From Malacoraja senta (lineage: Eukaryota): a DNA stretch of 64,000 nucleotides. Below are positions 1 through 64,000 of this stretch, one piece after another. Each line of letters begins with the position of its first letter. The first letter of the stretch is position 1. The DNA lies in contig CM075992.1 in NCBI GenBank assembly GCA_038087875.1, forward strand, positions 6,698,001 through 6,762,000, written 5' to 3'. Under the pieces are notes generated by a model that made no database searches, was not told the origin of the DNA, and was given only the letters and a program-made list of their open reading frames with translations. The position numbers were made by a program, and so were the translations under genes.

Positions 1-619
1 TCTGTTAAATTCTCACATCAGATATTTTTTAATGAGAGAGATATTGGCAACAAATATAAATGTTCTACTTTAGACACTTTTATAAAAGCAGTAATCTGAA
101 AACCATAAAGGCCAATAACTACTGCTATGCAAAAAAAAAAGATTTTTTATCATGAAATTTCCGTGGCAAGGAACAGTGGAGATGAATGCTGCAGTTTAGT
201 CACGGATTTTGCGTGGAAGTCATTATTTTATCATGTTGCCTAAGAGTTCTCGCCGTCCTTGTAAGCTGAAATATCAGGAGTGTATAATTCCACATGGCTG
301 ACTTTATTCTAAATATTACTAATAACTCCACCCAAACCGTGTTCAAATTTATTGTGACACGAGATACAGTGAATAGGTCTGTTTTGCATGCTGTCCAAAC
401 TGATAGGGTAAACATACATAAATACAATCGTCAAACTCGAGTGCAGTAGATGGAGCACAAAGGAAGGTAAAGAGTGCAGAATATAGTTGACATATTGTAG
501 CGCATCAGTACCATAGCACTTTATGAGGATGTAATGGGGAGAAGGCAGGTGAATGGGGTTACGAGGAGAGATAGATCAGCCATGATTGAATGGCTTAATT
601 CTACTATCACTTATGATCT

Positions 620-910
620 GTAGCGCAGCGGTAGAGTTGCTGTCTCACAGCGCCGGAGACACGGGTTCGATCCCGACTACGGGTGCTATCTGTACGGAGT
701 TTGTACGTTCTCCCCGTGACCTGCGTGGGTTTTCTCAGTTTCCTCCCACATTCCAAAGACGTACAGGTTTGTAGGTTAATTGCCTTGGTATGAGTGTAAA
801 ATTGTCCCTAGTGTGTGTAGGATAGTGTTACTATGCGGGGATCGCTGGTAGGTGCGGACTCGGTGGGCCGAAGGGCCTGTTTCCACGCTGTATCTCTAAA
901 CTAAACTAAA
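620..910 (+). mobile_element. HE1-like V-SINE. Other copies near 1020-1295(-), 7140-7425, 9060-9320, 19850-20020(-), 20680-20915, 43558-43875, 52828-53095, 54505-54795(-), 56128-56375, 56482-56785, 58460-58740, 63028-63330, 63400-63785(-)
   Basis: tRNA-like head; V-domain GGAGTTTGTACGTTCTCCCCGTG...TTTCCTCCCACA; CR1-type tail GGGCCGAAGGGCCTGTTTCC...(CTAAA)n. Confidence 0.9.
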
Positions 911-2633
911 AAAAAATCTTATGGCCTATTGGGATATGTCTGAAAATTCTGACTGACATTGACATAATGAATGAGCATAGATGAGGGGTCATTAATAGTC
1001 TAAATAGCCTTGGTTTAGTGATAAAGTGTGGAAACAGGCCCTTCTGCCAACTAAATCTGCACCAAACATTGATCATTCATTCACTAGTTCTATCCTACAC
1101 ACTGGAGACAATTTACAGAAGCCAATTAACCTACAAACCCACATGTCTTTGGAGTGTGGGAGGAAATGGGAGCACCCGTAGAAAACCCACACGGGTCACA
1201 GGGAGAACGAGCAAACTCCGTCCAGACAGCACCCATAGTCAGGATCAAACTCGGGTCTGTAAGGCAGCAATTCTGCTGCGGAGCTACTGCACCGTCCTCT
1301 TGAGAATTGAACAGAAAGCTCCAACAAGTGCTGATATGCTGGAAACACAAGGAGCTAAAATGTTGGAAATTCTTCAGCCATTTGTATGCGGAAAGCCACA
1401 GAGAGCTTGTCATTTTTTCCCCCTTGTACCAGACCTGAACCATAGGAGAGATGTGGTGATTGGTAATGGAAGTACTGTGGGTGGAATGGGCGGATGATTA
1501 AATACGGGGGGATCACATCGAAGGATAATGGTGCAAGGCGAAAAAGTGGTAAAGGAAGCTGTAATTCTGGAGAAGGAATATAGAAGAACAGAATATAGAC
1601 ACGAAAAGCTGGAGAAACTCAGCGGCACAGGCAGTATCTCTAGAGAGAAAGAATGGGTGACGTTTCGGTTCGAGACCCTCCTTCAGAACAGAATGCCTTG
1701 GTATGCAAGTCCAAGAATGCCAGAAGGCAACAGTGTAGTAGATAAGGTGGTGAAGATGGTGTACGGGGAATAAGCATTCAATAGCAGGGTCATACAATAA
1801 AAACAGCCAACATTTATGATGCACTTTGTAATACATTGGTTCGGCCTTATCTAGAGCCCTGTGTTGTTCAGAGTTCTAGTCACCACTCTATAGGAAGTGT
1901 ACAGAGGAGATTCACTCTGATGGGTATTAAATGTTTCAGTTCCAAGGAGAGACTGTATGGGGATTGGGGTTGGTTTCCTTGGAGCAAAGAAGGCTGCAAG
2001 AGGATCTGATAGTTGGGGGGAAGGGGGGGCTGTAGGAAATGTCCCTGTCCCCCACCAATAGAAGGGTCTAATAGAGAGCATATACACAAAATGTTGGAGT
2101 AACTCAGTGCATCAGGCAAATCTTCTGTATAAACCAGCACCTGCAGTTTCATCCTGCACATTTGGTCCAATAGAGAGAGTGAGGTCTTGGAGGTTTGGAG
2201 ATGAGGCAGTGAATAAGGTGTACAGGAGAGATACATTCATTAGCAGGGTCATACAATAAAAGAGCCAGTGTTCATGGTAAACTTTAATACGTTGGTTCGG
2301 CAATGAGGATAAACATTTTTTCACCTCGAGGGTGGCTTGAATCTGGAACTGGCTGCCGAAGAGTGTGGTAAAGGCAGGTCCGTTTCAGTCATGTCCAGAT
2401 GAACATTTGGATTGCCAAGACGTGAAATACCACAGACCAAGACCACATGAATTGATTAGTATGGACGGGTACTTGATGGCCATTGAGCCTGTTTATGTGG
2501 AGTTTGATTCTGTGGCTAAACTAAAGGTCCTCTTGTCGCTGCCCTCCGCTCACCAACACGTTTTCCCTGTAATAATCAGTTTTGCTCCTTTCGATGGTGC
2601 TGTGATCTGTAATGTTATTTCCGTGTTGCGCAG

Positions 2634-2746
2634 GTACACGGGTACAACGCCCTCACCGCCCCCTGGTTCACATTATATATCTCCGTCAGAGACCATGTGG
2701 AACACATCTGCTTCTTACAACCTGAGCTCAGGACTAACGGTGTCTG
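2634..2746 (+). CDS. CARM1: CARM1/PRMT4 internal coding exon (equivalent to mammalian exon 13)
   Basis: Translates (R)YTGTTPSPPPGSHYISPSETMWNTSASYNLSSGLTVS(G), matching the CARM1 post-catalytic region; acceptor ...gttgcgcag| and donor |gtatgg; phase 2 to 1. Confidence 0.95.
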
Positions 2747-2935
2747 GTATGGAACACTCTTTCATCTTTGGCCTTCTAAATATCAGTAAATCTTGTTCTG
2801 ATCCTCTGCTTTAGTTGTATGCTGTATGCAAGAGCCAAGTGTATTTTATTGTCATCTGTCCCAAAATGGAACAATGAAATTCTTACTTGCAGCAGCACAA
2901 CAGATATGTAAACATAGTGAAGATAGACACAAAAG

Positions 2936-3640
2936 TCAAGTCAAGACACTTTTATTTCTATAGCACATTTAAAAAACAACTCTCGTTGACCAAAGTGCTT
3001 TACATTGGTGGAGGTACTAACGTTATACAACAGTGGTTCATAGATTAAGTACATACATAAATACATACATATAGCCCTCCCTCAGAGGACGTCAAGAAAG
3101 GATTGAGAGTAAAGATGAGTTTTAAGTCTCGACTTAAAAGAGTTGATGGAGGGGGCAGTTCTGATGGGAAGAGGGAGGCTGTTCCACAGTCTGGGAGCTG
3201 CAACCGCAAAGGCGCGGTCGCCCCTGAGCTTATGCCTAGACCGCGGGATGTTCAGTAACCCCAAGTCGGCCGATTTAAGGGACCTGGAGGTGGTATGGTG
3301 GGTAAGCAGACTATCGATGTAGGTGGGGGCAAGCCCGTTAAGGGCTTTGTAAACATAAAGAAGGATCTTGAAATGTATTGGGAACCGCACAGGGAGCCAG
3401 TGGAGAGAGGCCAGAATCGGGGTGATGTGGTCCCTTTTTCGGGTGCCCGTCAGGAGTCTCGCTGCGGCGTTTTGGACCAGTTGCAGGCGGGACATGGAAG
3501 ATTGGCTGATGCCAGTGTAAAGGGTGTTGCAGTAATCGAGGCGGGAGGAGATAAATGAGTGGATGATCTTTTCGAGGTCATCAAACTAGAGGAATTGTTT
3601 TATTTTAGCTATCGTCCGAAGCTGGAAGAAGCTAGGACAA
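2936..3640 (-). mobile_element. 5'-truncated L2-clade LINE
   Basis: ORF 3082-3495 RLQLVQNAAARLLTGTRKRDHITPILASLHWLPV...GDRAFAVAAPRLWNSLP; L2-type 3' stem-loop and (CTTGA)n tail. Confidence 0.9.
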
Positions 3641-5363
3641 AAAATTGTCCTCTTCACAATGCAGTCAATATCAGAGACCCACACCACTCTCATTCGGGAA
3701 GAAGGTACAGGAGCTGTAATACTAACGTCCAGGTTCAGGAGCAGCTTCTTCCCTATAACATCAGGCTATTAAACACTACAACCTCCAAATGGGCTCTGAA
3801 CTACATAGACTTGGGGGCATTTATTTTTGTCTTTGCACCATCGTTGCTTATTTGTCGGGTGCTTTTTTACACACTATATACACACTGAACTTTGCTTATC
3901 ATGGTGTTTACAGCGCACTGTTTACAAGCCCACAGAAGGGCTCTGACCCGAAACATCACTCATTCTTTTTCTCCAGAGATGCTGCCCGTCCCGCTGATTT
4001 ACTCCAACACTTTGTGTCTTTTTTTTGCTGAGTTACTCCAGCACTTTTTTTAGTGTTGGGAACCTTCGGAAGAAGTCCTAACCCAAAATATCACCTATCC
4101 ATAGATAGACACAAAAAGCTGGAGAAACTCAGCGGGACAGACAGCATCTCTGGAGAGAAAGAATGGGTGGCGTTTCGGGTCGAGACAAGAAGGGTCTCGA
4201 CCCGAGACATCACCCATTCCTTCTCTACAGAGGTACTGCCTGTCCTGCTCTGTTACTCCAGCTTTTTGTGTCTATCTTCAGTTTAAACCAGCATCTGCAG
4301 TTCCATCCTACACATCAACTATCCATGTTCTCCTGAGATGCTGAAGACAGACACAAAATGCTGGAGTAACTCAGCGAGTCAGGCCGCATCTCTGGAGGGA
4401 AGGAATGGGTGAAGTTTCGGGTTGGAACCCTTCCTTCGGGATTGTGACACATTCTCCAGAGATGGTACCTGACCCGCTCGGTTACTCCTGCTCTTTGTCT
4501 CTTTTTTGTAAACCAGCATCTGCAGTTCCTTGTTTCTAAACTACTTTTGTTACATGTACCTAGACACAATGAGATTGTGTTTTCATACAACTCTGTAAAA
4601 TCAAACTGTACATGAACACAATCATGCTCTCATACAAGAGTGCCGTTGAATTGTGATTTCGTTTTTTGGCAGACTCTTACCACATTGTCCCACTAAGTTA
4701 CTGCTGTTATCTATGCACGTGTGTGTGCGCCAAGCATGTAAACAAATTCTCAATCTGCTGGTAACAATCGGATTGCTTATAGAGCACAAACTAAACTTGA
4801 TTGAGTTTCCTTATCAATTCAGCCATTTAACTTTCTAAAGCACACTAACTGTTATCAAGAGATACAAGGAACCGCAGGTGCTTGTTTGTACAAAAAAAAT
4901 CAGTGCTGGAGTAACTCAGCGGGCCAGACAGCATCTCTGGAGAACATGGATGGTTAAGGTTTTGGGTCAAGGCCCCTTCTTCAGACAGACTGTTGCAATT
5001 AGTTTTCTTCCCTCCACCTTAATCCAATCTCCATTTTCCATACTAAATTGGTATTGACCATCCAATTTTTACAGGTGCGTGCTGCAGAATTGCTGCTGAC
5101 AAGCTGACCTATCACCAGAATTGCTGCTTTATTTTACATTACTTTTTGACGCTCTCTTCAGCATTTACAACCACGAATTTTCAATGTAGAACACGTCCTT
5201 CTCATTGGAATTGCTGGCAGTTTATGGAGGGAGATTAGTTCCATATGACGAAGGCCAAATGAATTTGTGGAAGAATTTTAATGCTGATGTTATTCTAATC
5301 GGTTAAACTGTCATTGGTGATGTAGGTAAAAAAATGTGACATTCTGCTTTTCCACTTTTGAAG

Positions 5364-5441
5364 GAGTCCCAGCAGCTTATGACTTGAGCAATGTGATTGC
5401 CAGTGGATCTGCAGTCAGCCACAACAACCTGATTCCATTAG
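5364..5441 (+). CDS. CARM1: CARM1 coding exon (exon 14 equivalent), 78 nt
   Basis: (G)VPAAYDLSNVIASGSAVSHNNLIPL(A); acceptor ttttgaag| and donor |gtaggt; phase 1-1, compatible with both neighbours. Confidence 0.95.
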
Positions 5442-8400
5442 GTAGGTATAAAATAATGCTGTTCAGCAGCTTAGTAAGAAAGTAACAAAGGAACATTGGT
5501 AGCCAAGGGTTTGTCAAACTCCAAACCACGATAATCTTCACATCCTCCTCCCTTCCATTGTTAGGGGGCTCTGGTTGTCTTTAAAGAGTATATGCTCCCC
5601 CAAAGCTAAGTGCGATTTGTTTAACTATGTATTCATTAATATGGCTGTGATCTTCAGGAACTCGCCCTCTGCCTGGTGGCTTGGTTCACAGGTTGGCAAC
5701 AATTGTTTGTGTCAGCCACAACCCTTTTGAGGTAATGACACATTTTCTAAATTGGCTGACGGACTAGGAAGTGAGATCCAGTTTTCTACCGTCTGGATAC
5801 AGAAGATTATCATTTGATTTGGAGTTTGTCTCTCCCCCAAGTGATCGATTAAGAGCCAATTGGTTTTGGTTTTTTACACTTTGGGAAGTCTCTGATGGAG
5901 TGTGTAAAAACAACCCGAGTATGATTCACTCTTGCTTCACTCTCACTGTTTTGTGGGATATGTTTTGTGTAGGATGGTGCTGAGAGATGATTTTGTCTGA
6001 AGTGTATTGCATTAGATATAATTCCAACACAGTTAATCCCACATCCAGATACCTCTCGTATCTCATCCGGCACCATTTTGTAGTCATCTCCTGACCATAA
6101 AAGGATGTATGAAGATGTTGAAGCTGCTGGATACTTCCCAACAGAACTGAGGAAATGGAGGAGGACGAGGAGGAGATAGATTGTGTTGAGTTACTTCCAG
6201 AGGGCGAGGGACCTAAATTGCCAATTCTTTGACACTAGCTGGGAGACTGTTGGGCAGGAGATCAGAGGTATCTGGCAAGAATAGCATTCCATTAAAGTGA
6301 AGATACAATTATTCCATATCAGCTAAAGATAAATCAACGGTGGGTATATGGTCCAAGCAGCTTTCTTCTAATCCCATTCTATATGAATGAGGTCCAGCTT
6401 GATTCCCTTTTCAGTTGTCCCCACCTCACCACGGTGCAATGGTGGCTTGGAGCCATCCCACCACTAACCAGGCAGCTCAGATGTTCTCATGGTCATGGTC
6501 TAAGATTACTGCATGAATACTTTATTCTCACATATGACAAGTCGCTGTGAAAATCTTTGCTTGCATACCCAAGGTATGCAATAGTCGCCACATAAAGGCC
6601 GTCGACAACGTTACAAAGTATACGAAGTTGGCAGGTGTAACCCAGGGAAACCGACACTAAAGTGTGCGGGTTAAAAATAAATGATAACTTCCTATTCATT
6701 GACTCAATAGACAATAGGTGCAGGAGTAGGTCATTTGGCTGATCATCCCCAATCAGTACCCCAATGGTGCCGGACTCGTCACATTAATTCCTGCTGACCA
6801 ACTCTCAAGCATTACTGATCAAAATGCCTGCATCGTTGTCTTCTGTAATAAAATTACCTCACACCACCACCACCACCCACCCACCCCCCCCCCCAATAAT
6901 CGTATGCTATTAAATAGTGTTAGCATTTTCACTTAGTTGGGCTATTTCTATAACATTCTTATGAAAGGATAAGAGAAAGAATCTTAAACTATTTTTATTT
7001 GGAAGGCTGTATCATGCACTGGGCAGTTACTGGTCATTATTGACGATTAGCTGTGAGGATAGGTATCCACGTTCTTTAGACACTTATCTGATTTGAACAG
7101 CTTTGCATTAGCTCGGCATTCTAAACCAAAAATATTGAAGTGGGTAGCACAGCTGGTAGAGCTGCTTCCTCACAGCATCAGAGAGTCGGATTCAGTCCAG
7201 ACCTCGGGAGCTGTCTGTGTACGGGTTTCCTCTGGGTGCTCAGGTTTCCTCCCACATCGCAAGGACATGCGGGTTTGTAGGTTTATTGCCGCTTTGTAAG
7301 TTGCCCCTAATATGTAGGGAGTGGATGCGAAAGCAGGATAATATAGAACTAATGTGAATGGGTGATCGAAAGTCAGTGGGGACTTGGTGGGAAGAAGGAG
7401 CTGTTTCCAAGATGTACTTTTCAATCTGTTACAATGAATGAATGGTGAGCAATCCATTAGTTGGTGTCGGAGTTTAGTAGAAATGATTTGTATGCCTTAT
7501 CGCCTAATGTCTGACAAAAGTCTCCTTCCCAGTTGTTAAATGTTGCTACATTGTTAAATAGTAAATGTGGTTAAATTTTTACTCTTGCTGATCTGACCAG
7601 CCTTTACTCTAGATGTTCATGGCTACAAGATTTAATATAATGTTTGAATTCAGCATAACTTCTTGATATCCAACATTTTGCCACTACTGTTCAGCTTGAG
7701 GGCCTTGCATTCCATTAATATATTTAAGTGAGAGCTTAAGGGAAAAGAGGGGCTAAATATATGAAATATAAATAACTAATTTGGTGAGTGTTCTGATGGG
7801 GAGCAGAGTTTGCTTTCTAACCGTTGGACATGGACAAATTTGGGTGGCCCTGATGAGCCTGGTTTTCCAAGAAGCAGTGAGCACAGCTCTGACTTAGTTT
7901 CATGAGAAAATCACTTCTGAAATAGAGATTAGCTACATCCTGTCCCATTTTAACAGATTTGTTGGAACTGCTGATATGGAAAGAGCATTGTGTGGAATTT
8001 AGAACTTGGCCCAGTCGCTTTCGGCTCAAACAGTCAATGGAATTGCTTCATCTCGCCCTATCAACGCTTGCTTTTGTTCCTTTCTCCCTTGTGTTTTCCT
8101 ATGTATGCAGCAATCATTTTTGCCTCAGCTACGCCATGTATTAACATGTTCCACATCTCACCACAGAGGGAAGACATTTCTGCTGAATCATCAGATTTGG
8201 TGAATCTTCTCGTTTTTGGCTCTCTGCCCATCAACTAAAGGACATGCATCTTGCTTGTGTCTTTCCTTTGCACCCTTCTCGTAACATTGACCACGTCCAA
8301 GTCACCTGGAGAAAAAAATCTCTTGCTTCTTCTGTCTTTCTATATAAACTTAGGCTCTGTCAATTGTGGTATCATCTTGCAAATCCTAAATGTGTAGTTT

Positions 8401-11400
8401 TTGGATATCTCTCTTCTGCTGCATTGTTTACCTGGTCATGGTTTATTTTTGGCGATTGATGTTTCTTAATCCAATCATTAGTTTATTCAAATTTCTTCTA
8501 TTTATTGTAATTTATGGTATAATTTCCCATGTCCTTTCTCCCTATTTACCTCTAGTTTTGGGTTCTGTTGTATGGTGTCCACTGCACTTTCTACAGTATT
8601 TTTCAATTTGGAAGGAATATTGGCCCAACGTTGATGAGATGGAGTACTTCTATATGCCAGGACCAAACCTAGTGACACCCATGAAAACACACTGCAGGAG
8701 CCTGTCAGAATGATTAACATTTTTGTGTAAACATGCCAACCTGGTACCTGCCTGTAAGATTTTTATAATTCTTCCATGCATCAGCATATATTTTCCCAAC
8801 AAAGAAAGGGAAGGAAACCTTAGAGATCCTAAATCTGCAGATCCCTCCACGTTCTCAAACCAATCTCAATTTTCTTTTCATAGGATCATAGGTCACAGGA
8901 GAAGAATTAGGCCATTCGGCCCATCAAATCTCCTCAGCCAGTTGATCATGACTGACCTCTTTCCCTCTCAACCCCATTCTCCTGCCTTCTCCCCATAACC
9001 TTTCACAGCCTTTTTTCAGATGTGTATAGTCTCGAGCGTTCTAAACACCAATCTTCCAGGGGTGGCAGAGTGGCACAGGGGTAGAGTTATTGCCTTACAG
9101 CGCCAGGGACCTGGGTTTGATCCCAACTACGAATGCTATCCGTACAGAGCTTGCATGTTCTCCTTGTGACCACGTGGTTTTCTCTGGGTGCTCCAGTTTC
9201 TTCTCGCATTCCAAAGACCTACTGGTTTGTAGGCTAATTGGCTTTGGTAAAATAGTAAATTGTCCTTAGTGTGTAGGAAAGTGTTGCTGTGCAGGGTAAT
9301 CACTGGTTACTGTCAACTCTAAAGGGTGCGTGTGTGTGCGCACAAGAGGGAGATGCATTAGAGTTTTGCTTAGCACTATTGCCTCTGGGAAATTAGTAAA
9401 ATGAGATTCAGTAGTATAGTGGTTCACTAAGCAAAGCTTAGTGGGTCAGGAAGCATCTGTGGAGGCGATGATTAGGTGATGTTTCAGGTCTGGACTCTTC
9501 ACACTAGGAGTTTACTAGTTGGGCGAGCTGCCAGAATCCCGGTCTTGATCGAGGAACATCAATTCAAATACAACAATAGCACTGGGGAATTAATATAAAT
9601 CCGGAATTTAAAAAAAGTTTTGCCTCAGTAAAAGAAAGCACAAAGCTACAGGGTTATTATAAAACTGTGTCCGGTCCACTAATGTCCTACAGGAAGGGGA
9701 AGCTGCCATCCTTTCCCAGTCTGCCCGCACACCATTTGGGAGCAACCTCGATGCATAATGATGAATGCTGACATTACCAATGCCATCCATGTTTTCTGGA
9801 CAAATATTAGTCAGGCCATCAGTTTTACAACTAACGCAACCTGAATATGTATGTGTAACCTTTGAACTTGATGGTTCCCTTATTGTACTAGTTAGCATTG
9901 GGTCCAGAAATATTCCAGGAAGAACTTCCTACAGCCAGTTATAAGCATATTTGAAGTCACCATCTCATGTTCGCCAGAGATATCGCCTGACCCGCTGAGC
10001 TATTCCAGTTTTTTTTCTGTAAATTAGCATCTGCAGTTCCTTGTTTTTTACAGCAAGTTGTCTCTTCCACAGCAGATAACATAATTAAAATAGAAAGCAA
10101 AAATGTATAGATGACCTTAAGGTTGCACACAGCATTCCAGTTAAAACTGAAAGTGTAGTGTTGGAAGTCGATGTTTGAACCAGAGCAGTGGCAGATAAAG
10201 AGCCAGTTAGACGCTGTCTTGCGGACACTGAGATTCCCTGGAAAGATTCAAGAGATGGGCTGATCCATTGAATTGTGAGAAAATCATAACTTGGCCTCTT
10301 AATGCGCAGTTTATTTATGTTGGTTGAGAAGATTTTAATTTGCTATATTAGTGAGCTTTAATTGAAACAAATGGTCAGTATGATGCTTGTTATCCATTTT
10401 CTTTCATTGTCTTGTTTGGATGTTATTAATGGTTGAGGGCTTGTCCAAACATGAGCGATGGATGAGGAAAGGAGTGAGAAGCTAACATTTTGACCCCATA
10501 TCTACTGAGGTGTCAGACTTTGATTTAATCGAGGAAGCGGTTGTCTCATTTGTTTTGTAGGGAAGGTTATTAGTTGTATCAATAGCATAGACTCAGCTCT
10601 CCAGTGTGCTTGCCTCAAACCTGACCATCCTGTTCAAGAGGAATTGGGGATGGGCAATAAATGGTACCGTTGCCAGCACCATCCTCGTCCTGTGAGTAAT
10701 GAATTAATTAAACACCACAGCAAGTTTATCCTTCATTGTTATAACTTTATTCAACATGCAAGAGAATAAATTATCTTTAAAAAATTAAAACAACAAACCT
10801 GATTGAAGGTGACGTTCTGTCATCCTCCCACCAAATGTCGAAATAATTTTGAGGTGTGAACCTCGATTGTTTGAATTTGCGGGCACTTACATATATGAAG
10901 AAGGATCTCGACCCGAAACGTCACCCATTCCTTCGCTCCATAGATGCTGCCTCACCCGCTGAGTTTCTCCAGCATTTCTGTCTACCCACAAGTTATCCTA
11001 AATCACTTCATGAGGTTGGCTTTGAACTTGCCCAGAACTGTCCTTAACAACTTGACAATGCCATAAACTCAGATTACATGTAGCAGAGCATGGTCCAACT
11101 TTTTTTTTTTAAGTTGGACCATGATATTTTTTGGTAGTTTTCCTCCAGGTTAGTGTTGTAGTGACTTTGTTGTTACCTGTGCTATTCTTTTTACTCGATG
11201 ATATTAGTGTGCCTCGCCTTCAGCAGAGAAATAGCTAGTGAAGTGATATCTACAATCAATATTTCAGTTTGAAGGAGAATGTCTTTTTGTTTCTATTGAG
11301 ATGCAAGCTGTGAATTTAAAGATCAGTTTTGTTTTATCATATCGGTCAATGTAGACTTTTGTCTTTCCTTGGTGTAGTCTCCCCATTCCCCAAACTCCCC

Positions 11401-12303
11401 AGGACCTTTCTGTTTCTGTAAATTGCGCAAAATTTGGTTCGAATTTTGGTTTTGGGTGCAAGTAAGGTGGCTGAACATTCTGTTGAGGGTTGCTGCCTAT
11501 TTCCTGTGGATAAATCAGTAGGTTTATATGACGTTATGGGGTAAAATGCTTCTTAAGACTGAGAAAGGAAGGATGCAATAATTGACTTGTCAATTCATGG
11601 TCTATGGGTAAATAGTATTTGCACCAGGTGTGATGATACCTCCAATCCAGCAGGGGTGCTACAGTTGGCTTTGAGCATCTTTAGTATCGGGGAGACTACA
11701 ACTTAGTTGTTCTTTCCTGGATGTTTCCCCCATGAAGATTGTTGGTGGGGGGGCACTGGGGTTAAACTCTGCTGCGATCTTCTCCCTGTTGGGCTTGCAC
11801 GAAGAAACGTCACTTGGTTAAGTGCCTGGCGGGTCCTTGGCCCGTTCCTCATTACACCTCCAGAAAGAGGAGAGTTGAAACATTTCACATTCTGGTTCGG
11901 AAATGAGTCACATTCTGGTTTTCAGTCCTTAGCCCCTTGTGCAAAGATGTCCAAATATTTTCCACCTAGTGTTTCCAGAAAGCTGCAATAAAGTGGAGTT
12001 ACGATCCAGATGCAGTGTAATTGATGTGCTGCCTTGCTACTGTCAGCTCCTGGGGCATTTTGTTTCTCTTTGAAATTCTGGTTGCAGCATTCCTTTTATT
12101 GATGAGCTGTGCATGATGTCAACGATCTGATTTTCATCTGGCTGCTGTGGGCATCTTGGTGCAAAGGATGGCACCAAACATTATTGAACTTTAGTGATGC
12201 ATTATTGAGGAATGAGCTTTTTTTTTTTTTGCTTTTGTATAGAGTGCTTTTCCCTCCCTTTGTCGTATTTTACTGGAAGGTTTCTCTCCTCCTCTCTTCA
12301 CAG

Positions 12304-12372
12304 CCAACACTGGGATAGTGAATCACACTCACTCAAGACTGGGATCCATTATGAGCACAGGATTTATACAGG
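12304..12372 (+). CDS. CARM1: CARM1 coding exon (exon 15 equivalent), 69 nt
   Basis: (A)NTGIVNHTHSRLGSIMSTGFIQ(G); strong polypyrimidine tract ...tctcttcacag| and donor |gtaaag; symmetric phase 1-1. Confidence 0.95.
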
Positions 12373-15300
12373 GTAAAGACATGGCCCTGAACCCCTGTGA
12401 GGCTTGACCGGTCGAATGAAACTTGCCAACGGAAACGCAACTGCTTGGCTCCAGGCACCCATAGCAACCTGTAGCCAATCCAGTTCCTTCTGGAATTGGC
12501 AGACTGCACCTACGAGCCTGATATGCAATAAAGTGTTGGCTGGTCTGCTTGCTAACGTCCTCTGTGCACGGGGAAAGAACTGAACTTTCAGTTGTGAAAA
12601 GGTTAAAGGCACAGTACAACCTGCCACAGATTGGATTGTAACCTCCTGCCCATGAGCTTCAAGCTTGGTGTCCATGTTACTCCCTGCTACACAGTTGAGG
12701 AAAAATTATCAATTTGCACCATCCCATTGCTGTAAATTGAGGTGCAAGGCCTCCCGTAGTTCATCCTTTTTTGAATTATTAATCATTTAAAATCTGACGG
12801 TTGCAGTCAAAAATTGCTTTTGTGCAGCTGTCCACGGCTTGGGAGGGAGAACTCCAGGCTAGTGTTCGTGTTGACGTGACCTTCTCCACCGAGGCTGTGT
12901 GCACCAAGGCTGCGGTCAAGCTGTTACTTTCTGCCTCACAACGTAGATTGTTCCGGAAACTTGTCTTGGCAGCCATCTATGCAGCTCTCCAGTGAAGCAC
13001 AACACACTGTTGGTTGAACTGCCATTTTGCTGGAGCCCCATATGTTCCTCCACCCAGTCAGACCACGTTTCCCAGGTCTTGGTCAGTCACGCTGATTGAA
13101 ACTTGGGAATTTATTCTGATTGCATGATGGCCTTTGTTATTCCTTTGCTGTTGAACTTTGTCAGATTAGTAACCTTTTGCCGTTTAATTTAATCATAACC
13201 CACAAGTATTGTAAATTCACTGAAGTTCACTGAATGGGGATGAAGCGAGTTGTCTTCTCTGGCGTTGTTCACACCAGAGTAGAAGTCAGCTCCTCTTTGG
13301 GGCTGATGGTTCCCTGGTATAATTTTAGCATTTGCACTTTGTCTTTCTGAAATTTGAGTTGATCTCCCTGTGCAAGTTGAATCAGTCTGTTTATTTATCC
13401 TCTTTTTCTTTTAGTTCCTTGCTCTCCCTCAACCCTCGCCCTCCCATCTTTCCTCCCCTCAATCCTTCTCCAATCTTTTTTCTCCTCTATCTTTCCTCCC
13501 CCTCGATTCTTTTCTCCCTCATCTCTCCGCTCCCCAATCTTTCCCCTCCTCAATTCTACCTATCATCGCCTTCCCCAATCCTTCCTCTCCCCACCTTCTC
13601 TCCCTCGATCCTTTCCCTCTCACATCTTCTCCCCCTCAATCCTTTCTCTCTAGCCTCTCTCCTCGATCCTCTCCACCCCCATCTTTCCTCTTCCTTCCCC
13701 ATCATTCCTTTCCCTCAATACTCCCTTCCTTGTCCTGTTCTTCTCTCCCCCTCCCCCCCCCCTTCTCTCAACCCTCTCCTTTATCTCTACATGCAAACCA
13801 GCTCTCCAGCATACAGTTATGGTTCCAATGCTCACGGGGATCCCCATTTGTGTAGAATTTGTATTTTAAGCTATTTAATTTGGTTAAAACTTTGTTCCAA
13901 TAATGGGCTGCTCACTGCCTCCCATTTGCTTACAAAATGCATGCCAATGTCAAAGTGCCTGTATGGTCTGTGCAGTTGCGTCTTTTCTCCCTGTTTTTTG
14001 ACTCCACTGTTACAGTATTGGCTTTCCCAAAGAGGACAAAGTGACCTTGTTGGAACCTTGGCTGTAAGGCTGGCTGTTTAATGACTTTGATGGGATGTTT
14101 TGTTCTCCACATGGCTCATCGTTTTAGGAATTCCATTGGCAGCAGGCTGCTACAAGTGCCTGGAGCTGGATTTCTGTCAGTAAGGTTCATAGCATGCTGG
14201 TAACTATGAAGTGTTGATTAAAGGCCCTGTGTCTTCTCATAGCTCACGATGGGTGCATGTGTTGCTATTTAAAAATTAAAACTCAGCTTCCCATAGCGAC
14301 AGCGAACAAAGGGGATTAATGTCTCATAAATTTATAATCCCCCAAACAATCTATTATGTGTATTATTTTACATAAAACAAAATGACATGGGTCTTTAATG
14401 GACAATTCTTTGATTTTGGCTTAGAAAATCATCTCAATGTGGGGGAATTTTTTTTATTTTTTTATTTTAATAAATGTGTAGCATTGCTTGCCATATCAAT
14501 ACCTGGGCCATGCAATGGCATAGTGAGAATGAGGAGAGTCTATTAAACTCATCCCCACAAAATTTGTCCTCAACTAGGATAAACTCATAAGACTTGAGTT
14601 TTTCGAGCTTTCAAGCAACATGAGATTCGGTGTTGGAAGTTGTCCACTCCCTGCCCCCCCTTCGATGTTGAGAATGAGTCATAACCTTCCCTTCCCATTC
14701 CAAAATCACACCAAATACACCAGGAACAATTGGCAGTGGTCTAACAGAACAATTGTATGGCACAACAATCAGATCTTAACATGTCTACATGGGCTTGCTT
14801 TCAGGCCATGCACAAATCACTCCATCTAGGTGATGTTAAAACCATTTTTAAAAACTGCACTGGTTATAAGTCCTGAAATTGCACTGCCCCGACCTCTCCG
14901 CTAAAGGTAGCTTATTACAAACGCATCACTGTGTGTGGTCACTGCAAGTGGATGCCGAAACAAAACAGCAAAATAGCCCCGTCACCTCAGTGCTTGAGAG
15001 CTGGAGCAGCATCCCCCAGCATCAGGATAGGGATGAAAGTTCATATTGTGTGATATTGTTAAGAGAAATATACTTTTTTTAAAAATATTCATACGAGTCA
15101 ACTTTCTCCTGGCTCCACTTAGGCCTTGCTGATTCTCACAGGGAAGTGTAGCTAGATCAGCTCGTGACTGAATTGGCTCTGTGTAAAGCCCCATGGTCCC
15201 TTGTGAGATTTCTTCTTCATTAAAGCCAAACCTTGGCCCAAACTGGTTTTGGAGGACGGGGGGTTAGAACAGTTGAATTTAACACTATTGGAAGAGGATC

Positions 15301-16509
15301 GTTCTCTCAGCTTGGTCGGAGATATCACATCTTGCCTTAATTCTTTGAGGAGCACTATGCATCAGGAACTAATTTTCCAGCTAAACTAAATTGTGAGGTG
15401 TATTCAGGGAGGTCATCCACACAATACTTTGCACATCACTTTTTTTGTTTCTTAAAATTTTAGAAAGACACTTATGGCTGATTCCATTGTTTCTTTGGCT
15501 TATGTACATTTTGCACAGTGTACTGCTTTGGTATCTAATATCCATTATTTGACTAGCCAGCATCCAAAGCCTGTAGTAAAGTTACAGTGAGCTTGCCTTC
15601 AGCAAAAGCAACACAGTTGTTCAGTGTTTCATAGTTTGAACTTTTTTATTAACAAATGAGCATTCCCATAATGTCTGATTGGGTGCATCTGACTTTTTTT
15701 TATTGCCCAGTGATAACCTCGATACAGCTGTCTACTTCATACCGTTGCTTGTAACTAACTGCTTAAAAAGTTTTTTTTTTTTTACTGCATGCAGTTTGCT
15801 TATTTCGGTCATGCTTTGTTTAAAAGCAAGGAGGCTTGGCTACTACTGTGGGCTGTGAGGAGGGTATGGTGAGAAATGGCCATTGTAACTGAAGTGCACA
15901 AGTTGCGTCACATAGAACAGCGCTAGTGATGTCCAACCTTCCTGTAAATAACTATCCTGTAGGCAGAGTAGGTCAGCCTGAGGAATTGACCTTTGCCCAC
16001 AGACTGCCCTTCAAGAGAAATATGGAAGTGCCCCTTTTCTCCCACCCCCAGGTTATCTACAATCTAGTTTTGCTGATGAGGGGTGCTTGCTTTCACCTGG
16101 ATGGGAGCAAATTTATATTGAATGAAAATGAGCGAATACAGGCAGGATTAAGCCTCGTTACTGCAGAGAATAGGGTAGCGAATATATACTTTAACTTTCC
16201 TCATCATCCCGTCTCTTCACAGTGTGACCTGAATTCTCAGTCTTTGCGGCTAATTCCTTCAATATAAGTGGCATGGTCTGTTTAGTGGGTGGGGGGAGGG
16301 GTTGCAGACACCAGCTTAGAGATCGGGCAGCCTGACTGAGACACCAGCTATGTACCTGGATTGGCAACTGGTGCAAGAATGTGCTTTGGAAGTAGGAGAG
16401 GATGTGTTGTACTGGAAGGGATTGAGTTGCCATTTTTTTTTTAATGTTTTTCTTTTACCTGAAAGACTTGCCGTTTAAGGCTGTTTGTTATTGTGTTATG
16501 TTTTCCTAG

Positions 16510-16652
16510 GCTCATCGAGCGGTGGACCGGGTGGAGTTATTGCCAGCAGCAGTCACTATTCGATCAACAATCAGTTCACCATGGGCGGCCCTGCCATCTC
16601 AATGGCCTCTCCGATGTCCATAAGCACCAACACAATGCACTATGGCAGCTAA
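16510..16652 (+). CDS. CARM1: CARM1 terminal coding exon
   Basis: (G)SSSGGPGGVIASSSHYSINNQFTMGGPAISMASPMSISTNTMHYGS*; matches the conserved CARM1 C-terminus; acceptor ttttcctag|; TAA at 16650-16652. Confidence 0.96.
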
Positions 16653-16914
16653 GAGTTCACAACACCACCTCTGACCTTTAGAACTGATACTTTCAAGAGG
16701 AATTAAAAAAAAAAAATCCAGATTCAGTTCCCTCCAAAAAAAAAAGTCTATGAATTGTCCAAATTCATCGTCCCATGGATTTAGCTAAGCCTGAGATGGG
16801 GGAAGTAGGTGTGTGCGTGAGGGATGGGTAGGGAAGGTGTCTTTTTTTCTTGTTTTTTGCCATGGAGATACAATAATGCTTTGATACCAGACTTGTAAAG
16901 TTTTATACACTTAA

Positions 16915-16920
16915 AATAAA
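16915..16920 (+). terminator. Candidate proximal polyadenylation signal of CARM1 (further AATAAA at 18649 and 21989)
   Basis: AATAAA about 260 nt after the stop codon; usage cannot be shown from sequence. Confidence 0.5.
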
Positions 16921-19900
16921 CAAGAAGGGGGGGTGGATGAAACAATGATTGCTGTCTGATCCTGCAATTGGTTTGTAGTCAGTAGATTTCCTTGCTAGTC
17001 TGTCTTCTAGAAATCCTGTCATAAGTGTTAATGCACCTTCCACTACAGATTTATCAGGCTAATGGAGCCAGTGGTTTATGGAGGGTTTTTCTTCTCCAGT
17101 GTGCCCCAACCTCACCTCCCCTCACTCCCTCCATTACCGCTAACCTCAAATAAATCACTCCGCAATTTCAATTGGCATTTTTAAAACTCTAAATTGGCTT
17201 TGGGCATGAGCAGGCTGACTATCAAATGTATTTGATATTTGGACATGGTTTCATTTAAACCATTTGGTGTGTTTTAAAAGTTTAAGCACCAGCAGGCAGG
17301 TGGAAATATTTCCCTGACTGAAACGTGTAATGAAAGAGAAGCTTTAAGCTTGTTTTGTGAAGGACAGTTTTGCAGATTTGGTGTTGGCTATAGTAAAGGA
17401 GGAGGAATTGGATTATATATATATTTTTGGTGTTGAATTCTCCGTTCCTTTATACCTGTCTGGTTTGCCTCTTTGTCTGCCTGCCCTGTTTCTTCGTTTT
17501 GACAGTTTTTGCAGGATCACCTCAAAGCTCAGCAACGTAATGGCCGGCATCGTGCGCGGCACTGGGAGCGGCAAATAACCCTGCGGAGGGGCGAATCTGG
17601 CGCTCGGCGTTGCCGGGACGGACCTTGAGCAATCCACCTCGTCACGGAATCCAACCCAAATGTGATTCCTTAACGCTTTGCATGCAGACATTTACACTGA
17701 AGAATGACCGAGGCTCTTGCGCTGCATCCTCGCCTGGCTGTTTTCAACAGTTCCGCTTCTCAGTGCTACATGTCTGCCGATATCTTGAACGTGATTTGTT
17801 CTTGGGTTCAAACTACATGCAATGGTAGGTTGAGGGCACTGTTCAGGTGCCATTGCTATTGGTGCCATACATACAGGACTTAAAAACGGGTCTGGCTGCT
17901 TTGGCAGCAACTTGTGTGGGTATATATGTTGGAATTTGTTTCTTCGTACCTTTAAAGGGATGCTGCTGAATTGGGTTCTAGGTGTTCTCCAGCAGTGCGA
18001 CACCACAGTTAGGGTACAGGATTTTGTGCTCCACACTCCAGATTAATTCATTCTACTTGCCTACACGTTTGCCTCTGATTAACTTCCAAACCTCGAGATT
18101 GATGGGAATGAAACTTTGCTTTTCTATCAGATGGAGAGGAAACGGGGCTGTTTTTCCAGCATCTTCTGATTGTAACTTGCAGCAATGTCTGTATATTTCT
18201 ATTGAAATAGTTGTATAATTGCTGGCAGCAATCTCTGATAGAAGAATTTATTTAATCTCTGCAGACTATAAATTCTCGATGTCTTGTCATACAAGGCATT
18301 TTACTTTTTTTGAGGAAAGGATTCAAAGCCTCCTGGCTCCTTTCCTTTCCAAAATCTTGTGCCCTGACTAAGTTCTTTGGCTGCCTTTATTTTTCATGTT
18401 GTCTTTAATGCTTTTGCCGTATGCAAACTAAATCAGCAGCCATTGCAGTGCCAGGGACGGAGGGGAACCAGCCCTGATTTCCCTGCGCAAGCTGATAAAA
18501 TAGTTCTCTGCACACCGATTTTCTATTTGATACACCGTGACCTAAAACGTTGAGGATCAGGATAGAGTTGTTATGAAGGGGTCGGCTACAGTTTAGTGAT
18601 GTGTGAGACTGCGTGTTTGTGTGTGCGAGAGAGAACTTGAACCTCTGCAATAAAATCTTACGTCGCCTCTTTTGCATGATGCTTCAGTGCAAGGATTGAA
18701 TTTAACTGGGAGGTGCTCCTTCACCTGCCTTCCCGGTATGGATCTGATAGATGAGTTGACTAACAAGAGCCCTCCACCAATACATGGCAGTGTGAGTTTA
18801 CTTGTGTGGCGGCAGCTGAGTCTTGCAGGAAGCATTGGCAAACTGAGATCTGTTTTTACCGAGTATCTGCAGTTCCCAGAGACCTTTAGAGATTCGAGTT
18901 GTATTCTATCCAGTTGAACTTCTGACTACTAGCGGGGGTGAGTGGTTAAATTCACCTGTATGCAGTGGTTGTCATGTGGGGAAGTACACCAGGATATTAC
19001 TGGGACTAACGTCCAACAAGTATCTTGTTCCTGTAGATGTCCGCAGATCTCTGTAATGAGCCCCAGGTTTTTTTAGACAAACTTTTTTTTTTTAATGTGC
19101 ATCCGTGCTTGCAAATTATGGGACCCCTGCATCTTACAATAACCACTGTGAAAGAAAATAAAAGGAGACAAAATGCCTGAGTAACTCAGCAGGTCAGACA
19201 GCATTTCTGGAAAACATGGATAGGTGATGTTCAAAGGGTCCTGACCCAAAATGTCTCCTGTCCATGTTCTCCAGAGATGCTGCCTGTGAGTCTCTTTTTT
19301 GGTAAGCAGTTCCTTGTTTCTACAACCACTTTGGACAAAATTAACAATAGAAACAAGGATAGACACAAAAAGCTGGAGTAACTCAGCCGGGCAGGCAACA
19401 TCTCTGGAGAGAAGGAATGGGTGACGTTTCGGGTCCAGACCCTTCAGAGTAGAAACGAGGAGTCCATGATCCCTGACTATTGTACAATCTTCAAATGCAA
19501 CATGTTCCTTCCATATCTGGGATGGAATAGAAAGTCTGTTCTCTCGTTTCCATCTCGCTGCACACAATCCCATGTCTTCCCTTTTGAAAGAGTGGCATGT
19601 TGCCAACTATTTATATTGAAGGGTGACGAGGAAGCTGTTTTAAACGAGATGAACCCTCTAATTTACTTCACTGTTGTCCTTTAGTCCTATCAAGTGTGGC
19701 ACTCCTGTCTTTGCAATGGTCGCCCGCAACTGACTAGTTCAGGGTACTTTGTCGTCCCCATTAGGTCAAAGCAGCATCGGGGGCCTTTCTGCCCATTAAG
19801 CCTCTGCCAGCATGCAGAGCAATGGCATCAATCCTATTTCTCTGTGACCCATTGCTTTTCACATGCCCATTAACTCTCCTGATTCTCCTGCACCCCCAGC

Positions 19901-22817
19901 CGATCTCCGAGAGGGAACACTTGGGGGAAGCCCACATGCCCAGGGAGGGAGAACATGCAAACTCTACTCGGACAGCACTGTGCTCGAGGTCAACAGCAAC
20001 ACTAACTGCGTCACCACTCTGTTCTCTCAATCAATTTGGATGTGTCCATTTGCACTTCTTGCCATGTTTGTTTAACTTTTCCAACACTATTACTCGCTTT
20101 AGTATCATCCTCCACCCAATCTGCCTCCTCCACTTGCCCTGTTTCTCCCTCACATCAAAAGAAGACATGCAGCTGACCTAGTCAATGCTAGTGTGTAGGA
20201 AGGAACTGCAGATACTGGTTATACGCCGAAGACAGTAACTCAGCGGGATATAGGCAGCAGGACGGGTCTAAAGGTCTCGACCAGAAACGTCACCCATTCT
20301 TTCTTAAGAGATACTGCCTTTCCCACTGAGTTTCCGCAGTGTGTGTTGCCATCTTCTAATGAATACTAGTCTAGACACGAATCATAGTTCATGCCCACAG
20401 ATCTGATGAGCGAGAACTAGCTCAAGTTTTTATGGCTGTGGGGTTTGTTTTTTTATGATACTACTCTTCAATTCCCTATTATTTACAGCATTATCCTGAG
20501 ATTTCACTTTTGGTTAAATCCCCCCCATTTGTTCTTGTGGCTGAGACTCCGTTCTGCACAGGCTTGGGGCGACTCCATGCTGAATATTTTCCCCCCCATA
20601 GATCGCGATTCGCCCAGTATTGTTCCTTGGGATGTGCCATGGAACGGGATAATTTCCCTGAACATCAGGCAGCATTTAGGGCAGCAGGTAGAGCTGCTGT
20701 CTCAGCGCCAAAGACCCGGGTTCAATCCTGAGCTCAGGTGCTTCTGTGTGGAGTTTGCACCGTCTCCCTGTGACTGCGTGGGTTTCCTCCAGGTGCACTC
20801 ACATCCCACGGTTTGGGTCTCTGTTAATTGCCCCTGGTGTGTGGAGATCGGATGTGAAAGTGGGATAACGTAGAAGTAGTGTGATCAATGGTGGACTGAA
20901 GGGCTGAAGGGCTACAAACTTTCCATGTTTTCTCTTTTAATTACTTGAGATGGCCGACTGAGAATTGTCTGGCTTTCTGAGTTTAGGTCGGTGGGGAGGG
21001 AGAAAATGCGTTTCTGTTCGGACACATCTGCAAGCTGGTTATTAACGTCTGCAAGGACTCGCAATAATCTGCTCAATAAATGTTAAATACGTCTGCACTT
21101 GTTGTGGAAACGCGTGGGATGTGTGGGGCACGAGTGAGTTGTTGACTGTGCACAGCCGAGGGAACCAGTGCCACGTGGCTGGGTTTATTGGAGAAACAGA
21201 TCTGCCGAGTGTTGGTGCAGCCGGCATCTCTCGCAGGGGTGCAAACACTTGCGCCAGTAATCCTCCGTCAGTGTGATCTGCTACAGAGTACTCTAGAGCA
21301 GGCATGACTTCAACTTTAGCCTCATCCTCCTCAAATAGGCAGCTTTTGTAGAATATTTCTACAGTAAAAAGGATTTTAAAAAATAATAGAATGGGTAAGG
21401 TTTAATGTGATAAATTATCACAGTGGCTGACAGCAAGGAGAATTGATCCATGATTAGCTGGGCAGGCAGCACAGTGTATCTGGTGAAACCTGAATGGAAC
21501 AGTTCAGGGTTGCGAATGTGGATCCCATTTGAAAGTTATTCTTGTGTTAGTAGCCCTTTTTTTTTTAGTAGTCCTTGTACTAGGGTTGCGGGTACATGAG
21601 GTGTGAACAAATATTGTGAGGGTCTTCACTCGCCTGGTGAACTAGGCTTAAGTGAGAGACCTTGTAAAAGTCTCCCCTGCACAATTGGTACAATGCATTG
21701 GGTGGAATTAGTCTCCATTTTGTTCGATCTTAAAACCTCTTACTTTACAAATGCGAGTCGATGTTGACCCTGAACTATCTTCTGGTTAATCCATTTACAG
21801 CTATCCTGATCCAACAACCCTTGCTAGAGGATTTAACATATTGTAGTTCAGTGTTTTAGCACAATTTAGAAATGTTTGTGTAGAATGAGTAGATCTTTGT
21901 TCATCTGTGTTGTGTGTAGATTTTATTACAGCAACATGAGATTGTTAGACTGTTAGAAAATCATAATCCTGTAATACATGAATTATCAAATAAAACACTA
22001 ATATTACATGCTTTGTGACTTGACTTTGCCTCTCTGCTGCCGGCTCTGTTTGGAAGAATGGTCTTAGATGTGGGGTCTTCCGCTGTTGATGTCTTGCTTT
22101 GAACGAAGATCTTTTTCTCTACTTTGCAATACCTTGGTGACATTGGAAGAGCCATGCAGAGGTGACATTTAAAATATTACCTGGCTCATGGGAACTTCTG
22201 AATATCCTGGTGGGAAGATCTGCTCAAACTACTGGGTGGGGGTATTTAAACTGGTCTGGCAGCAGGATGGGATCCAAAGCAGTACTGAAGCAGATACTGA
22301 AGTTAAAGAGCAAGTTCAGTGAAAAGGACTGGCAGGAACACAGCACAGTGTAAGGAGGGGCCTTCTGGATGAACTGCATTTACTTTGATGCAGGAGATCT
22401 CTCGGGCAAGGTCGATGAACTCTGGCCTTGGATATGTAGATGGGATATTATCGCTATTACAGAAACATGAGTTGCCAGTCCTGTCCCTTGGCCAATGCTC
22501 TGGGGTATAAATGCTGCAGGAGAGAGAATGCTGGAGGAGTGGGAATTTGTTTTAATTGGAGAGAACACAGGGATACTTTGAAATTCTCATCCTAGGCAAT
22601 CATCCAGTGAAGCCAAATGGGCAGAACTGAGAAATAAGGGGATGATAATGTTGATGGGATTGTACCATACCCCCATAACCACCACCCCAATGCCCCTGAT
22701 AGTGAGCGGGAGTGAGAGGAACAAACGTGTAGGGAAATCACAGGTAGCTCCAAAGATAATAGGGTTGTAATAGTAGTGGGATTTTATCTTTCCAAATATT
22801 GACTAGGACTGCCATAG

Positions 22818-23340
22818 TCAAGTCAATGTTATTTCTATAGCACATTTAAAAAAACAACTCTCGTTGACCAAAGTGCTTTACATCAGTGCAGGTACTAACG
22901 TTCTACAAACAGAGGTACAAAGATCTAACAATACATACATTAAATACATACATACAGCACTCCCTCAGAGGACCTCAAGAAACGCTTGTGAGTAAAAATA
23001 TGTTTTAAGTGGACTTAAAAGAGTTGATGGAGGGGGCAGTTCTGATGGGAAGAGGGATGCTGTTCCATAGTCTAGGTGCTGCAACCGCAAAAGCGCGGTC
23101 GCCTCTGAGCTTATGCCTGGACCGAGGGATGGTTAGTAATCCCAAGTCGGCCGACCTGAGGGACCTGGAGGTGGAATGGTGGGTTAGCAGATTTTTGATG
23201 TAGGTGGGGGCAAGCCCGTTAAGGGCTTTGTATACATAAAGAAGGAGCTTGAAATTGATTCTGAACCGCACTGGGAGCCAGTGGAGAGAGGCCAGAATCA
23301 GGGTGATGTGGTCCCTTTTTCGGGTGCCCGTCGGAAGTCT
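22818..23340 (-). mobile_element. 5'-truncated L2-clade LINE, same family as 2936-3640
   Basis: ORF 23005-23271 and 3' tail closely match the first copy. Confidence 0.9.
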
Positions 23341-23940
23341 ACAATAAGTACTACAATAAGGTGGAATATGTGTGCACAGGAATATTTTCTCAATATATAG
23401 GTGGTCCTACTAGCGAAGAGCAAATCTACCTCTTGGGAAATAAGGCAGGACAGATGCCTGATGTGTTGGTGGGGGAGAATTTTGACACCAGTGACTATAA
23501 TTTATTAATTGTGATGGGAAAATATAAAACTGGTCATAAAACATAGAATTGTACAGGGCAGAGAGGATGTTCGGTCCACAATGTCTGTTGAACATGATAC
23601 CAAATTAAACTAATATCTGCACATGATCCATTTTACTACATACCCATGTTACTGCATACCCAGGCTCTAAAAGCCTCTTAAACACCTTCATATCTACCTC
23701 CACCACCACCCCTGGAAGAGTGAAACTTGTCAGGTCGCACCCTATGATGCTCCAGAGAATTTGTTCAACCTCTCCTTTTAGCTAATAGCCTCTCATTGTG
23801 ACATCCTGCTTGGAAATTGAGGACAGAACTGATGAAAGTTTATAAAATTGTGAGACGAATTGATAGGGTGGACAGTAAGAGCCTTTCTCTGAGAATGGAA
23901 GAGATCAGAGGCCATAGCTTTATGGTGAGTTCATAAATTA

Positions 23941-24207
23941 CTTACTGCCTATTGTGCCTCCTGGCATGTAGAGCATATTTGCTGTTTCCATAACATATTT
24001 GTTTTACGAGACAGCACAGAGTTGTTAGCCCTGTGTTCAACCTCCAACCTGGAGGACCAGTGGATCGCTCTTTGTCTCGCCTCTACCCTTCGACCTGTCC
24101 AGCATGAGAGATGCTAACAGGAGACGAATCTCCCGCTGGCATAGCTCTAGGGGTCACTGAAACACACAAGCTCCCCGACCACGACAAGGTTGCAATCCAA
24201 CGGGGAG
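23941..24207 (-). mobile_element. Short internally deleted RTE-like retroelement
   Basis: 14-bp TSD GAGTTCATAAATTA at 23927-23940 and 24208-24221; minus-strand 5' end CCTTGTCGTGG...GAGCTATGCC resembles RTE 5' UTRs; ends in a GTAAG(TAA) tail. Confidence 0.7.
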
Positions 24208-24954
24208 GAGTTCATAAATTATAGGAGTAGAATTAGGTCATTCGGCCCATCGAGTCCACTCTGCCATTAAATAATGGCTGATCTCTGAAAACCATTTTCC
24301 TGCTTTCTCCCCATAACCCTTGACACCCATTGTGCTGCCAGGGATCATGGTGGAGGCAGATATGATAGAAACATAGAAAATAGGTGCAGGAGTAGGCCAT
24401 TCGGTCCATTGAGCCTGCACCGCCATTCAATATGATCATGGCTGATCATATTGGTGTTTAAAAGGCTTATACATAAAGGAATATGGAGTGATATGGATCA
24501 TGTGCAAGCAGAGATTAATTTAACTTAGCATCATGTTCAGCACGGGCATTGTGGGCCGAAGGGCCTGATGCTCATAGAAAGTGCCCGGGGATCCTAGGAA
24601 CAGAATTAGGCCATTCGGCCCATCAAGTCTACCCCGCCATTCAATCATGGCTGATCTATCCCCATTCTCCTGCCTTCTCCCCATAACCCCCGACACCAGG
24701 GCTAATGAGAAGCCATCACTGGAGTAACAGCGGCTCAGGCAGCATCTGCAGACTGGTTCCTTGGTTTCTTGGTCCTCCAAAATATTCCAAATGGAATTTA
24801 AACTGGAGGTGGTGGAGGGAGGACTTAAGTCAGAAAGGGTTTTTGGGAAGAAAGAGCGACCTTAAATTTAGTTGCATCTGGTTGGGTAACTATGGTAGGA
24901 TGAAGATTATTCCATGCTTTCCATCCCAAAGATCCATCCTACACGAGGTAATTA

Positions 24955-25400
24955 TTGTCCGCCGACATTAAAGACCCAGTGAGGAGGCCGGGCACCTGGT
25001 GCTGCGGGCGGTGCGACCGACTCGTGGTCCCCAGGCGGGGTTGCGGGCGGAACGTTTCTCCGAGCCGCGGGTTCCGCCCGGACCGCCAAGAAGGAAGCGG
25101 CGGAAGCTCCCGGCTCCAACATGGCGGCCGTGTGGAGGCGGCTGACGGAAGCGGCGGCGGCGGCGGCACCGGGCCGGCCCGGACACTGGGCGCGTTTCAC
25201 GGCGACGGCGACGGCGGCAGCGACGGCGACTCGGCCCGAGCTCCGGGCGCGGCTCCGCGACAGCAGAGTTGGTGAGAGGCCGCGGCCGGGGGGGCCAATC
25301 AGTCCCGGGATTCTCCCCCCCCTCACGTGACCACGCCCGGCGCTGACCCCTGACCCTCCCCCGTCACGTGGCGGGCGGGAAGGCGGCGCTTCGGCCCATC
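24955..25400 (+). promoter_or_regulatory. CpG-island promoter of TIMM29
   Basis: Very GC/CpG-rich; ETS-like CGGAAG motifs; YY1-type CAACATGGCGGC over the ATG (25117-25128); E-boxes CACGTG at 25324 and 25365. Confidence 0.85.
25121..25271 (+). CDS. TIMM29: TIMM29 (TIM22 complex subunit, C19orf52) coding exon 1
   Basis: Good Kozak aacATGG; MAAVWRRLTEAAAAAAPGRPGHWARF...RLRDSRV(G) is Arg/Ala-rich like a mitochondrial presequence; donor G|gtgaga phase 1 fits exon 2. Confidence 0.85.
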
Positions 25401-25525
25401 CAGCCCCTGCTCTCACTCCATTGCATTGTCCCCACGTTCCCGTCCATCCACTCCCTACACACACACTGGGGACAATTTGCAATTATACTGAAGCGAATTA
25501 ACCTACAAACCTGTACGTCTTAGGA

Positions 25526-26569
25526 TAGCAATGTTACAACATTTTGAGATTTAAAAAATTAAGTCTGCAATGTATCCCATCAGATAAAGCATAAAAAGAA
25601 GTTTAATTTGACACCTAATTCACTTTCATATCTCCAGTATTAAAAAAGTTATGGCCATTTTCATACTCGGAAATTAGCATCTTGTTCCCTATTGCTTTTC
25701 CATTGACTTAACACAAAAGCTGTGATCAAGGACAGTCAAAAGCCCATAACTTTCTTAAAAATTAAGATAACTGAAAGAAATTTTCAGTTATTATAGATGG
25801 AAGCATTCTGAAACAAATATGAAACAATCTTACTTAGAAGACATGAAAGTAAAGCATATAATTAGTTAGTTACCTAATTGTAGCTAATTACAAAATTCAA
25901 TTACTAGATCTAAACATCTATCAATTTCTTAAGAATAAATTAACACTTTTAAATAGCCTAAGTGTCCAAATAACATTCACACAATAATTCACAATATAAC
26001 ATAATTTTTAAATCTCATTTTCATGAATTTACAGGCCAAATGGAAGGAATTGAATGTTTAATACCTGTAAATAAATGGGCATTTAAATCATCTTGTAAGT
26101 GAGGATTTCTGGAACGTGATCTTTTGGAACGTTCGTTTGCGGTGAATTTAACCCCGTATTGGCATGAAAAATACTGCCGTTAGTTCGGGGAATAAAATCA
26201 CCGTGTCGCATGAAAAAATGTGAATTAAAGGCTTCTTAAGAAGCACTTTTATACATTTAAAGAAACCACTTTCGTTTACCTGTCCCGTGTGTGAAATCCG
26301 TCCCCGTTATCGGCGTTGACGCTTCAGGAGCTGCTTTTAAAATTACTCTAGCGCTGACATTGACGATTTAATAAAAATTAAAAATTCACAAAACGCCGCT
26401 AGGAACGATTTGTCAGCCAACGCTTGTACTCCAACGAAATATAATTCAGGACAAGGGAGGAGAAACCGCGTTTTAACCCCGCCCCCCCCTCCTTAAAGGC
26501 GCCAAAATCACGCACACGGCCAGTGGCAGAATTACAGCGCGACTGAAGGTAAGTTTTGTAACATACCTA
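25526..26569. mobile_element. Non-autonomous DNA transposon (hAT-like ends) in the TIMM29 intron, splitting a V-SINE
   Basis: TIRs TAGCAATGTTACAA / TTGTAACATACCTA (12 of 14 match); 7-bp TSD CTTAGGA at 25519-25525 and 26570-26576; no ORF. Confidence 0.8.
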
Positions 26570-27813
26570 CTTAGGAGTGTGGGAGGAAACTGGAGCACCC
26601 GGAGAAAACCCACGCGGTCCCAGGGAGACTCCGTACAGACAGCACCTGTAGTCAGGATTGAACCTGGGTCCCTGGCGCTGTGAGGCAGCAACTCTACCGA
26701 TGTGCCGCTTGTAGAGCTGTTTGTGATATGAACAAATGATCTGGATGAAAAATGTGTAGGAAGGAACTGCAGATGCTGGTTTACACTGAAGATAGACAAA
26801 ATATGCTGGTGTAACTCGGCGGGACAGGCAGCATCTCTGGAGAGAAGAAATAGGTAACGGGGAAGTTAGGTCTCGACCCAAAACGTCACCTATTCCTTTT
26901 CTCCAGAGATGCTGCCTGACCAGCTGAGTTACTCCAGCGTCTTGTGTCTATCTTTGGACGATAATGTAGATGGCTTGTTAGTAAGATATAAAATTTGGTG
27001 GAGTTGCAGACCGACTGTGTTTAGGATGCAAATCAAAGTGCCCGTGGGGGTGGGATTTTCATAGATACAGTGTGGAAACAGGCCCTTTGGTCCAACTTGC
27101 CCACAACGGCCAACATGCCTCATGTAAACTGGTCACACCTGCCTGCCTTGGTCATATCTCTCTAAACCTGTCCTTTCCATGTACCTTTCTAAATGTTTCT
27201 TGAACATTGCGATAGTACCTGCCTCAACTACCTCCCGCAGCTCGTTTCATACACCCACCACCCTTTGTACGGTTTTACCCCTCAGGTTCCCATTAAATCT
27301 TTACCCCCCCCCCCCCCCTCACCTTAAACCCATGTTCTCTGTTTCTCAGTTCCTCTACTCTGGGGAATAGACTGTGCAGTTACCCCATCTATTCCTCTCA
27401 TGATTTTGTACACCTCCAAGATCACCCTTCATCCCCCTAAATTTCTAAACGGAATTTGATGAGAAATTAGCAAAACTCAAGGTGCTTTCAGAACTCGGGG
27501 TCAGGCAGCATCTGGAGGGAATAGACAGACTGGAAGTTGGGTCCCAACCCAAAACATTGTCTGTCTTTTCCTTCCAAACATGCTGTCTGACCTGCTGAGT
27601 TCCTCCAGCACTTTGTCTTTAGCTCAAGATTCCAGCACCTGCAGTTCCTTGTGCCTGGATGGGTATATAATTGGGAGGGCTGTGTGGGTGGAGTGGATTG
27701 CTGTGCTAGCAGTAGGACATTCTCGATGGGCTGAATGTCTGCCTACTGTGCATATTGACTCTGAATCATTGGGACAAAGTGTGGTTTTCATACGTTACTT
27801 CATGCTCCTGCAG

Positions 27814-28420
27814 GTGCGTGGATGCGGAGTCTGGTTGCTGATTATCGAGAGGCGTGTAAAGAGATCGTAGTGGGGGCAAGGGATAATCCGTGGAAGGCAT
27901 CCCTTTACTGCCTCCTGCTGGGGGGGCTACCACCTGCGCCTACTACAACCCCTCCGAAAAATCCTTCCAGGAGTCTCTGTTGGAGTCCTCCAACCAGCTT
28001 CTGGTGCTGTCACCCTTGGTCCGTAGTTGCCACGCAGACCGGCACATCCAGAAGCTGGTGACAATTAAAACCCAGGGCCGTCTCCGGCATGTGAGTTTGG
28101 GTGTCTTCTCCCTGGTGTACACGGCCCCCTACGACCCGGACACCAGCATCTACGGCGCGCATTGCGAGTACCTGAGGCCAAGATGGTCGGACTTTCCAGA
28201 CCGGGTTTTAGACCTGGGCTTCCTCGGCAAATGGTGGGTGCTCGTCTCCAAGATGAAAGACTGGGACATCAATGACGACGAGTTTGCCCACCTCCCTGCT
28301 GAGCTGCGGACCGTCACACCACAGAACCTCCACTCGGCTGAGAACGAGAGACTGTTTGAATTAAAGTTCCAGCCTATCATTCTCCGCGAGGAGGACATGC
28401 AGGAGGGGGAAGGAAGCTGA
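27814..28420 (+). CDS. TIMM29: TIMM29 coding exon 2, with apparent -1 frameshift at G7 run 27920-27926
   Basis: Acceptor ctcctgcag|; (G)AWMRSLVADYREACKE...LYCLLLGG continues in another frame as ATTCAYYNPSE...LDLGFLGKWW...DINDDEFAHLP...ENERLF...; matches TIMM29 motifs; adding one G gives a 252-aa ORF. Confidence 0.93.
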
Positions 28421-28807
28421 CGGGCACTGCTCACTGCCATACCACGCCACGAAGAATACAACTCAACACCTCTAATATAGACCAGGACAATGCAGAAACA
28501 GGCCTTTCAGCCCAATGTGTCTGTGCCAACCATGATGCCACTCTAATTAATCCAGGTTCCTGCATGTGGAGTGTGTCTCTCTATTCCAGCCTGTGCATGT
28601 GTCTGTCGAAATGTTGTTGCCCACTTCCTCTCAACCCATTCTTGGTTGGTTAAACTTGGCACTGCTATAAATGGTTTAAAAATAAACAGTTCTATAATTA
28701 AGACATCATGCCGTGATGTTTAGTTTTAGTTTAGTTTCGTTTATTTTAGAGATACAGCGCAGAAACAGGCCCTTCGGCTCACCGAGTCTGCACCAACCAG
28801 TAATCCC

Positions 28808-29143
28808 AGCACAGATGGCGCAATAGGCTAAGTGTTCGGCTGGCAACCGGAAGGTAGCCGGTTCGAATCCCGCTTGGAGTGCATACTGTCGTTGTGTCCT
28901 TGGGCAAGACACTTCACCCACCTTTGCCTGCGTGTGAATGTGTGTGAATGATTGGTGGTGGTCGGAGGGGCCGTAGGCGCAGATTAGCAGCCACGCTTCC
29001 GTCAGTCTGCCCCAGGGCAGCTGTGGCTACAGAAGTAGCTCACCACCACCGAGTGTGACTGAGGAGTGAATGAATAATGCGATGTAAAGCGCCTTGAGTA
29101 TTAGAAAGGCGCTATATAAATCCCATCCATTATTATTATTATT
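28808..29143 (+). mobile_element. tRNA-derived CORE-type SINE with L2-like tail, nested in a V-SINE
   Basis: A/B boxes (TGGCGCAATAGG; GGTTCGAATCC); core GTGTCCTTGGGCAAGACACTT; tail GTAAAGCGCCTTGAG...AAAGGCGCTATATAAAT plus (ATT)n. Confidence 0.85.
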
Positions 29144-29159
29144 ATCCTACACACACTAG

Positions 29160-29213
29160 GGGGTGGGAGATTGCAACCTTAACTTGGTCCACTCTGTTTC
29201 AACGAATGCAATC
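29160..29213 (+). ncRNA. HDV-like ribozyme fold (L3 degenerate in this copy) at the 5' end of a short retroelement (about 29160-29320)
   Basis: P1 GGGGTGG/CCACTCT with G1-U wobble, P2 GATTGCA/TGCAATC, P3 ACC/GGT, 7-nt L3, J4/2 C-GAA; element ends in an (AAG)n-like tail. Confidence 0.75.
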
Positions 29214-29902
29214 AACCCGACGTGCACAAACAAGATCACACAGAGCAAGTTGACCTGCAACTTGAGGCTGTGCACGCCATACGCAAGAAGAAGTAGAAGA
29301 CACGTAATAGGGACAATTTTACATTTACACCAAGCCAATTAACCTACAAACATGCACATCTTTGGAGTGTGGGAGGAAACCGAAGCATTCGGAGAAAATC
29401 CACACAGGTCACAGGGAGAAGGTACTAACTCCGTATAGATAGCTCCCGTAGTCAGGATCGAAGCCGGGTCTCTGTAAAGCAGCAACTCTACCGCTGCGCC
29501 ACCATGTGGTGTGAACCCTTTTTTGCTGTCAGGTTTGATGCAGGAACAAGTTACCACAGCAGTGAAATACTGGACCTGAGATTCTCCTTTCTCAATGTGA
29601 GCTCTGCACCTCCAGGTAACGTGGGTTTGGAATCCCTGGCCTTCAACAGCGCAGCATCTCCTTACTGGGCCAGTGAAGTACCAGTCTGGTGTTGCTGCCT
29701 CGGATAGAGGTGGGGACTGGAGCTGGGGTCCTTGCGGGTGAGAAGGGCTGCCCTGGGTCGCTGCCCTGAATCAAGGCCATAACTCCCAGTTGAGTTTTCC
29801 GTCTGGGATTCACCATTCGTGCATTGCTGAGCAGGCAATAGCCACGTCCTCTGGAAGTGATGCCTGTGCTGACGAGTGAACAAAATGGGGCATTTCTCTG
29901 AA

Positions 29903-30124
29903 GGTAGACAAAATTGCTGGAGAAACTCAGCGGGTGAGGCAGCATCTATGGAGCGAAGGAAATAGGCAACGTTTCTGGCCGAAACCCTTCTTCAGACCTG
30001 ACTACGGGGTTTGGGCCCGAAACGTTGCCTATTTCCTTCGCTCCATAGATGCTGCCTCACCCGCTGAGTTTCTCCAGCACTTTGTCTACCTTTGATTTTC
30101 CAGCATCTGCAGTTCCTTCTTGAA
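29903..30124 (+). mobile_element. PLE-derived fold-back mini-element
   Basis: Inverted arms; 12-bp TSD CATTTCTCTGAA at 29891-29902 and 30125-30136. Confidence 0.88.
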
Positions 30125-30400
30125 CATTTCTCTGAACACAGCTCTCCTGCAGGCACAGCCAGATGTACTGCTGCTAAATGCCAGTTGACATTTGTTGGAG
30201 GCGTTTGGGGTGGTGTAGTGGTAGAGTTGCTGCCTCACAGCGCCAGAGACCCGGGTTCAATCCTGACCGCAGGTGCTGTCTGTACAGAGTTCGTACATTC
30301 TCCCTGTGACCGGGTGCTCCGGTTTCCTCCACACTCCAAAGACCTACAGGTTTGGAAGTTATTTGGCTTTGCTAAAATTGTAAATTGTCCCTAGTGTGTA

Positions 30401-32095
30401 TAGTGCCCTCCATAATGTTTGGGACAAAGACTCATCATTTATTTATTTGCCTCTGTAATCCACAATTTGAGATTTGTAATAGAAAAAATCACATGTGGTT
30501 TACATTGTCAGATTTTAATAAAGGCCATTTTTATACATTTTGGTTTCACCATGTAGAAATTACAGCAGTGTTTATACATAGTGCCCCCGTTTCAGGGCAC
30601 CATAATGTTTGGGACACAGCAATGTCATGTAAATGAAAAGTGGTCATGTTTAGTATTTTGTTGCACATGCTTTGCATGCAATGACTGCTTGAAGTCTGGG
30701 ATTCGTGGACATCACCAGTTGCTGGGTTCTTCTCTGGTGATGCTCTGCCAGACCTGTATTGCAGCCATCACTAGCTTATGCTTGTTTGGGGGGCTAGTCC
30801 CCTTCCTTTTTCTCTTCAGTATATAAAAGACATGCTCAATTGGGTTCAGATCGGGTGATTGACTTAGCCACTCAAGAATTGACCTTTTTTTAGCGTTGAA
30901 AAACTCCTTTGTTGCTTTAGCAGTATGTTTGGGATCGTTGTCTTGCTGTAGAATGAACTGCCGGCCAATGAGTTTTGAGGCATTTGTTTGAACTTGAGCA
31001 GATAGGATGTGTCTATACACTTCAGAATTCATTATGCTACTACCATCAGCAGTTGTATCATCAATGAAGATAAGTGAGCCAGTACCTTCAGCATTCATAC
31101 ATGCCCAGGCCATAACACCCCCACCACCGTGTTTTACAGATGAGGTGGTATGCTTTGGATCTTGGGCAGTTCCTTCTCTCCTCCATACTTTGCTCTTACA
31201 TCACTCTGATATAAGTTAATCTTCATCTCATCTGTCCACAAGACCTTTTTCCAGAACTGTGGTTGCTCTTTTAAGCACTTCTTGGCAAACTGTAACGCGG
31301 CCATCCTATTTTTGCATTAACCAGTAGTTTGCATCTTGCAGTGTAGCCTCTGTATTTCTGTTCATGAAGTCCTCTGCGGACAGTGGTCATTGACAAATCC
31401 ACACCTGACTCCTGAAGAGTGTTTCTGATCTGTCGGACATGTGTTTGGGATTTAATCCTTATTATAGAGAGAGTTATTTTGTCATTAGCTGTGGAGGTCT
31501 TCCTTGGCCTGCCAGTCCCTTTGCGATTAGTAAGCTCACCAGTGCTCTCTTTCTTCTTAATGATGTTCCAAACAGTTGATTTTGGTTAGCCCAAGGTTTG
31601 ACTGATGTCTTCTTATAAGGCAGAATAAAACAGTCTTCTTCTTCTGAGGCAGAATAAAACAGTTTTATTCTTGTTTCTAAGTCTCATAAAGGCTTATTTG
31701 ACTTTCATTGGCACAACTTTGGTCCTCGTGTTGATAAACAGCAATAAAAGTTTCCAAAGGTGATGGAAAGACTGGAGGAAAGACTAGGTGCTGAGAGCTC
31801 TCTTATACCTGCATTAATGAGGCAATTAAACACCTGAGCAATTACAAACACCTGTGAAGCCATGTGTCCCAAACATTATGGTGCCCTGAAATGGGGGGGA
31901 CTATGTATAATCACAGCTGTAATTTCTACATGGTGAAACCAAACTGTATAAACATGGCCTTTAATAAAATCTGACAATGTGCACTTTAACCACATGTGAT
32001 TTTTTTAATTACATATCTCAAATTGTGGAGTACAGAGGCAAATAAATAAATGATGGGTCTTTGTCCCAAACATTATGGAGGTTTGTCTCAAACAT
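30401..32095 (-). mobile_element. Defective Tc1 (DD34E, IR/DR-type) transposon inserted at TA in a V-SINE
   Basis: About 220-bp inverted repeats with inner and outer CATAATGTTTGGGACA repeats; ORF remnant 30712-31113 with QQDNDPKH...SPDLNPIE (34 residues between D and E); N-terminal part disrupted; SINE halves on both sides. Confidence 0.93.
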
Positions 32096-33616
32096 TAGGA
32101 TAGCGCCAGCGCATGGCGGCCTCATTGGGCTAATGGGCCTGTTTCCGTGCTGTATATCTAGTCTAAAAAGTCAGTGGCACTCTCCCGCCATCATGTGGTG
32201 ATCACAAGTAGTGTTGCAAACCTGAAAACCACCGGATGGTCCCAACCCGAAACGTCGTCTGCCAATTCTTCTCCACAGATGCTGCCTGACCTGCTGAGTT
32301 ACTCCAGCTTTATGTGTCAATCTTTGGTTTAAGTCAACATCTGCTGATCCTTCATCCTCAAAGCTTTTGTCGCCTCCAGTTTCCCCCCACCTCTATCTTT
32401 CAATCTTCCAGCACCTTGATGGGTGACTGAAGCTGAGAAGTGGAGACACAAGAAACTGCAGATGCTGTAATGTTGTTGCGAAACACAGCTGGAGTAACTC
32501 AACAGGTTAGGCAGCATCTGTGGAGGGAATGGACAGATAAAGCCTGCAGTTTCTGGAAATATGAAATAAAAAGGGAATGCTGGATGCACTCAATAGATCC
32601 GGCAGCATTCAAGGAGAAAAAAGCGAGACCCGAAACGTCACCTCTTCCTTCACTCTATAGCTGCTGCCTCACCCGCTGAGTTTCTCCAGCATTTTTGTCT
32701 ACCTTTAATGTTACAAAATGATGACTTTCATCAGAACTGGCCACTTCTGATATACATTAGAACGTTTGGTTGTGTAAAGTTGAATTCAGTGTTGAGTCCC
32801 AAGACTTGTTACATGCCGTGTTAGAATAATGAAAGACACTGAAAATGCAGATGCTAAGTGCTCCGTTCAGTAACGCCGCAAACCAGACTCGAATGAAGTA
32901 GGTGCCTCTTGCCTCTGGTGGAACTGTTGCATTGGCGTTTCCAGTGGTTCCATGGATCTGTGGCACAGTGTGGGAGAGAGAGACGGGTGAGTGGGGTTGG
33001 AGGAGGTCAGGGAGAACACTGAATGGAAGGAGATTCAGGGACGATGAGACTGAGGGTGAGTGAGAGAGTTCAAGACAAGGCTGGACAGTGAGGAGGTGGC
33101 AGTGGGCGGGGGCTTCATTGTCCGACCACCCCCCTCCCCCACTTATGTGTGGGCAAGGGAGGTGTTGACACACCTACCCACTAAACTCTGTTTATAATGC
33201 AGAAGATAGACACAAAAAAGCTGGAGTAACAGCATGTCAGGAGAAAATGAATAGGTGACGTTTAGGGTCGAGACCATTCTTCAGATATGCAGAAGAGCCT
33301 GGTCATAAGAAATAGGAGTAGAATTAGGCCATTCGGCCCATCAAGTTTACTCTGCCAGTCAATCATGGCTGATCTATCTGGCCCTCCCAACCCCATTCTC
33401 CTTCCTTCTCTCCATAACCTCTGACACCTGTACTAACCAAGAATCTATCTATCTCTGCCTTAAATATCTCCACTGACTTGGCCTCCATGGTAAATAAGTC
33501 AGTAACCGTGTTCACCATTTTCCCCACTCTAAAGGCTGCAGTAAGTAATGATTTCAATATCCCATTCCCGTGGTGCGTACCATTAAACGTTATCTGTTTA
33601 TTTATGTGTGTATATA

Positions 33617-33809
33617 CAGTGGCTTGCAAAAGTATTCATACCCCTTGAACTTTGAAAACCATGTATAATTTTCCTTCCACTTCACAATTATGCGCCACTT
33701 TGTGTTGGTCTATCACATAAAATCGCAATAAAATACATTTACGTTTGTGGTTGTAACGTGACAAAATGTGGAAAAGTTCAAGGGGTATGAATACTTTTGC
33801 AAGACACTG
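33617..33809. mobile_element. Tc1/mariner-derived MITE
   Basis: About 37-bp TIRs CAGTGGCTTGCAAAAGTATTCATACCCCTTGAACTTT (1 mismatch); TA flanks on both sides. Confidence 0.92.
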
Positions 33810-34363
33810 TATATGGTCTATGCTATATAGATACATTGAACTGTTCTGTATTTATGCTTACAATCCTCTGTTGTGCTGCAGCAAGCAAGAATTTCATTGT
33901 CCTATCTGGGACACATGACAATAAACTCTCTTGACTTGACCCACAAAACAAGATGGTAGCACAGAAGGAGGTAGCAAATCATCCTGGAACCCAAGGGCAT
34001 GTGTAAAGTAAGGAGATGGGCAACTTATTTTTTTCCAATATACTTTATTCAGAATGAAAAATATATACAAAACAAGAACAGTGCAGAAACGCTTCCGACA
34101 CTCTCGGCCTCTGTACATTAATTAGTGTCACGTGCGGTGGTGTTCACAATCAGCCCTCAAACCATGGCCCCTTGCCACTCGTGTGGCCCCCTGGCGTAAT
34201 ACCCCATCCGATGTATCTCCACCGAACTCTGCCCCTCAATCGAGCACCAGCCCCTGAGAAAGGATGCTCAACAATGAGTTTGGATGAGCTGAGTTACGTT
34301 TTATCAGAAAGTAGAAACAAGGAACTGCAGATGGTGGTTTATACCAAACATAGACACCCGGTG

Positions 34364-36133
34364 CTAAAGAATGAGAACATCTTGGATGTCCTGGTATGGA
34401 ACATCTCATCTTGGGCGCAGATGCGGCGTAGACGGAGGAATTGGGAGTAGGGGATAGAGTCTTGAGAAGAAATGGGTGACGCTGGAGAAGATGGAGAGGC
34501 AATGTTTCGTGCCAAGAACCTTCTTCGGGACCATGTTCTCCAGAAATGCTGCCTAACCTACTGAGTTACACCAGAACTTTGTCTTTTTTTTGTAAACCAG
34601 CATCTGCAGTTCCTTAGTTCTACAGGCACTTGAAGAGAGCTGGTTTCGGGAATGGAAACAAATGAGCACATTCCCAGTCATTCCCGCTGCTGTCAGGCAA
34701 CATCTCTGGGGGGGGGGGAGGCTGTGTGACATTTCGGGTCAGGGTTAAGAAGGGTCCCGATCCAAAACATCGCCCTTTTTTTCTTCAGAGATGGTGCCTG
34801 ACCCGCTGAGTTACTCCAGCACTTTGTGTATCTTACGTTTTATCAGTGCTCCCTGCGTGAGTGGATTGAGATTAAGGTCTGAGTGGAAAGCAAAGACTGA
34901 AGAAGGGTTTCGGCCCGAAACGTTACCTATTTCCTTCGCTCCATAGATGCTGCTGCACCCGCTGAGTTTCTCCAGCATTTTTGTGTACCTGGGCAGAGAA
35001 TCTCCTGATTGTAGTGGGGTCAGATTTCCTCTCTGCAGGAAGGTCATTTACAAAGCGCGGGGAGGAAATCTTCCCATTGTAATTATCCAGTCAACATTCA
35101 GTCACCTAGAACACTAGGTGTGAGAGTCTTGCATTTAGAGAATGCCTCATTATTTCTCAAGGCACTCAACAGTCAGTGTCTTACATCACAGCAGGAAGTC
35201 ACTCAGCCAGTAGAACCTGCCTCCATGAAAGGGCTCTCAATTCAATTCAAACACAGGACAAATAAGCCATTTAAAAAGAAAAAACATTTAAAACCACGCA
35301 AACTGTTCACCCGCAACGCTGATTACACTGCGAGAGGCATAACTGAAGTCGGGTAAGGGTTACTGAAATGGCGAAAGTTACGCTCCGTTGCGTACTACAC
35401 GTCAGTTCATTGGATTTTGCAGGAGTGGGCCATCTTTTTGCTCCGCACTAAGATCTTTGGGGCTGAGTAATTTACTCTGACTGCCCACAATTGTCCCTAT
35501 TAATTTGCAGAACAGTTATTGGAAACAATGCAGTCAATTAGATGGAGGTGAGGCTTAATAAATAGATTATTGGACTGCTAAAATCAATTTATTTGAATAA
35601 GTATATTTATAGACCCATGCAAACAAAAAATCTTCGTAAACAATAGAGTGGAAGGTAGTTATTTATGTGTAGGAAGAAACTGTAGATGCTGGTTTACACT
35701 GAAGGTAGACACAAAATGCTGCAGTAACTCAGCGGGACAGGCAGCATCTTTGGAGAGAAGGAAGTTATTTATCAATTGAGCACAGAATCAATCTTTGTCA
35801 CTGGCAGCAGCGGGAATGACTGGGAATGTGCTCATTTGTTTCCATTCCCGAAACCAGCTCTCTTCAAGTGCCTGTAGAACTAAGGAACTGCAGATGCTGG
35901 TTTACAAAAAAAAGACAAAGTTCTGGTGTAACTCAGTAGGTTAGGCAGCATTTCTGGAGAACATGGTCCCGAAGAAGGATCTTGGCACGAAACATTGCCT
36001 CTCCATCTTCTCCAGCGTCACCCATTTCTTCTCAAGACTCTATCCCCTACTCCCAATTCCTCCGTCTACGCCGCATCTGCGCCCAAGATGAGATGTTCCA
36101 TACCAGGACATCCAAGATGTTCTCATTCTTTAG
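34364..36133. repeat. 333-bp near-perfect inverted duplication (34364-34696 / 35801-36133)
   Basis: About 2 mismatches by manual comparison; about 1.1-kb spacer. Confidence 0.92.
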
Positions 36134-36725
36134 AGAACGGGAGTTCACCTCTCCCATCATCGATGAGGCCCTCACCCATGTCTCCTCGGTAGCCCGCGGC
36201 TCCGCCCTTGCTCCCCTGCCCCAGTCGCAACAGAGGCAGAGTCCCCCTAGTCCTTTCCTTCCACCCCATCAGCCGTCGCCTTACAACACATAATCCTCCA
36301 AAATTTCCACCACCTCCAACGGGATCCCACCACCAGCCACATTTCCCCATCTCCACCCCTTTCCGCCTTCCGCAGAGACCGTTCCCTCCGTAACTTTTTT
36401 TTCTTTTCCTTCCTCCCACAATATGTAATATGTAAAAGAATATGTGATTCTGTTCCATTCTGTTTGTTTGTTTGTTTTTCGCACAAAGTCCGCGAGCATT
36501 GCCACTTTTCATTTCACTGCACATCTCGTATGTGTATGTGACATATAAACTTGACCTCTCTGATTAACTCATCTCTTCCCACCCAAACCACCCCTCTCCA
36601 GGTATCTTCCCCTGCAACCGCATAAGATGCAACACCTGTCCCTAAACCTCCTCCCTCGACTCTGTCCAGGGACCCTGACAGTCCTATCAGGTTAGGCAGA
36701 GGTTCGCTTGCACCTCATCCAGCCT
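36036..36725 (+). mobile_element. Decayed Penelope-like fragment interrupted by a LINE 3' tail (about 36393-36557)
   Basis: DSIPYSQFLRLRRIC motif and RVPLVLSFHP motif, similar to the 40.9-kb copy. Confidence 0.8.
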
Positions 36726-37317
36726 CCTTGTCTTGGAAGCTATTCAGTTAGCCCCTCCTCCATGCGATTGTCCCATTGCCATTTTTCATTGAAAGAATTT
36801 TCCAATTTACAATTCCCATTGTGAAGGTTTGAGGTCACCCAACTCAGTACCGACTGTGATGGAAGAAAGGACATCCCAGGACTGAACTGTTGAACAATAT
36901 GTCAGCTGCTGGAGTTATTAACCCAGCTCTCGAGTTCTAAATAGTTTGCAATTCACTTTTATTCTGGCACTAGTATTGAATCAGGGTACACTGAATGGTG
37001 TCAAACTAACCATCACACTGTTTTAACAGTTCTGGTGAGTAAATAATGCACAAAGCTTCAAGCTTACTATTTGGTTTTCATTCACTTAAGGAGATTTATA
37101 TTTAAAGAGAGAATCATAGATTATTTCCATCTCCCGCAGCAGGATTGAAGCATTTATTAACTGTCGGCAGTAGTATTTGGGACAGTAGGCACCTCTGGTT
37201 TATTGCCACTTATTCCACTTTGCGTGCAAAGTTCCCCTGTAGCTGCTTGCAGACATATGACAAGATGCTGATTAGACCACAGTTCTGTGACACCATCCCT
37301 CTGGAAAGAAATACTAG

Positions 37318-37527
37318 TGTGTAGGAAGGAACTGTAGATGCTGGTTTACACAAAATATAGACAAAATGCTGGAGTAACTCAGCGGGACAGATCATCTCTG
37401 GAGAGAAGGAATGGGCGATGTTTCGGGACGTGTCTGAAGAAGGGTCTCGACCCAAAACGTCACCCATTCCTTCTCTCCAGAGATATCTGTCCCGCTGAGT
37501 TGCTCCAGCATTTTGTGTCTTTCATCA
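37318..37527 (-). mobile_element. PLE-derived fold-back mini-element
   Basis: Inverted arms; 13-bp TSD AAAGAAATACTAG at 37305-37317 and 37528-37540. Confidence 0.86.
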
Positions 37528-39739
37528 AAAGAAATACTAGCCTTGGGAAGAATACCACTTGGATTTATCCTAACTTTTGGATTCCAAGAGTTGCATTATC
37601 AAAAAAGCTTGCACAAACTAACATTCAGAAAGTTAAATGAGCCTTAATCAAAGTTTATGATAGGGTGGATGGAAATAATCACTCCTGGTTGAGGAATCTA
37701 GTGCTAAGATTTGAACCAAGGCTTTTCAACCAAAACTGAGTCCCATTCCCAATCTGATTTCCAGTTATTATACATCTTCAAGCAGTTCATCTCATGCCAA
37801 ACATAGAGAAGTAGAGCATAGGAACAGGCCCTTTGGCTCAACATATCAGCACCCGCCATGAGGTCAAATTAAACTAATGTCACCTGGAATGGTACATTGT
37901 TCCATGTCAGTACATAGGACAAGAAAACAACTCTTTTGATCTTTCAATTCCTTCTGATCATGTGAATGCTGAGGACTGCAACGTCCAGGTTCAGGAATAG
38001 CTGCTTCCCCACAGCCATCAGGCTATTAAATTCAACTGAAACAAAACTCTGAACATTAATAGACCATTATCTGTTTATTTCCACTTTATCTGCTTATTTA
38101 TTCATGTGTGTATATATCTATACAATGGTATATTGACACACTGATCCGTTCTGTATTCATGCCTACTATATTCCGTTGTGCTGAAGCAAAGCAAGAATTT
38201 CATTGTCCTCTCTGGGACACATGTCAATAAACTCTCTTGAATCTTGAAATGTTGCTAAAATATTTGTTTCCACTGGAAATGTATTCCAGCCACCTGCCAC
38301 TCTCCGTGTAAAAATCTTAACATGCCCCTGCCCATCTCATTTGAACTCGCCACCTCCCCATCTCACCTTGAACCCATGCCCTCTGCTCTCTTACGTCACC
38401 ACCCCAAGACAAAGATTCTGACCATCTCCCCTACCTAGAACCATCACTTGGTTCACACTGACAACGGGAAGAGTCTGGAAAGTACACATTAACAGACAGA
38501 GGAATCATGTACCGGATCAACCAAAATGTGCTGCAGTATGGACTGACGCTGGCAAATGCAGGGAGCACAAATTCACAGGAAACATTTAGCAAAGCATTGA
38601 CAGACTGTGTAGGAGATCATCCTTCCAGGCTTTTCAGCATGTAAAAAAAAAATGCATTGTTCATCCAAAAATATTATACTGCTGAGATCTAAACATTGCT
38701 TCACCCCCTTCTGTTGCTGCTTTGCTGGATGGTTTGCCTGTAATCTTTGTGGCAGGGTCTAATCTGTATGCAAACAGCAACGCAATGTCAATTGGGTAAT
38801 GAGACACTGGGATTCATCCTCATTATTCTCCTCGTGTGCTTGGGTGAGTAGAGCGGGAGAGACAGCAACGACCGGGAAAGCACAGCATCGATTACCCCAG
38901 TCGCCAGTTGTACTCTGCTACATCCCTGGTCATCGTATGCCCTCAGACGTCCAACACTGCATTTTCTTTTAATTAACTCTGATTGGATTTGAAGACATGT
39001 CTTGATTCGGATCCTAAACACACAGAATGCATTCCTTGGAGACCAAGGCTTCCAAATAGGATATCTCTGCTGAGCAACTTTCCCACAGTGTGATTCTTAG
39101 CAGGTTTACCTGATGAAGGCAAGGCTTCCTTGTAGTTTTGGCTGGCTTAGGTAGGGAAGTACAGGAAATAAGAATCAAACGTTTCTTCCTTAATCAATCT
39201 GCATACCTCAACAATTCAATGTGCAGGAAGGAACTGCAGATGCTGGTTTACACCGAAGACACAAAATGCTGGACTAACAGTGGGACAGGCAGCATGTCTG
39301 ACAAGAAGGAATGGGTCACGTTTCAGGTCAAGACCCTTCTTTTTCTATTTTAGCTTTGAGCAAAACACAAAGTGCTGCAAGAACAGGCAGCATCTGTGGG
39401 GGGGGGGGGGGGGAAGGATAGATGATGCCTCGGGTTACGACCCTTTCTCAGAATGGCCAGACTTTGCCCTACCCCTACTTCTCTTTTCCAGCTTTCAACC
39501 CCCTTCATCAGTCTGAAGAAACCAGACCCAAAGTGTTATCTGTCCATTCCCTCCACAGACGCTGCCCTAACCCACTGGGTTCCTCCAGCACTGTGTTTTT
39601 ACTCTATGCAAGTTTGCAGATCAGGACTTTTTTTCTTTCAGGCAAGGACAACAGCCATTTAGGCTCAACATTGAGTTCAACAATGTCACGTCATAATGAC
39701 TTGCCCCATCTCATCAGACAGCAGCTGTAGGTAACAATT

Positions 39740-39939
39740 NNNNNNNNNNNNNNNNNNNNNNNNNNNNNNNNNNNNNNNNNNNNNNNNNNNNNNNNNNNNN
39801 NNNNNNNNNNNNNNNNNNNNNNNNNNNNNNNNNNNNNNNNNNNNNNNNNNNNNNNNNNNNNNNNNNNNNNNNNNNNNNNNNNNNNNNNNNNNNNNNNNNN
39901 NNNNNNNNNNNNNNNNNNNNNNNNNNNNNNNNNNNNNNN
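39740..39939. other. Assembly gap (200 N)
   Basis: Run of N. Confidence 1.
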
Positions 39940-40890
39940 TGGTGTTGCCATCATCTTTTGTCCCACACTATCAGTCCTCAATTGCTCCCGCCTTCCACTA
40001 TCATACAACTTCCTTTTTTTCACCATGTTAGTGTTTTAAACTGCTGGCTAGCAATGAGTGATATTATTAAATACAATCACCTGTTCTACGAAAGCATTAT
40101 ACAAAAGCTCGAGAGCAAGAGAATGTCGGAGCCAATTCAATTCCAAGAAGGATTTAATGAGACTACTCCTGTAGTAGGAATTGTCAGTTTTACTAGAATA
40201 ACTAGACAATGAATTTCTTTGTGTTAATCCTTTGTTCTCTTTTACACTGTGGCATCTTACTAAAGAGCACTAGCTCACATATAACTTTTCCCAAAGTTTA
40301 TTTACTTTTGTCTTTCCTTTTCTGCAGCTCCATGATTTACACCCATTCCATTTAGATCAACCAATTCATTTAAAATTATAATGATTAAATTATAACCAGC
40401 CTAGATAAAGCTGTATCAAAACCATTTATCTCTTTGCTCTTCTGCAGTCTTCCTTTCTATTTGGCTCCTGTGCAAATTTATTTTCCTTCCTATTTCACAG
40501 CATATCATACTCTGGGGAGAATATTCTGAAGGCCGAGTCTATTACCAAAGCCACACAGGCTGACATGTCATCTCTCTGGTTGCCATTTCACTTACACCTT
40601 TTATGCCCATCCCATCATATTATTTTATTATCGTTGTTCAAGGAAGTAGCAATCAACCTCCAACCAGAAAGGGCTAAATCTAATGCGATATTAACAATGC
40701 ACATTTATATTAAACAGTCTTAAATATATGAAATCTATGTCTCCGTAGATTGAGTGGTAAATTATGAAATGTCAATCTTTGAACACAAGAGAGCAGGAGT
40801 AGGCCACTCGGCCCCTCAAGCCTGCCTCACTATTCATGTATCCTGGCCTCAAAGTCAAGTCAAGTATATGCACAAGTACATATACACGAT

Positions 40891-41710
40891 ACCCCGTGAC
40901 ACTGCTCTCTCCCCATCCCCCCCCACTCGTAACAAGGGCCGAGTCCCCCTTGTCCTCACCTTCCACCCTACCAGCCGTCACGAACAACTAATAATCCTCC
41001 GTCATTTTCGCCACCTCCAACGTGACCCCACCACTTGCCACATCTTCCCATCTCCTCCCCTGTCCGCTTTCCGCAGAGACCGTTCCCTCCGTAACTCCCT
41101 GGTCAATTCGTCCCTTCCCACCCATACCACCCCCTCTCCGGGCACTTTCCCTGGCAACCGCAGGAAATGCTACACTTGTCACTTCACCTCCCCCCTTGAC
41201 TCCATTCAAGGACCCAAGCAGTCGTTCCAGGTGCGACAGAGGTTCACCTGCACCTCCTCCAACATCATCTATTGCATCCGCTGCTCTAGATGTCAGCTGC
41301 TCTACATCGGTGAGACCAAGCGTAGGCTTGGCGATCGCTTCGCCGAACACCTCCGCTTGGTTCGCAATAACCAACCTGATCTCCCTGTGGCTCAGCACTT
41401 CAACTCCCCCTCCCATTCCCAATCCGACCTTTCTGTCCTGGGCCTCCTCCACGGCCAGAGTGAGGACCACCGGAAATTGGAGGAGCAGCACCTCATATTT
41501 CGCTTGGGCAGTTTGTACACCAGCGGTATGAACATTGACTTCTCTAATTTCAGGTAGTCCCAACTGCCTCCTCCTTCTCAGCTCTCCCCCACCACCACCC
41601 ACCCTCACATCAGTCTGAAGAAGGGTTTCGGCCCGAAACTTTGCCTATTTCCTTTGCTCCATAGATGCTGCTGCACCCGCTGAGTTTCTCCAGCATTTTT
41701 GTCTACCTTA
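40891..41710 (+). mobile_element. 5'-truncated Penelope-like element (Neptune-type GIY-YIG endonuclease region plus terminal repeat)
   Basis: Open frame to TAG 41557: CYTC...FTCTSSNIIYCIRCSRCQLLYIGETKRRLGDRFAEH...VAQHF...RKLEEQHLIFRL...GMN; followed by CTGAAGA...GAAAC hammerhead-like motif and repeat arm. Confidence 0.92.
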
Positions 41711-43904
41711 CATATACAAGTTTCTATGTTTCTATTTGATTGGGGACGATGGCGCCATGATCACAATGAATGGCGGCGCTGGTTCGAAGGGCCTCCTCCT
41801 GCACCTATTTTCTATGTTTCCACAGACACAGTCAAAGATACTTTAGCTATAGTATCTTTGGGCACAGTGAAAATCTTACTTGCAGTAGCATTACAGGCAC
41901 AGAGACTCAGATAACACACTAAATATATTATACAAGAGAGTAAAAAGAAATCTGTGCAAAAACAAGATATAAGTGCAAAAACACAATTAGAAAACAAGTG
42001 CATGGTAGTGCAAGAGGTGGCCTGTAGCGTTCCGTTGCCAAGATAGGTTCAGGGCTGTGGGGGTCCGTTTAAGAACCTGTTCGGTAAAGTAGATCTTCCT
42101 GGACCCGGTGCTGTAGGACTTCAGGCTTCTCGATTCCTTTTCTGTACACTCACACAAAATTTTCTATAGATCCATTTCCCAGATTTGCACATTAATTGTC
42201 CATTAAACTTACCACAGAAATTTAATTCAGGTAATTAGCAAGTAGTCTTTTTAATGATGTGATAATTGTTACTGCACACTGTTAGCCAACACTTCTTAAA
42301 CCAAGGAAAAGCTGTTTAATAAATGGTAGTGAATTGTTCATCAAGATTCAAGTATTTTAAAATCTATTACCCCATTCAATATTTGATTGTCTATTTCACA
42401 TTTTGTATCCAGTTTGACTCTATTCATTATTTCCTGCTCAGTCAATCCTTTCTCAGTCTACAATTTTATCTTAGCCGATGTACTATTGGTCCTACATAGA
42501 CTTTGGTCACACCCTACATTCTGGATGATTAACAGCTCAGTGCAGAACAATAACAAACAGACTGGAGATAGACACAATGCGCTGGAGTAACTCAGTGGGT
42601 CAGGCAGCATCTCTGGAGAAAAAGGACGGGTGACGTTTCCGGTCCTGAGTATTTCCAGCATTTTGTGCCTATCTTTGGTATAAACCAGCATCTGCAGTTC
42701 CTAGTTTCTACAAACAGACTGGTCCAGTCTGAAGAAGCCTCTAGACCTGAAACGTCACCCATTCCTTTTCTGAAGAAGGGTTTCGGCCCCAAACGTTGCC
42801 TATTTCCTTCGCTCCATAGATGCTGCCGCACCCGCTGAGTTTCTCCAGCAATTTTGTCTACCTTCGATTCTCCAGCATCTGCAGTTCCTTCTTGAACATT
42901 GACCCATTCCTTTTCTCCAGGGATGCTTGCCTGTCCCGCTGAGTTACTCCAGCTTTTTGTGTCTATCTTTGGTGCAGGAAGATATTCCTCCACCACCAGC
43001 TTCATCTGCCCATCAATAACACATCCACACATTGACACCCCCAACACTCCCTTACTGCTCCCATCTGCCTACCAACCTTTCCATCACTATCACCATTCTT
43101 TCTGATCGGATTCCAGAACCAGCTATCCGTTGTTATGTCCACTAATAACCTCGCAGTCTCTGTCACTATTCCCTCATCCCTTCCCCCACCAGGTTCCTTA
43201 CGTCTGGATCCATGTATCACTTCCTAGCTCTTGCTCCACCCTTCTACCCTCTACTCTCTCAGTTCAAATGAAGGGTCTCAACCCAAAATGTTCTGCCCAT
43301 TTCCCTCCACAGATGCTGCCTTACCCCCTGCCCTTTGAGACAATGTAGATGCTGAGAACGTTTCTACCCTGGCTGGGCAGTCATATTCTCAATCGTTTAG
43401 GATGGAGACACTATTCACGAGTTCCCCATATCTACAAAATAATCTTCCGCAGAAGATGTAGAGAGATGTTGATGTTAACAGAGAAACTCATGCATGGTCA
43501 TTTGACCACATGGTCAGGTACGAACCTTATTCCATCAATAATCTCAGTTCAACAGTGGGGTGGCGCAGTGGCACAGCAGGAGAGTTGCTGCCTTACTGCT
43601 CAAGACCCAGGTTCGATCACAACTTTAGATGGTGTCCTTGCAGAGTTTGTACATTCTTCCTGTGACCGCATGTTTTTTTTTCCTGGTGCTCTAGTTTCCT
43701 CCCACATTCCAAAGACGTATGGGTTTGTAGGTTAATTGACATCTGTAAATTGTCCCTAGTGTGTAGGATGCGAGGGTGAGTAACATAGAACTAGTGCGAA
43801 CAGGAGATCAATGGTCAGCATTGACTCAGTGGGCCGAAGGGCCTGCATTCACTGTGTCTCTAAACTAAACTAAAAAAAGTGCTGGAAGGCAGGCCTTGTT
43901 AAGT

Positions 43905-44115
43905 GTGTAAGAAGGAACGGCAGATGCTGGTTCAAACTGAAGATAGACACAAAAAGCTGGAGTAACTCAGCGGGACAGGCAGCATCTCTGGGGAGAAGGA
44001 ATGGGTGACGTTTCGGGTCGAGACCCTTCTTCAGACGCTCGACCCGGAACATCACCCATTCCTTCTCCCCAGAGATGCTGCCTGTCCGGCTGAGTTACTC
44101 CAGCTTTTTGTGTCT
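43905..44115 (-). mobile_element. PLE-derived fold-back mini-element, representative of a family with dozens of copies or arms in the window
   Basis: Inverted arms; 14-bp TSD AGGCCTTGTTAAGT at 43891-43904 and 44116-44129; intact hammerhead-like core on - at 44005-44036. Confidence 0.88.
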
Positions 44116-45039
44116 AGGCCTTGTTAAGTATTGGGTGTCAACTTACAAAGTTGCAACACAGGACTGCATGGTTGTCACACGACAATAAACTGCGTGCAAT
44201 AGACCAACCGATCAGATGAAGGATCTGTAGCACTCCTAGATCTAGGGCGGAGGACAATCGGCCAATGGATCAGGTGGCTCCAAGAAAACCCTAAATGAAA
44301 GCAACACCCAAGATAAAAATGTTCACGACAAGGCTGAGGCATTTATTACCATATTCAGCCAGAGGTATCCAGTGGGATGATCCATTTAGTTTATTGTCAC
44401 GTGTACCAAGGTACAGTAAAAGCTTTTGTTGCGTGCTAACCAGTCAGTGGAAAGACAATACGTGATTACAATCGAGCCGTCCACAGTTTACAGATACAGG
44501 ATAAAGGGCACAATGTTTAGTGCAAGATAAAGTCCAGTAAAGTCCGATTAAAGATAGTCAGAGGGTCTCCAATGAGGTAGATAGTAGCTCGGGACCACTT
44601 TCAGTTGCTGGTACACAATTCCAACCAGAAGAATACAGGAGGCTACACAGAATGGTGGACTCAGCACAGACCATCACGGGTACAGCCTTCTCCACCATCG
44701 AAATCTTCCACATGAGCTGCTATCTCAGGAAAGTGGCATCTAACATTAAGGATCTCCACCATCCATGCCATGCCCTCTTCTCATTGCTAATATCCGGGTG
44801 AGTACAGGAGCCTGATGGAGAAGGATTATCCTTCTCTATCTTTCAGTCTGAGGAAGGGTTCCGACCCAAAACGTCACCATTCTTTTTCTGCAGAGATCGC
44901 TGCCTGACTCACGGAGTTACTTCAGCATTTCGTGTCTATCTATAGTATAAACCAGCATCTGCAGTTCCTTCCTGCACAGGAGCCTGATGTTCCACACCAA
45001 CAGGTTCAGGAGAGCCTAGGTGACTGTATTACATTTGAA

Positions 45040-45232
45040 GGTAGACAAAAATGCTGGAGAAACTCAGTTGGTGAGGCAGCATCCATGGAGCGAAGGAATA
45101 GGTGATGTTTCGGGTCGAGACCCTTCTAAACGTCGCCTAATTCCTTCGCTCCATAGATGCTGCCTCACCCGTTGAGTTTCTCCAGCATTTTTGTCTACCT
45201 TTGATTTTCCAGCATCTGCAGTTCCTTCTTAA
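45040..45232 (+). mobile_element. PLE-derived fold-back mini-element
   Basis: Inverted arms; 14-bp TSD GTATTACATTTGAA at 45026-45039 and 45233-45246. Confidence 0.88.
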
Positions 45233-46446
45233 GTATTACATTTGAACATCTCTTATAATTGATAGACTCTAAGAAAAGTTTTGACCCAATGCTTTCATTC
45301 CATCCCTCCATATCCAGCCATACCGCATTAGTCCATAACTCCTTATACTCAAAAACAGAAGTATTTATTCAATGCCTGTGACATTCTTTTGTCATCATTT
45401 AAATTCCTGCCTAAGGGCAAAGAGTAGAATTTCTGAAATGTCTAGAAAATAACGTTTTTGTTCATGGAGCACTGTCCAACAAGAAGAAAATATTCTGTGT
45501 CCTCTCCTGGGGATTGAAGCGAGGCAGTGAAATTTGGGAAACAGCAATCGTAATATCATCAGATTTGGAATAACAATAAACGAGGACAAGGAATGCTCAA
45601 GCGAGTTGCAAGGGATCCTGTATAACTGGATTTGGAGTCAAAGTATGTGGGCAGGTGTGGTCACCCAACCAAAGGAAGCAGCAGTAAGATTGCAGCAAAG
45701 GTAAAGAGAATAAACAAAGGTGGACAAAAATGCTGGAGAAACTCAGCGGGTGAGGCAGCATCTATGGAGCGAAGGAACAGGTGACATTTCGGGTGGAGAC
45801 CCTCTTCTGACGTAAACAAAGAAAGGATCACTAAATTGGGACTGCAGGTTTGTGGTATGGGACTAGGTCTATACTCATCAATGCAGGAGAGAGAAAGGTG
45901 ATAACACTAAAACATATACAATTCTTAAGTGGCTGTGGAACTAAGAATCAGTCTTCAAATAAGAAGTTGGACATTTAGAGTCACTCCTTTCTTGGGATCT
46001 TTCTCATCATCCCTCCATTCCCAGTCTCCCTCCCCCCACCCCCTCCCCCCACCCTTACCCGACTATAAACCATCTTACCCTCCCCCATTCTCATCTCAAT
46101 GCCAACCTTGCCACTACTCTCTCCCCCCCTGCCACCTTCCCCTTTACCCCCAATCCTCCTCTCCCACTTCCCTATTGCACAACCCCTGTACACTCTTCCA
46201 CCCCCTTTTTCCTCCAGTCCTCAACCAGTACTTCCCTCCAATGCCCCCTCTCCCACTTCACTCCCCCCCCCCAAACTCCCTTCACTTCCACAGTGGCATG
46301 CAGAGTTTGCACGTTCTCCCTGTGACTGCATGGGGTTTCTCCGAGTCCTTCGGTTTCCTCCCACATCCCATAGCCGTGGTGTGTTCATTAATTGGCTTCT
46401 GTAAATTGCGTGGGATAGAACTATTGTACAGGTGATTGATGCTCAG

Positions 46447-47172
46447 GTAAACACAAAATGCTGGAGTAACTCAGCGGGTGAGGCAGCATCTCTGGTGAGA
46501 AGGAATGGGTGACTTTTCGGGTCGAGACCCTTCTTCAGACTGATGTCAGGGGAGGGGGTGGGACAGAGATAGAATGTAGTCAGAGACAGTAAGACTGGTG
46601 GGAGAACTGGGAAGGGGAGGGGGGTGGAGAGCAAGGGCTATTTAAAGTTAGAGAAGTCAATGTTCATACCGCTGGGGTGTAAGCGACTCAAGCGAATTAT
46701 GAGGTGCTGTTCCTCCAATTCACTGTGGGCCTCACTCTGACAATGGAGGAGGCCCAGAACAGAAAGGTCAGATTGGGAATGGGAGTTAAAGTGCTGAGCA
46801 ACCAGGAGATCAGGTAGGTTAAGGCGGACTGAGCGGAGGTGTTCAGCGAAACGATCGCAGAGCCTGCGCTTGGTCTCGCTGATGTACAGGAGTTGACACC
46901 TGGAACAGCGGATACGGTAGATGAGGTCGGAGGAGGTGCAAGTGAACCTCTGCCTCATCTGAAAAGACCGTCGGGGTCCTTGGATGGGGTCGAGGGGTGA
47001 GGTAGTGAGAGCCTCATCTATAATGGAAGAGGGGAACGCCCGTTTCCTAAAGAATTAGAACATTTCTGATGCCCTGGTATGGTAAACTTCATCCTGGGCG
47101 CACATGTGGTGTAGACGGAGGAATTGGGAGTAGGGGATAGAGTCTTAACAGGAAGCAGGATGGGAAGAAGTG
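46447..47172 (-). mobile_element. Truncated, internally deleted Penelope-like element
   Basis: ORF 46638-46958 GIY-YIG (LIYRIRCSRCQLLYISETKRRL); RT-thumb fragment near 47040-47150; terminal repeat with hammerhead-like motif at 46511-46540. Confidence 0.9.
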
Positions 47173-47239
47173 CTCAGCATGGATTCTGTACACAAAGGGC
47201 CTGTTTCCACACAATCTTTAAACTAAAAAACACTCACTA

Positions 47240-48440
47240 ACCCACCTTTCTCCTCCACTCATTCACCCAGTCTTTCCCATCACTCTCTCTCGCAACCTCC
47301 TCACTTCACTCCCTACCCCTCCTCCTCCCCCACTCACTCTCTACCTCCCACTCTCCCCTCATCCACCTCCTTCTCCCTCCCTCACTCCTCTTACTCAAGC
47401 ACACCCCATATATTCTCTACCCTTCTACTCACTCCCCCTATTCTCACACCGTTCTTCCCTCACTCACACTTTCCCCCTCCCTTCAATTCTCAGCCCGCAC
47501 ACCCCTTCCCCCACTCTTCCTCCCCAGCCCATGCTCATGTTACTGCCCCACTCTCAGCCCAGCCCTACTTTCCTCCCTCACGCTCCTTACACTACTCCTC
47601 CGTCAGCCCCTCCCTCCCTCCCTTCACATTCCCTCTCCCCCTCCCATCACACTCTCCATCCACCCTCCATCACCTCACTCCCCCTTCCTCTCCCCTACCC
47701 CCTCGCTCAATTCTCCTCATCCCCATCCCACCACCACCCTCTCCCTACTCACTCCCTTTCCCCTCACTTTCCCCTTCTCTTACAATTCCTCTTTGTCACT
47801 CCCCACCTCCACCACCACCCGCACGCTCCCCCTCCCTCACCCACACTCCCCCTCCTCACACAGCCCTCATTCCCTCCTCTCCCCGCCTCATTGTCTTCCC
47901 CCTCCCCTCACACTCCTCGCTCCGCCCACATTCACTCTCCTCTCATTGTCTTGGGGATTGGGGATGATCAGCCATGGTCACATTGAATGGCGGTGCTGGC
48001 TCAAAGGGCCAAATGGCCTCCTCCTGCACCTATTGTCTATTGTCTTCCCTATCTTTGGTCTTCCCTCTCTCCCCTCACCATCCATTCTCCTCTCACCATC
48101 TCCCCTCCCCTCATTCTCCCCTCCCTCACCTCATTCTTCCCTCTCCCTGCCTTCATTCTCCCCTCCCCCTCCCCTCCCCATTCACCCCTCCCTCTCCTTC
48201 TCCCCTCCCTCCCCCCTCCCCCTCCTCATCCTCCCCCTCCTCATCCTCCCCCTCACAGCCCAAATTCTCCCCTCCCCATCTCATCCCTCCCAAGCTGCCC
48301 TCGTTCTCCCGTCGCCCACTATCTCCTCATTCTCCCCTTCCCCTTCCTCTACCCACTCTCTCTACCCTCCATCCTCTCTCTCCCTCCCTCCCTCCCTCCC
48401 CCCCCATCTCCCCCTCCTCACCCTCTCCACTCCCCGCCCC
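47240..48440 (+). repeat. Polypyrimidine low-complexity tract (similar tracts at 13400-13790, 46000-46290, 53195-53600)
   Basis: Strong C/T bias over more than 1 kb, with a short CR1 tail at about 47950-48040. Confidence 0.9.
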
Positions 48441-48900
48441 TCCCCCCACTCCCGCAGTCCCGGGGCCGCGCATGCGCCCGCTCTCTTTCTCTCTTCCCCC
48501 CCCCCCCCCCCTCCTCACTTACCGGCGGCTCTTTGTTCCGTTGGTCCCGCGCGCGGCGCCTCCTCCTCAGGTAACGCGCGCCGCTGCCGCCCGCCCCGCG
48601 CTTCCCGCCCTCCTGGCCGCCCGCCCGCGCGGAGCCACCAACTGCCGCCCGTCGCCGGGGTGGCTCCGCGCTCCGGCCGCGGGTTCGCGTCCCGATCCCT
48701 GATCCACCCGAACGAGCGAGCGACCGACCGAGCGCCTCATTGTCCGAAGCGGAGAGCGCCCGGCAGGCCCCGCCGCCCCATATGGTGGCGCATCCGGACT
48801 AAAATTAATTAGTTTTATATATTGCGATTAATTCAAAATATATTGTTTAGCCGGGTGTGGATGGCGAGCGGGGCTGCGGGCTGCTGATCGCTTGTCTTGT
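48430..48900. promoter_or_regulatory. CpG-island promoter with probable non-coding first exon(s); gene unidentified (SMARCA4 expected by synteny)
   Basis: CpG-dense; GC box 48432-48440; NRF1 palindrome GCGCATGCGC 48468-48477; + donor CAG|GTAACG at 48570/48571; - donor CCG|GTAAGT at 48523/48522. Confidence 0.75.
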
Positions 48901-49916
48901 TCTTTGGCTGGCTCTGCCTGCCTGCTCGCCACTGAACAAAGCATTGCACACTGCTCTCTGCACAGACAGCTGCTCTTTGCAATTTAAAAGGCTGAAAAAA
49001 AGTTTTTTTAATATTGTGTTTTTGGCAAAACCTTTAAATATCTCTTGAACACAATTCTGCAAATTTTCGCTGCAGGAGATTGATTTTTTAATCGTGTAAT
49101 TTTATAGATATCTAAAAATCATGTGCGTGATATACAGTTTTCTTCTGTGTTTTCTCTTCTCCCGATGTAAAATACAAATAGTTGTTTAGAAGTTTTGTTA
49201 TGATGCAATTTTGCACGATACTCCGCTCCTCAGATATGACAAATTGTTAAATATGTTACTGATATTCCTCTGACTTCAGAGGTCAGGGTTGTTCTGTTTA
49301 TCAATCGTGGGATTTAGTGATGTTGGGGCTTGCTGTATTTTAAGGATGTGGGAGTTTTGGAAAGGTTTTCAATTAAATTGTATCCCTGCTTGAAACATTT
49401 GTGTTTCTGCTCCCCTCCCCAAGAAAAAAAATCTTATCCTGCTGCTCAGATAAATACATTTGGTAGTTTTGACCTTGTGAAATGTTTAAAGTTCCTAAAG
49501 AAATTGTTTCAGGACCGATCCCGTTCAGCTAAGGTATCCGTTTCCCACCAGGAGAGGTGTTTAATTCTCCTGCTCACCAAATGGTCTGATGGAAAGAGCT
49601 GTGAAAGCAGATCTTTCTTTGTAAAGCTTTGTTGGGTGGTACTGAAGGAAAGGTCTGATGCTTTGGTGGATGCAGTGGTTCCAGTTGTGATCTGTTACCA
49701 ATATAGTCCGAGTCATACAGCATGGAAAAAGGCCCTTCACCCCAACTTGCCCATGCTGACCAAGATGCGCCATCTGCGCTAGTCCCAACTGCTCGGGTTT
49801 GGCCCATATCCCTCTAAACCTTAGATAGACACAAATTGTGGGAGTAACTCGGCGGGACAGGCAGCATCTCTGGAGAGAAGGATTGGGTGATGTTTCGGTT
49901 GGAGACCCTTTGTCTG

Positions 49917-50059
49917 GACCAAAAATGTCGCCCATTCCTTCTCTCCAGAGATGCTGCCTGTCTCTACCAAAAATGTCGGGCATTCCTTCTCTCCAGAGAT
50001 GCTGCCTGTCTCGACCAAAAATGTCGCCCATTCCTTCTCTCCAGAGGTGCTGCCTGTCC
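49917..50059 (+). repeat. Three tandem 48-bp units inside a fold-back element arm
   Basis: Unit ACCAAAAATGTCGCCCATTCCTTCTCTCCAGAGATGCTGCCTGTC repeated three times. Confidence 0.9.
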
Positions 50060-52181
50060 CGCAGAGTTACTCCAGCATTTTGTGTTTATATTCGGTTAAA
50101 CCAGCATCTGCAGTTCCTTTACACTAAAAGGAATAGGTGACTTTTCCCCACACGTGCCTGTCCAAATGGCTTTTTGAGAGAGTCTAGGACAGGGGGCACA
50201 GCCTCAGAATAAAAGGACATACCTTTAGAATGGAGATGAGGAGAAATGTCTTTAGCCAGAAGGTGGAGAATCTGTGGAATTCATTGCAACAGGCGGCTGT
50301 GGAGGATAGGTCATTGGGTATTTTTAAAGACGAGATTGATAGGTTCTTGATTAGTAAGGGCACCAAAGGTTACAGGGAGAAGGCAGGAGAATGGGGTTGA
50401 AGGAAAAATAGATGAGCCATGATATGGCGAAGCAGATTTGATGGGCCAAATGGCCTAATTCTGCTCCTATGTCTTGTGGCCTTTTAAATGTTATAGTACT
50501 TCCCTCAACCACATCCTCTGGCAACTCGTTCCATATACTCACCACAGTGAAACAGTTGCCCCTCAGGTTCTTATTAAATCTTTCCCATCTCATCATAAAC
50601 CTGTGCCCTCATGTTCTTAATTTCCTTACCCTTTGTAGTCATTACCTACTATGTTCTGCTGCGCTGAAGCAAAGCAAGAATTTCATTGTCCTATCAGGGA
50701 CATATGACAATAAACTCTCTTGAATCTTACCCTGGTGGAAATTCTCTGTGTATTCACCCTATCTATTCCCCTCATGATTTTATACACCTCTATATGGGTT
50801 TCCCATGGAGATGATGAGAAATTAGGGAATATTTATTTTAAAAATTATTTATTTCAGTTTTTTCCTCAGAAGGTGTGTACTTTTGTAGATGGGCATCGAG
50901 ATTCTTTCTGTGAGAGATGATACTTGACGGGCTGTTTGACTGGGGCAGGAATCACCACTGAGCCAACACTGTCAGTCACTAGCTGAAGTTGGGACGTGCT
51001 CAGCATATCAAGCAGCATCTGTGGAGAGAGGAAAAACACAGTTAACATTGCACATCAAAGGCAGTTCATCAGAACACGCAGAGTCTGGGGGTTTAGCACC
51101 GTAAGCACATTCATAGCCAGGGATAGAACAAAATGGGAACCAACAGCGACTTCCTTGCGATGGAACATCTCGGTCCTTTGCTGATCCTCACTAACCACGA
51201 CCTCCCTAGTCAGTAGTGCCTCGTGCACTGTTTGCCTATGCAAGTCCTCAGTAAATGTCAGTTCTTTTTAAACTTACGATGAAAAGGACGCAGCCTCCAG
51301 CGATACTGCTAGCTCTGCTCTGGGAAGTTGGTATTGGACGTGATTTTAAATCATCCAGTCGGCATTTAAAAAAGTGTAGGAAGGAACTGCAGATGCTGGT
51401 TTACACCAAAGATAGACAGTTACACAGTGGGTCAGGAAGCGTCTCTCGAGAAAAGGAATAGGTGGCGTTTTGGGTCGAGACCCTTCTTCGGACTTCTCAG
51501 TCTGAAGAAGGCTCTCAACCCAAATCGCCACCTATTCCTTTTCTCCAGAGATGTTGCCTGAGTTACTGCAGCACTTTATGTCTATCTTCAGTATTTTTAA
51601 AATCCAGTGTGTTTCAGAGTTGAGATCACGGGCGGCTAATGTGATATTCAGTTGTTCCCTAAGTCAATTCCGTAAAAAGATTACTTCTGTAGCTAATGGT
51701 TAAAAAGCCGAGGAAGTTGCTGCCAGCTTGCCTTCTTTCAAAGTAGGCTTGGTTTACACTAAGGGGAACAATGCAGCTCAGAGGTCACATGGGTCAATAC
51801 CAGAGCAGGCTGTCTCTCGGATCAGCCAGCCCTCTTAGCGTGAGTTTTATCTTGTTGGCAGATGGACCATTAATTGGGGGAGACTCGAAGGGAGGATAGT
51901 CTTTTGAATTATTCAGCTTGCTAATTCTCAGCGGGACTCGAGTAGATGCGTGCTCCTCCCCTTCCATCTCCCACCGCGTCCTCACTGTAGTTATCAGCCT
52001 ATTCCATTAAGGGTGTCAAGGGTTGAGAGGAGAAGGCAGGGGAACGGGGTTGAGGGGATGATGGATCAGCCATGATGGAATGGCGGGGTAGACTCGATGG
52101 GCCAAATGGCTCCCACTTCGGCTCCTATGACTTATGAACATGAGATCTGACTCGGGCAGAGACACGACATGCTCGGATACA

Positions 52182-52333
52182 ATGTGTAGGAAAGAACTAC
52201 AGATGCTGGTTTAAATCAAAGGTAGACACAAATCGAAGGTAGACAGTCTGAAGAAGGATCTCGACCCGAAACGTCACCCATTTCCTCTCCAGAGATGCTG
52301 CCTGACCCACTGAGTTACTCCAGCATTTTGTGT
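52182..52333 (-). mobile_element. PLE-derived fold-back mini-element
   Basis: 14-bp TSD CATGCTCGGATACA at 52168-52181 and 52334-52347; CTGAAGA...GAAACGTC core at 52248-52275 on +. Confidence 0.85.
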
Positions 52334-53895
52334 CATGCTCGGATACAGCTGTGCTCCCTGCCCACGGCAGACAGAATGATTTTTGCTTTGCCTCTACCTG
52401 CTAGGCAACGTAACTCCCCCACTTGGCCATCACCCTGGGAGTGGAAGTTGGAAGGACACCATGTGCTGTTACCTCTTCTCCCCCCCCCCCCCCCCCCGGG
52501 GGAAGGGAAAGGGGCAACATCTGCAGAGTGAGACAGTGCCATGACTCCGGGCAATCCCATGCTGGCTGCACAGCAATGTAGCACGTGGCTGTTCTGTAGG
52601 ATTTTACATATGAAATCCTCAGTTTAATTACCTCAGTTCACTTTAGTTCATTGTCATGTGTACAGTGAAAAGCTTTTGTTACGTGCTATCCAGTCAGCGG
52701 AAAGACAACTGTGTAGGAAACTTGTTGTGAGTTTATTTTTTTTTCTGTTTCCATTGGTACATAGAACATTATCTGAAATGCCAGGCAGCACATTGAGATC
52801 TGACTTAGTAAACCAAATAACTCTTAGGGTGGCACAGTGGTAGAGTTACTGCCTCCCAGCGCCAGAGACCCAGGTTCAACCCTGACCTCGGTTGCTGTCT
52901 GTGTGGAGCTTGCACATTCTCCCTATGGGTTTTCTCCTGGCGTTCCGGTTTCCACCCACATCCCAAAGTGGTGCAGCTTTGTAGGTTAATTGCCTTCTGT
53001 AAAATTGTCCCGAGTGTGTAGGATAAAACTGTGATCACGGGTCGGCATGGACTTGGTGGGCTGAAGGGCCTGTTTCAATCTGTATCTCTAAAATAAGCGA
53101 AACAAATCGCCTTTTCCATTCCCTTCGTTCCTACAAAATCCTCCAGTCTGTCAACCAGTTTCCTTGCTCCTCACTTCCAGTGTTACCTTCTTCCAAGACT
53201 CTCCCTCTCTCTCCCCCTCTCTCTCCCTCTCTCTCCCCCCTTCCTCTCCCCCCCTCCCCCTCTCCCTCTCCCTCCCTCTCTCTCCCCCTCTCCCTCCCCC
53301 TCCCTCTCCCCCTCTCTGTGACTCTCTCTGTCTGTCTCTCTCTTGCTCTCTCTGTCTCTGTCTCTCTCTATATCTCTCTCTCTGTGTCTCTCTTTGTCTC
53401 TCACCCCCTCTGTCTCTCTCTCTCGCTCTGTCTCTCTCCCTCTGTCTCTCTCCCCTCTCTCTGTGTCCCTCTCTCTGTATCTCTCCGTGTGTATCTCTCC
53501 CTGTCTCCGTCTCTCCCTGCTTGTCTCTTTATTTGCGTGTTTCTTTCTGTCTGTGTGTCTCTCTTTCCCTGCCTGTGTCTCTCCCCCTCTCTCTCGTTCT
53601 CCGTGATTGTGATGAAGAGTTACTGGATCATTGTTTCCAAGCTCACGCTGATTGAACCTGTTTCAGTTTGATGCATGGATAATTAGCCATCCTGTGGCGG
53701 TAGGAATAATAAATTAAGTTTTGAGCCCTGTTTTTGGGTGATGGAAAGGACTTGTGTTCCCCACGTACATCACAGCAGCTGCACCTTCCACAGTAACGTC
53801 TGCTAATCATTCAAAATCATCTTTAATACTTACAAAAGACAATGCCAATGAAGTAATAATTCATAAAGGTGAAAGAACACAGTATAGAGAAAGGG

Positions 53896-54133
53896 TCGAA
53901 GATGGACACAAAATGCTGGAGTAACTCAGTGGAACAGGCAGCATCTCTGTTGAGAAGGAATGGGTGACGTTTCGGGTCGAAACTCTTCAGACTGAAGTTC
54001 AGTCTAAAAAAGGGTCTCGACCTGAAATGTCACCCATTCCTTCTCTCCAGAGATGCTGCCTGTTCCACTGAGTTACTCCAGCATTTTGTGTCTATCTTCA
54101 GTTTAAACCAGCATCTGCAGTTCCTTCCTGCAC
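53896..54133 (+). mobile_element. PLE-derived fold-back mini-element
   Basis: Long near-perfect inverted arms; 12-bp TSD ATAGAGAAAGGG at 53884-53895 and 54134-54145. Confidence 0.88.
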
Positions 54134-55029
54134 ATAGAGAAAGGGACAGTGGGAAGATGACTGCTCTGGGCAAGGTCTCACTTGCTCAGTGGATGCAGTT
54201 GGCTCAACGGTTGGGTACGCTGTATCCCGAGAGACTGCTGTGTGCCACGTAAACATAGAATATAGATCAAAGAGCTGTACAGCACAGGGACAGGCCCTTT
54301 GGCCCACAATGTCTGTGCCAAACACAATGCCAACATAAACAGATCTTTGCCTGTACATGATCCACATCCCTCCATTCCCTGCATATCCATGTGCTGTCCC
54401 AAAACCTCTTAAATGCCACTATCTGCCTCCACTACCACCCCAGGTAGTGTGTTCCAGGCACCCACCACTCTGTACAAAATAAATTCCCCATGCATCACTT
54501 AAGAGACATAGCGCTGAAACATGCTCTTTGGCCCACCAAGTCCGTGCCGACCAGTACCTTGTGCACTAACACTATCTTACATACAAGGGACAATTTACAT
54601 TTTTTTAACCAAAGCCAATTAACCTACGCACCTGTACATCTTCGGTGTGTGGGAGGAAACCAGAGCTCCCAGAGAAAACCCACACGGTCACAGACTAGTA
54701 TACAAACTCCGTACAGACAGCACTCGTGATCAGGGTCGAACCCGAGTCTTTGGAACCGTATGGCAACAGCTCTACTGCTGCACCACTATGCTGCCCCCAT
54801 CTCCTTTCAACTTTGTCCCTCACACCTTAAACCTCCAAGTGTATGCCTCCCTTTTTCTTAAGTGTGTGGCATTAATAAAAAGATGAAATCTCGCTCTATT
54901 TCTAATAAGATGGAAGCGTTCATAAATCAAAGCCTTTAGGTTGATTGTAAGCTGGAGAGCTGCTTGGTATCCTTGCTGAATCAGAATTCTTCCGAGAGCA
55001 AGAATGTTTCAGCTCCGCGGAATGGTTGG

Positions 55030-55750
55030 ACAGACTTGGGTTGTTTATTCTGGAACGTCGGAGGCTGAAGGGAGATTTGATGGAAGTATATAAAATGATG
55101 AGAGGCATAGATAGGGTAGACAGTCAGAGCCTTTTTCCCCAGGGTGGAAATGTCCAGCACTAGAGGGCATAGCTATAAGGTGAGCGGGGGAAAGTTTAAT
55201 GGAGATATGCGGGGTAAGTTATTTTTACAGAGAGTGGTGGGGGCCTGGAACACGCTGCCAGAGGTGATGGTGGAGCCAGGTGCGATAGTGGCGTTTGAGG
55301 TTGTTGGATAGGTACCCGGACGTGGCGTCGAAGGACGAGAAGCCGAAGCAAAGAAGTGGAAGCCAAATAACCGAATGGAAACAAAGCCGAATCGCCAAAT
55401 AACCGAAAGCGTACGAAGCAGAAACGCCAACTAACCGAAAGGGTGGGAAGCCTAAAAGCAAACGAACCAAAAGGCTGCGTCGCTTAAAAGCAAACTCACC
55501 AAATGGCCGCTCCGGTTATTTGGCGTTTCGGCTTTGTTTCCATTCGGTTATTTGGCTTCTACTTCTTTGCTTTGGCTTCTCGTCCTTCAACGCCACGTCC
55601 GCACACGGTTGGATAGGCACATGGATACGCAGGCAATAGAGAGATATGCATCATGGACAGGCAGATGAGATCAGTTTTACGTGGCATGCTCAGCACAAAC
55701 ATTGTGGGCTGAAGGGCTTGTTCCTGTTCCGTACTGTTTGCTAGTCTATC
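55030..55750 (+). mobile_element. CR1 LINE 3' fragment interrupted by the 55313-55607 element
   Basis: GGAACGTCGGAGGCTGAAGGGAGATTTGATGGAAGTATATAAAATG (ERRRLKGDLMEVYKM) and CR1 3' UTR. Confidence 0.8.
55313..55607. mobile_element. Unclassified fold-back/MITE-like element inserted in a CR1 tail
   Basis: 89-bp inverted repeats 55317-55405 / 55513-55601 with about 4 mismatches; flanking direct repeat GTTGGATAGG at 55303 and 55608. Confidence 0.8.
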
Positions 55751-57483
55751 TTCTATACATTTATGTTAATTCAAGAATATATATTTAAATTAATAATTGC
55801 CAAGTGTTTTGTGTTTAAAAGCATGTCAGTGTCTGTCTTTATGCTCCTTGCGTCCCCTCCCATCCTTCATCTGATCCAGTGGTTTGCAAACCACGGGCCG
55901 CATGTGACTCATTGCAGTCTAAAGAACATCCTGTTGAAACGCTCTAATGGATCAAGAGTTGAAAGAGTTTAATTGTCATGTGTACCAGTCACGGAACCAT
56001 TCTTACTTGCTGCAGTTTCAAAGGCCCGTTAACTCAATAACACATCGATAAATATACAATAATTGTGATTATAGTAAATTAATAACCATCAGTAGCCATT
56101 TAATAACCAATAACCATCATCACTACTGGAGTTGCTGCTTCACAGCACCAGAGATCCAGGTTCGATCCTGACCACGGACACAAGTCTGTGTGTGGAGTTT
56201 GCACGTTCTCCCTGTGACTGAGTGAGTTTCTTCTGGGTACTCCGGTTTCCTCCTACATCCCGAAGACAAGCGGGTTTGTAGGTTAATTGGCCCTCTGTAA
56301 ATTGCCCCCAGTAGGTAGGGACGAGAAAGTGCGATAATGTAGAACTATTCCCTCGTAGAACGGGTGATCGATGGGCTGGGAACACCTTGGCCAAGAGTTC
56401 ATTGTTATATATTGGACTGCAGTGTGGGGTCCAATCTGCTGTTAACAACATCAGTGTTTGAGGGTGCAGAGAATCCTGCATGGGTGGCACGGTGGCGCTG
56501 CAGTAGAGTTGCTGCCTTACAGCGCCAGAGACCCGGGTTTGATCTTGACCATGGGTGCTGTCTATGGAGATTGTACGTTCTCCCCGTAACCTGTGTGGGT
56601 TTTTCCCGGGTGCTCCGATTACCTCCCACACTCCAAAGACGTACAGGTTTGTAGGTTAATTGACTTTGGTAAAATTGCAAATTGTCCCTAGTGTGTGTAG
56701 GATAGTGTTAGCGTGAGGGGATCACTGGTCGGGACGGACTTGGTGGGCCGAAGGGCCTGTTTCCGCACTGTATCTCTAAACTAGACTGGAGAGAGACGAG
56801 GTGGTGGTGACGTGGATAATCTACATGCCTGGAACTAGATGCTAAAACGAGAATAATTTAATGCAACCCTGGATATGATGGCCTGAGTCAACCTATAATG
56901 TGGGCTGACTTTGCTGGTTGGGGATTGACCAAAGGGCAGATGGAGTTAGAGATAGTGAATAGATCACAAGGTGTGCTAAAGAGCCTGAATGTTGCTGGGA
57001 TGAAGCTGTTCCAGAACCTGAATGTCCTTGGAAAGATCAGCGGGTCAGGCAGCATCTGTGGAGCAAACAGACAGACAACCTTTTGGGTCGGGACGCTTCT
57101 TCAGACTGAGTCTGAGACATTGTCTGTCCACTTCCTCCACAGATGCTGCCTGGTCTGCTGAGTTTGTGTTTTGCTCAAGATTCCAACATCTGCAGATTCT
57201 TGTGTGTCTGTGTTAGAGATGGTGTTTGGTTAAAGATAAGCGACGTGTAGTGGTACTGGCTCCAGAAGCCCTCTCCCTTCCTGCTTCCTGTGACTGTAAG
57301 GGAGACAGAAATAGACTTCAAAGAGATATAGACAGCCCAGTGGAAAGAGCGGATATGTGGCTGGCAAAACCTATTGCGTAGAAATGTGAAGTGTTACATT
57401 TTGTGAGGATGAGACAATATAGACCAGAAAGATCTGCGAGTGTGTATTGAAAATGGCAGGGCAGGAAAAGCATAAGAACAAGG

Positions 57484-57647
57484 AATGTAGATGCAAGGAA
57501 CTGCAGATGCTGGATCACAATGAAAGATCCAAAATGCTGGAGTAACTCAGACTCTGAAGAAGGGTCCCCCAACCCGAAACATCACCCATCCATGTTCTTC
57601 AGAGATGCTGCCTGACCCGTTGAGTTACTCCAGCATTTTGTGTCTTT
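57484..57647 (-). mobile_element. PLE-derived fold-back mini-element
   Basis: 12-bp TSD ATAAGAACAAGG at 57472-57483 and 57648-57659. Confidence 0.82.
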
Positions 57648-58977
57648 ATAAGAACAAGGGACTTCAGTGTTGCTTTACTTGTCACAAAAGCAAATGCACC
57701 GTGAAATTATTTTTGCATATTTACACATGCCATGTTTTGGCACCATTATTCAAAGTCCAGTCAGCCCACGGGCTCGATGTACTGGAGCAGTTCCCGTGAA
57801 CCAAAGACTCTCCTCTCCTTGCCCGGCCATCTTTGTGTCTCGGGGGCGCCTCGTGCAGCCGACCTTGAAAGCGCTGGAGGCATTACCCTGGTTCACCCTC
57901 CTACCAGCCCTTGCTCCTCGCGTTCGATGTCTCCAGCTTCGTCCGGTTACGCCGACCGACGAGCCTTCAGGCAAGGTCCCGTTGACCAACGAGCCTTTGG
58001 GCAAGCTCCCTTTTTTGATAAACTGTTGTAAACTGTTGTAAAAGACCAGTTCAGTCATTGCTGGAATGTTATTTACACTTTTGGGTGCCATAATTTAGAA
58101 AAAATGTGAAGACAAAAAAAAAAGGTGTTGAAGAGATTTATTATCATTCCAAGGACCTCCAGGTTCAGGAACAGTTTCTTCCCAACATCATTCAGGCTCT
58201 TGAACAGCCCCTTAAACACTGAGGGCCTGTAAATCTGCAGCAAGTAAGATTTCCATTGTCAAGGAACTTAACACCATCCAACACAACCTCAGCCATTTTA
58301 CTGCATCCACTGCTAGACCAAAACACCAAGTGCTGGAAGAATGTGGTCTGAAGAAGTTTCCCGACCCGAAACGCAATCTGTCCATTCCCTCCACAGATGC
58401 TGCCCGATGAGTTCCTCCAGCAATTTGTGTTCCACCCCGGATTTCAGCATTTATGCACAAATGGAGCAGCTAGAGCTGCTGTCTTACAGTGTCAGAGATT
58501 CGATCCTGACCTCGGGCACTGTCTGTGTGGAGTTTGCACATTCTCCCTGTGACCATGTGGTTTCCTCCCAGTGCTCCGTTTTCCTCCCACATCCCAAAGA
58601 TGTGTGGGTTTGCCGGTTAATTGGTCCTCTGTACATTGCCCCTAGCGTAGGGAATGGATGAGAAAGTGGGATGACACAGGACTAGTGTTAATGGGTGATC
58701 GATGGGCCTGAGGGCCTGTTTCCATGCATTCAATCAATAAATCAATCAATCTGTAGTTCCCCTTGTCTCCACTGAACATAATACCTACAATGTTTACTGC
58801 AAAATACGCTAGCATTTCACCAGATCTCAGGACACTGCACTGGTTCAATGCCACTTTATTGTTTCATGTATCGAGGTACAGCAAAATCTTTTTTTCATAA
58901 CGTCCAGTAAAATCTTACTATACATAAGCACAATCATACTTAAGTACAAGAGTGTAAGAATAGCAGATTACACTGTA

Positions 58978-59430
58978 GTGTCATATGATGAAAGAATGGG
59001 TCGACTGGGCTTGTATTCACTGGAATTTAGAAGGATGAGAGGGGATCTTATAGAGACATGTAAAATTCTTAAAGGATTGGACAGGCTAGATGCAGGAAAA
59101 ATGTTCCCGATGTTGGGGGCGTCCAGAGCCAGGGGTCACAGTTTAAGAATAAGGGGTAGGCCATTTAGGACTGAGATGAGGAGAAACATTTTCACCCAGA
59201 GATTTGTGAATCTGTGGAATTCTCTGCCACAGAAGGCAGTGGAGGCCGGTTCACTGGATGTTTTCAAGAGGGTTAGATTTGGCTCTTGGGGTTAATGGAA
59301 TCAAGGGATATGGGGAAAAAGCAGGAACGGGGTACTGATTTTAGATGATCAGCCATGATCATATTGAATGGCGGTGCTGGCTCGAAGGGCGAAATGGCCT
59401 ACTCCTGCACCTATTTTTCTATGTTTCTAC
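58978..59430 (+). mobile_element. CR1 (HER1-like) LINE 3' fragment
   Basis: SYDERMGRLGLYSLEFRRMRGDLIETCKILKG...NLWNSLP C-terminal motif and 3' UTR ending in TTTCTATG repeats. Confidence 0.9.
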
Positions 59431-61774
59431 TCTTATGATTGGTGTCCGCAGATTTTTTTGTGCTTTACCTGGTTTAATCTCTTAACTGAAACACGGGTCA
59501 TCCCACAGGTCCTCCATTCGGCTGTCAGCTCGGATTTTTAATGCTAATGGTTTCTTCACTGGTATAAGCGAATGCGGGAGGAAACCGAAGATCTTGGAGA
59601 AAACCCACGCAGGTCGCGGGAAGAACGTACAAATTCCGTACAGACAGCACCCGAGGTCAGGATCGAACAGCTCTACCCACTGCCGCCCTTTTCCTGTAAC
59701 CTACCATACGCCTACTATACCACTCTGCAAGCAAAGGTAAAAATAGAAAGTAGCTGGAGGAAGACAAACAGCCCTCCTGATGTGGAATCCAGGCTTCATT
59801 TAATTAAAACTTCCATCCGAACAACCTCCAATTTGTGTTCAACGGGCAACACTCTCCTCTCAGGGTCCCGTTTATTCTCTTGCCTGGCGGCAGCTCCTTG
59901 CAAAGCACAGCCAGTGAAATAATCTGGTTATTTTTAGCGCCCGTTGGGAAAGTGCAGAGATCGGTCATTCTCACCAGCTCAACTACACACAGCCCACACT
60001 TCCCGTGACAGCTGGAGATGCTTGCTGCGTGATTGGATTGGTGAAACAATTAGTTTTTTTTTAAATATGGGAGAGAAAACTGGTTAACTAACTCCCCGCC
60101 AGCTATGTTTCTCACAGCAGCTGAGAGAGCCCTGTTTTTTTTTACACCGGGGGAAGAAAGGGCTTAATTATCTTTCGAATCGATCTGCTGCTGTTGCTGT
60201 GACACTGTGCCCTTTTTGAAATTAGTATTCTGCAGCCGGGGATACAGCGAAGAACATCCTGAGAGAAGAAGGGCGTGCTGCAGGAGGGAGCTTTTCAGCT
60301 GTAAAATGTGTTAATTGAACGGGTTATCTTCCTTTGTTTCTCACTGGAGGGAAGAGGTGGGTGCGCTGAGGAGACATGGGGGAGAAAGGTCTTGTGGGAG
60401 GGGGCTGTGCAGGAAGGAACTGCAGATGCTGGTTTACACCAAAGATAGACACAAAGTGCTAGAGTAACTCAGCGGGTCAGGCAACATCTCTTGATAGAAG
60501 GAATGGGTGACGTTTCGGGTCGAGACCCTTCTAGACGTGAAAAACCACGACAATTTAAGACATGAAAAGCCACGTCTTGAATCGTAGAATTTCCGTGGCT
60601 TTTCATGTCTAGAATTTTTGTGGCTTTTCACGTCTAGAATTTTCGTGGCTTTTCACGTCTTGAATTTCATGAAGTCTGAGGAGTTACTCTTGCATTTTGT
60701 GTCTATCTTCGGTGGAAGGGCTCTCTTTGTTCTGGTAACTTGGACGCTTGGTCAGCCCGTAGCAAATGGCAAACTGGGGAGAGTGTCTTATTGAAAGGTG
60801 GAAATATCTAGTCTGACAGAGTGGATGTGGTGTTGGGAATCATGGGTCACAATGTGGAAATCAGGGGTCAGCTATACACAAGAAAGATGAGAAGGGATTT
60901 CTGGCTGAGTGGTCCATCACACAAACCGGCCCCCTGCACCATCGATTCCACCTACACCACGCTGCCTCGGGGGAAAGGACCCAACATAAACAAGGACCAC
61001 TCACACCCAGTCCTTTCCTCTTCTCCCTTCTCCCATCGGGTAGAAGATACAAAAAGCTTGCAAGAACATAACACTGTTGTTTACTGAACAGTCCTCTCAC
61101 AAACTAGGGTGCAGACCTGATCTCCCAACCTACCTCTTGTTGGATTTTTCTATCTGCACTTTCTCTGTAACTGTAACCCAAAACACTGTATTCTGCACTC
61201 CATTTGCAAGTTGTCTATTACTTGATTGTACTCATGAAGAGTATAATTTGACTGGACGCAAGCAAACCACTCCATATCCTTAATAGCCTCTATTCCAGGC
61301 AGCAGTCTGGTAAACCTCATCTGCACCCTTTCCAAAGCCTCCACATCCTTCCTGTAATGGGGTGACAAGAACTGCGCACAATACTCCAAATTTGGCCCAA
61401 CTAAAGTTTTATGAAGCTGCAAAATGACTTCCCCACTCTTATATTCCATGCCCAACCTCACTGCCCCTTGTCACCGCGTGGGTTTACTCTGGGTGCTCCG
61501 GTTTACTCCCACATCCCAAAGACATGCGGATTTGTAAGTTAATTGATCTCTGTAAATAGCCCCTAGTGTATGGAGTGGATGTGAAAATGGGATAACATCG
61601 AACTAGTGTGAACTGGTTATCGATGGCTGGCATGGATTCTGTGGGCCAAATGGCCTGTTTCCATGCTGTGTCTGTTAACAAAGAGGTCCCAACAATGATC
61701 CCAGTAGAACAACACTGGTCAGAGACCTCCAGCCAGAATAACATCCTTCCAGCATTACTCTCTGTCTTCTATAA

Positions 61775-63020
61775 CCATATAACAATTACAGCACGGAAAC
61801 AGGCCATCTCGGCCCTTCTAGTCCGTGCCGAACACTTACTCTCACCTAGTCCCATCTACCTGCACTCAGACCATAACCCTCCATTCCTTTCCCGTCCATA
61901 TACCTATCCAATTTATTTTTAAATGATAAAAACGAACCTGCCTCCACCACTTCCACTGGAAGCTCATTCCACACAGCTACCACTCTCTGAGTAAAGAAGT
62001 TCCCCCTCATGTTGCCCCTAAACGTTTGTCCCTTAATTCTCAAATCATGTCCTCTTGTTTGAATCTTCCCTACTCTCAATGGAAAAAGCTTATCCACGTC
62101 AACTCTGTCTATCCATCCCATAATTTTCAAGACCTCTATCAAGTCCCCCCTTAACCTTCTGTGCTCCAAAGAATAAAGACGTATCTTGTTCAACCTTTCT
62201 CTGTAACATAGGTGCTGAAACCCAGGCAACATTCTAGTAAATCTCCTCTGTACTCTCTCTATTTTGTTGACATCTTTCCTACATTATGCACATTATGCAC
62301 ATAGCACATTATGCTATATTGCACCTTTTATTAATGAATATTTTATATAATGTATATGTCCATTGTCTATTTTTATTGGTACACTGTCTGTCTGTGTTAT
62401 AAATATTACTTGCACATTGGAGTATGGAGAAACGCAATTTCAATCCTCTGTGTAACTACTTGTTACATTATTTGAATTGACAATAAAAAAAAAAATTACT
62501 AATTACTATTACTATTACTATAATTTGGCGACCAAATTTGTACACCATACTCCAGAATTCTATGGGTAAGCTCCTTCTGAATTCAAACTATCAAGACCCG
62601 TGTATCTTAAATTTCTGGATGAGCCTACCAGGAGGGAACTTGTGAAATACCTTGCTGAAATCAATATGTACTGCCATTATCCACTGCCCTTCCCTCATCG
62701 ATCACCTTCATGACCACAAAAAAACTCAATCTAGTTTGTAAGACATGAACTGCCAAAACTATGCTCACTGTCCCCAATTAACCCATTCTCTTCCAATGAG
62801 AATAAATGCTTTCCCAAAGGATCCTCTCCAATAGCTTCCCTACCAATGATGTGTGAATCTCCGGTCTATAATTTCCTGGATTATCCCGATTTCTTTTCTC
62901 GAACAATGGAACAACATTGGCTACTGTCCAGTCCTCTGGGAACTTGCCAACAGCTAAAGAAGATACAAAAATCTTCGTCAAAGCCCCTCCAATCTCCTCT
63001 CTTGGCTTTCTCAATAATCT
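61775..63020 (-). mobile_element. Cluster of CR1 LINE fragments
   Basis: ORF 61846-62232 (YSLEHRRLRGDLIEVLKIM...WNELP) and ORF 62778-63014 (PEDWTVANVVPLFEK...NPGNYRP). Confidence 0.85.
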
Positions 63021-63825
63021 GGTGCAGCATGGTGACGCAGTGGCAGAGTTGCAGCCTCACAGCGCCAGAGACCCGTGTTCGATCATGACTACAGGTGCTG
63101 TCTGTACAGAGTTTGTACGTTCTCCCCATGACCTGCGTGGGTTTTCCCCGGGTGCTCTGGTTTCCTCCCACACTCCAAAGACGTACACGTTTGTATGTTA
63201 ATTGACTTTGGTAAAATTATAAATTGCCCCTAGTGTGTGTAGGATTGTGTTAGTGTGCGGAGATCCCTGGTCGTGCAGACTCGGTGGGCCGAAGGGCCTG
63301 TTTCTGCTCTGTATCTCCAAAGTAAACTGAACTAGTCTTATCAGGCCCTGGGATATAACCAATTAATTATCTTCAAAAGACTTAATGCTGCCTACTTTAG
63401 ATTTTTACTTTAGCAATACAGGGGGGAAATAGGCCCTTCGGCCCACCAACTCCACATCGACCAGCACACTAGGGACAATTTACAACTTTTTTACTGAAAC
63501 CATTTAACCTACAAACCTGTACGTCTTTGGATTGTGGGAGGAAACTGGAGCACTGGGAGAAAACCCACGTGGTCACAGGGAGAACATACAAACTCCATAC
63601 AGACAACACCCATAGTCAGTTGTTCAAGAAGGAACTGCAGTTGCTGGAAAATCGAAGGTATACAAAAGTGCTGGAGAAACTCAGCGGGTGCGGCAGCATC
63701 TATGGAGCCCATAGATCCCATAGTCAGGTTTGGAGCTGGTCATTGGCGCTGTGAGGCAGAAACTCTACCGCTGCGCCACCGTGCTGCATTAGATAATTTG
63801 AGTTTGATTTTGGGGGCGGTTGTTT

Positions 63826-64000
63826 GAGAGAGAGAGAGAGAGAGACAGTGAGAAATAGAGAGAGAGTGAAAGAGAGAGAAATAGAGATAAATAGAGAGAA
63901 TAGAGAAAGAAACAGAAAGGGAGAGAGTGAGAAATAGAGATAGAGAGAAATAGAGAGAGAGAGAGAAAGAAATAGTTGGAAATAGAGAGCGAGAGAGAGA
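63826..64000 (+). repeat. Imperfect (GA)n microsatellite
   Basis: Direct inspection. Confidence 0.95.

Follow-up and report, generated by a model that had tools for sequence, protein, structure and literature searches.

A decayed 140-bp retroelement with a predicted HDV-like ribozyme head downstream of TIMM29 in Malacoraja senta, its probable Vingi-type partner LINE and a likely Vingi origin of the CPEB3 ribozyme

Non-autonomous LINE derivatives headed by a ribozyme are an element type that is already known. In trypanosomes, the short elements NARTc and RIME share with the LINEs L1Tc and ingi an HDV-like 5' end (L1TcRz/Pr77) whose cleavage site lies at +1 (PMC3383444, PMC4035085, PMC3185411), and the R2 SIDEs of Drosophila combine a ribozyme with the 3' end of their LINE through internal deletion (PMC3414825). 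Bipartite derivatives are also known for Vingi, a type of LINE with a single ORF coding for endonuclease and reverse transcriptase (RT) and, unlike Ingi, no RNase H (PMC13708176). These are the internal-deletion derivatives of Vingi-1_EE (Kojima 2011 as cited in PMC5786205), in which a compact LINE with one ORF and no RNase H has been reduced to its two ends. The ribozyme-bearing clades listed in PMC5786205 are six others, Vingi not being among them. Within the open literature covered, we found nothing tying Vingi to a ribozyme or CPEB3 to Vingi; prior notice in subscription papers, Repbase reports or patents is possible.

The stretch of DNA analysed here (64,000 nt of Malacoraja senta, called the window below) contains what is very probably a decayed non-autonomous retrotransposon of 140 bp, assembled from the 5' and 3' ends of a Vingi-type LINE, with a 54-base HDV-like head that is predicted to be self-cleaving when intact and is likely dead in this copy. 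The arrangement is that of the Vingi-1_EE derivatives, and of NARTc and RIME in that a short element and a LINE have an HDV-like 5' end in common. It differs from the trypanosome elements in its vertebrate host, a partner without RNase H, a 54-nt head with minimal P4 and an (AAG)n tail. R2, from which the Drosophila SIDEs derive in a comparable way, is specific for rDNA and uses a restriction-like endonuclease, whereas the family described here is dispersed and its partner has an APE endonuclease. Two ribozymes outside such elements are also close. In the CPEB3 ribozyme and the family of the window element alike, the P1.1 G follows G1 at a spacing of 37 nt, G1 forms a wobble with U, L3 is identical, P1.1 is a single pair and J4/2 reads C-N-A-A (RF00622, PMC8233481), while the letters of P1, P2 and P3 differ and P4 is nearly absent in the window family; the former is moreover one intronic copy conserved in mammals and the latter an abundant repeat. 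The theta, or minimal HDV-like, ribozymes of gut phages likewise have an absent or vestigial P4 and measure about 54 nt, although they occur almost only in phages, beside tRNAs (PMC10879173), and not at the head of a vertebrate retroelement. The interest of the locus lies in the series of predicted Vingi ribozymes to which it belongs and in what that series may say about where the CPEB3 ribozyme came from. In addition, Vingi-1 with its native 5' UTR serves as a gene-insertion platform (PMC13708176), for the template design of which a self-cleaving Vingi 5' end would matter.

The features of the locus, in window coordinates, are as follows.

27887 to 28420, plus strand: last coding exon of TIMM29 (PF10171, E 1.1e-46), stop codon at 28418-28420
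28720 to 29500, no strand assigned: host, a common SINE carrying the element and a tRNA-headed SINE; limits approximate, from blast coverage and eight empty-site matches
29149 to 29159, plus strand: left target-site duplication, from empty-site copies of the host SINE
29160 to 29299, plus strand: the complete 140-bp non-autonomous element, derived by internal deletion from a probable Vingi-type LINE
29160 to 29213, plus strand: HDV-like nested double-pseudoknot head with minimal P4, 54 nt
29160-29166/29189-29195, plus strand: P1, with the G1-U wobble and a second G-U at 29162/29193
29169-29175/29207-29213, plus strand: P2, 7/7 Watson-Crick pairs
29176-29178/29186-29188, plus strand: P3, ACC/GGT
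29179 to 29185, plus strand: L3 loop, TTAACTT in this copy versus TTCACGT in the family
29197 to 29202, plus strand: minimal P4, 6 nt, preceded by G29196
29203 to 29206, plus strand: J4/2, candidate catalytic C29203 followed by GAA
29161 to 29233, plus strand: part derived from the partner 5' end, 93% identical to partner bases 2-74 (blastn against the full-length copy L171)
29234 to 29249, plus strand: short linker, 16 nt, without a separate blast match to the partner
29250 to 29299, plus strand: part derived from the partner 3' end (last codons, 18-nt 3' UTR) and (AAG)n tail
29300 to 29310, plus strand: right target-site duplication, decayed, 8/11 identical, missed by the automatic search for such duplications

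The helices, the loop and the candidate catalytic C had all been placed at these same positions in a preliminary description of the DNA, which also gave the element a length of ~165 bp. That length has to be reduced to 140 bp, the element ending at 29299, with 29300-29320 consisting of the decayed target duplication and host SINE. Positions 29250-29293 are 84% identical to the last 44 bases of the partner, and the end of the linker pairs with 29258-29263 to form a small hairpin. Relative to the family majority, the head has lost two letters of the HDV-like core, C29181>A removing P1.1 and G29184>T removing the L3 G; in addition, C29193>T turns a G-C pair into G-U, and there is a change in L4 at 29201. 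Seventeen of the 18 pairs are thus kept, P1.1 being the broken one. Because both the P1.1 C and the L3 G are gone, the window copy is probably inactive as a ribozyme, as had been proposed. It has no Rfam ribozyme match at E<=10, and when both strands of the 64-kb window were scanned with an HDV descriptor allowing at most one mismatch, nothing was found, not even the decayed copy. With a folding program that does not model pseudoknots its z is 0.43, i.e. within chance, and neither this copy nor a consensus-like one folds better than shuffled sequences. It is the family and its related families that lift the fold above chance, and not the window copy alone.

A DNA search of the 1.94-Gb genome assembly with the element returned 3,294 first-look candidates, and all 40 that were scored matched at 88-100%. 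A 20-base core has 1,566 exact genomic matches (control 0), and the full 54-nt head is present in 152 exact copies; from these counts we infer a family of several thousand copies. In 29 other fetched copies the alignment begins within the opening three bases of the element and runs to an (AAG)n end. Their L3 is mostly TTCACGT, the loop that had been anticipated as the consensus, in which both the C of P1.1 and the conserved G are present. The fetched loci contain 104 distinct heads, of which 81 are followed by the tail within 150 nt; target duplications flank 61 of these 81 (60 of them 10-17 bp long, against 0/81 in a mismatched-flank control), although the loci were picked by similarity or pattern rather than at random, so that such fractions may be biased. 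That copies would start at G1 had been put forward as a check, and the element start indeed falls within 1 nt of G1, the predicted cleavage site, in 50 of the 61 target-duplicated copies. Past base 7 of the head, recurrent variants are found mostly at J1/2, L4 and the free base of J4/2, or else preserve a wobble pair. Among the 81 tailed copies at least five junction variants can be distinguished (40 A/other, 20 E, 12 B, 7 C, 2 D), i.e. repeated internal deletions of one LINE.

An identity as a tRNA, 7SL or 5S SINE was considered and rejected, since there is no Pol III B-box in either the element or a consensus-like copy and no Rfam tRNA match at the element; this agrees with the earlier proposal that a Pol III head is lacking. 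The neighbouring tRNA-headed SINE (28809-29145) has a B-box and an (ATT)n tail, and is nested in the host SINE ~15 bp before the element. The host SINE itself we take to be HE1-like. Complementarity between the two ends (CGTGCACA with TGTGCACG) was also set aside: it is real in the short element, with a z of only about -1.6, and inconsistent across families, one of five comparisons falling under 5% of shuffles.

An autonomous partner sharing both ends had been predicted, and was found in the form of a ~3.1-kb LINE with a single endonuclease/RT ORF and no RNase H, which the window element matches at bases 2-74 and over the last 44 bases. It was reached through one of 30 position-ordered copies, a long one that continued into an endonuclease-like frame. 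A pattern taken from that long copy had 92 genomic matches, longer copies among them, and the 5' ORF region had 31. Twelve partner regions were fetched, five of them with the shared tail at the LINE end, and one copy, L171, is full length and bounded by a target duplication. Pfam recognises an APE endonuclease and an RT in the partner and no RNase H, a domain that was detected in the control, a Nimb-like LINE of the same genome. The database relatives are mostly ~1,000-aa endonuclease and RT proteins on ~3.2-kb contigs, the best (P0001, a single ORF of 1,019 aa) being 72% identical to the partner, and RNase H is absent from all 120 relatives listed out of 368 matches. All eight partner copies checked are broken, with longest open frames of 189-436 aa and pairwise identities of 90-96%, and the family is therefore probably no longer mobile. 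The short element retains just the two ends of the partner, lacks an ORF, and has target-site duplications and a tail, which are the properties of a bipartite non-autonomous LINE. In two partner copies (L169:373-1263, L171:266-395) the frame is open from the element start through the ribozyme into the ORF, and an in-frame ATG lies inside the 3' end of the ribozyme. Two other searches led elsewhere. Patterns with negated letters, placed at two presumed junctions, matched once and 17 times, in short or truncated copies and never in the partner, and the candidates from a genome search with PF14529 were two-ORF Nimb-like LINEs without the head. Such Nimb-like LINEs (L044, L046, L253 and related loci) are young, with many near-identical open frames of 1,273-1,277 aa.

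A genome search with the endonuclease of a relative gave at least 150 matches, from which 30 loci and 12 regions were fetched, and further Vingi-type families were recovered. Of seven autonomous families, six have an HDV-like head ahead of the ORF according to the descriptor, and the seventh has one by eye; many individual autonomous copies are 5'-truncated and hence headless. The majority sequence of the window family has all 18 pairs of the nested double pseudoknot (P1, P2, P3 and P1.1) and agrees with the HDV descriptor in the G1 wobble, the U..C-G of L3 and the candidate catalytic C opening J4/2. The Rfam match of the family to an HDV-type model is weak (14.2 bits, E 1.6). Across nine family majorities 152 of 162 positions are paired, compared with a mean of 114 and a maximum of 131 in shuffles; four of the nine families entered the count with two copies each, and the families are related, so these shuffle counts are not probabilities. 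In a MAFFT alignment of 11 heads, unfitted and spanning the nine families, 94.4% of the cells pair versus 69.7% when shuffled (0/500), and 40-49% in slid-partner controls; 13 of the 18 pairs vary on both sides, and in one family the P1.1 C-G has become U-A. The letters that are invariant across the nine majorities include the U and C of L3 and the C and final A of J4/2, and all of these except the final A are positions of the catalytic core (PMC6326823). J4/2 reads CUAA or CGAA, the majority CUAA differing at position 2 from the CRRA given in PMC6326823.

It could be argued that what the LINE passed on is a folded structure that binds protein or serves as an internal promoter, that the start at G1 results from transcription initiation or from the RT stopping at the pseudoknot, and that self-cleavage is absent or dispensable. 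A P4 of only 6 nt and a J1/2 of only 2 nt would fit this, as would the same 77 nt of L1Tc doubling as an internal promoter (PMC3383444). However, the catalytic letters are among those kept in the nine families, minimal ribozymes without P4 do cleave (PMC10879173), and heads of a sister family score as high as 64 bits against the model for a ribozyme of proven activity. Promoter and ribozyme roles are also compatible with each other. We therefore regard a head without a role for self-cleavage as improbable and prefer a ribozyme. An ingi- or RTE-clade partner in place of a Vingi one is still less probable. Both ribozymes and bipartite derivatives have been reported for those clades (PMC5786205), and the quick tree of the partner (28 rows) had no named reference; in it the partner falls among relatives without RNase H and apart from the long-branch Nimb-like row. 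The label "Vingi" comes from the architecture and from the likeness of a sister head to the published Vingi-2_Gav rather than from a phylogeny that includes named members of Vingi and Ingi. Against these clades, the partner lacks RNase H, which Vingi lacks and Ingi has (PMC13708176), its ~3.1 kb resemble the 3,128 bp of Vingi-2_Gav, and it groups with the family whose head resembles the Vingi-2_Gav 5' end. Of the affiliation "Vingi/ingi-like" in the preliminary description, the Vingi-type part is thus retained and the ingi-type part is not, given the single ORF and missing RNase H.

As to the neighbouring gene, the element lies on the same strand as TIMM29 and 740 nt past its stop, as described earlier, which might suggest that this copy acts on the TIMM29 transcript through 3' end formation or decay. 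This is the least credible of the alternatives. The copy has neither P1.1 nor the L3 G, it sits within nested SINE insertions, and it begins 479 nt beyond the AATAAA at 28681, the sole AATAAA or ATTAAA within 28421-29400. With a mutated core and this distance past the only poly(A) hexamer, regulation of TIMM29 is unlikely; no link of the element to the gene was found, and its position behind TIMM29 looks incidental.

For a ribozyme-headed derivative of a Vingi-type LINE, we infer a mechanism by analogy with L1Tc/NARTc (PMC3383444) and R2, involving Pol II, self-cleavage and target-primed reverse transcription. A source copy would be transcribed by Pol II, either by read-through from the host or from a weak internal promoter, and the ribozyme would cut immediately before G1, so that an RNA of unit length is released from the flanking sequence. 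The endonuclease/RT protein of the partner would then bind the shared 3' end and insert the element by target-primed reverse transcription, so that every full-length copy would carry the ribozyme along in place of the Pol III head of an ordinary SINE. The window copy would have been inserted in this way into another SINE behind TIMM29 and have mutated neutrally since.

The mammalian CPEB3 ribozyme is linked to memory. The 5' 74 nt of the gharial Vingi-2_Gav are printed in the supplement of PMC5786205, and the elephant CPEB3 ribozyme is given as the ancestral sequence in that of PMC8233481. Aligned by eye, the two are identical at 38 of 40 positions (2-41) and at 14 of 14 at the 3' end, which makes 52/54 outside the distal P4, where they differ. 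In the M. senta genome, RF00622 scored above its threshold of 35 bits at 39 of 59 places, with a best score of 64.2 bits, the 59 being those scored out of about 102,000 candidates; none of 14 prokaryote control genomes had a match over the threshold. Of 30 such places that were fetched, 12 are the 5' ends of one sister Vingi-type LINE family, and 10 of these 12 continue into an endonuclease ORF, one copy having a 975-aa endonuclease and RT frame without RNase H. The sister heads score 35-64 bits on RF00622. The sister family comprises L181-L191, L197, L200, L249 and L254, some with open frames of about 1,000 aa, and at the 5' junction of two loci (L225, L236) a portion of the ribozyme is repeated in tandem. 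The remaining RF00622 matches belong to short families, one of which has the letters of the CPEB3 P4 stem; this is an old family (L192, L194, L196, L202, L205) with a compensatory change in P2. The window family is itself only a distant relative of the CPEB3 ribozyme, RF00622 giving no match at E<=1 in the copy L023 and none at E<=10 in the window copy or the L171 head.

Since letters outside the catalytic core are identical too, the comparison of the Vingi heads and the CPEB3 ribozyme argues for descent rather than convergence, and the presence of the heads in many families of a non-mammal argues for the direction from Vingi to CPEB3. The four contigs that carry ZZ-domain exons of CPEB genes, of whichever member, contain none of the 59 scored places, which is weak evidence given the about 102,000 candidates. 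An origin of the CPEB3 ribozyme from a Vingi-type element appears likely. More broadly, we think there is a good chance that Vingi elements generally begin with an HDV-like ribozyme, that the CPEB3 ribozyme is a domesticated Vingi 5' end which entered a CPEB3 intron before the marsupial-placental split, and that the window family, with its almost P4-less 54 nt, is the minimal end of the series. The close matches among Vingi heads would give the CPEB3 ribozyme a concrete and testable origin. If this is true, vertebrate genomes carry hundreds of intact mobile ribozymes, and the outgroups missing from studies of CPEB3 ribozyme evolution are supplied.

Other ribozyme-like short elements were seen in the same genome. 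A TSD-bounded family of 136-177 bp (L201, L203, L207-L210) also has a 54-nt head with minimal P4, together with a tail similar to the one found in the L255/L257 LINE family. Target duplications are not clear in three short families and are clear in five of six copies of another. The window itself holds a second ribozyme-like short retroelement of 267 bp on the minus strand (24207-23941), presumably RTE-type, which is flanked by a perfect 14-bp target duplication and has one 91% copy, in L067. It starts exactly at a 7-bp P1 (24207-24201/24177-24171), the first base being C and not G, and continues with P3 ACC/GGT, a 7-nt L3 (TTGTCGT), a flipped G-C P1.1, a long P4, a C at 24074 and an 8-bp P2.

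What the first reader, a model, noticed from the sequence alone, without database searches (positions are those of the whole stretch)
29891..63727. Fold-back mini-elements insert with 10-14 bp TSDs, a fixed 3' end and a ~34-nt unpaired tail: retrotransposition with inversion rather than MITEs
Seen: exact TSDs flank copies at 29891 (12 bp), 37305 (13), 43891 (14), 45026 (14), 52168 (14), 53884 (12) and 57472 (12), and single-arm copies at 35657 (10) and 63609 (11). One arm usually reaches the same end (...CAGTTCCTTCCTACAC or ...CTTCTTGAACA). The inverted arm stops near GAAGATAGAC/GAAGGTAGAC, leaving about 34 nt unpaired. The inversion junctions cluster in or next to the hammerhead core. Established: Penelope insertions can have inverted pseudo-LTRs and a short 3' extension. 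Inference: each hairpin forms during insertion by template switching or second priming at a preferred site, possibly on ribozyme-processed short RNAs. The window gives a readable record of this mechanism.
Basis: partly seen in the sequence, partly recalled or inferred. Interest (0 to 1): 0.7.

Follow-up and report, generated by a model that had tools for sequence, protein, structure and literature searches.

The report
Hairpin stubs of Penelope-like retrotransposon
These short hairpin-shaped repeats are end pieces left by a known kind of jumping gene (a Penelope-like retrotransposon); they are ordinary as a class, but their ends keep an unusually clear record of how such elements paste themselves in.

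Summary
In detail: all 9 TSDs are exact. The repeats are the terminal repeat (pLTR) of a Neptune-type Penelope-like element. Two GIY-YIG ORF fragments run straight into the same hammerhead-bearing sequence, one with its own 10-bp TSD. They are not MITEs.

In 21 TSD-bounded insertions (TSD 9-15 bp):
- All 11 two-armed copies carry exactly one tail of about 35 nt, and all junctions differ.
- Arm 5' ends pile up just upstream of the hammerhead core (11 of 32) or in it (12 of 32). None lies within 3 nt of the cleavage site, so 'ribozyme-processed RNA' is not supported.

Best reading: both target nicks prime reverse transcription, at the two start sites known in vitro for an Anolis element, on uncleaved RNA. 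The two cDNAs are then joined head to head. Inverted pLTRs, the one-sided tail and minimal hammerheads are published, and the scan noted such stubs in two other genomes. Not found in my searches: the one-tail rule, the fixed 5' stop and a one-sided target bias, all from small samples in one window.

The parts
40877..41718 (+). 5'-truncated Penelope-like copy: linker + GIY-YIG ORF end (about 40889-41557), spacer, hammerhead region, tail-less 3' end; 10-bp TSD at 40877/41709
46445..47066 (-). second ORF-bearing copy (internally deleted GIY-YIG end, spacer, hammerhead region, tail-less end); only a weak 8-bp, 1-mismatch flanking repeat
41553..41614 (+). spacer between ORF end and hammerhead core: starts GT, pyrimidine-rich (0.78), ends CAG; candidate intron or promoter region; most stubs stop at its 3' edge
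   Evidence: function inferred
29891..30136 (.). hairpin, subfamily B; tail-less arm to -28, tailed arm from -19; TSD 12 exact
37305..37540 (.). hairpin; tailed arm to -13, tail-less arm from -29; TSD 13 exact
43891..44129 (.). hairpin; tailed arm to -29 with an intact minimal hammerhead, tail-less arm from -15; TSD 14 exact
45026..45246 (.). hairpin; tail-less arm to -23, tailed arm from -6 and ending at +96; TSD 14 exact
52168..52347 (.). nearly non-overlapping inversion: tailed arm +54..+103, tail-less arm -31..+61, 17-bp local duplication; TSD 14 exact
53884..54145 (.). hairpin with both arms reaching about -33 and a closed palindromic centre; TSD 12 exact
57472..57659 (.). hairpin, subfamily C; tailed arm from +37, tail-less arm from about -30; TSD 12 exact
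35657..35772 (-). single tailed arm +6..+103; TSD 10 exact
63609..63727 (-). single tailed arm +14..+101 plus 8 filler bases; TSD 11 exact
1585..1694 (-). single tail-less arm from -28; TSD 10 exact
2065..2177 (.). non-overlapping inversion (+17..+64 and +63..+103); TSD 14 with 1 mismatch
4090..4326 (.). hairpin nested in an older copy near its cleavage-site position; TSD 13 with 1 mismatch
4328..4464 (-). single tail-less arm nested in the same older copy; TSD 13 with 1 mismatch
19141..19333 (.). decayed hairpin, subfamily C; TSD 10 with 1 mismatch (weak); tail assigned by eye
19348..19461 (-). single tail-less arm; TSD 12 with 1 mismatch
33197..33296 (-). single tail-less arm from -28; TSD 10 exact, 5 nt shared with the template
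42553..42722 (.). hairpin (-12..+70 and from +37) nested at the 5' end of another copy; TSD 13 exact
42757..42916 (+). whole subfamily-B unit (about -28..+101) inserted into a subfamily-A copy at position +1; TSD 15 exact
44804..44989 (+). tailed arm from about -32 with 24 nt of unresolved 5' sequence; TSD 14 exact; junction shared with another organism's contig
45711..45821 (-). single tail-less arm from -29; TSD 9 exact (length within the chance range); junction shared with other organisms' contigs
20192..20344 (.). one-tailed hairpin without a recoverable TSD
26753..26957 (.). one-tailed hairpin without a recoverable TSD
49815..50119 (.). one-tailed hairpin with a 48-bp tandem triplication in the tailed arm; no recoverable TSD
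51374..51606 (.). one-tailed hairpin, both arms reaching -30/-32 with a 4-nt loop; no recoverable TSD

Best explanation
The stubs are insertions of the pseudo-LTR of a Neptune-type Penelope-like retrotransposon, made by its RT/GIY-YIG protein.

Shown here: identity with the 3' end of ORF-bearing copies; variable TSDs; two alternative 3' ends; one tail per hairpin; a 5' stop near -29; an uncleaved template.

Inferred mechanism:
1. The endonuclease nicks one target strand at a loosely preferred site, and RT starts at the downstream start site (+101 to +103).
2. The second nick, 9-15 nt away, primes a second cDNA about 35 nt upstream (+60 to +70), helped by 0-5 nt of pairing, probably on the same RNA.
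3. Each cDNA runs towards a hard stop just 5' of the hammerhead core (probably the RNA 5' end, or a block at a splice-acceptor-like site), or is cut short.
4. The two cDNA ends are trimmed and joined, giving a one-tailed head-to-head hairpin. If only one cDNA survives, a tailed or tail-less single arm results.
Junctions cluster in the core because the core lies next to the stop, not because the ribozyme cuts there.

Odds: about 0.95 for the identity as pLTR insertions, about 0.6 for twin priming as the route to the hairpin.
For: - ORF fragments with a C-terminal GIY-YIG lead through a 60-100-nt spacer into the same sequence. Relatives at 61-68% identity from sharks and rays include RT + GIY-YIG proteins.
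- The 832-bp ORF copy has a 10-bp TSD and ends at the tail-less site.
- 11 of 11 TSD-bounded hairpins have one tail (0.5^11 = 5e-4 if arms chose freely), as do 4 of 4 further well-preserved hairpins without a TSD.
- Both 3' ends also occur alone (6 tail-less, 4 tailed), so each is a priming site.
- In 7 of 11 hairpins the tail-less arm reaches further 5', and two copies (2065, 52168) are almost non-overlapping inversions, like L1 twin priming (PMC2837659).
- Overlap between TSD and template at the tail-less end averages 1.19 nt, against about 0.37 expected (P about 6e-4).
- A at -3 on the tail side of the target in 15 of 21 (P 3e-5 before correction); A[AG]T in 10 of 21 there against 1 of 21 on the other side.
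- 11 of 13 arms that reach -26 stop within 9 nt.
- In four runs, loose-end piles among the best supported fall at 44036 (-29; 4 runs) and 43939 (+68; 3 runs).
- In vitro, the Anolis element nicks and extends both strands, starts RT at two sites that bound the tail, and does not need ribozyme cleavage (PMC11167929).
Against: - One window, 21 hand-curated insertions; 23 of 41 clusters gave no TSD.
- The 9-nt stop window and the A[AG]T motif were chosen after seeing the data.
- 8 of 16 tail-less ends show no overlap, and in hairpins alone the mean is only 0.8.
- A shared template is only weakly shown: the partner arm is the nearest relative in 4 of 12 measurable pairs.
- In vitro the Anolis element shows no strand difference in start site, and it belongs to another clade (Poseidon).
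- Later one-sided deletions at the hairpin centre could mimic the 7 of 11 pattern.
- No empty site was seen (15 of 20,030 joints listed).
- The loose-end pile at 44036 coincides with the end of the laid copy, so it is partly built in.
Confidence: 0.65

Rival explanations
1. Fold-back or self-priming: one cDNA (or an antisense RNA) turns back at the palindromic 5' edge of the pLTR and copies itself; the endonuclease resolves the intermediate and leaves the tail on one side (the view in PMC3846280 and PMC8557442).
For: Four hairpins have closed, near-palindromic centres at about -30 to -34 with loops of 1-4 nt (42729, 51502, 54004, 57104). One tail per hairpin follows naturally. Both arms share rare variants in 7 of 15 pairs.
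Against: In 7 of 11 hairpins the tail-less arm holds sequence absent from the tailed arm. Six single arms, including an ORF-bearing one, end at the tail-less site with no partner. Two RT start sites are seen in vitro.
Confidence: 0.2
2. Self-propagating non-autonomous element: a few ready-made hairpin or solo masters are transcribed and re-inserted whole by the Penelope protein; junction variety arises later by deletion at the palindrome centre.
For: Stubs far outnumber ORF-bearing copies (75 arm hits, 2 with ORF). Four sequence subfamilies occur. A fixed 5' end would follow from a short master. Non-autonomous PLE derivatives are published (10.64898/2026.07.22.740005; PMC8557442). Solo masters are compatible with the best explanation.
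Against: All 11 junctions differ. The tail-less end varies with, and partly pairs with, each copy's own target. No head-to-tail array of whole units was seen among the 32 tandem-repeat rows.
Confidence: 0.1
3. One reading: the template is a hammerhead-cleaved or circular short RNA, and junctions mark the cleavage site.
For: A minimal hammerhead is present (2 intact matches in the window, 1 in 30 shuffles). Arm ends are denser in the core than downstream (12 in 567 nt against 6 in 1701 nt, P 2e-4).
Against: 0 of 32 ends lie within 3 nt of the cut and 25 of 32 run past it. Cleavage is dispensable in vitro, and no RNA reads end at the site in Anolis.
Confidence: 0.04
4. MITE: a DNA transposon with long terminal inverted repeats.
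For: Arms of 60-90 bp at 92-96% complementarity.
Against: TSD 9-15 bp and variable; asymmetric termini; single arms with TSDs; continuity with a GIY-YIG ORF.
Confidence: 0.01

Closest known systems
EN+ Penelope-like elements with inverted pLTR and one-sided 30-40 bp tail (Arkhipova 2013 PMC3846280; Craig 2021 PMC8557442; passages read)
   Same: Head-to-head inverted 5'-truncated pLTR, tail on one end only, TSDs of 8-10 bp, palindromes at the junction, solo pLTRs.
   Different: Here most insertions are pLTR only (about 85-240 bp between the TSDs) and are dense (10% of the window). TSDs reach 15 bp. There is no microsatellite targeting of the kind hypothesised for Neptune.
Poseidon of Anolis carolinensis, PAc (Frangieh 2024 PMC11167929; main text read, parts 1-2 of 4)
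   Same: Two RT start sites that bound the tail, about 85-92 nt past the cleavage site for the main one; both strands nicked and extended; uncleaved RNA used; ATT-type nick preference; own pLTR can be a target.
   Different: Poseidon clade, without the linker zinc finger. Its ORF starts in stem II, whereas no shared ORF start was seen here. No strand bias of start site in vitro. The parts read do not describe hairpin formation or a fixed 5' stop.
Minimal hammerheads of metazoan PLEs (Cervera and de la Pena 2014 PMC4209133; parts 1-2 of 4 read)
   Same: Core boxes, a bulged base before stem II, no stem III with a palindromic 15.2-16.2 pair, mostly dispersed copies, pairs on opposite strands 100-700 bp apart; in D. 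virilis the intron ends at helix I.
   Different: Stem II is 4-5 bp and stem I only 2-3 bp here. Activity was not tested.
Non-LTR retrozymes (Li 2026, 10.64898/2026.07.22.740005; parts 1-3 of 5 read)
   Same: Non-coding, pLTR-related, hammerhead-bearing; reported in the one cartilaginous fish sampled.
   Different: Defined as head-to-tail tandems; the copies here are head-to-head or single and do not start at the cleavage site.
L1 twin priming and dual priming (PMC2837659; passages read)
   Same: TSD-bounded inversion from priming at both nicks; microhomology at the internal priming site.
   Different: L1 inversions are non-overlapping, start at poly(A), and use random internal sites. Here arms mostly overlap and the second site is nearly fixed.

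Membership tests
EN+ Penelope-like element | C-terminal GIY-YIG endonuclease with CCHH motif | tested here: met
   Pfam GIY-YIG E 5.7e-4 (20.6 bits, below the 22.6 cut-off); C132, C135, H170, H176 invariant in 9 sequences
EN+ Penelope-like element | Reverse transcriptase in the same ORF | tested here: inconclusive
   Both window copies are truncated before the RT. Relatives P0001, P0009 and P0010 carry RVT_1 plus GIY-YIG (RVT_1 above cut-off only in P0010)
EN+ Penelope-like element | pLTR downstream of the ORF, in direct or inverted copies, with an optional 30-40 bp tail | tested here: met
EN+ Penelope-like element | Hammerhead motif in the pLTR | tested here: met
   2 intact descriptor matches against 1 in 30 shuffles; many decayed ones. 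No Rfam hammerhead family hit
EN+ Penelope-like element | Short variable TSD | tested here: met
   9-15 bp in 21 insertions
Neptune clade | CX2-5CxxC zinc finger in the RT-EN linker | tested here: met
   C-X4-C-X2-C in the relatives; the window copy has G at the first C; feature from PMC8557442. Also true of Nematis
Neptune clade | Placement in an RT phylogeny | not tested
   No RT in the window and no clade reference set was fetched
Neptune clade | Bias for microsatellite targets (hypothesised) | tested here: not met
   TSDs are ordinary sequence, 64% AT against 55% in the window
Non-LTR retrozyme | Head-to-tail tandem units, each with a hammerhead | tested here: not met
   Only a 48-bp partial triplication without the full core
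Non-LTR retrozyme | Self-cleaved, circular RNA | not testable with these tools
   No raw-read RNA run was offered; DNA ends do not match the cut
MITE | Symmetric terminal inverted repeats and a fixed-length TSD | tested here: not met

The most novel reading that the evidence does not exclude
Penelope-like elements insert by ordered twin priming on one RNA. The sequence-preferred nick takes the downstream start site and the second nick takes the upstream one. When this happens at the pLTR at the 5' end of the transcript, RT runs off after 100-135 nt, giving a 'strong-stop'-like cDNA. That one rule would explain the tail, the inverted 5' pLTR and the excess of solo stubs, and the stubs would map the RNA 5' end (or a splice-acceptor block) to about -29 in any genome.
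Probability: 0.35. Interest if true: 0.6.

Novelty: new member of a known kind. Interest (0 to 1): 0.32.

Why it matters
As a class the stubs are known Penelope by-products, and the practical lesson is that they should be annotated as retroelement ends, not as MITEs or microRNA precursors. Their value is as a natural record. How Penelope-like elements make inverted repeats and tails is still stated as open (PMC8557442, section 15; PMC11167929). Here three regularities can be counted from DNA alone: one tail per hairpin, a fixed 5' stop, and a one-sided target bias. With a whole genome they would separate twin priming from fold-back, and they make a direct prediction for the existing in vitro system.

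Tried and rejected
- Whole genome: none is held, so no genome-wide table.
- Exact scans of viral and metagenome contigs with a core motif: 0 and 0 hits.
- Rfam: 17 matches, all below gathering score, mostly microRNA hairpin models; no hammerhead.
- Empty-site test with four contig runs on 40000-47200: inconclusive. Only 15 of 20,030 joints were listed and none was an empty allele. Run X1 had no differences in its unique pieces and may be the source. Contigs of other organisms bridge the right junctions of 44804 (X2) and 45711 (X2, X4), so these are shared rather than polymorphic.
- Expression: no RNA holder was listed; this is no evidence either way.
- RNA structure: five monomer folds were not more stable than shuffles (z -1.18 to +0.45). 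Three proposed stems are 90.7% paired, with no pair changed on both sides; not supported by covariation.
- Spliced template: the 5' letters at 54004 and 44848 resemble ORF end joined to core, but palindrome fill-in or internal sequence explains them as well; left open.
- Earlier findings by place and by sequence: nothing.
- Decayed two-armed clusters (32450-32711, 34485-34615, 35882-36002, 39363-39597, 57037-57201) were not scored for the one-tail count.
Full report
Observation. The same search at 300 random position pairs never gave 10 bp and gave 9 bp three times. The family is larger than reported: a profile built from 20 window stretches finds 75 arm hits in 41 clusters, 6,646 bases or 10.4% of the window, in about four subfamilies that differ in their last bases. 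I bounded 21 insertions by TSDs of 9-15 bp, 16 exact and 5 with one mismatch. Some were found with search windows set by eye. The 9-bp case and the 10-bp case with a mismatch are weak. The 21 lie in 18 clusters; 23 clusters gave none.

What the sequence is. Two ORF fragments, at about 40889-41557 (+) and 46638-47003 (-), end in a GIY-YIG domain (Pfam E 5.7e-4, below cut-off, for the first; no hit for the second). They continue through a 60-100-nt spacer into the very sequence of the stubs. A search for longer relatives gave 12 proteins, the best four at 61-68% identity from whale shark, a devil ray, zebra shark and bamboo shark. Three of the six scanned carry RT plus GIY-YIG. The alignment shows the CCHH residues and a C-X4-C-X2-C linker, which PMC8557442 gives for Neptune and Nematis. 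The host is therefore probably a cartilaginous fish (inference), and the stubs are the pseudo-LTR of a Neptune-type Penelope-like element. The first ORF copy has its own exact 10-bp TSD and ends at the tail-less site, which ties stubs and parent to one machinery. The pLTR carries a minimal hammerhead: two intact descriptor matches, one in 30 shuffles. Rfam has no match for it.

3' ends. Numbering from the predicted cleavage site, tailed arms end at +101 to +103, one at +96. Tail-less arms end at +60 to +70 (16 of 17 scored). All 11 two-armed TSD-bounded copies have exactly one tail (7 one way round, 4 the other; the tail of 19141 was assigned by eye). So do four well-preserved hairpins without a TSD. 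Five decayed two-armed clusters were not scored. Both ends also occur alone: 6 tail-less and 4 tailed single arms. At the tail-less end the TSD continues the template for a mean of 1.19 nt, against about 0.37 by chance (P about 6e-4), though 8 of 16 show none. On the tail side of the target, position -3 is A in 15 of 21 (P 3e-5 before correction for 20 positions). A[AG]T lies there in 10 of 21, against 1 of 21 on the other side; this motif was picked after seeing the data.

5' ends and junctions. Of 32 arm 5' ends, 11 lie at -34 to -26, 12 at -25 to -6, none within 3 nt of the cleavage site, 7 downstream and 2 upstream. Eleven of the 13 arms that reach -26 stop within 9 nt, where a constant drop-off predicts 7% (window chosen post hoc). 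Ten of the 12 ends inside the core belong to two-armed copies, as trimming before joining would give. All 11 junctions differ. In 7 of 11 the tail-less arm holds sequence that the tailed arm lacks, in 3 the reverse, and in 1 they are level. Copies 2065 and 52168 are almost non-overlapping inversions. The stop coincides with CAG/TCTGA at the end of a pyrimidine-rich spacer. This reads three ways: as an initiator (consensus recalled, from no call); as a splice acceptor (in D. virilis the Penelope intron ends at helix I, PMC4209133, and lies 46 nt after the start site, PMC2377424, passages read); or as a short palindrome. I cannot choose among them.

Other DNA. No genome is held. Four contig runs laid on 40000-47200 gave about 680,000-750,000 laid contigs each, other repeats included. 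Loose-end piles appear at 43939 (+68; 308-370 contigs in three runs) and 44036 (-29; 840-945 in four runs, agreement 0.32-0.33, but this is also where the laid copy ends). No empty allele was among the 15 of 20,030 joints shown. Contigs from other organisms, about 4-5% different in the flanks, bridge junctions of 44804 and 45711, so those insertions are old and shared.

Mechanism. Shown: a retrotransposon end, two alternative priming positions, one of each per hairpin, an uncleaved template, and a 5' stop. Established: the Anolis Poseidon protein nicks and extends both strands, starts at two internal sites that bound the tail, prefers ATT, and does not need ribozyme cleavage (PMC11167929). L1 makes TSD-bounded inversions by priming at both nicks (PMC2837659). 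Inferred: the first nick primes at about +102 and the second at about +66; the cDNAs run to the stop or are cut short, and their ends are joined. Loss of one cDNA gives a single arm. I put this at about 0.6. Whether one RNA or two serve is weakly resolved: the partner arm is the closest relative in 4 of 12 measurable pairs, and rare variants are shared in 7 of 15. Fold-back self-priming (PMC3846280) fits the four closed palindromic centres but needs later one-sided deletions in 7 of 11 copies, and it does not explain tail-less singles. Ready-made masters, ribozyme-cut templates and MITEs fit worse.

Comparison and novelty. Inverted 5'-truncated pLTRs, a 30-40-bp tail at one end, 8-10-bp TSDs, junction palindromes, solo pLTRs and opposite-strand hammerhead pairs are in print. 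The scan's own notes report the same kind of stub in two other genomes. In my searches and the parts of papers that I read, I found no account of the one-tail rule as a count, of a fixed 5' stop, or of a one-sided target bias, and no description of this family. Most subscription papers, all supplements and Repbase were not seen. Verdict: a real feature, a new member of a known kind, interest 0.32. The boldest reading, ordered twin priming with strong-stop stubs, has probability 0.35 and would deserve 0.6.

Noticed in passing
window 4090, 4328, 42553, 42757: Four of 21 insertions sit inside or at the edge of older copies of the same family; two TSDs begin at -2 and +1 of the host copy's cleavage-site position. 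Possible self-targeting.
   Followed up: partly
window 41553-41614 and 46539-46640 (-): The spacer between ORF end and core looks like a short intron (GT start in one copy, pyrimidine tract, CAG); junction letters at 54004 and 44848 could come from spliced RNA.
   Followed up: partly
window 39501-39597, 43230-43330, 11557 (-): Older copies that keep pyrimidine-rich spacer upstream of the core, exceptions to the 5' stop.
   Followed up: no
window 55317-55601: Unrelated hairpin with 89-nt arms (96%) and a 9-10-bp direct repeat in its flanks; not of this family.
   Followed up: no
window 60529-60667: Hairpin made of 25-bp repeats, abutting and apparently interrupting the 5' end of copy 60406.
   Followed up: no
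window 33612-33814 and 30712-31200: TA-flanked element with 42-nt inverted ends, and a DDE_3 transposase fragment: Tc1/mariner-type remains (family label recalled).
   Followed up: no
window 34485-34615 and 35882-36002: Two copies with nearly identical private sequence in opposite orientation, 1.3 kb apart; probably a local inverted duplication.
   Followed up: no
window 27887-28420: Tim29-like coding stretch (Pfam E 1e-46); a GC-rich stretch at about 24950-25480 may be a first exon or CpG island.
   Followed up: no
window 49911-50058 and 52213-52245: Local tandem duplications (48 bp x3.1; 17 bp x1.9) inside arms near junctions; possible RT slippage.
   Followed up: no
pLTR +17..+25 with +79..+87: Complementary segments conserved in all subfamilies could close a stem around the tail-less start region, but show no compensatory change.
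   Followed up: yes
protein P0003 C-terminus; P0011, P0012: The zebra shark model ends in residues that would be encoded by a hammerhead core (inference), and two annotated host genes contain pieces of this endonuclease.
   Followed up: no
window 657-1258, 63086-63618 and elsewhere: Another abundant SINE-like repeat in inverted pairs; resembles the elasmobranch HE1 SINE (recalled, not tested).
   Followed up: no

Follow-up and report, generated by a model that had tools for sequence, protein, structure and literature searches.

Fold-back repeats in a genomic window of the skate Malacoraja senta as very probable terminal-repeat insertions of a hammerhead-bearing Penelope-like element

Minimal type I hammerheads have been described in the terminal repeats (pLTRs) of metazoan Penelope-like elements (PLEs) (PMC4209133). 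They share with the family analyzed here the CUGANGA box, one extra base, a G-C first pair of stem II, GAAA, a palindromic ACGU and C or U as H17; in both cases the motif lies in sense to the ORF, shortly past its stop, and most copies are dispersed single ones, with some close opposite-strand pairs. Insertions of endonuclease-bearing PLEs have an inverted truncated pLTR, a one-sided tail of 30-40 bp and duplications of 8-10 bp (PMC3846280; PMC8557442). Our family displays the same head-to-head arms, ~30-nt tail on one arm, duplications and strong 5’ truncation, but its duplications measure 12-14 bp, as opposed to 8-10 bp in rotifer PLEs. The Anolis Poseidon element PAc (PMC11167929) likewise has a pLTR hammerhead, a tail ~70-110 nt downstream and copies made from uncut RNA, as is likely here. 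However, PAc belongs to the Penelope/Poseidon clade without the Cys linker that the present family has, and its ORF starts at stem II (PMC11167929), whereas the present locus has no full-length ORF. Non-LTR retrozymes (bioRxiv 10.64898/2026.07.22.740005) are also non-coding, pLTR-derived and equipped with a type I hammerhead, but they form head-to-tail arrays with a complete motif per unit, whereas the copies described here are solo or head-to-head.

The PLE class, its hammerhead and the inverted-plus-tail insertions are thus all published (e.g. PMC4209133), and the locus is a dense new example of them. The family is undescribed for sharks and rays in the literature we found, including two elasmobranch genome preprints, and the alignment in PMC4209133 has no chondrichthyan row; Repbase or Dfam may contain the family.

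The window analyzed is a 64,000-nucleotide stretch of contig CM075992.1 (positions 6,698,001 to 6,762,000). An arm profile search of it returned 77 matches in 46 clusters between 1587 and 63716, covering 6779 bp or 10.6% of the bases, and none on the reversed window. For comparison, 4,000-9,000 hammerheads per genome were reported for coelacanth and Xenopus (PMC4209133); the density in the window is far higher, if the window is typical. Dozens of fold-back repeats had been noted in the initial annotation: arm copies do number in the dozens, but head-to-head pairs only 22, two of which are one event duplicated, and fold-backs come to about 20. There are also 8 tandem junctions, none with two intact cores, and no tandem arrays of complete units in the window. 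The following copies illustrate the forms found:

34897-34995, + strand: solo arm; core intact, stem I 5’ strand missing since the copy begins at the core
42559-42976, both strands: complex cluster in which five arm pieces form one head-to-head pair and tandem copies; cores at 42729 and 42770 each broken
43265-43330, + strand: degenerate solo arm, found by the arm profile
43904-44116, both strands: fold-back insertion; arm with tail at 43904-44036 (-), its partner at 44038-44115 (+) beginning within loop II; target duplicated over 14 bp (43891 and 44116)
44005-44036, - strand: the sole core with stem II, ACGU-C and 2-bp stem I all intact (core 44034-44007; 29.7 bits)
44844-44978, + strand: solo arm with tail; begins at TCAGT, G12 lost
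45032-45231, both strands: fold-back insertion; only the + arm bears a tail; flanked by a 14-nt repeat (45026 and 45233)
45715-45811, - strand: solo arm without tail; core damaged

We consider it very likely that both hairpins and solo arms come from an abundant PLE, itself likely of the Neptune clade, as short insertions of its terminal repeat, and that each starts within or close to a minimal type I hammerhead motif. ORF sequence is present in 3 of the 46 clusters, and nearly all insertions are the terminal repeat alone. The ORF-bearing copies are:

35882-36729, + strand: PLE copy C; an inverted arm with tail (35882-35965), then a damaged core (35969-36016) and an ORF remnant (~36030-36729); 3’ end lost
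40889-41557, + strand: PLE copy A, 5’-truncated ORF remnant; end of the RT thumb, linker with degenerate CX4CX2C, GIY-YIG with CCHH residues, stop
41558-41614, + strand: spacer of copy A, rich in pyrimidines, with TCAGT as its last bases
41615-41642, + strand: core of copy A, a minimal hammerhead of the TTCG-loop variant; T in place of G16.2
41643-41708, + strand: tailless arm of copy A; the candidate target duplication of this copy is 10 bp long (40877-40886 and 41709-41718)
46445-46542, - strand: core and tailless arm of copy B; the core (46538-46511) is of the CTCG-loop variant and has A in place of C15.2
46638-47174, - strand: PLE copy B, ORF remnant with stops; a deletion fuses the RT thumb to the endonuclease, and the Cys linker is gone

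The remnants contain the thumb, linker and GIY-YIG, in keeping with endonuclease-bearing PLEs, in which the GIY-YIG lies C-terminal to a PLE-type RT in a single ORF. The GIY-YIG domain of copy A matches Pfam with an E-value of 4.5e-4 and a score of 20.9, under the curated cut-off of 22.6. The copy A protein is 56-69% identical to seven cartilaginous-fish RT-endonuclease proteins (query coverage 96-100% for six), and close homologs of the window ORFs have RVT_1 and GIY-YIG together. Copy B is 80% identical to copy A across 123 aa (tblastn), and the CCHH residues C131, C134, H153 and H169 are invariant across the endonuclease alignment. A CX2-5CX2C linker between RT and endonuclease, a Neptune trait common to Nematis, is present: it is intact as CX4CX2C in copy C (36613), has its first Cys changed in copy A and is deleted in copy B. 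The C-terminal GIY-YIG and Cys linker together support assignment of the ORF, by sequence, to the Neptune/Nematis type. The Neptune element of Acropora digitifera (2014 table, PMC4209133) has the same C-terminal GIY-YIG and CX4CX2C linker, and the motif at related loci L014, L016, L028, L031, L050 and L058 (protein 37-45% identical) matches its row, but its arm and spacer sequences are unrelated to those of the window family. The window contains no full-length element, RT core or 5’ pLTR, and the parent element is therefore one we infer. Of the proposal that the arms are Neptune-type terminal repeats, the ORF-linked, motif-bearing pLTR arms and the Cys linker stand; the Neptune clade itself is likely, as judged from motifs and relatives.

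In both copies A and B, the ORF end is followed by CUGAAGA-A-stem II-GAAA and then by the repeat arm, in the order first noted. In copy A, 57 nt lie between the ORF end at 41557 (+) and the core start at 41615, and in copy B 99 nt lie between 46638 (-) and 46538. These linkages support the arms being pLTR copies with the hammerhead motif on the ORF strand. With up to 2 mismatches allowed, the core pattern occurs 17 times in the window (0.05 expected), and a CUGANGA-H / GAAA-N-N-U-H core with palindromic 15.1-16.1 is the family state. Of the copies that cover them, 92-100% retain C3, G5, A6, G8, A9, A13 and A14; loop II and H17, by contrast, are variable. Window cores have a stem II of 4 bp with the G10.1-C11.1 pair and a tetraloop, but stem I, as had been cautioned, comes to 2 bp by pair counts (U-A or U-G, plus G-C), with the third pair broken in 7 of 8 window cores; metazoan PLE hammerheads mostly have stems I of 3-6 bp (PMC4209133). 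The published 2-bp stems I, from Drosophila, Culex and Oikopleura elements, are two G-C pairs, as opposed to the two weak pairs here. A 4-bp stem I is found, by hand and by pair counts, only in copy 29995, whose stem II is broken.

Few copies keep the whole motif. Full core, 4-bp stem II and ACGU-H are all intact in just 2 of the 77 arm copies, 44034-44007 (-) and 34897-34924 (+), the same two that the initial annotation had picked out, and its remark that both ORF-linked copies bear a stem III mutation also holds, with one change each in the ACGT palindrome. At the changed position of copy A, four public runs give the family letter G 83-92% of the depth summed over contigs; contig depth in these runs is not copy number, and low coverage of the spacer does not mean absence. 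CpG decay breaks most cores (G12 is retained in 36/56 copies and G16.2 in 39/58), and core CpG letters decay like other CpGs. Core columns without CpG are 94% conserved, compared with 90% for the median arm column; the comparison is subject to edge bias, and such an excess is not expected in dead copies. Nearly every genomic copy of the hammerhead is probably inactive. An Rfam scan at E up to 10 returned no hammerhead family and only sub-threshold matches to plant microRNA hairpins, a blank that carries little weight because the models seem not to include this minimal form. The exact core pattern had no matches in viral contigs.

Related loci place the motif in a wider context. A sense-strand minimal hammerhead lies within 400 nt of the ORF end in 24 of 50 related loci, with none antisense and none in shuffles, and is absent at the other 26; the 50 are those with enough 3’ flank, 29 of 79 having been left out for a short match or flank, and some rows are near-duplicates. 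Among 18 relatives there are 35 two-sided changes over 6 of 7 pairs, a covariation score reached by 0 of 500 shuffles, though only the stem I covariation is unbiased because the stem II pairs belonged to the search pattern. A covariance model, suggested early on as a check, was built from relatives alone and does find the window cores: it gives 31 window matches at E up to 1, of which 29 are at arm 5’ ends and on the arm’s strand. The zebra shark protein P0004 ends in LMKGLRPKRQ, which fits a related core translated in frame; this is a protein record only and was left uncounted.

We considered whether the window represents very many working hammerheads, with dispersed or tandem copies that dimerize by way of the ACGU palindrome and cut transcripts of the host or of the element. 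The retained catalytic letters amid a variable loop II and H17, and the palindromic family state, would suit such activity, as would the 97-nt head-to-tail units seen as joints in 5, 9 and 3 contigs of three public runs (core state was not part of the count) and the weak cleavage of minimal PLE hammerheads as dimers or with protein. However, only the two copies above are intact, one of them with stem I; this stem has 2 bp where 20 of 24 relatives have 3-6; the tandem pairs in the window lack two intact cores; core CpGs are not spared; and 8 of 9 Xenopus dimers showed no cleavage. Both stem II variants are moreover predicted to form a hairpin that pairs the core and GGGU with bases after the cut site, and the predicted hammerhead fold lies 4-8 kcal/mol above the best fold, with P(stem II) of 0.002-0.012 against a median of 0.67 in 21 relatives. 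Cleavage by the window motif is predicted to be weak. Transcripts of the fold-backs would form long duplexes, which further weakens a picture of many working hammerheads, and we regard it as decidedly unlikely.

A reading that we lean against but take seriously is that the motif is an inherited relic, without cleavage even in the parent and kept, if at all, as part of a promoter or protein-binding site. This concerns the motif only and is compatible with PLE origin. Stem I shrunk to two weak pairs, the predicted competing hairpin in both variants and the merely slight excess of core over arm conservation all fit a relic, as does the finding that hammerhead mutants leave insertion of the anole element unaffected (PMC11167929). 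So does the pattern of change in stem II: the two variants, GGGT(TTCG)GCCC and GGGT(CTCG)ACCC, had been read as compensatory, but they differ by a one-sided U-G/U-A change, and two-sided changes number 0 among the 8 window cores. Against a relic, both subfamilies still have all catalytic letters, G10.1-C11.1, the palindrome and an additional A following A9, and 2-bp stems I are listed for the insect and Oikopleura elements. The anole ribozyme likewise fails without protein (PMC11167929), and monomer folds often miss hammerheads, P(stem II) being below 0.3 in 9 of the 21 relatives.

The insertion pattern bears on how the hairpins arose. Of the 22 pairs, 19 have a ~30-nt tail on a single arm and none has it on both (permutation p = 0.0006), the remaining 3 having no tail by the cut-off used. 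The tail alternates between left and right arm among pairs, and in 14 of the 19 truncation is stronger in the arm with the tail, which is the longer one in 3. Flanking repeats of 12-14 bp are found in 7 of 12 clean pairs, compared with a maximum of 10 in 62 mismatched controls, and the 22 pair junctions are all different, save the duplicated one. Arm identity within a pair has a median of 82%, versus 75% for any two copies; that this is below the expectation for a young single event may be explained by age and poor junction alignment. Copy C, the third remnant, has its inverted tail-bearing arm and core at its 5’ end.

Were the hairpins instead a non-autonomous family of their own, MITE-like or retrozyme-like and amplified from one or a few master hairpins, their very high density, uniform size and target duplications flanking the whole hairpin would be accounted for, and pLTR-derived retrozymes have been reported in vertebrates, one chondrichthyan among them. 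This is highly improbable given that every independent pair has its own junction, that the one-sided tail falls on either arm, that the same arm terminates ORF-bearing copies, and that tandem arrays of complete units are missing. A complete hammerhead in at least two consecutive head-to-tail units, by which retrozymes are defined, does not occur in the window. A MITE reading was rejected on the differing hairpin junctions.

For PLE terminal-repeat insertion, a route can be proposed by analogy with the anole element (PMC11167929), a Poseidon rather than a Neptune element. The element protein would nick both target strands, and reverse transcription would begin at two internal RNA sites, the arm end and the tail end, which lie ~70 and ~100 nt, respectively, past the predicted cut; head-to-head joining of the two short cDNAs would then produce a single hairpin for each insertion. 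Copies run across the cleavage site, with 56 of 77 beginning upstream of GAAA and 2 at the cut site, and therefore the template RNA was likely uncut. Most cDNAs would end at the 5’ edge of the core, a pile-up that perhaps marks the RNA start: among the 28 copies reaching the core start, 3 run on into the ORF-linked spacer and 7 end 4-5 nt upstream at (T)CAGT, although the spacer is of low complexity and differs between subfamilies, such that upstream extension of solo copies could be hidden. The hammerhead of the parent element may be a weak motif needing a dimer, through the ACGU palindrome, or protein help, and would be dispensable for insertion.

A more specific version, which we put forward tentatively and think unlikely, is a locked switch: the RNA would start at TCAGT before the core, a conserved alternative hairpin would hold the ribozyme off, and insertions would mostly be run-off copies of the 100-135-nt RNA start from two internal priming sites. 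If true, PLE integration junctions would be recorded in this genome by the tens of thousands, and its load of hammerhead motifs might be the highest known in a vertebrate.

About one tenth of the window consists of PLE ends. Every hairpin records an insertion of its own, in which the priming sites, the junction and the target duplication can be read, and genomes of this kind therefore offer extensive natural data on how PLEs integrate. With its short stem I and predicted competing hairpin, the family is also well suited to testing whether cleavage by PLE hammerheads is needed at all. In practice, the hairpins would yield long double-stranded RNA in host transcripts, and false calls of microRNA precursors.

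The repeats of the window are real and derive from Penelope-like elements (PLEs), as the initial annotation had proposed, and they lie in animal DNA with many decayed transposons. Three PLE ORF remnants are referred to here:

40889-41557, plus strand: copy A
46638-47174, minus strand: copy B
35882-36729, plus strand: copy C, its ORF sequence preceded by an inverted arm with a tail

The stop of ORF A lies at 41557 and the core, the minimal type I hammerhead motif CUGAAGA-A-stem II-GAAA, starts at 41615; for ORF B, on the minus strand, these positions are 46638 and 46538. Both cores are followed by the arm, the window's copy of the PLE terminal repeat (pLTR), and the annotated order of ORF, core and arm is thus borne out. 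An arm profile built from 19 window copies detected 77 arm pieces (6779 bp in total) in the window and none in the reversed window.

ORF A (40892-41557) has its best protein matches in whale shark, devil ray, stingray, zebra shark and bamboo shark, with 56-69% identity among full-coverage matches, which makes a cartilaginous fish the likely host. The ORF A and B proteins are 80% identical across 123 residues. Their GIY-YIG Pfam match is weak. The endonuclease is C-terminal and, in the protein alignment, retains the CCHH residues. The CX4CX2C linker, a type described as a hallmark of Neptune and Nematis (PMC8557442), is intact in copy C, altered in copy A and deleted in copy B. The vertebrates sampled by a 2026 preprint on non-LTR retrozymes (bioRxiv 10.64898/2026.07.22.740005) carry PLEs of the Neptune and Poseidon groups, and several related loci have a motif that matches the one listed for a Neptune-labelled Acropora element. 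The linker, the endonuclease position and the relatives' motif agree with the initial assignment to Neptune, which is likely as a reading of these sequence features rather than of a tree.

The identity of the motif was assessed in homologous loci outside the window: from 79 related loci, we used the 50 whose match reached the ORF end with at least 250 nt of flank. A sense minimal hammerhead is present in 24 of them, 23 of these at 81-153 nt past the estimated ORF end; the same 50 loci gave no antisense hammerheads, and shuffled sequences gave none. When 18 of the 23 extracted motifs were aligned (L013, L018, L028, L068 and L076 were omitted, two of which have a stem I of 1 bp), pairing reached 97.6% and 35 two-sided changes were counted, under a search pattern that required pairing of stem II but not of stem I. 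A covariance model made from relatives alone returned 31 window matches at E ≤1, 29 of them on the same strand as an arm and located at its 5' end. With ≤2 mismatches allowed, the core pattern has 17 occurrences in the window (0.05 expected by chance), and its layout agrees with the published minimal hammerhead consensus (PMC4209133), although no chondrichthyan row was seen in that paper's motif alignment (main text and supplementary file 2). By sequence descent, the window motif is a hammerhead. The covariation expected by the annotation is found in the 18 relatives but not among the 8 window cores, where the supposedly compensatory stem II variants differ one-sidedly (U-A or U-G) and both sides of a pair never change together. 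The cores at 44005-44036 (-) and 34897-34924 (+) are indeed intact, and are the only intact ones in the window. The stem III mutations noted in copies A and B are confirmed and private to those copies; at position 41640 of copy A, among the differences listed (40 of 109), contigs from four public runs of related organisms have G in 84, 88, 83 and 92% of summed depth.

Neighbouring arms are arranged head to head in 22 pairs, in tandem in 8 and tail to tail in 1, and two of the 22 go back to a single event, present twice through an inverted duplication of 333 bp. This duplication (34364-34696 and 35801-36133, 99.4% identical, separated by 1.1 kb of other sequence) contains host flank, an arm with its tail and a portion of copy C, and reflects either a local inversion of recent date or an artefact of assembly. 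There are two groups of arm 3' ends, one near profile positions 95-110 and one at 122-136, the latter including the tail of about 30 nt. The longer end is on exactly one arm in 19/22 pairs, on both in 0/22 and on neither in 3/22 (permutation p = 0.0006); in 14 of the 19, its arm is the more 5'-truncated one. Direct repeats of 12-14 bp, a few of which may include terminal element letters, flank 7 of 12 clean pairs (maximum of 10 in 62 mismatched controls), and junctions differ from one pair to the next. Given the one-sided tail, the flanking repeats and the differing junctions, each hairpin is therefore a single insertion, formed on the spot. The hairpins share the insertion pattern published for PLEs, in which a 5'-truncated pLTR lies in inverted orientation, one end carries a tail of 30-40 bp, and a short stretch of the target is duplicated (PMC8557442, PMC3846280). 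Copy A has a candidate 10-bp target duplication.

In the fold-back at 49815-50119, the plus arm contains a 48-nt unit, spanning loop II and the beginning of the arm sequence, three times head to tail; back-jumps of a similar kind (33-38 nt) occur in public contigs in this part of the motif. The fold-back at 60406-60716 is interrupted by a later insert of ~145 bp of short inverted and tandem repeats. Outside the window, some of the related loci also have second copies of their terminal repeat, inverted in L013 (424-519) and L068 (2329-2379), and direct in L025 (259-357, ~3.1 kb upstream); L025 resembles an element of almost full length flanked by two pLTRs.

In the anole Poseidon element, the protein introduces nicks in both strands and begins reverse transcription from two sites within the RNA, the stretch between them forming the tail; the main template is uncut RNA, and hammerhead mutants insert normally (PMC11167929). 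The window agrees with this in its two 3'-end classes and in the start points of its copies, upstream of GAAA in 56/77 cases and at the cut site in 2/77. By analogy, the window insertions would have followed the same route, with two internal reverse-transcription starts. The longer arm begins within the first 20 profile positions in 21/22 pairs. Only 3 of the 28 copies that reach the core start extend into the spacer (the two ORF-linked ones and that at 39509), which is most simply read as run-off copying to the RNA 5' end in the majority of insertions. Alternatively, reverse transcription may stall at the structured core, or the spacer may be too variable to be recognized. Seven of the 28 end at (T)CAGT, and TCAGT resembles an initiator consensus. 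Drosophila Penelope is described as having an internal promoter (PMC2377424).

Other features of the window are as follows:

840-1074 and 63278-63452: inverted pair of a second type, built from the end of another repeat; its halves are probably ends of a further retroposon family that face each other
3082-3585 (-), 23005-23406 (-), 58813-59295 (+) and 61846-62283 (-): ORF remnants resembling, by eye, C-terminal parts of L2/CR1-type LINEs; a Pfam scan of two of the four gave no match
~24950-25480: GC-rich island, which may be the TIMM29 first exon and promoter
27887-28420 (+): intact-looking ORF (Pfam Tim29, E 1e-46), which likely represents the main exon of host TIMM29
30712-31585 (-): Tc1/mariner-like transposase remnant (Pfam DDE_3)
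33612-33814: element of 200 bp whose terminal inverted repeats measure 42 bp
47222-48830: long low-complexity pyrimidine-rich run, then a GC-rich island (~48400-48830), a possible gene start
55173-55601: short tandem repeats arranged as a palindrome with arms of 89 nt, not related to the PLE arm

Every main part of this system (PLE, hammerhead, insertion pattern) is already published. Literature searches and term searches of elasmobranch genome preprints turned up no account of the window PLE family in sharks or rays; retrozymes are reported from one chondrichthyan by the 2026 preprint, whose tables may include the family. In each of three public runs, more than 115,000 contigs align to copy A over 551 bases, which shows that the family is abundant in relatives, contig numbers being no measure of copy number. 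Two intact cores per 64 kb would extrapolate to ~30,000 per gigabase, a single-window figure that is no estimate, above the 4,000 and 9,000 hammerheads per genome reported for coelacanth and Xenopus (PMC4209133).

Signs of cleavage by the window hammerheads are weak as judged from predicted folds and motif state. G12, C15.2 and G16.2 lie in CpGs, decaying as other CpG columns do. Stem I has two pairs, in line with the annotated length of about 2 bp, with the third broken in 7/8 window cores, and has 3-6 pairs in 20/24 relatives. In predicted folds, the core and GGGU pair with bases past the cut site; predicted stem II probability is 0.002-0.012 in four window copies versus a median of 0.67 in 21 relatives, 9 of which also fall below 0.3. 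A transcript through a hairpin is predicted to fold at about -167 kcal/mol with the core buried. None of the window's tandem pairs combines two intact cores. On the other side, the family state retains every catalytic letter, and published minimal PLE motifs cleave weakly as dimers (PMC4209133) or, as reported for the anole element, only with the element's protein (PMC11167929). Hammerhead activity is probably absent from nearly all copies.
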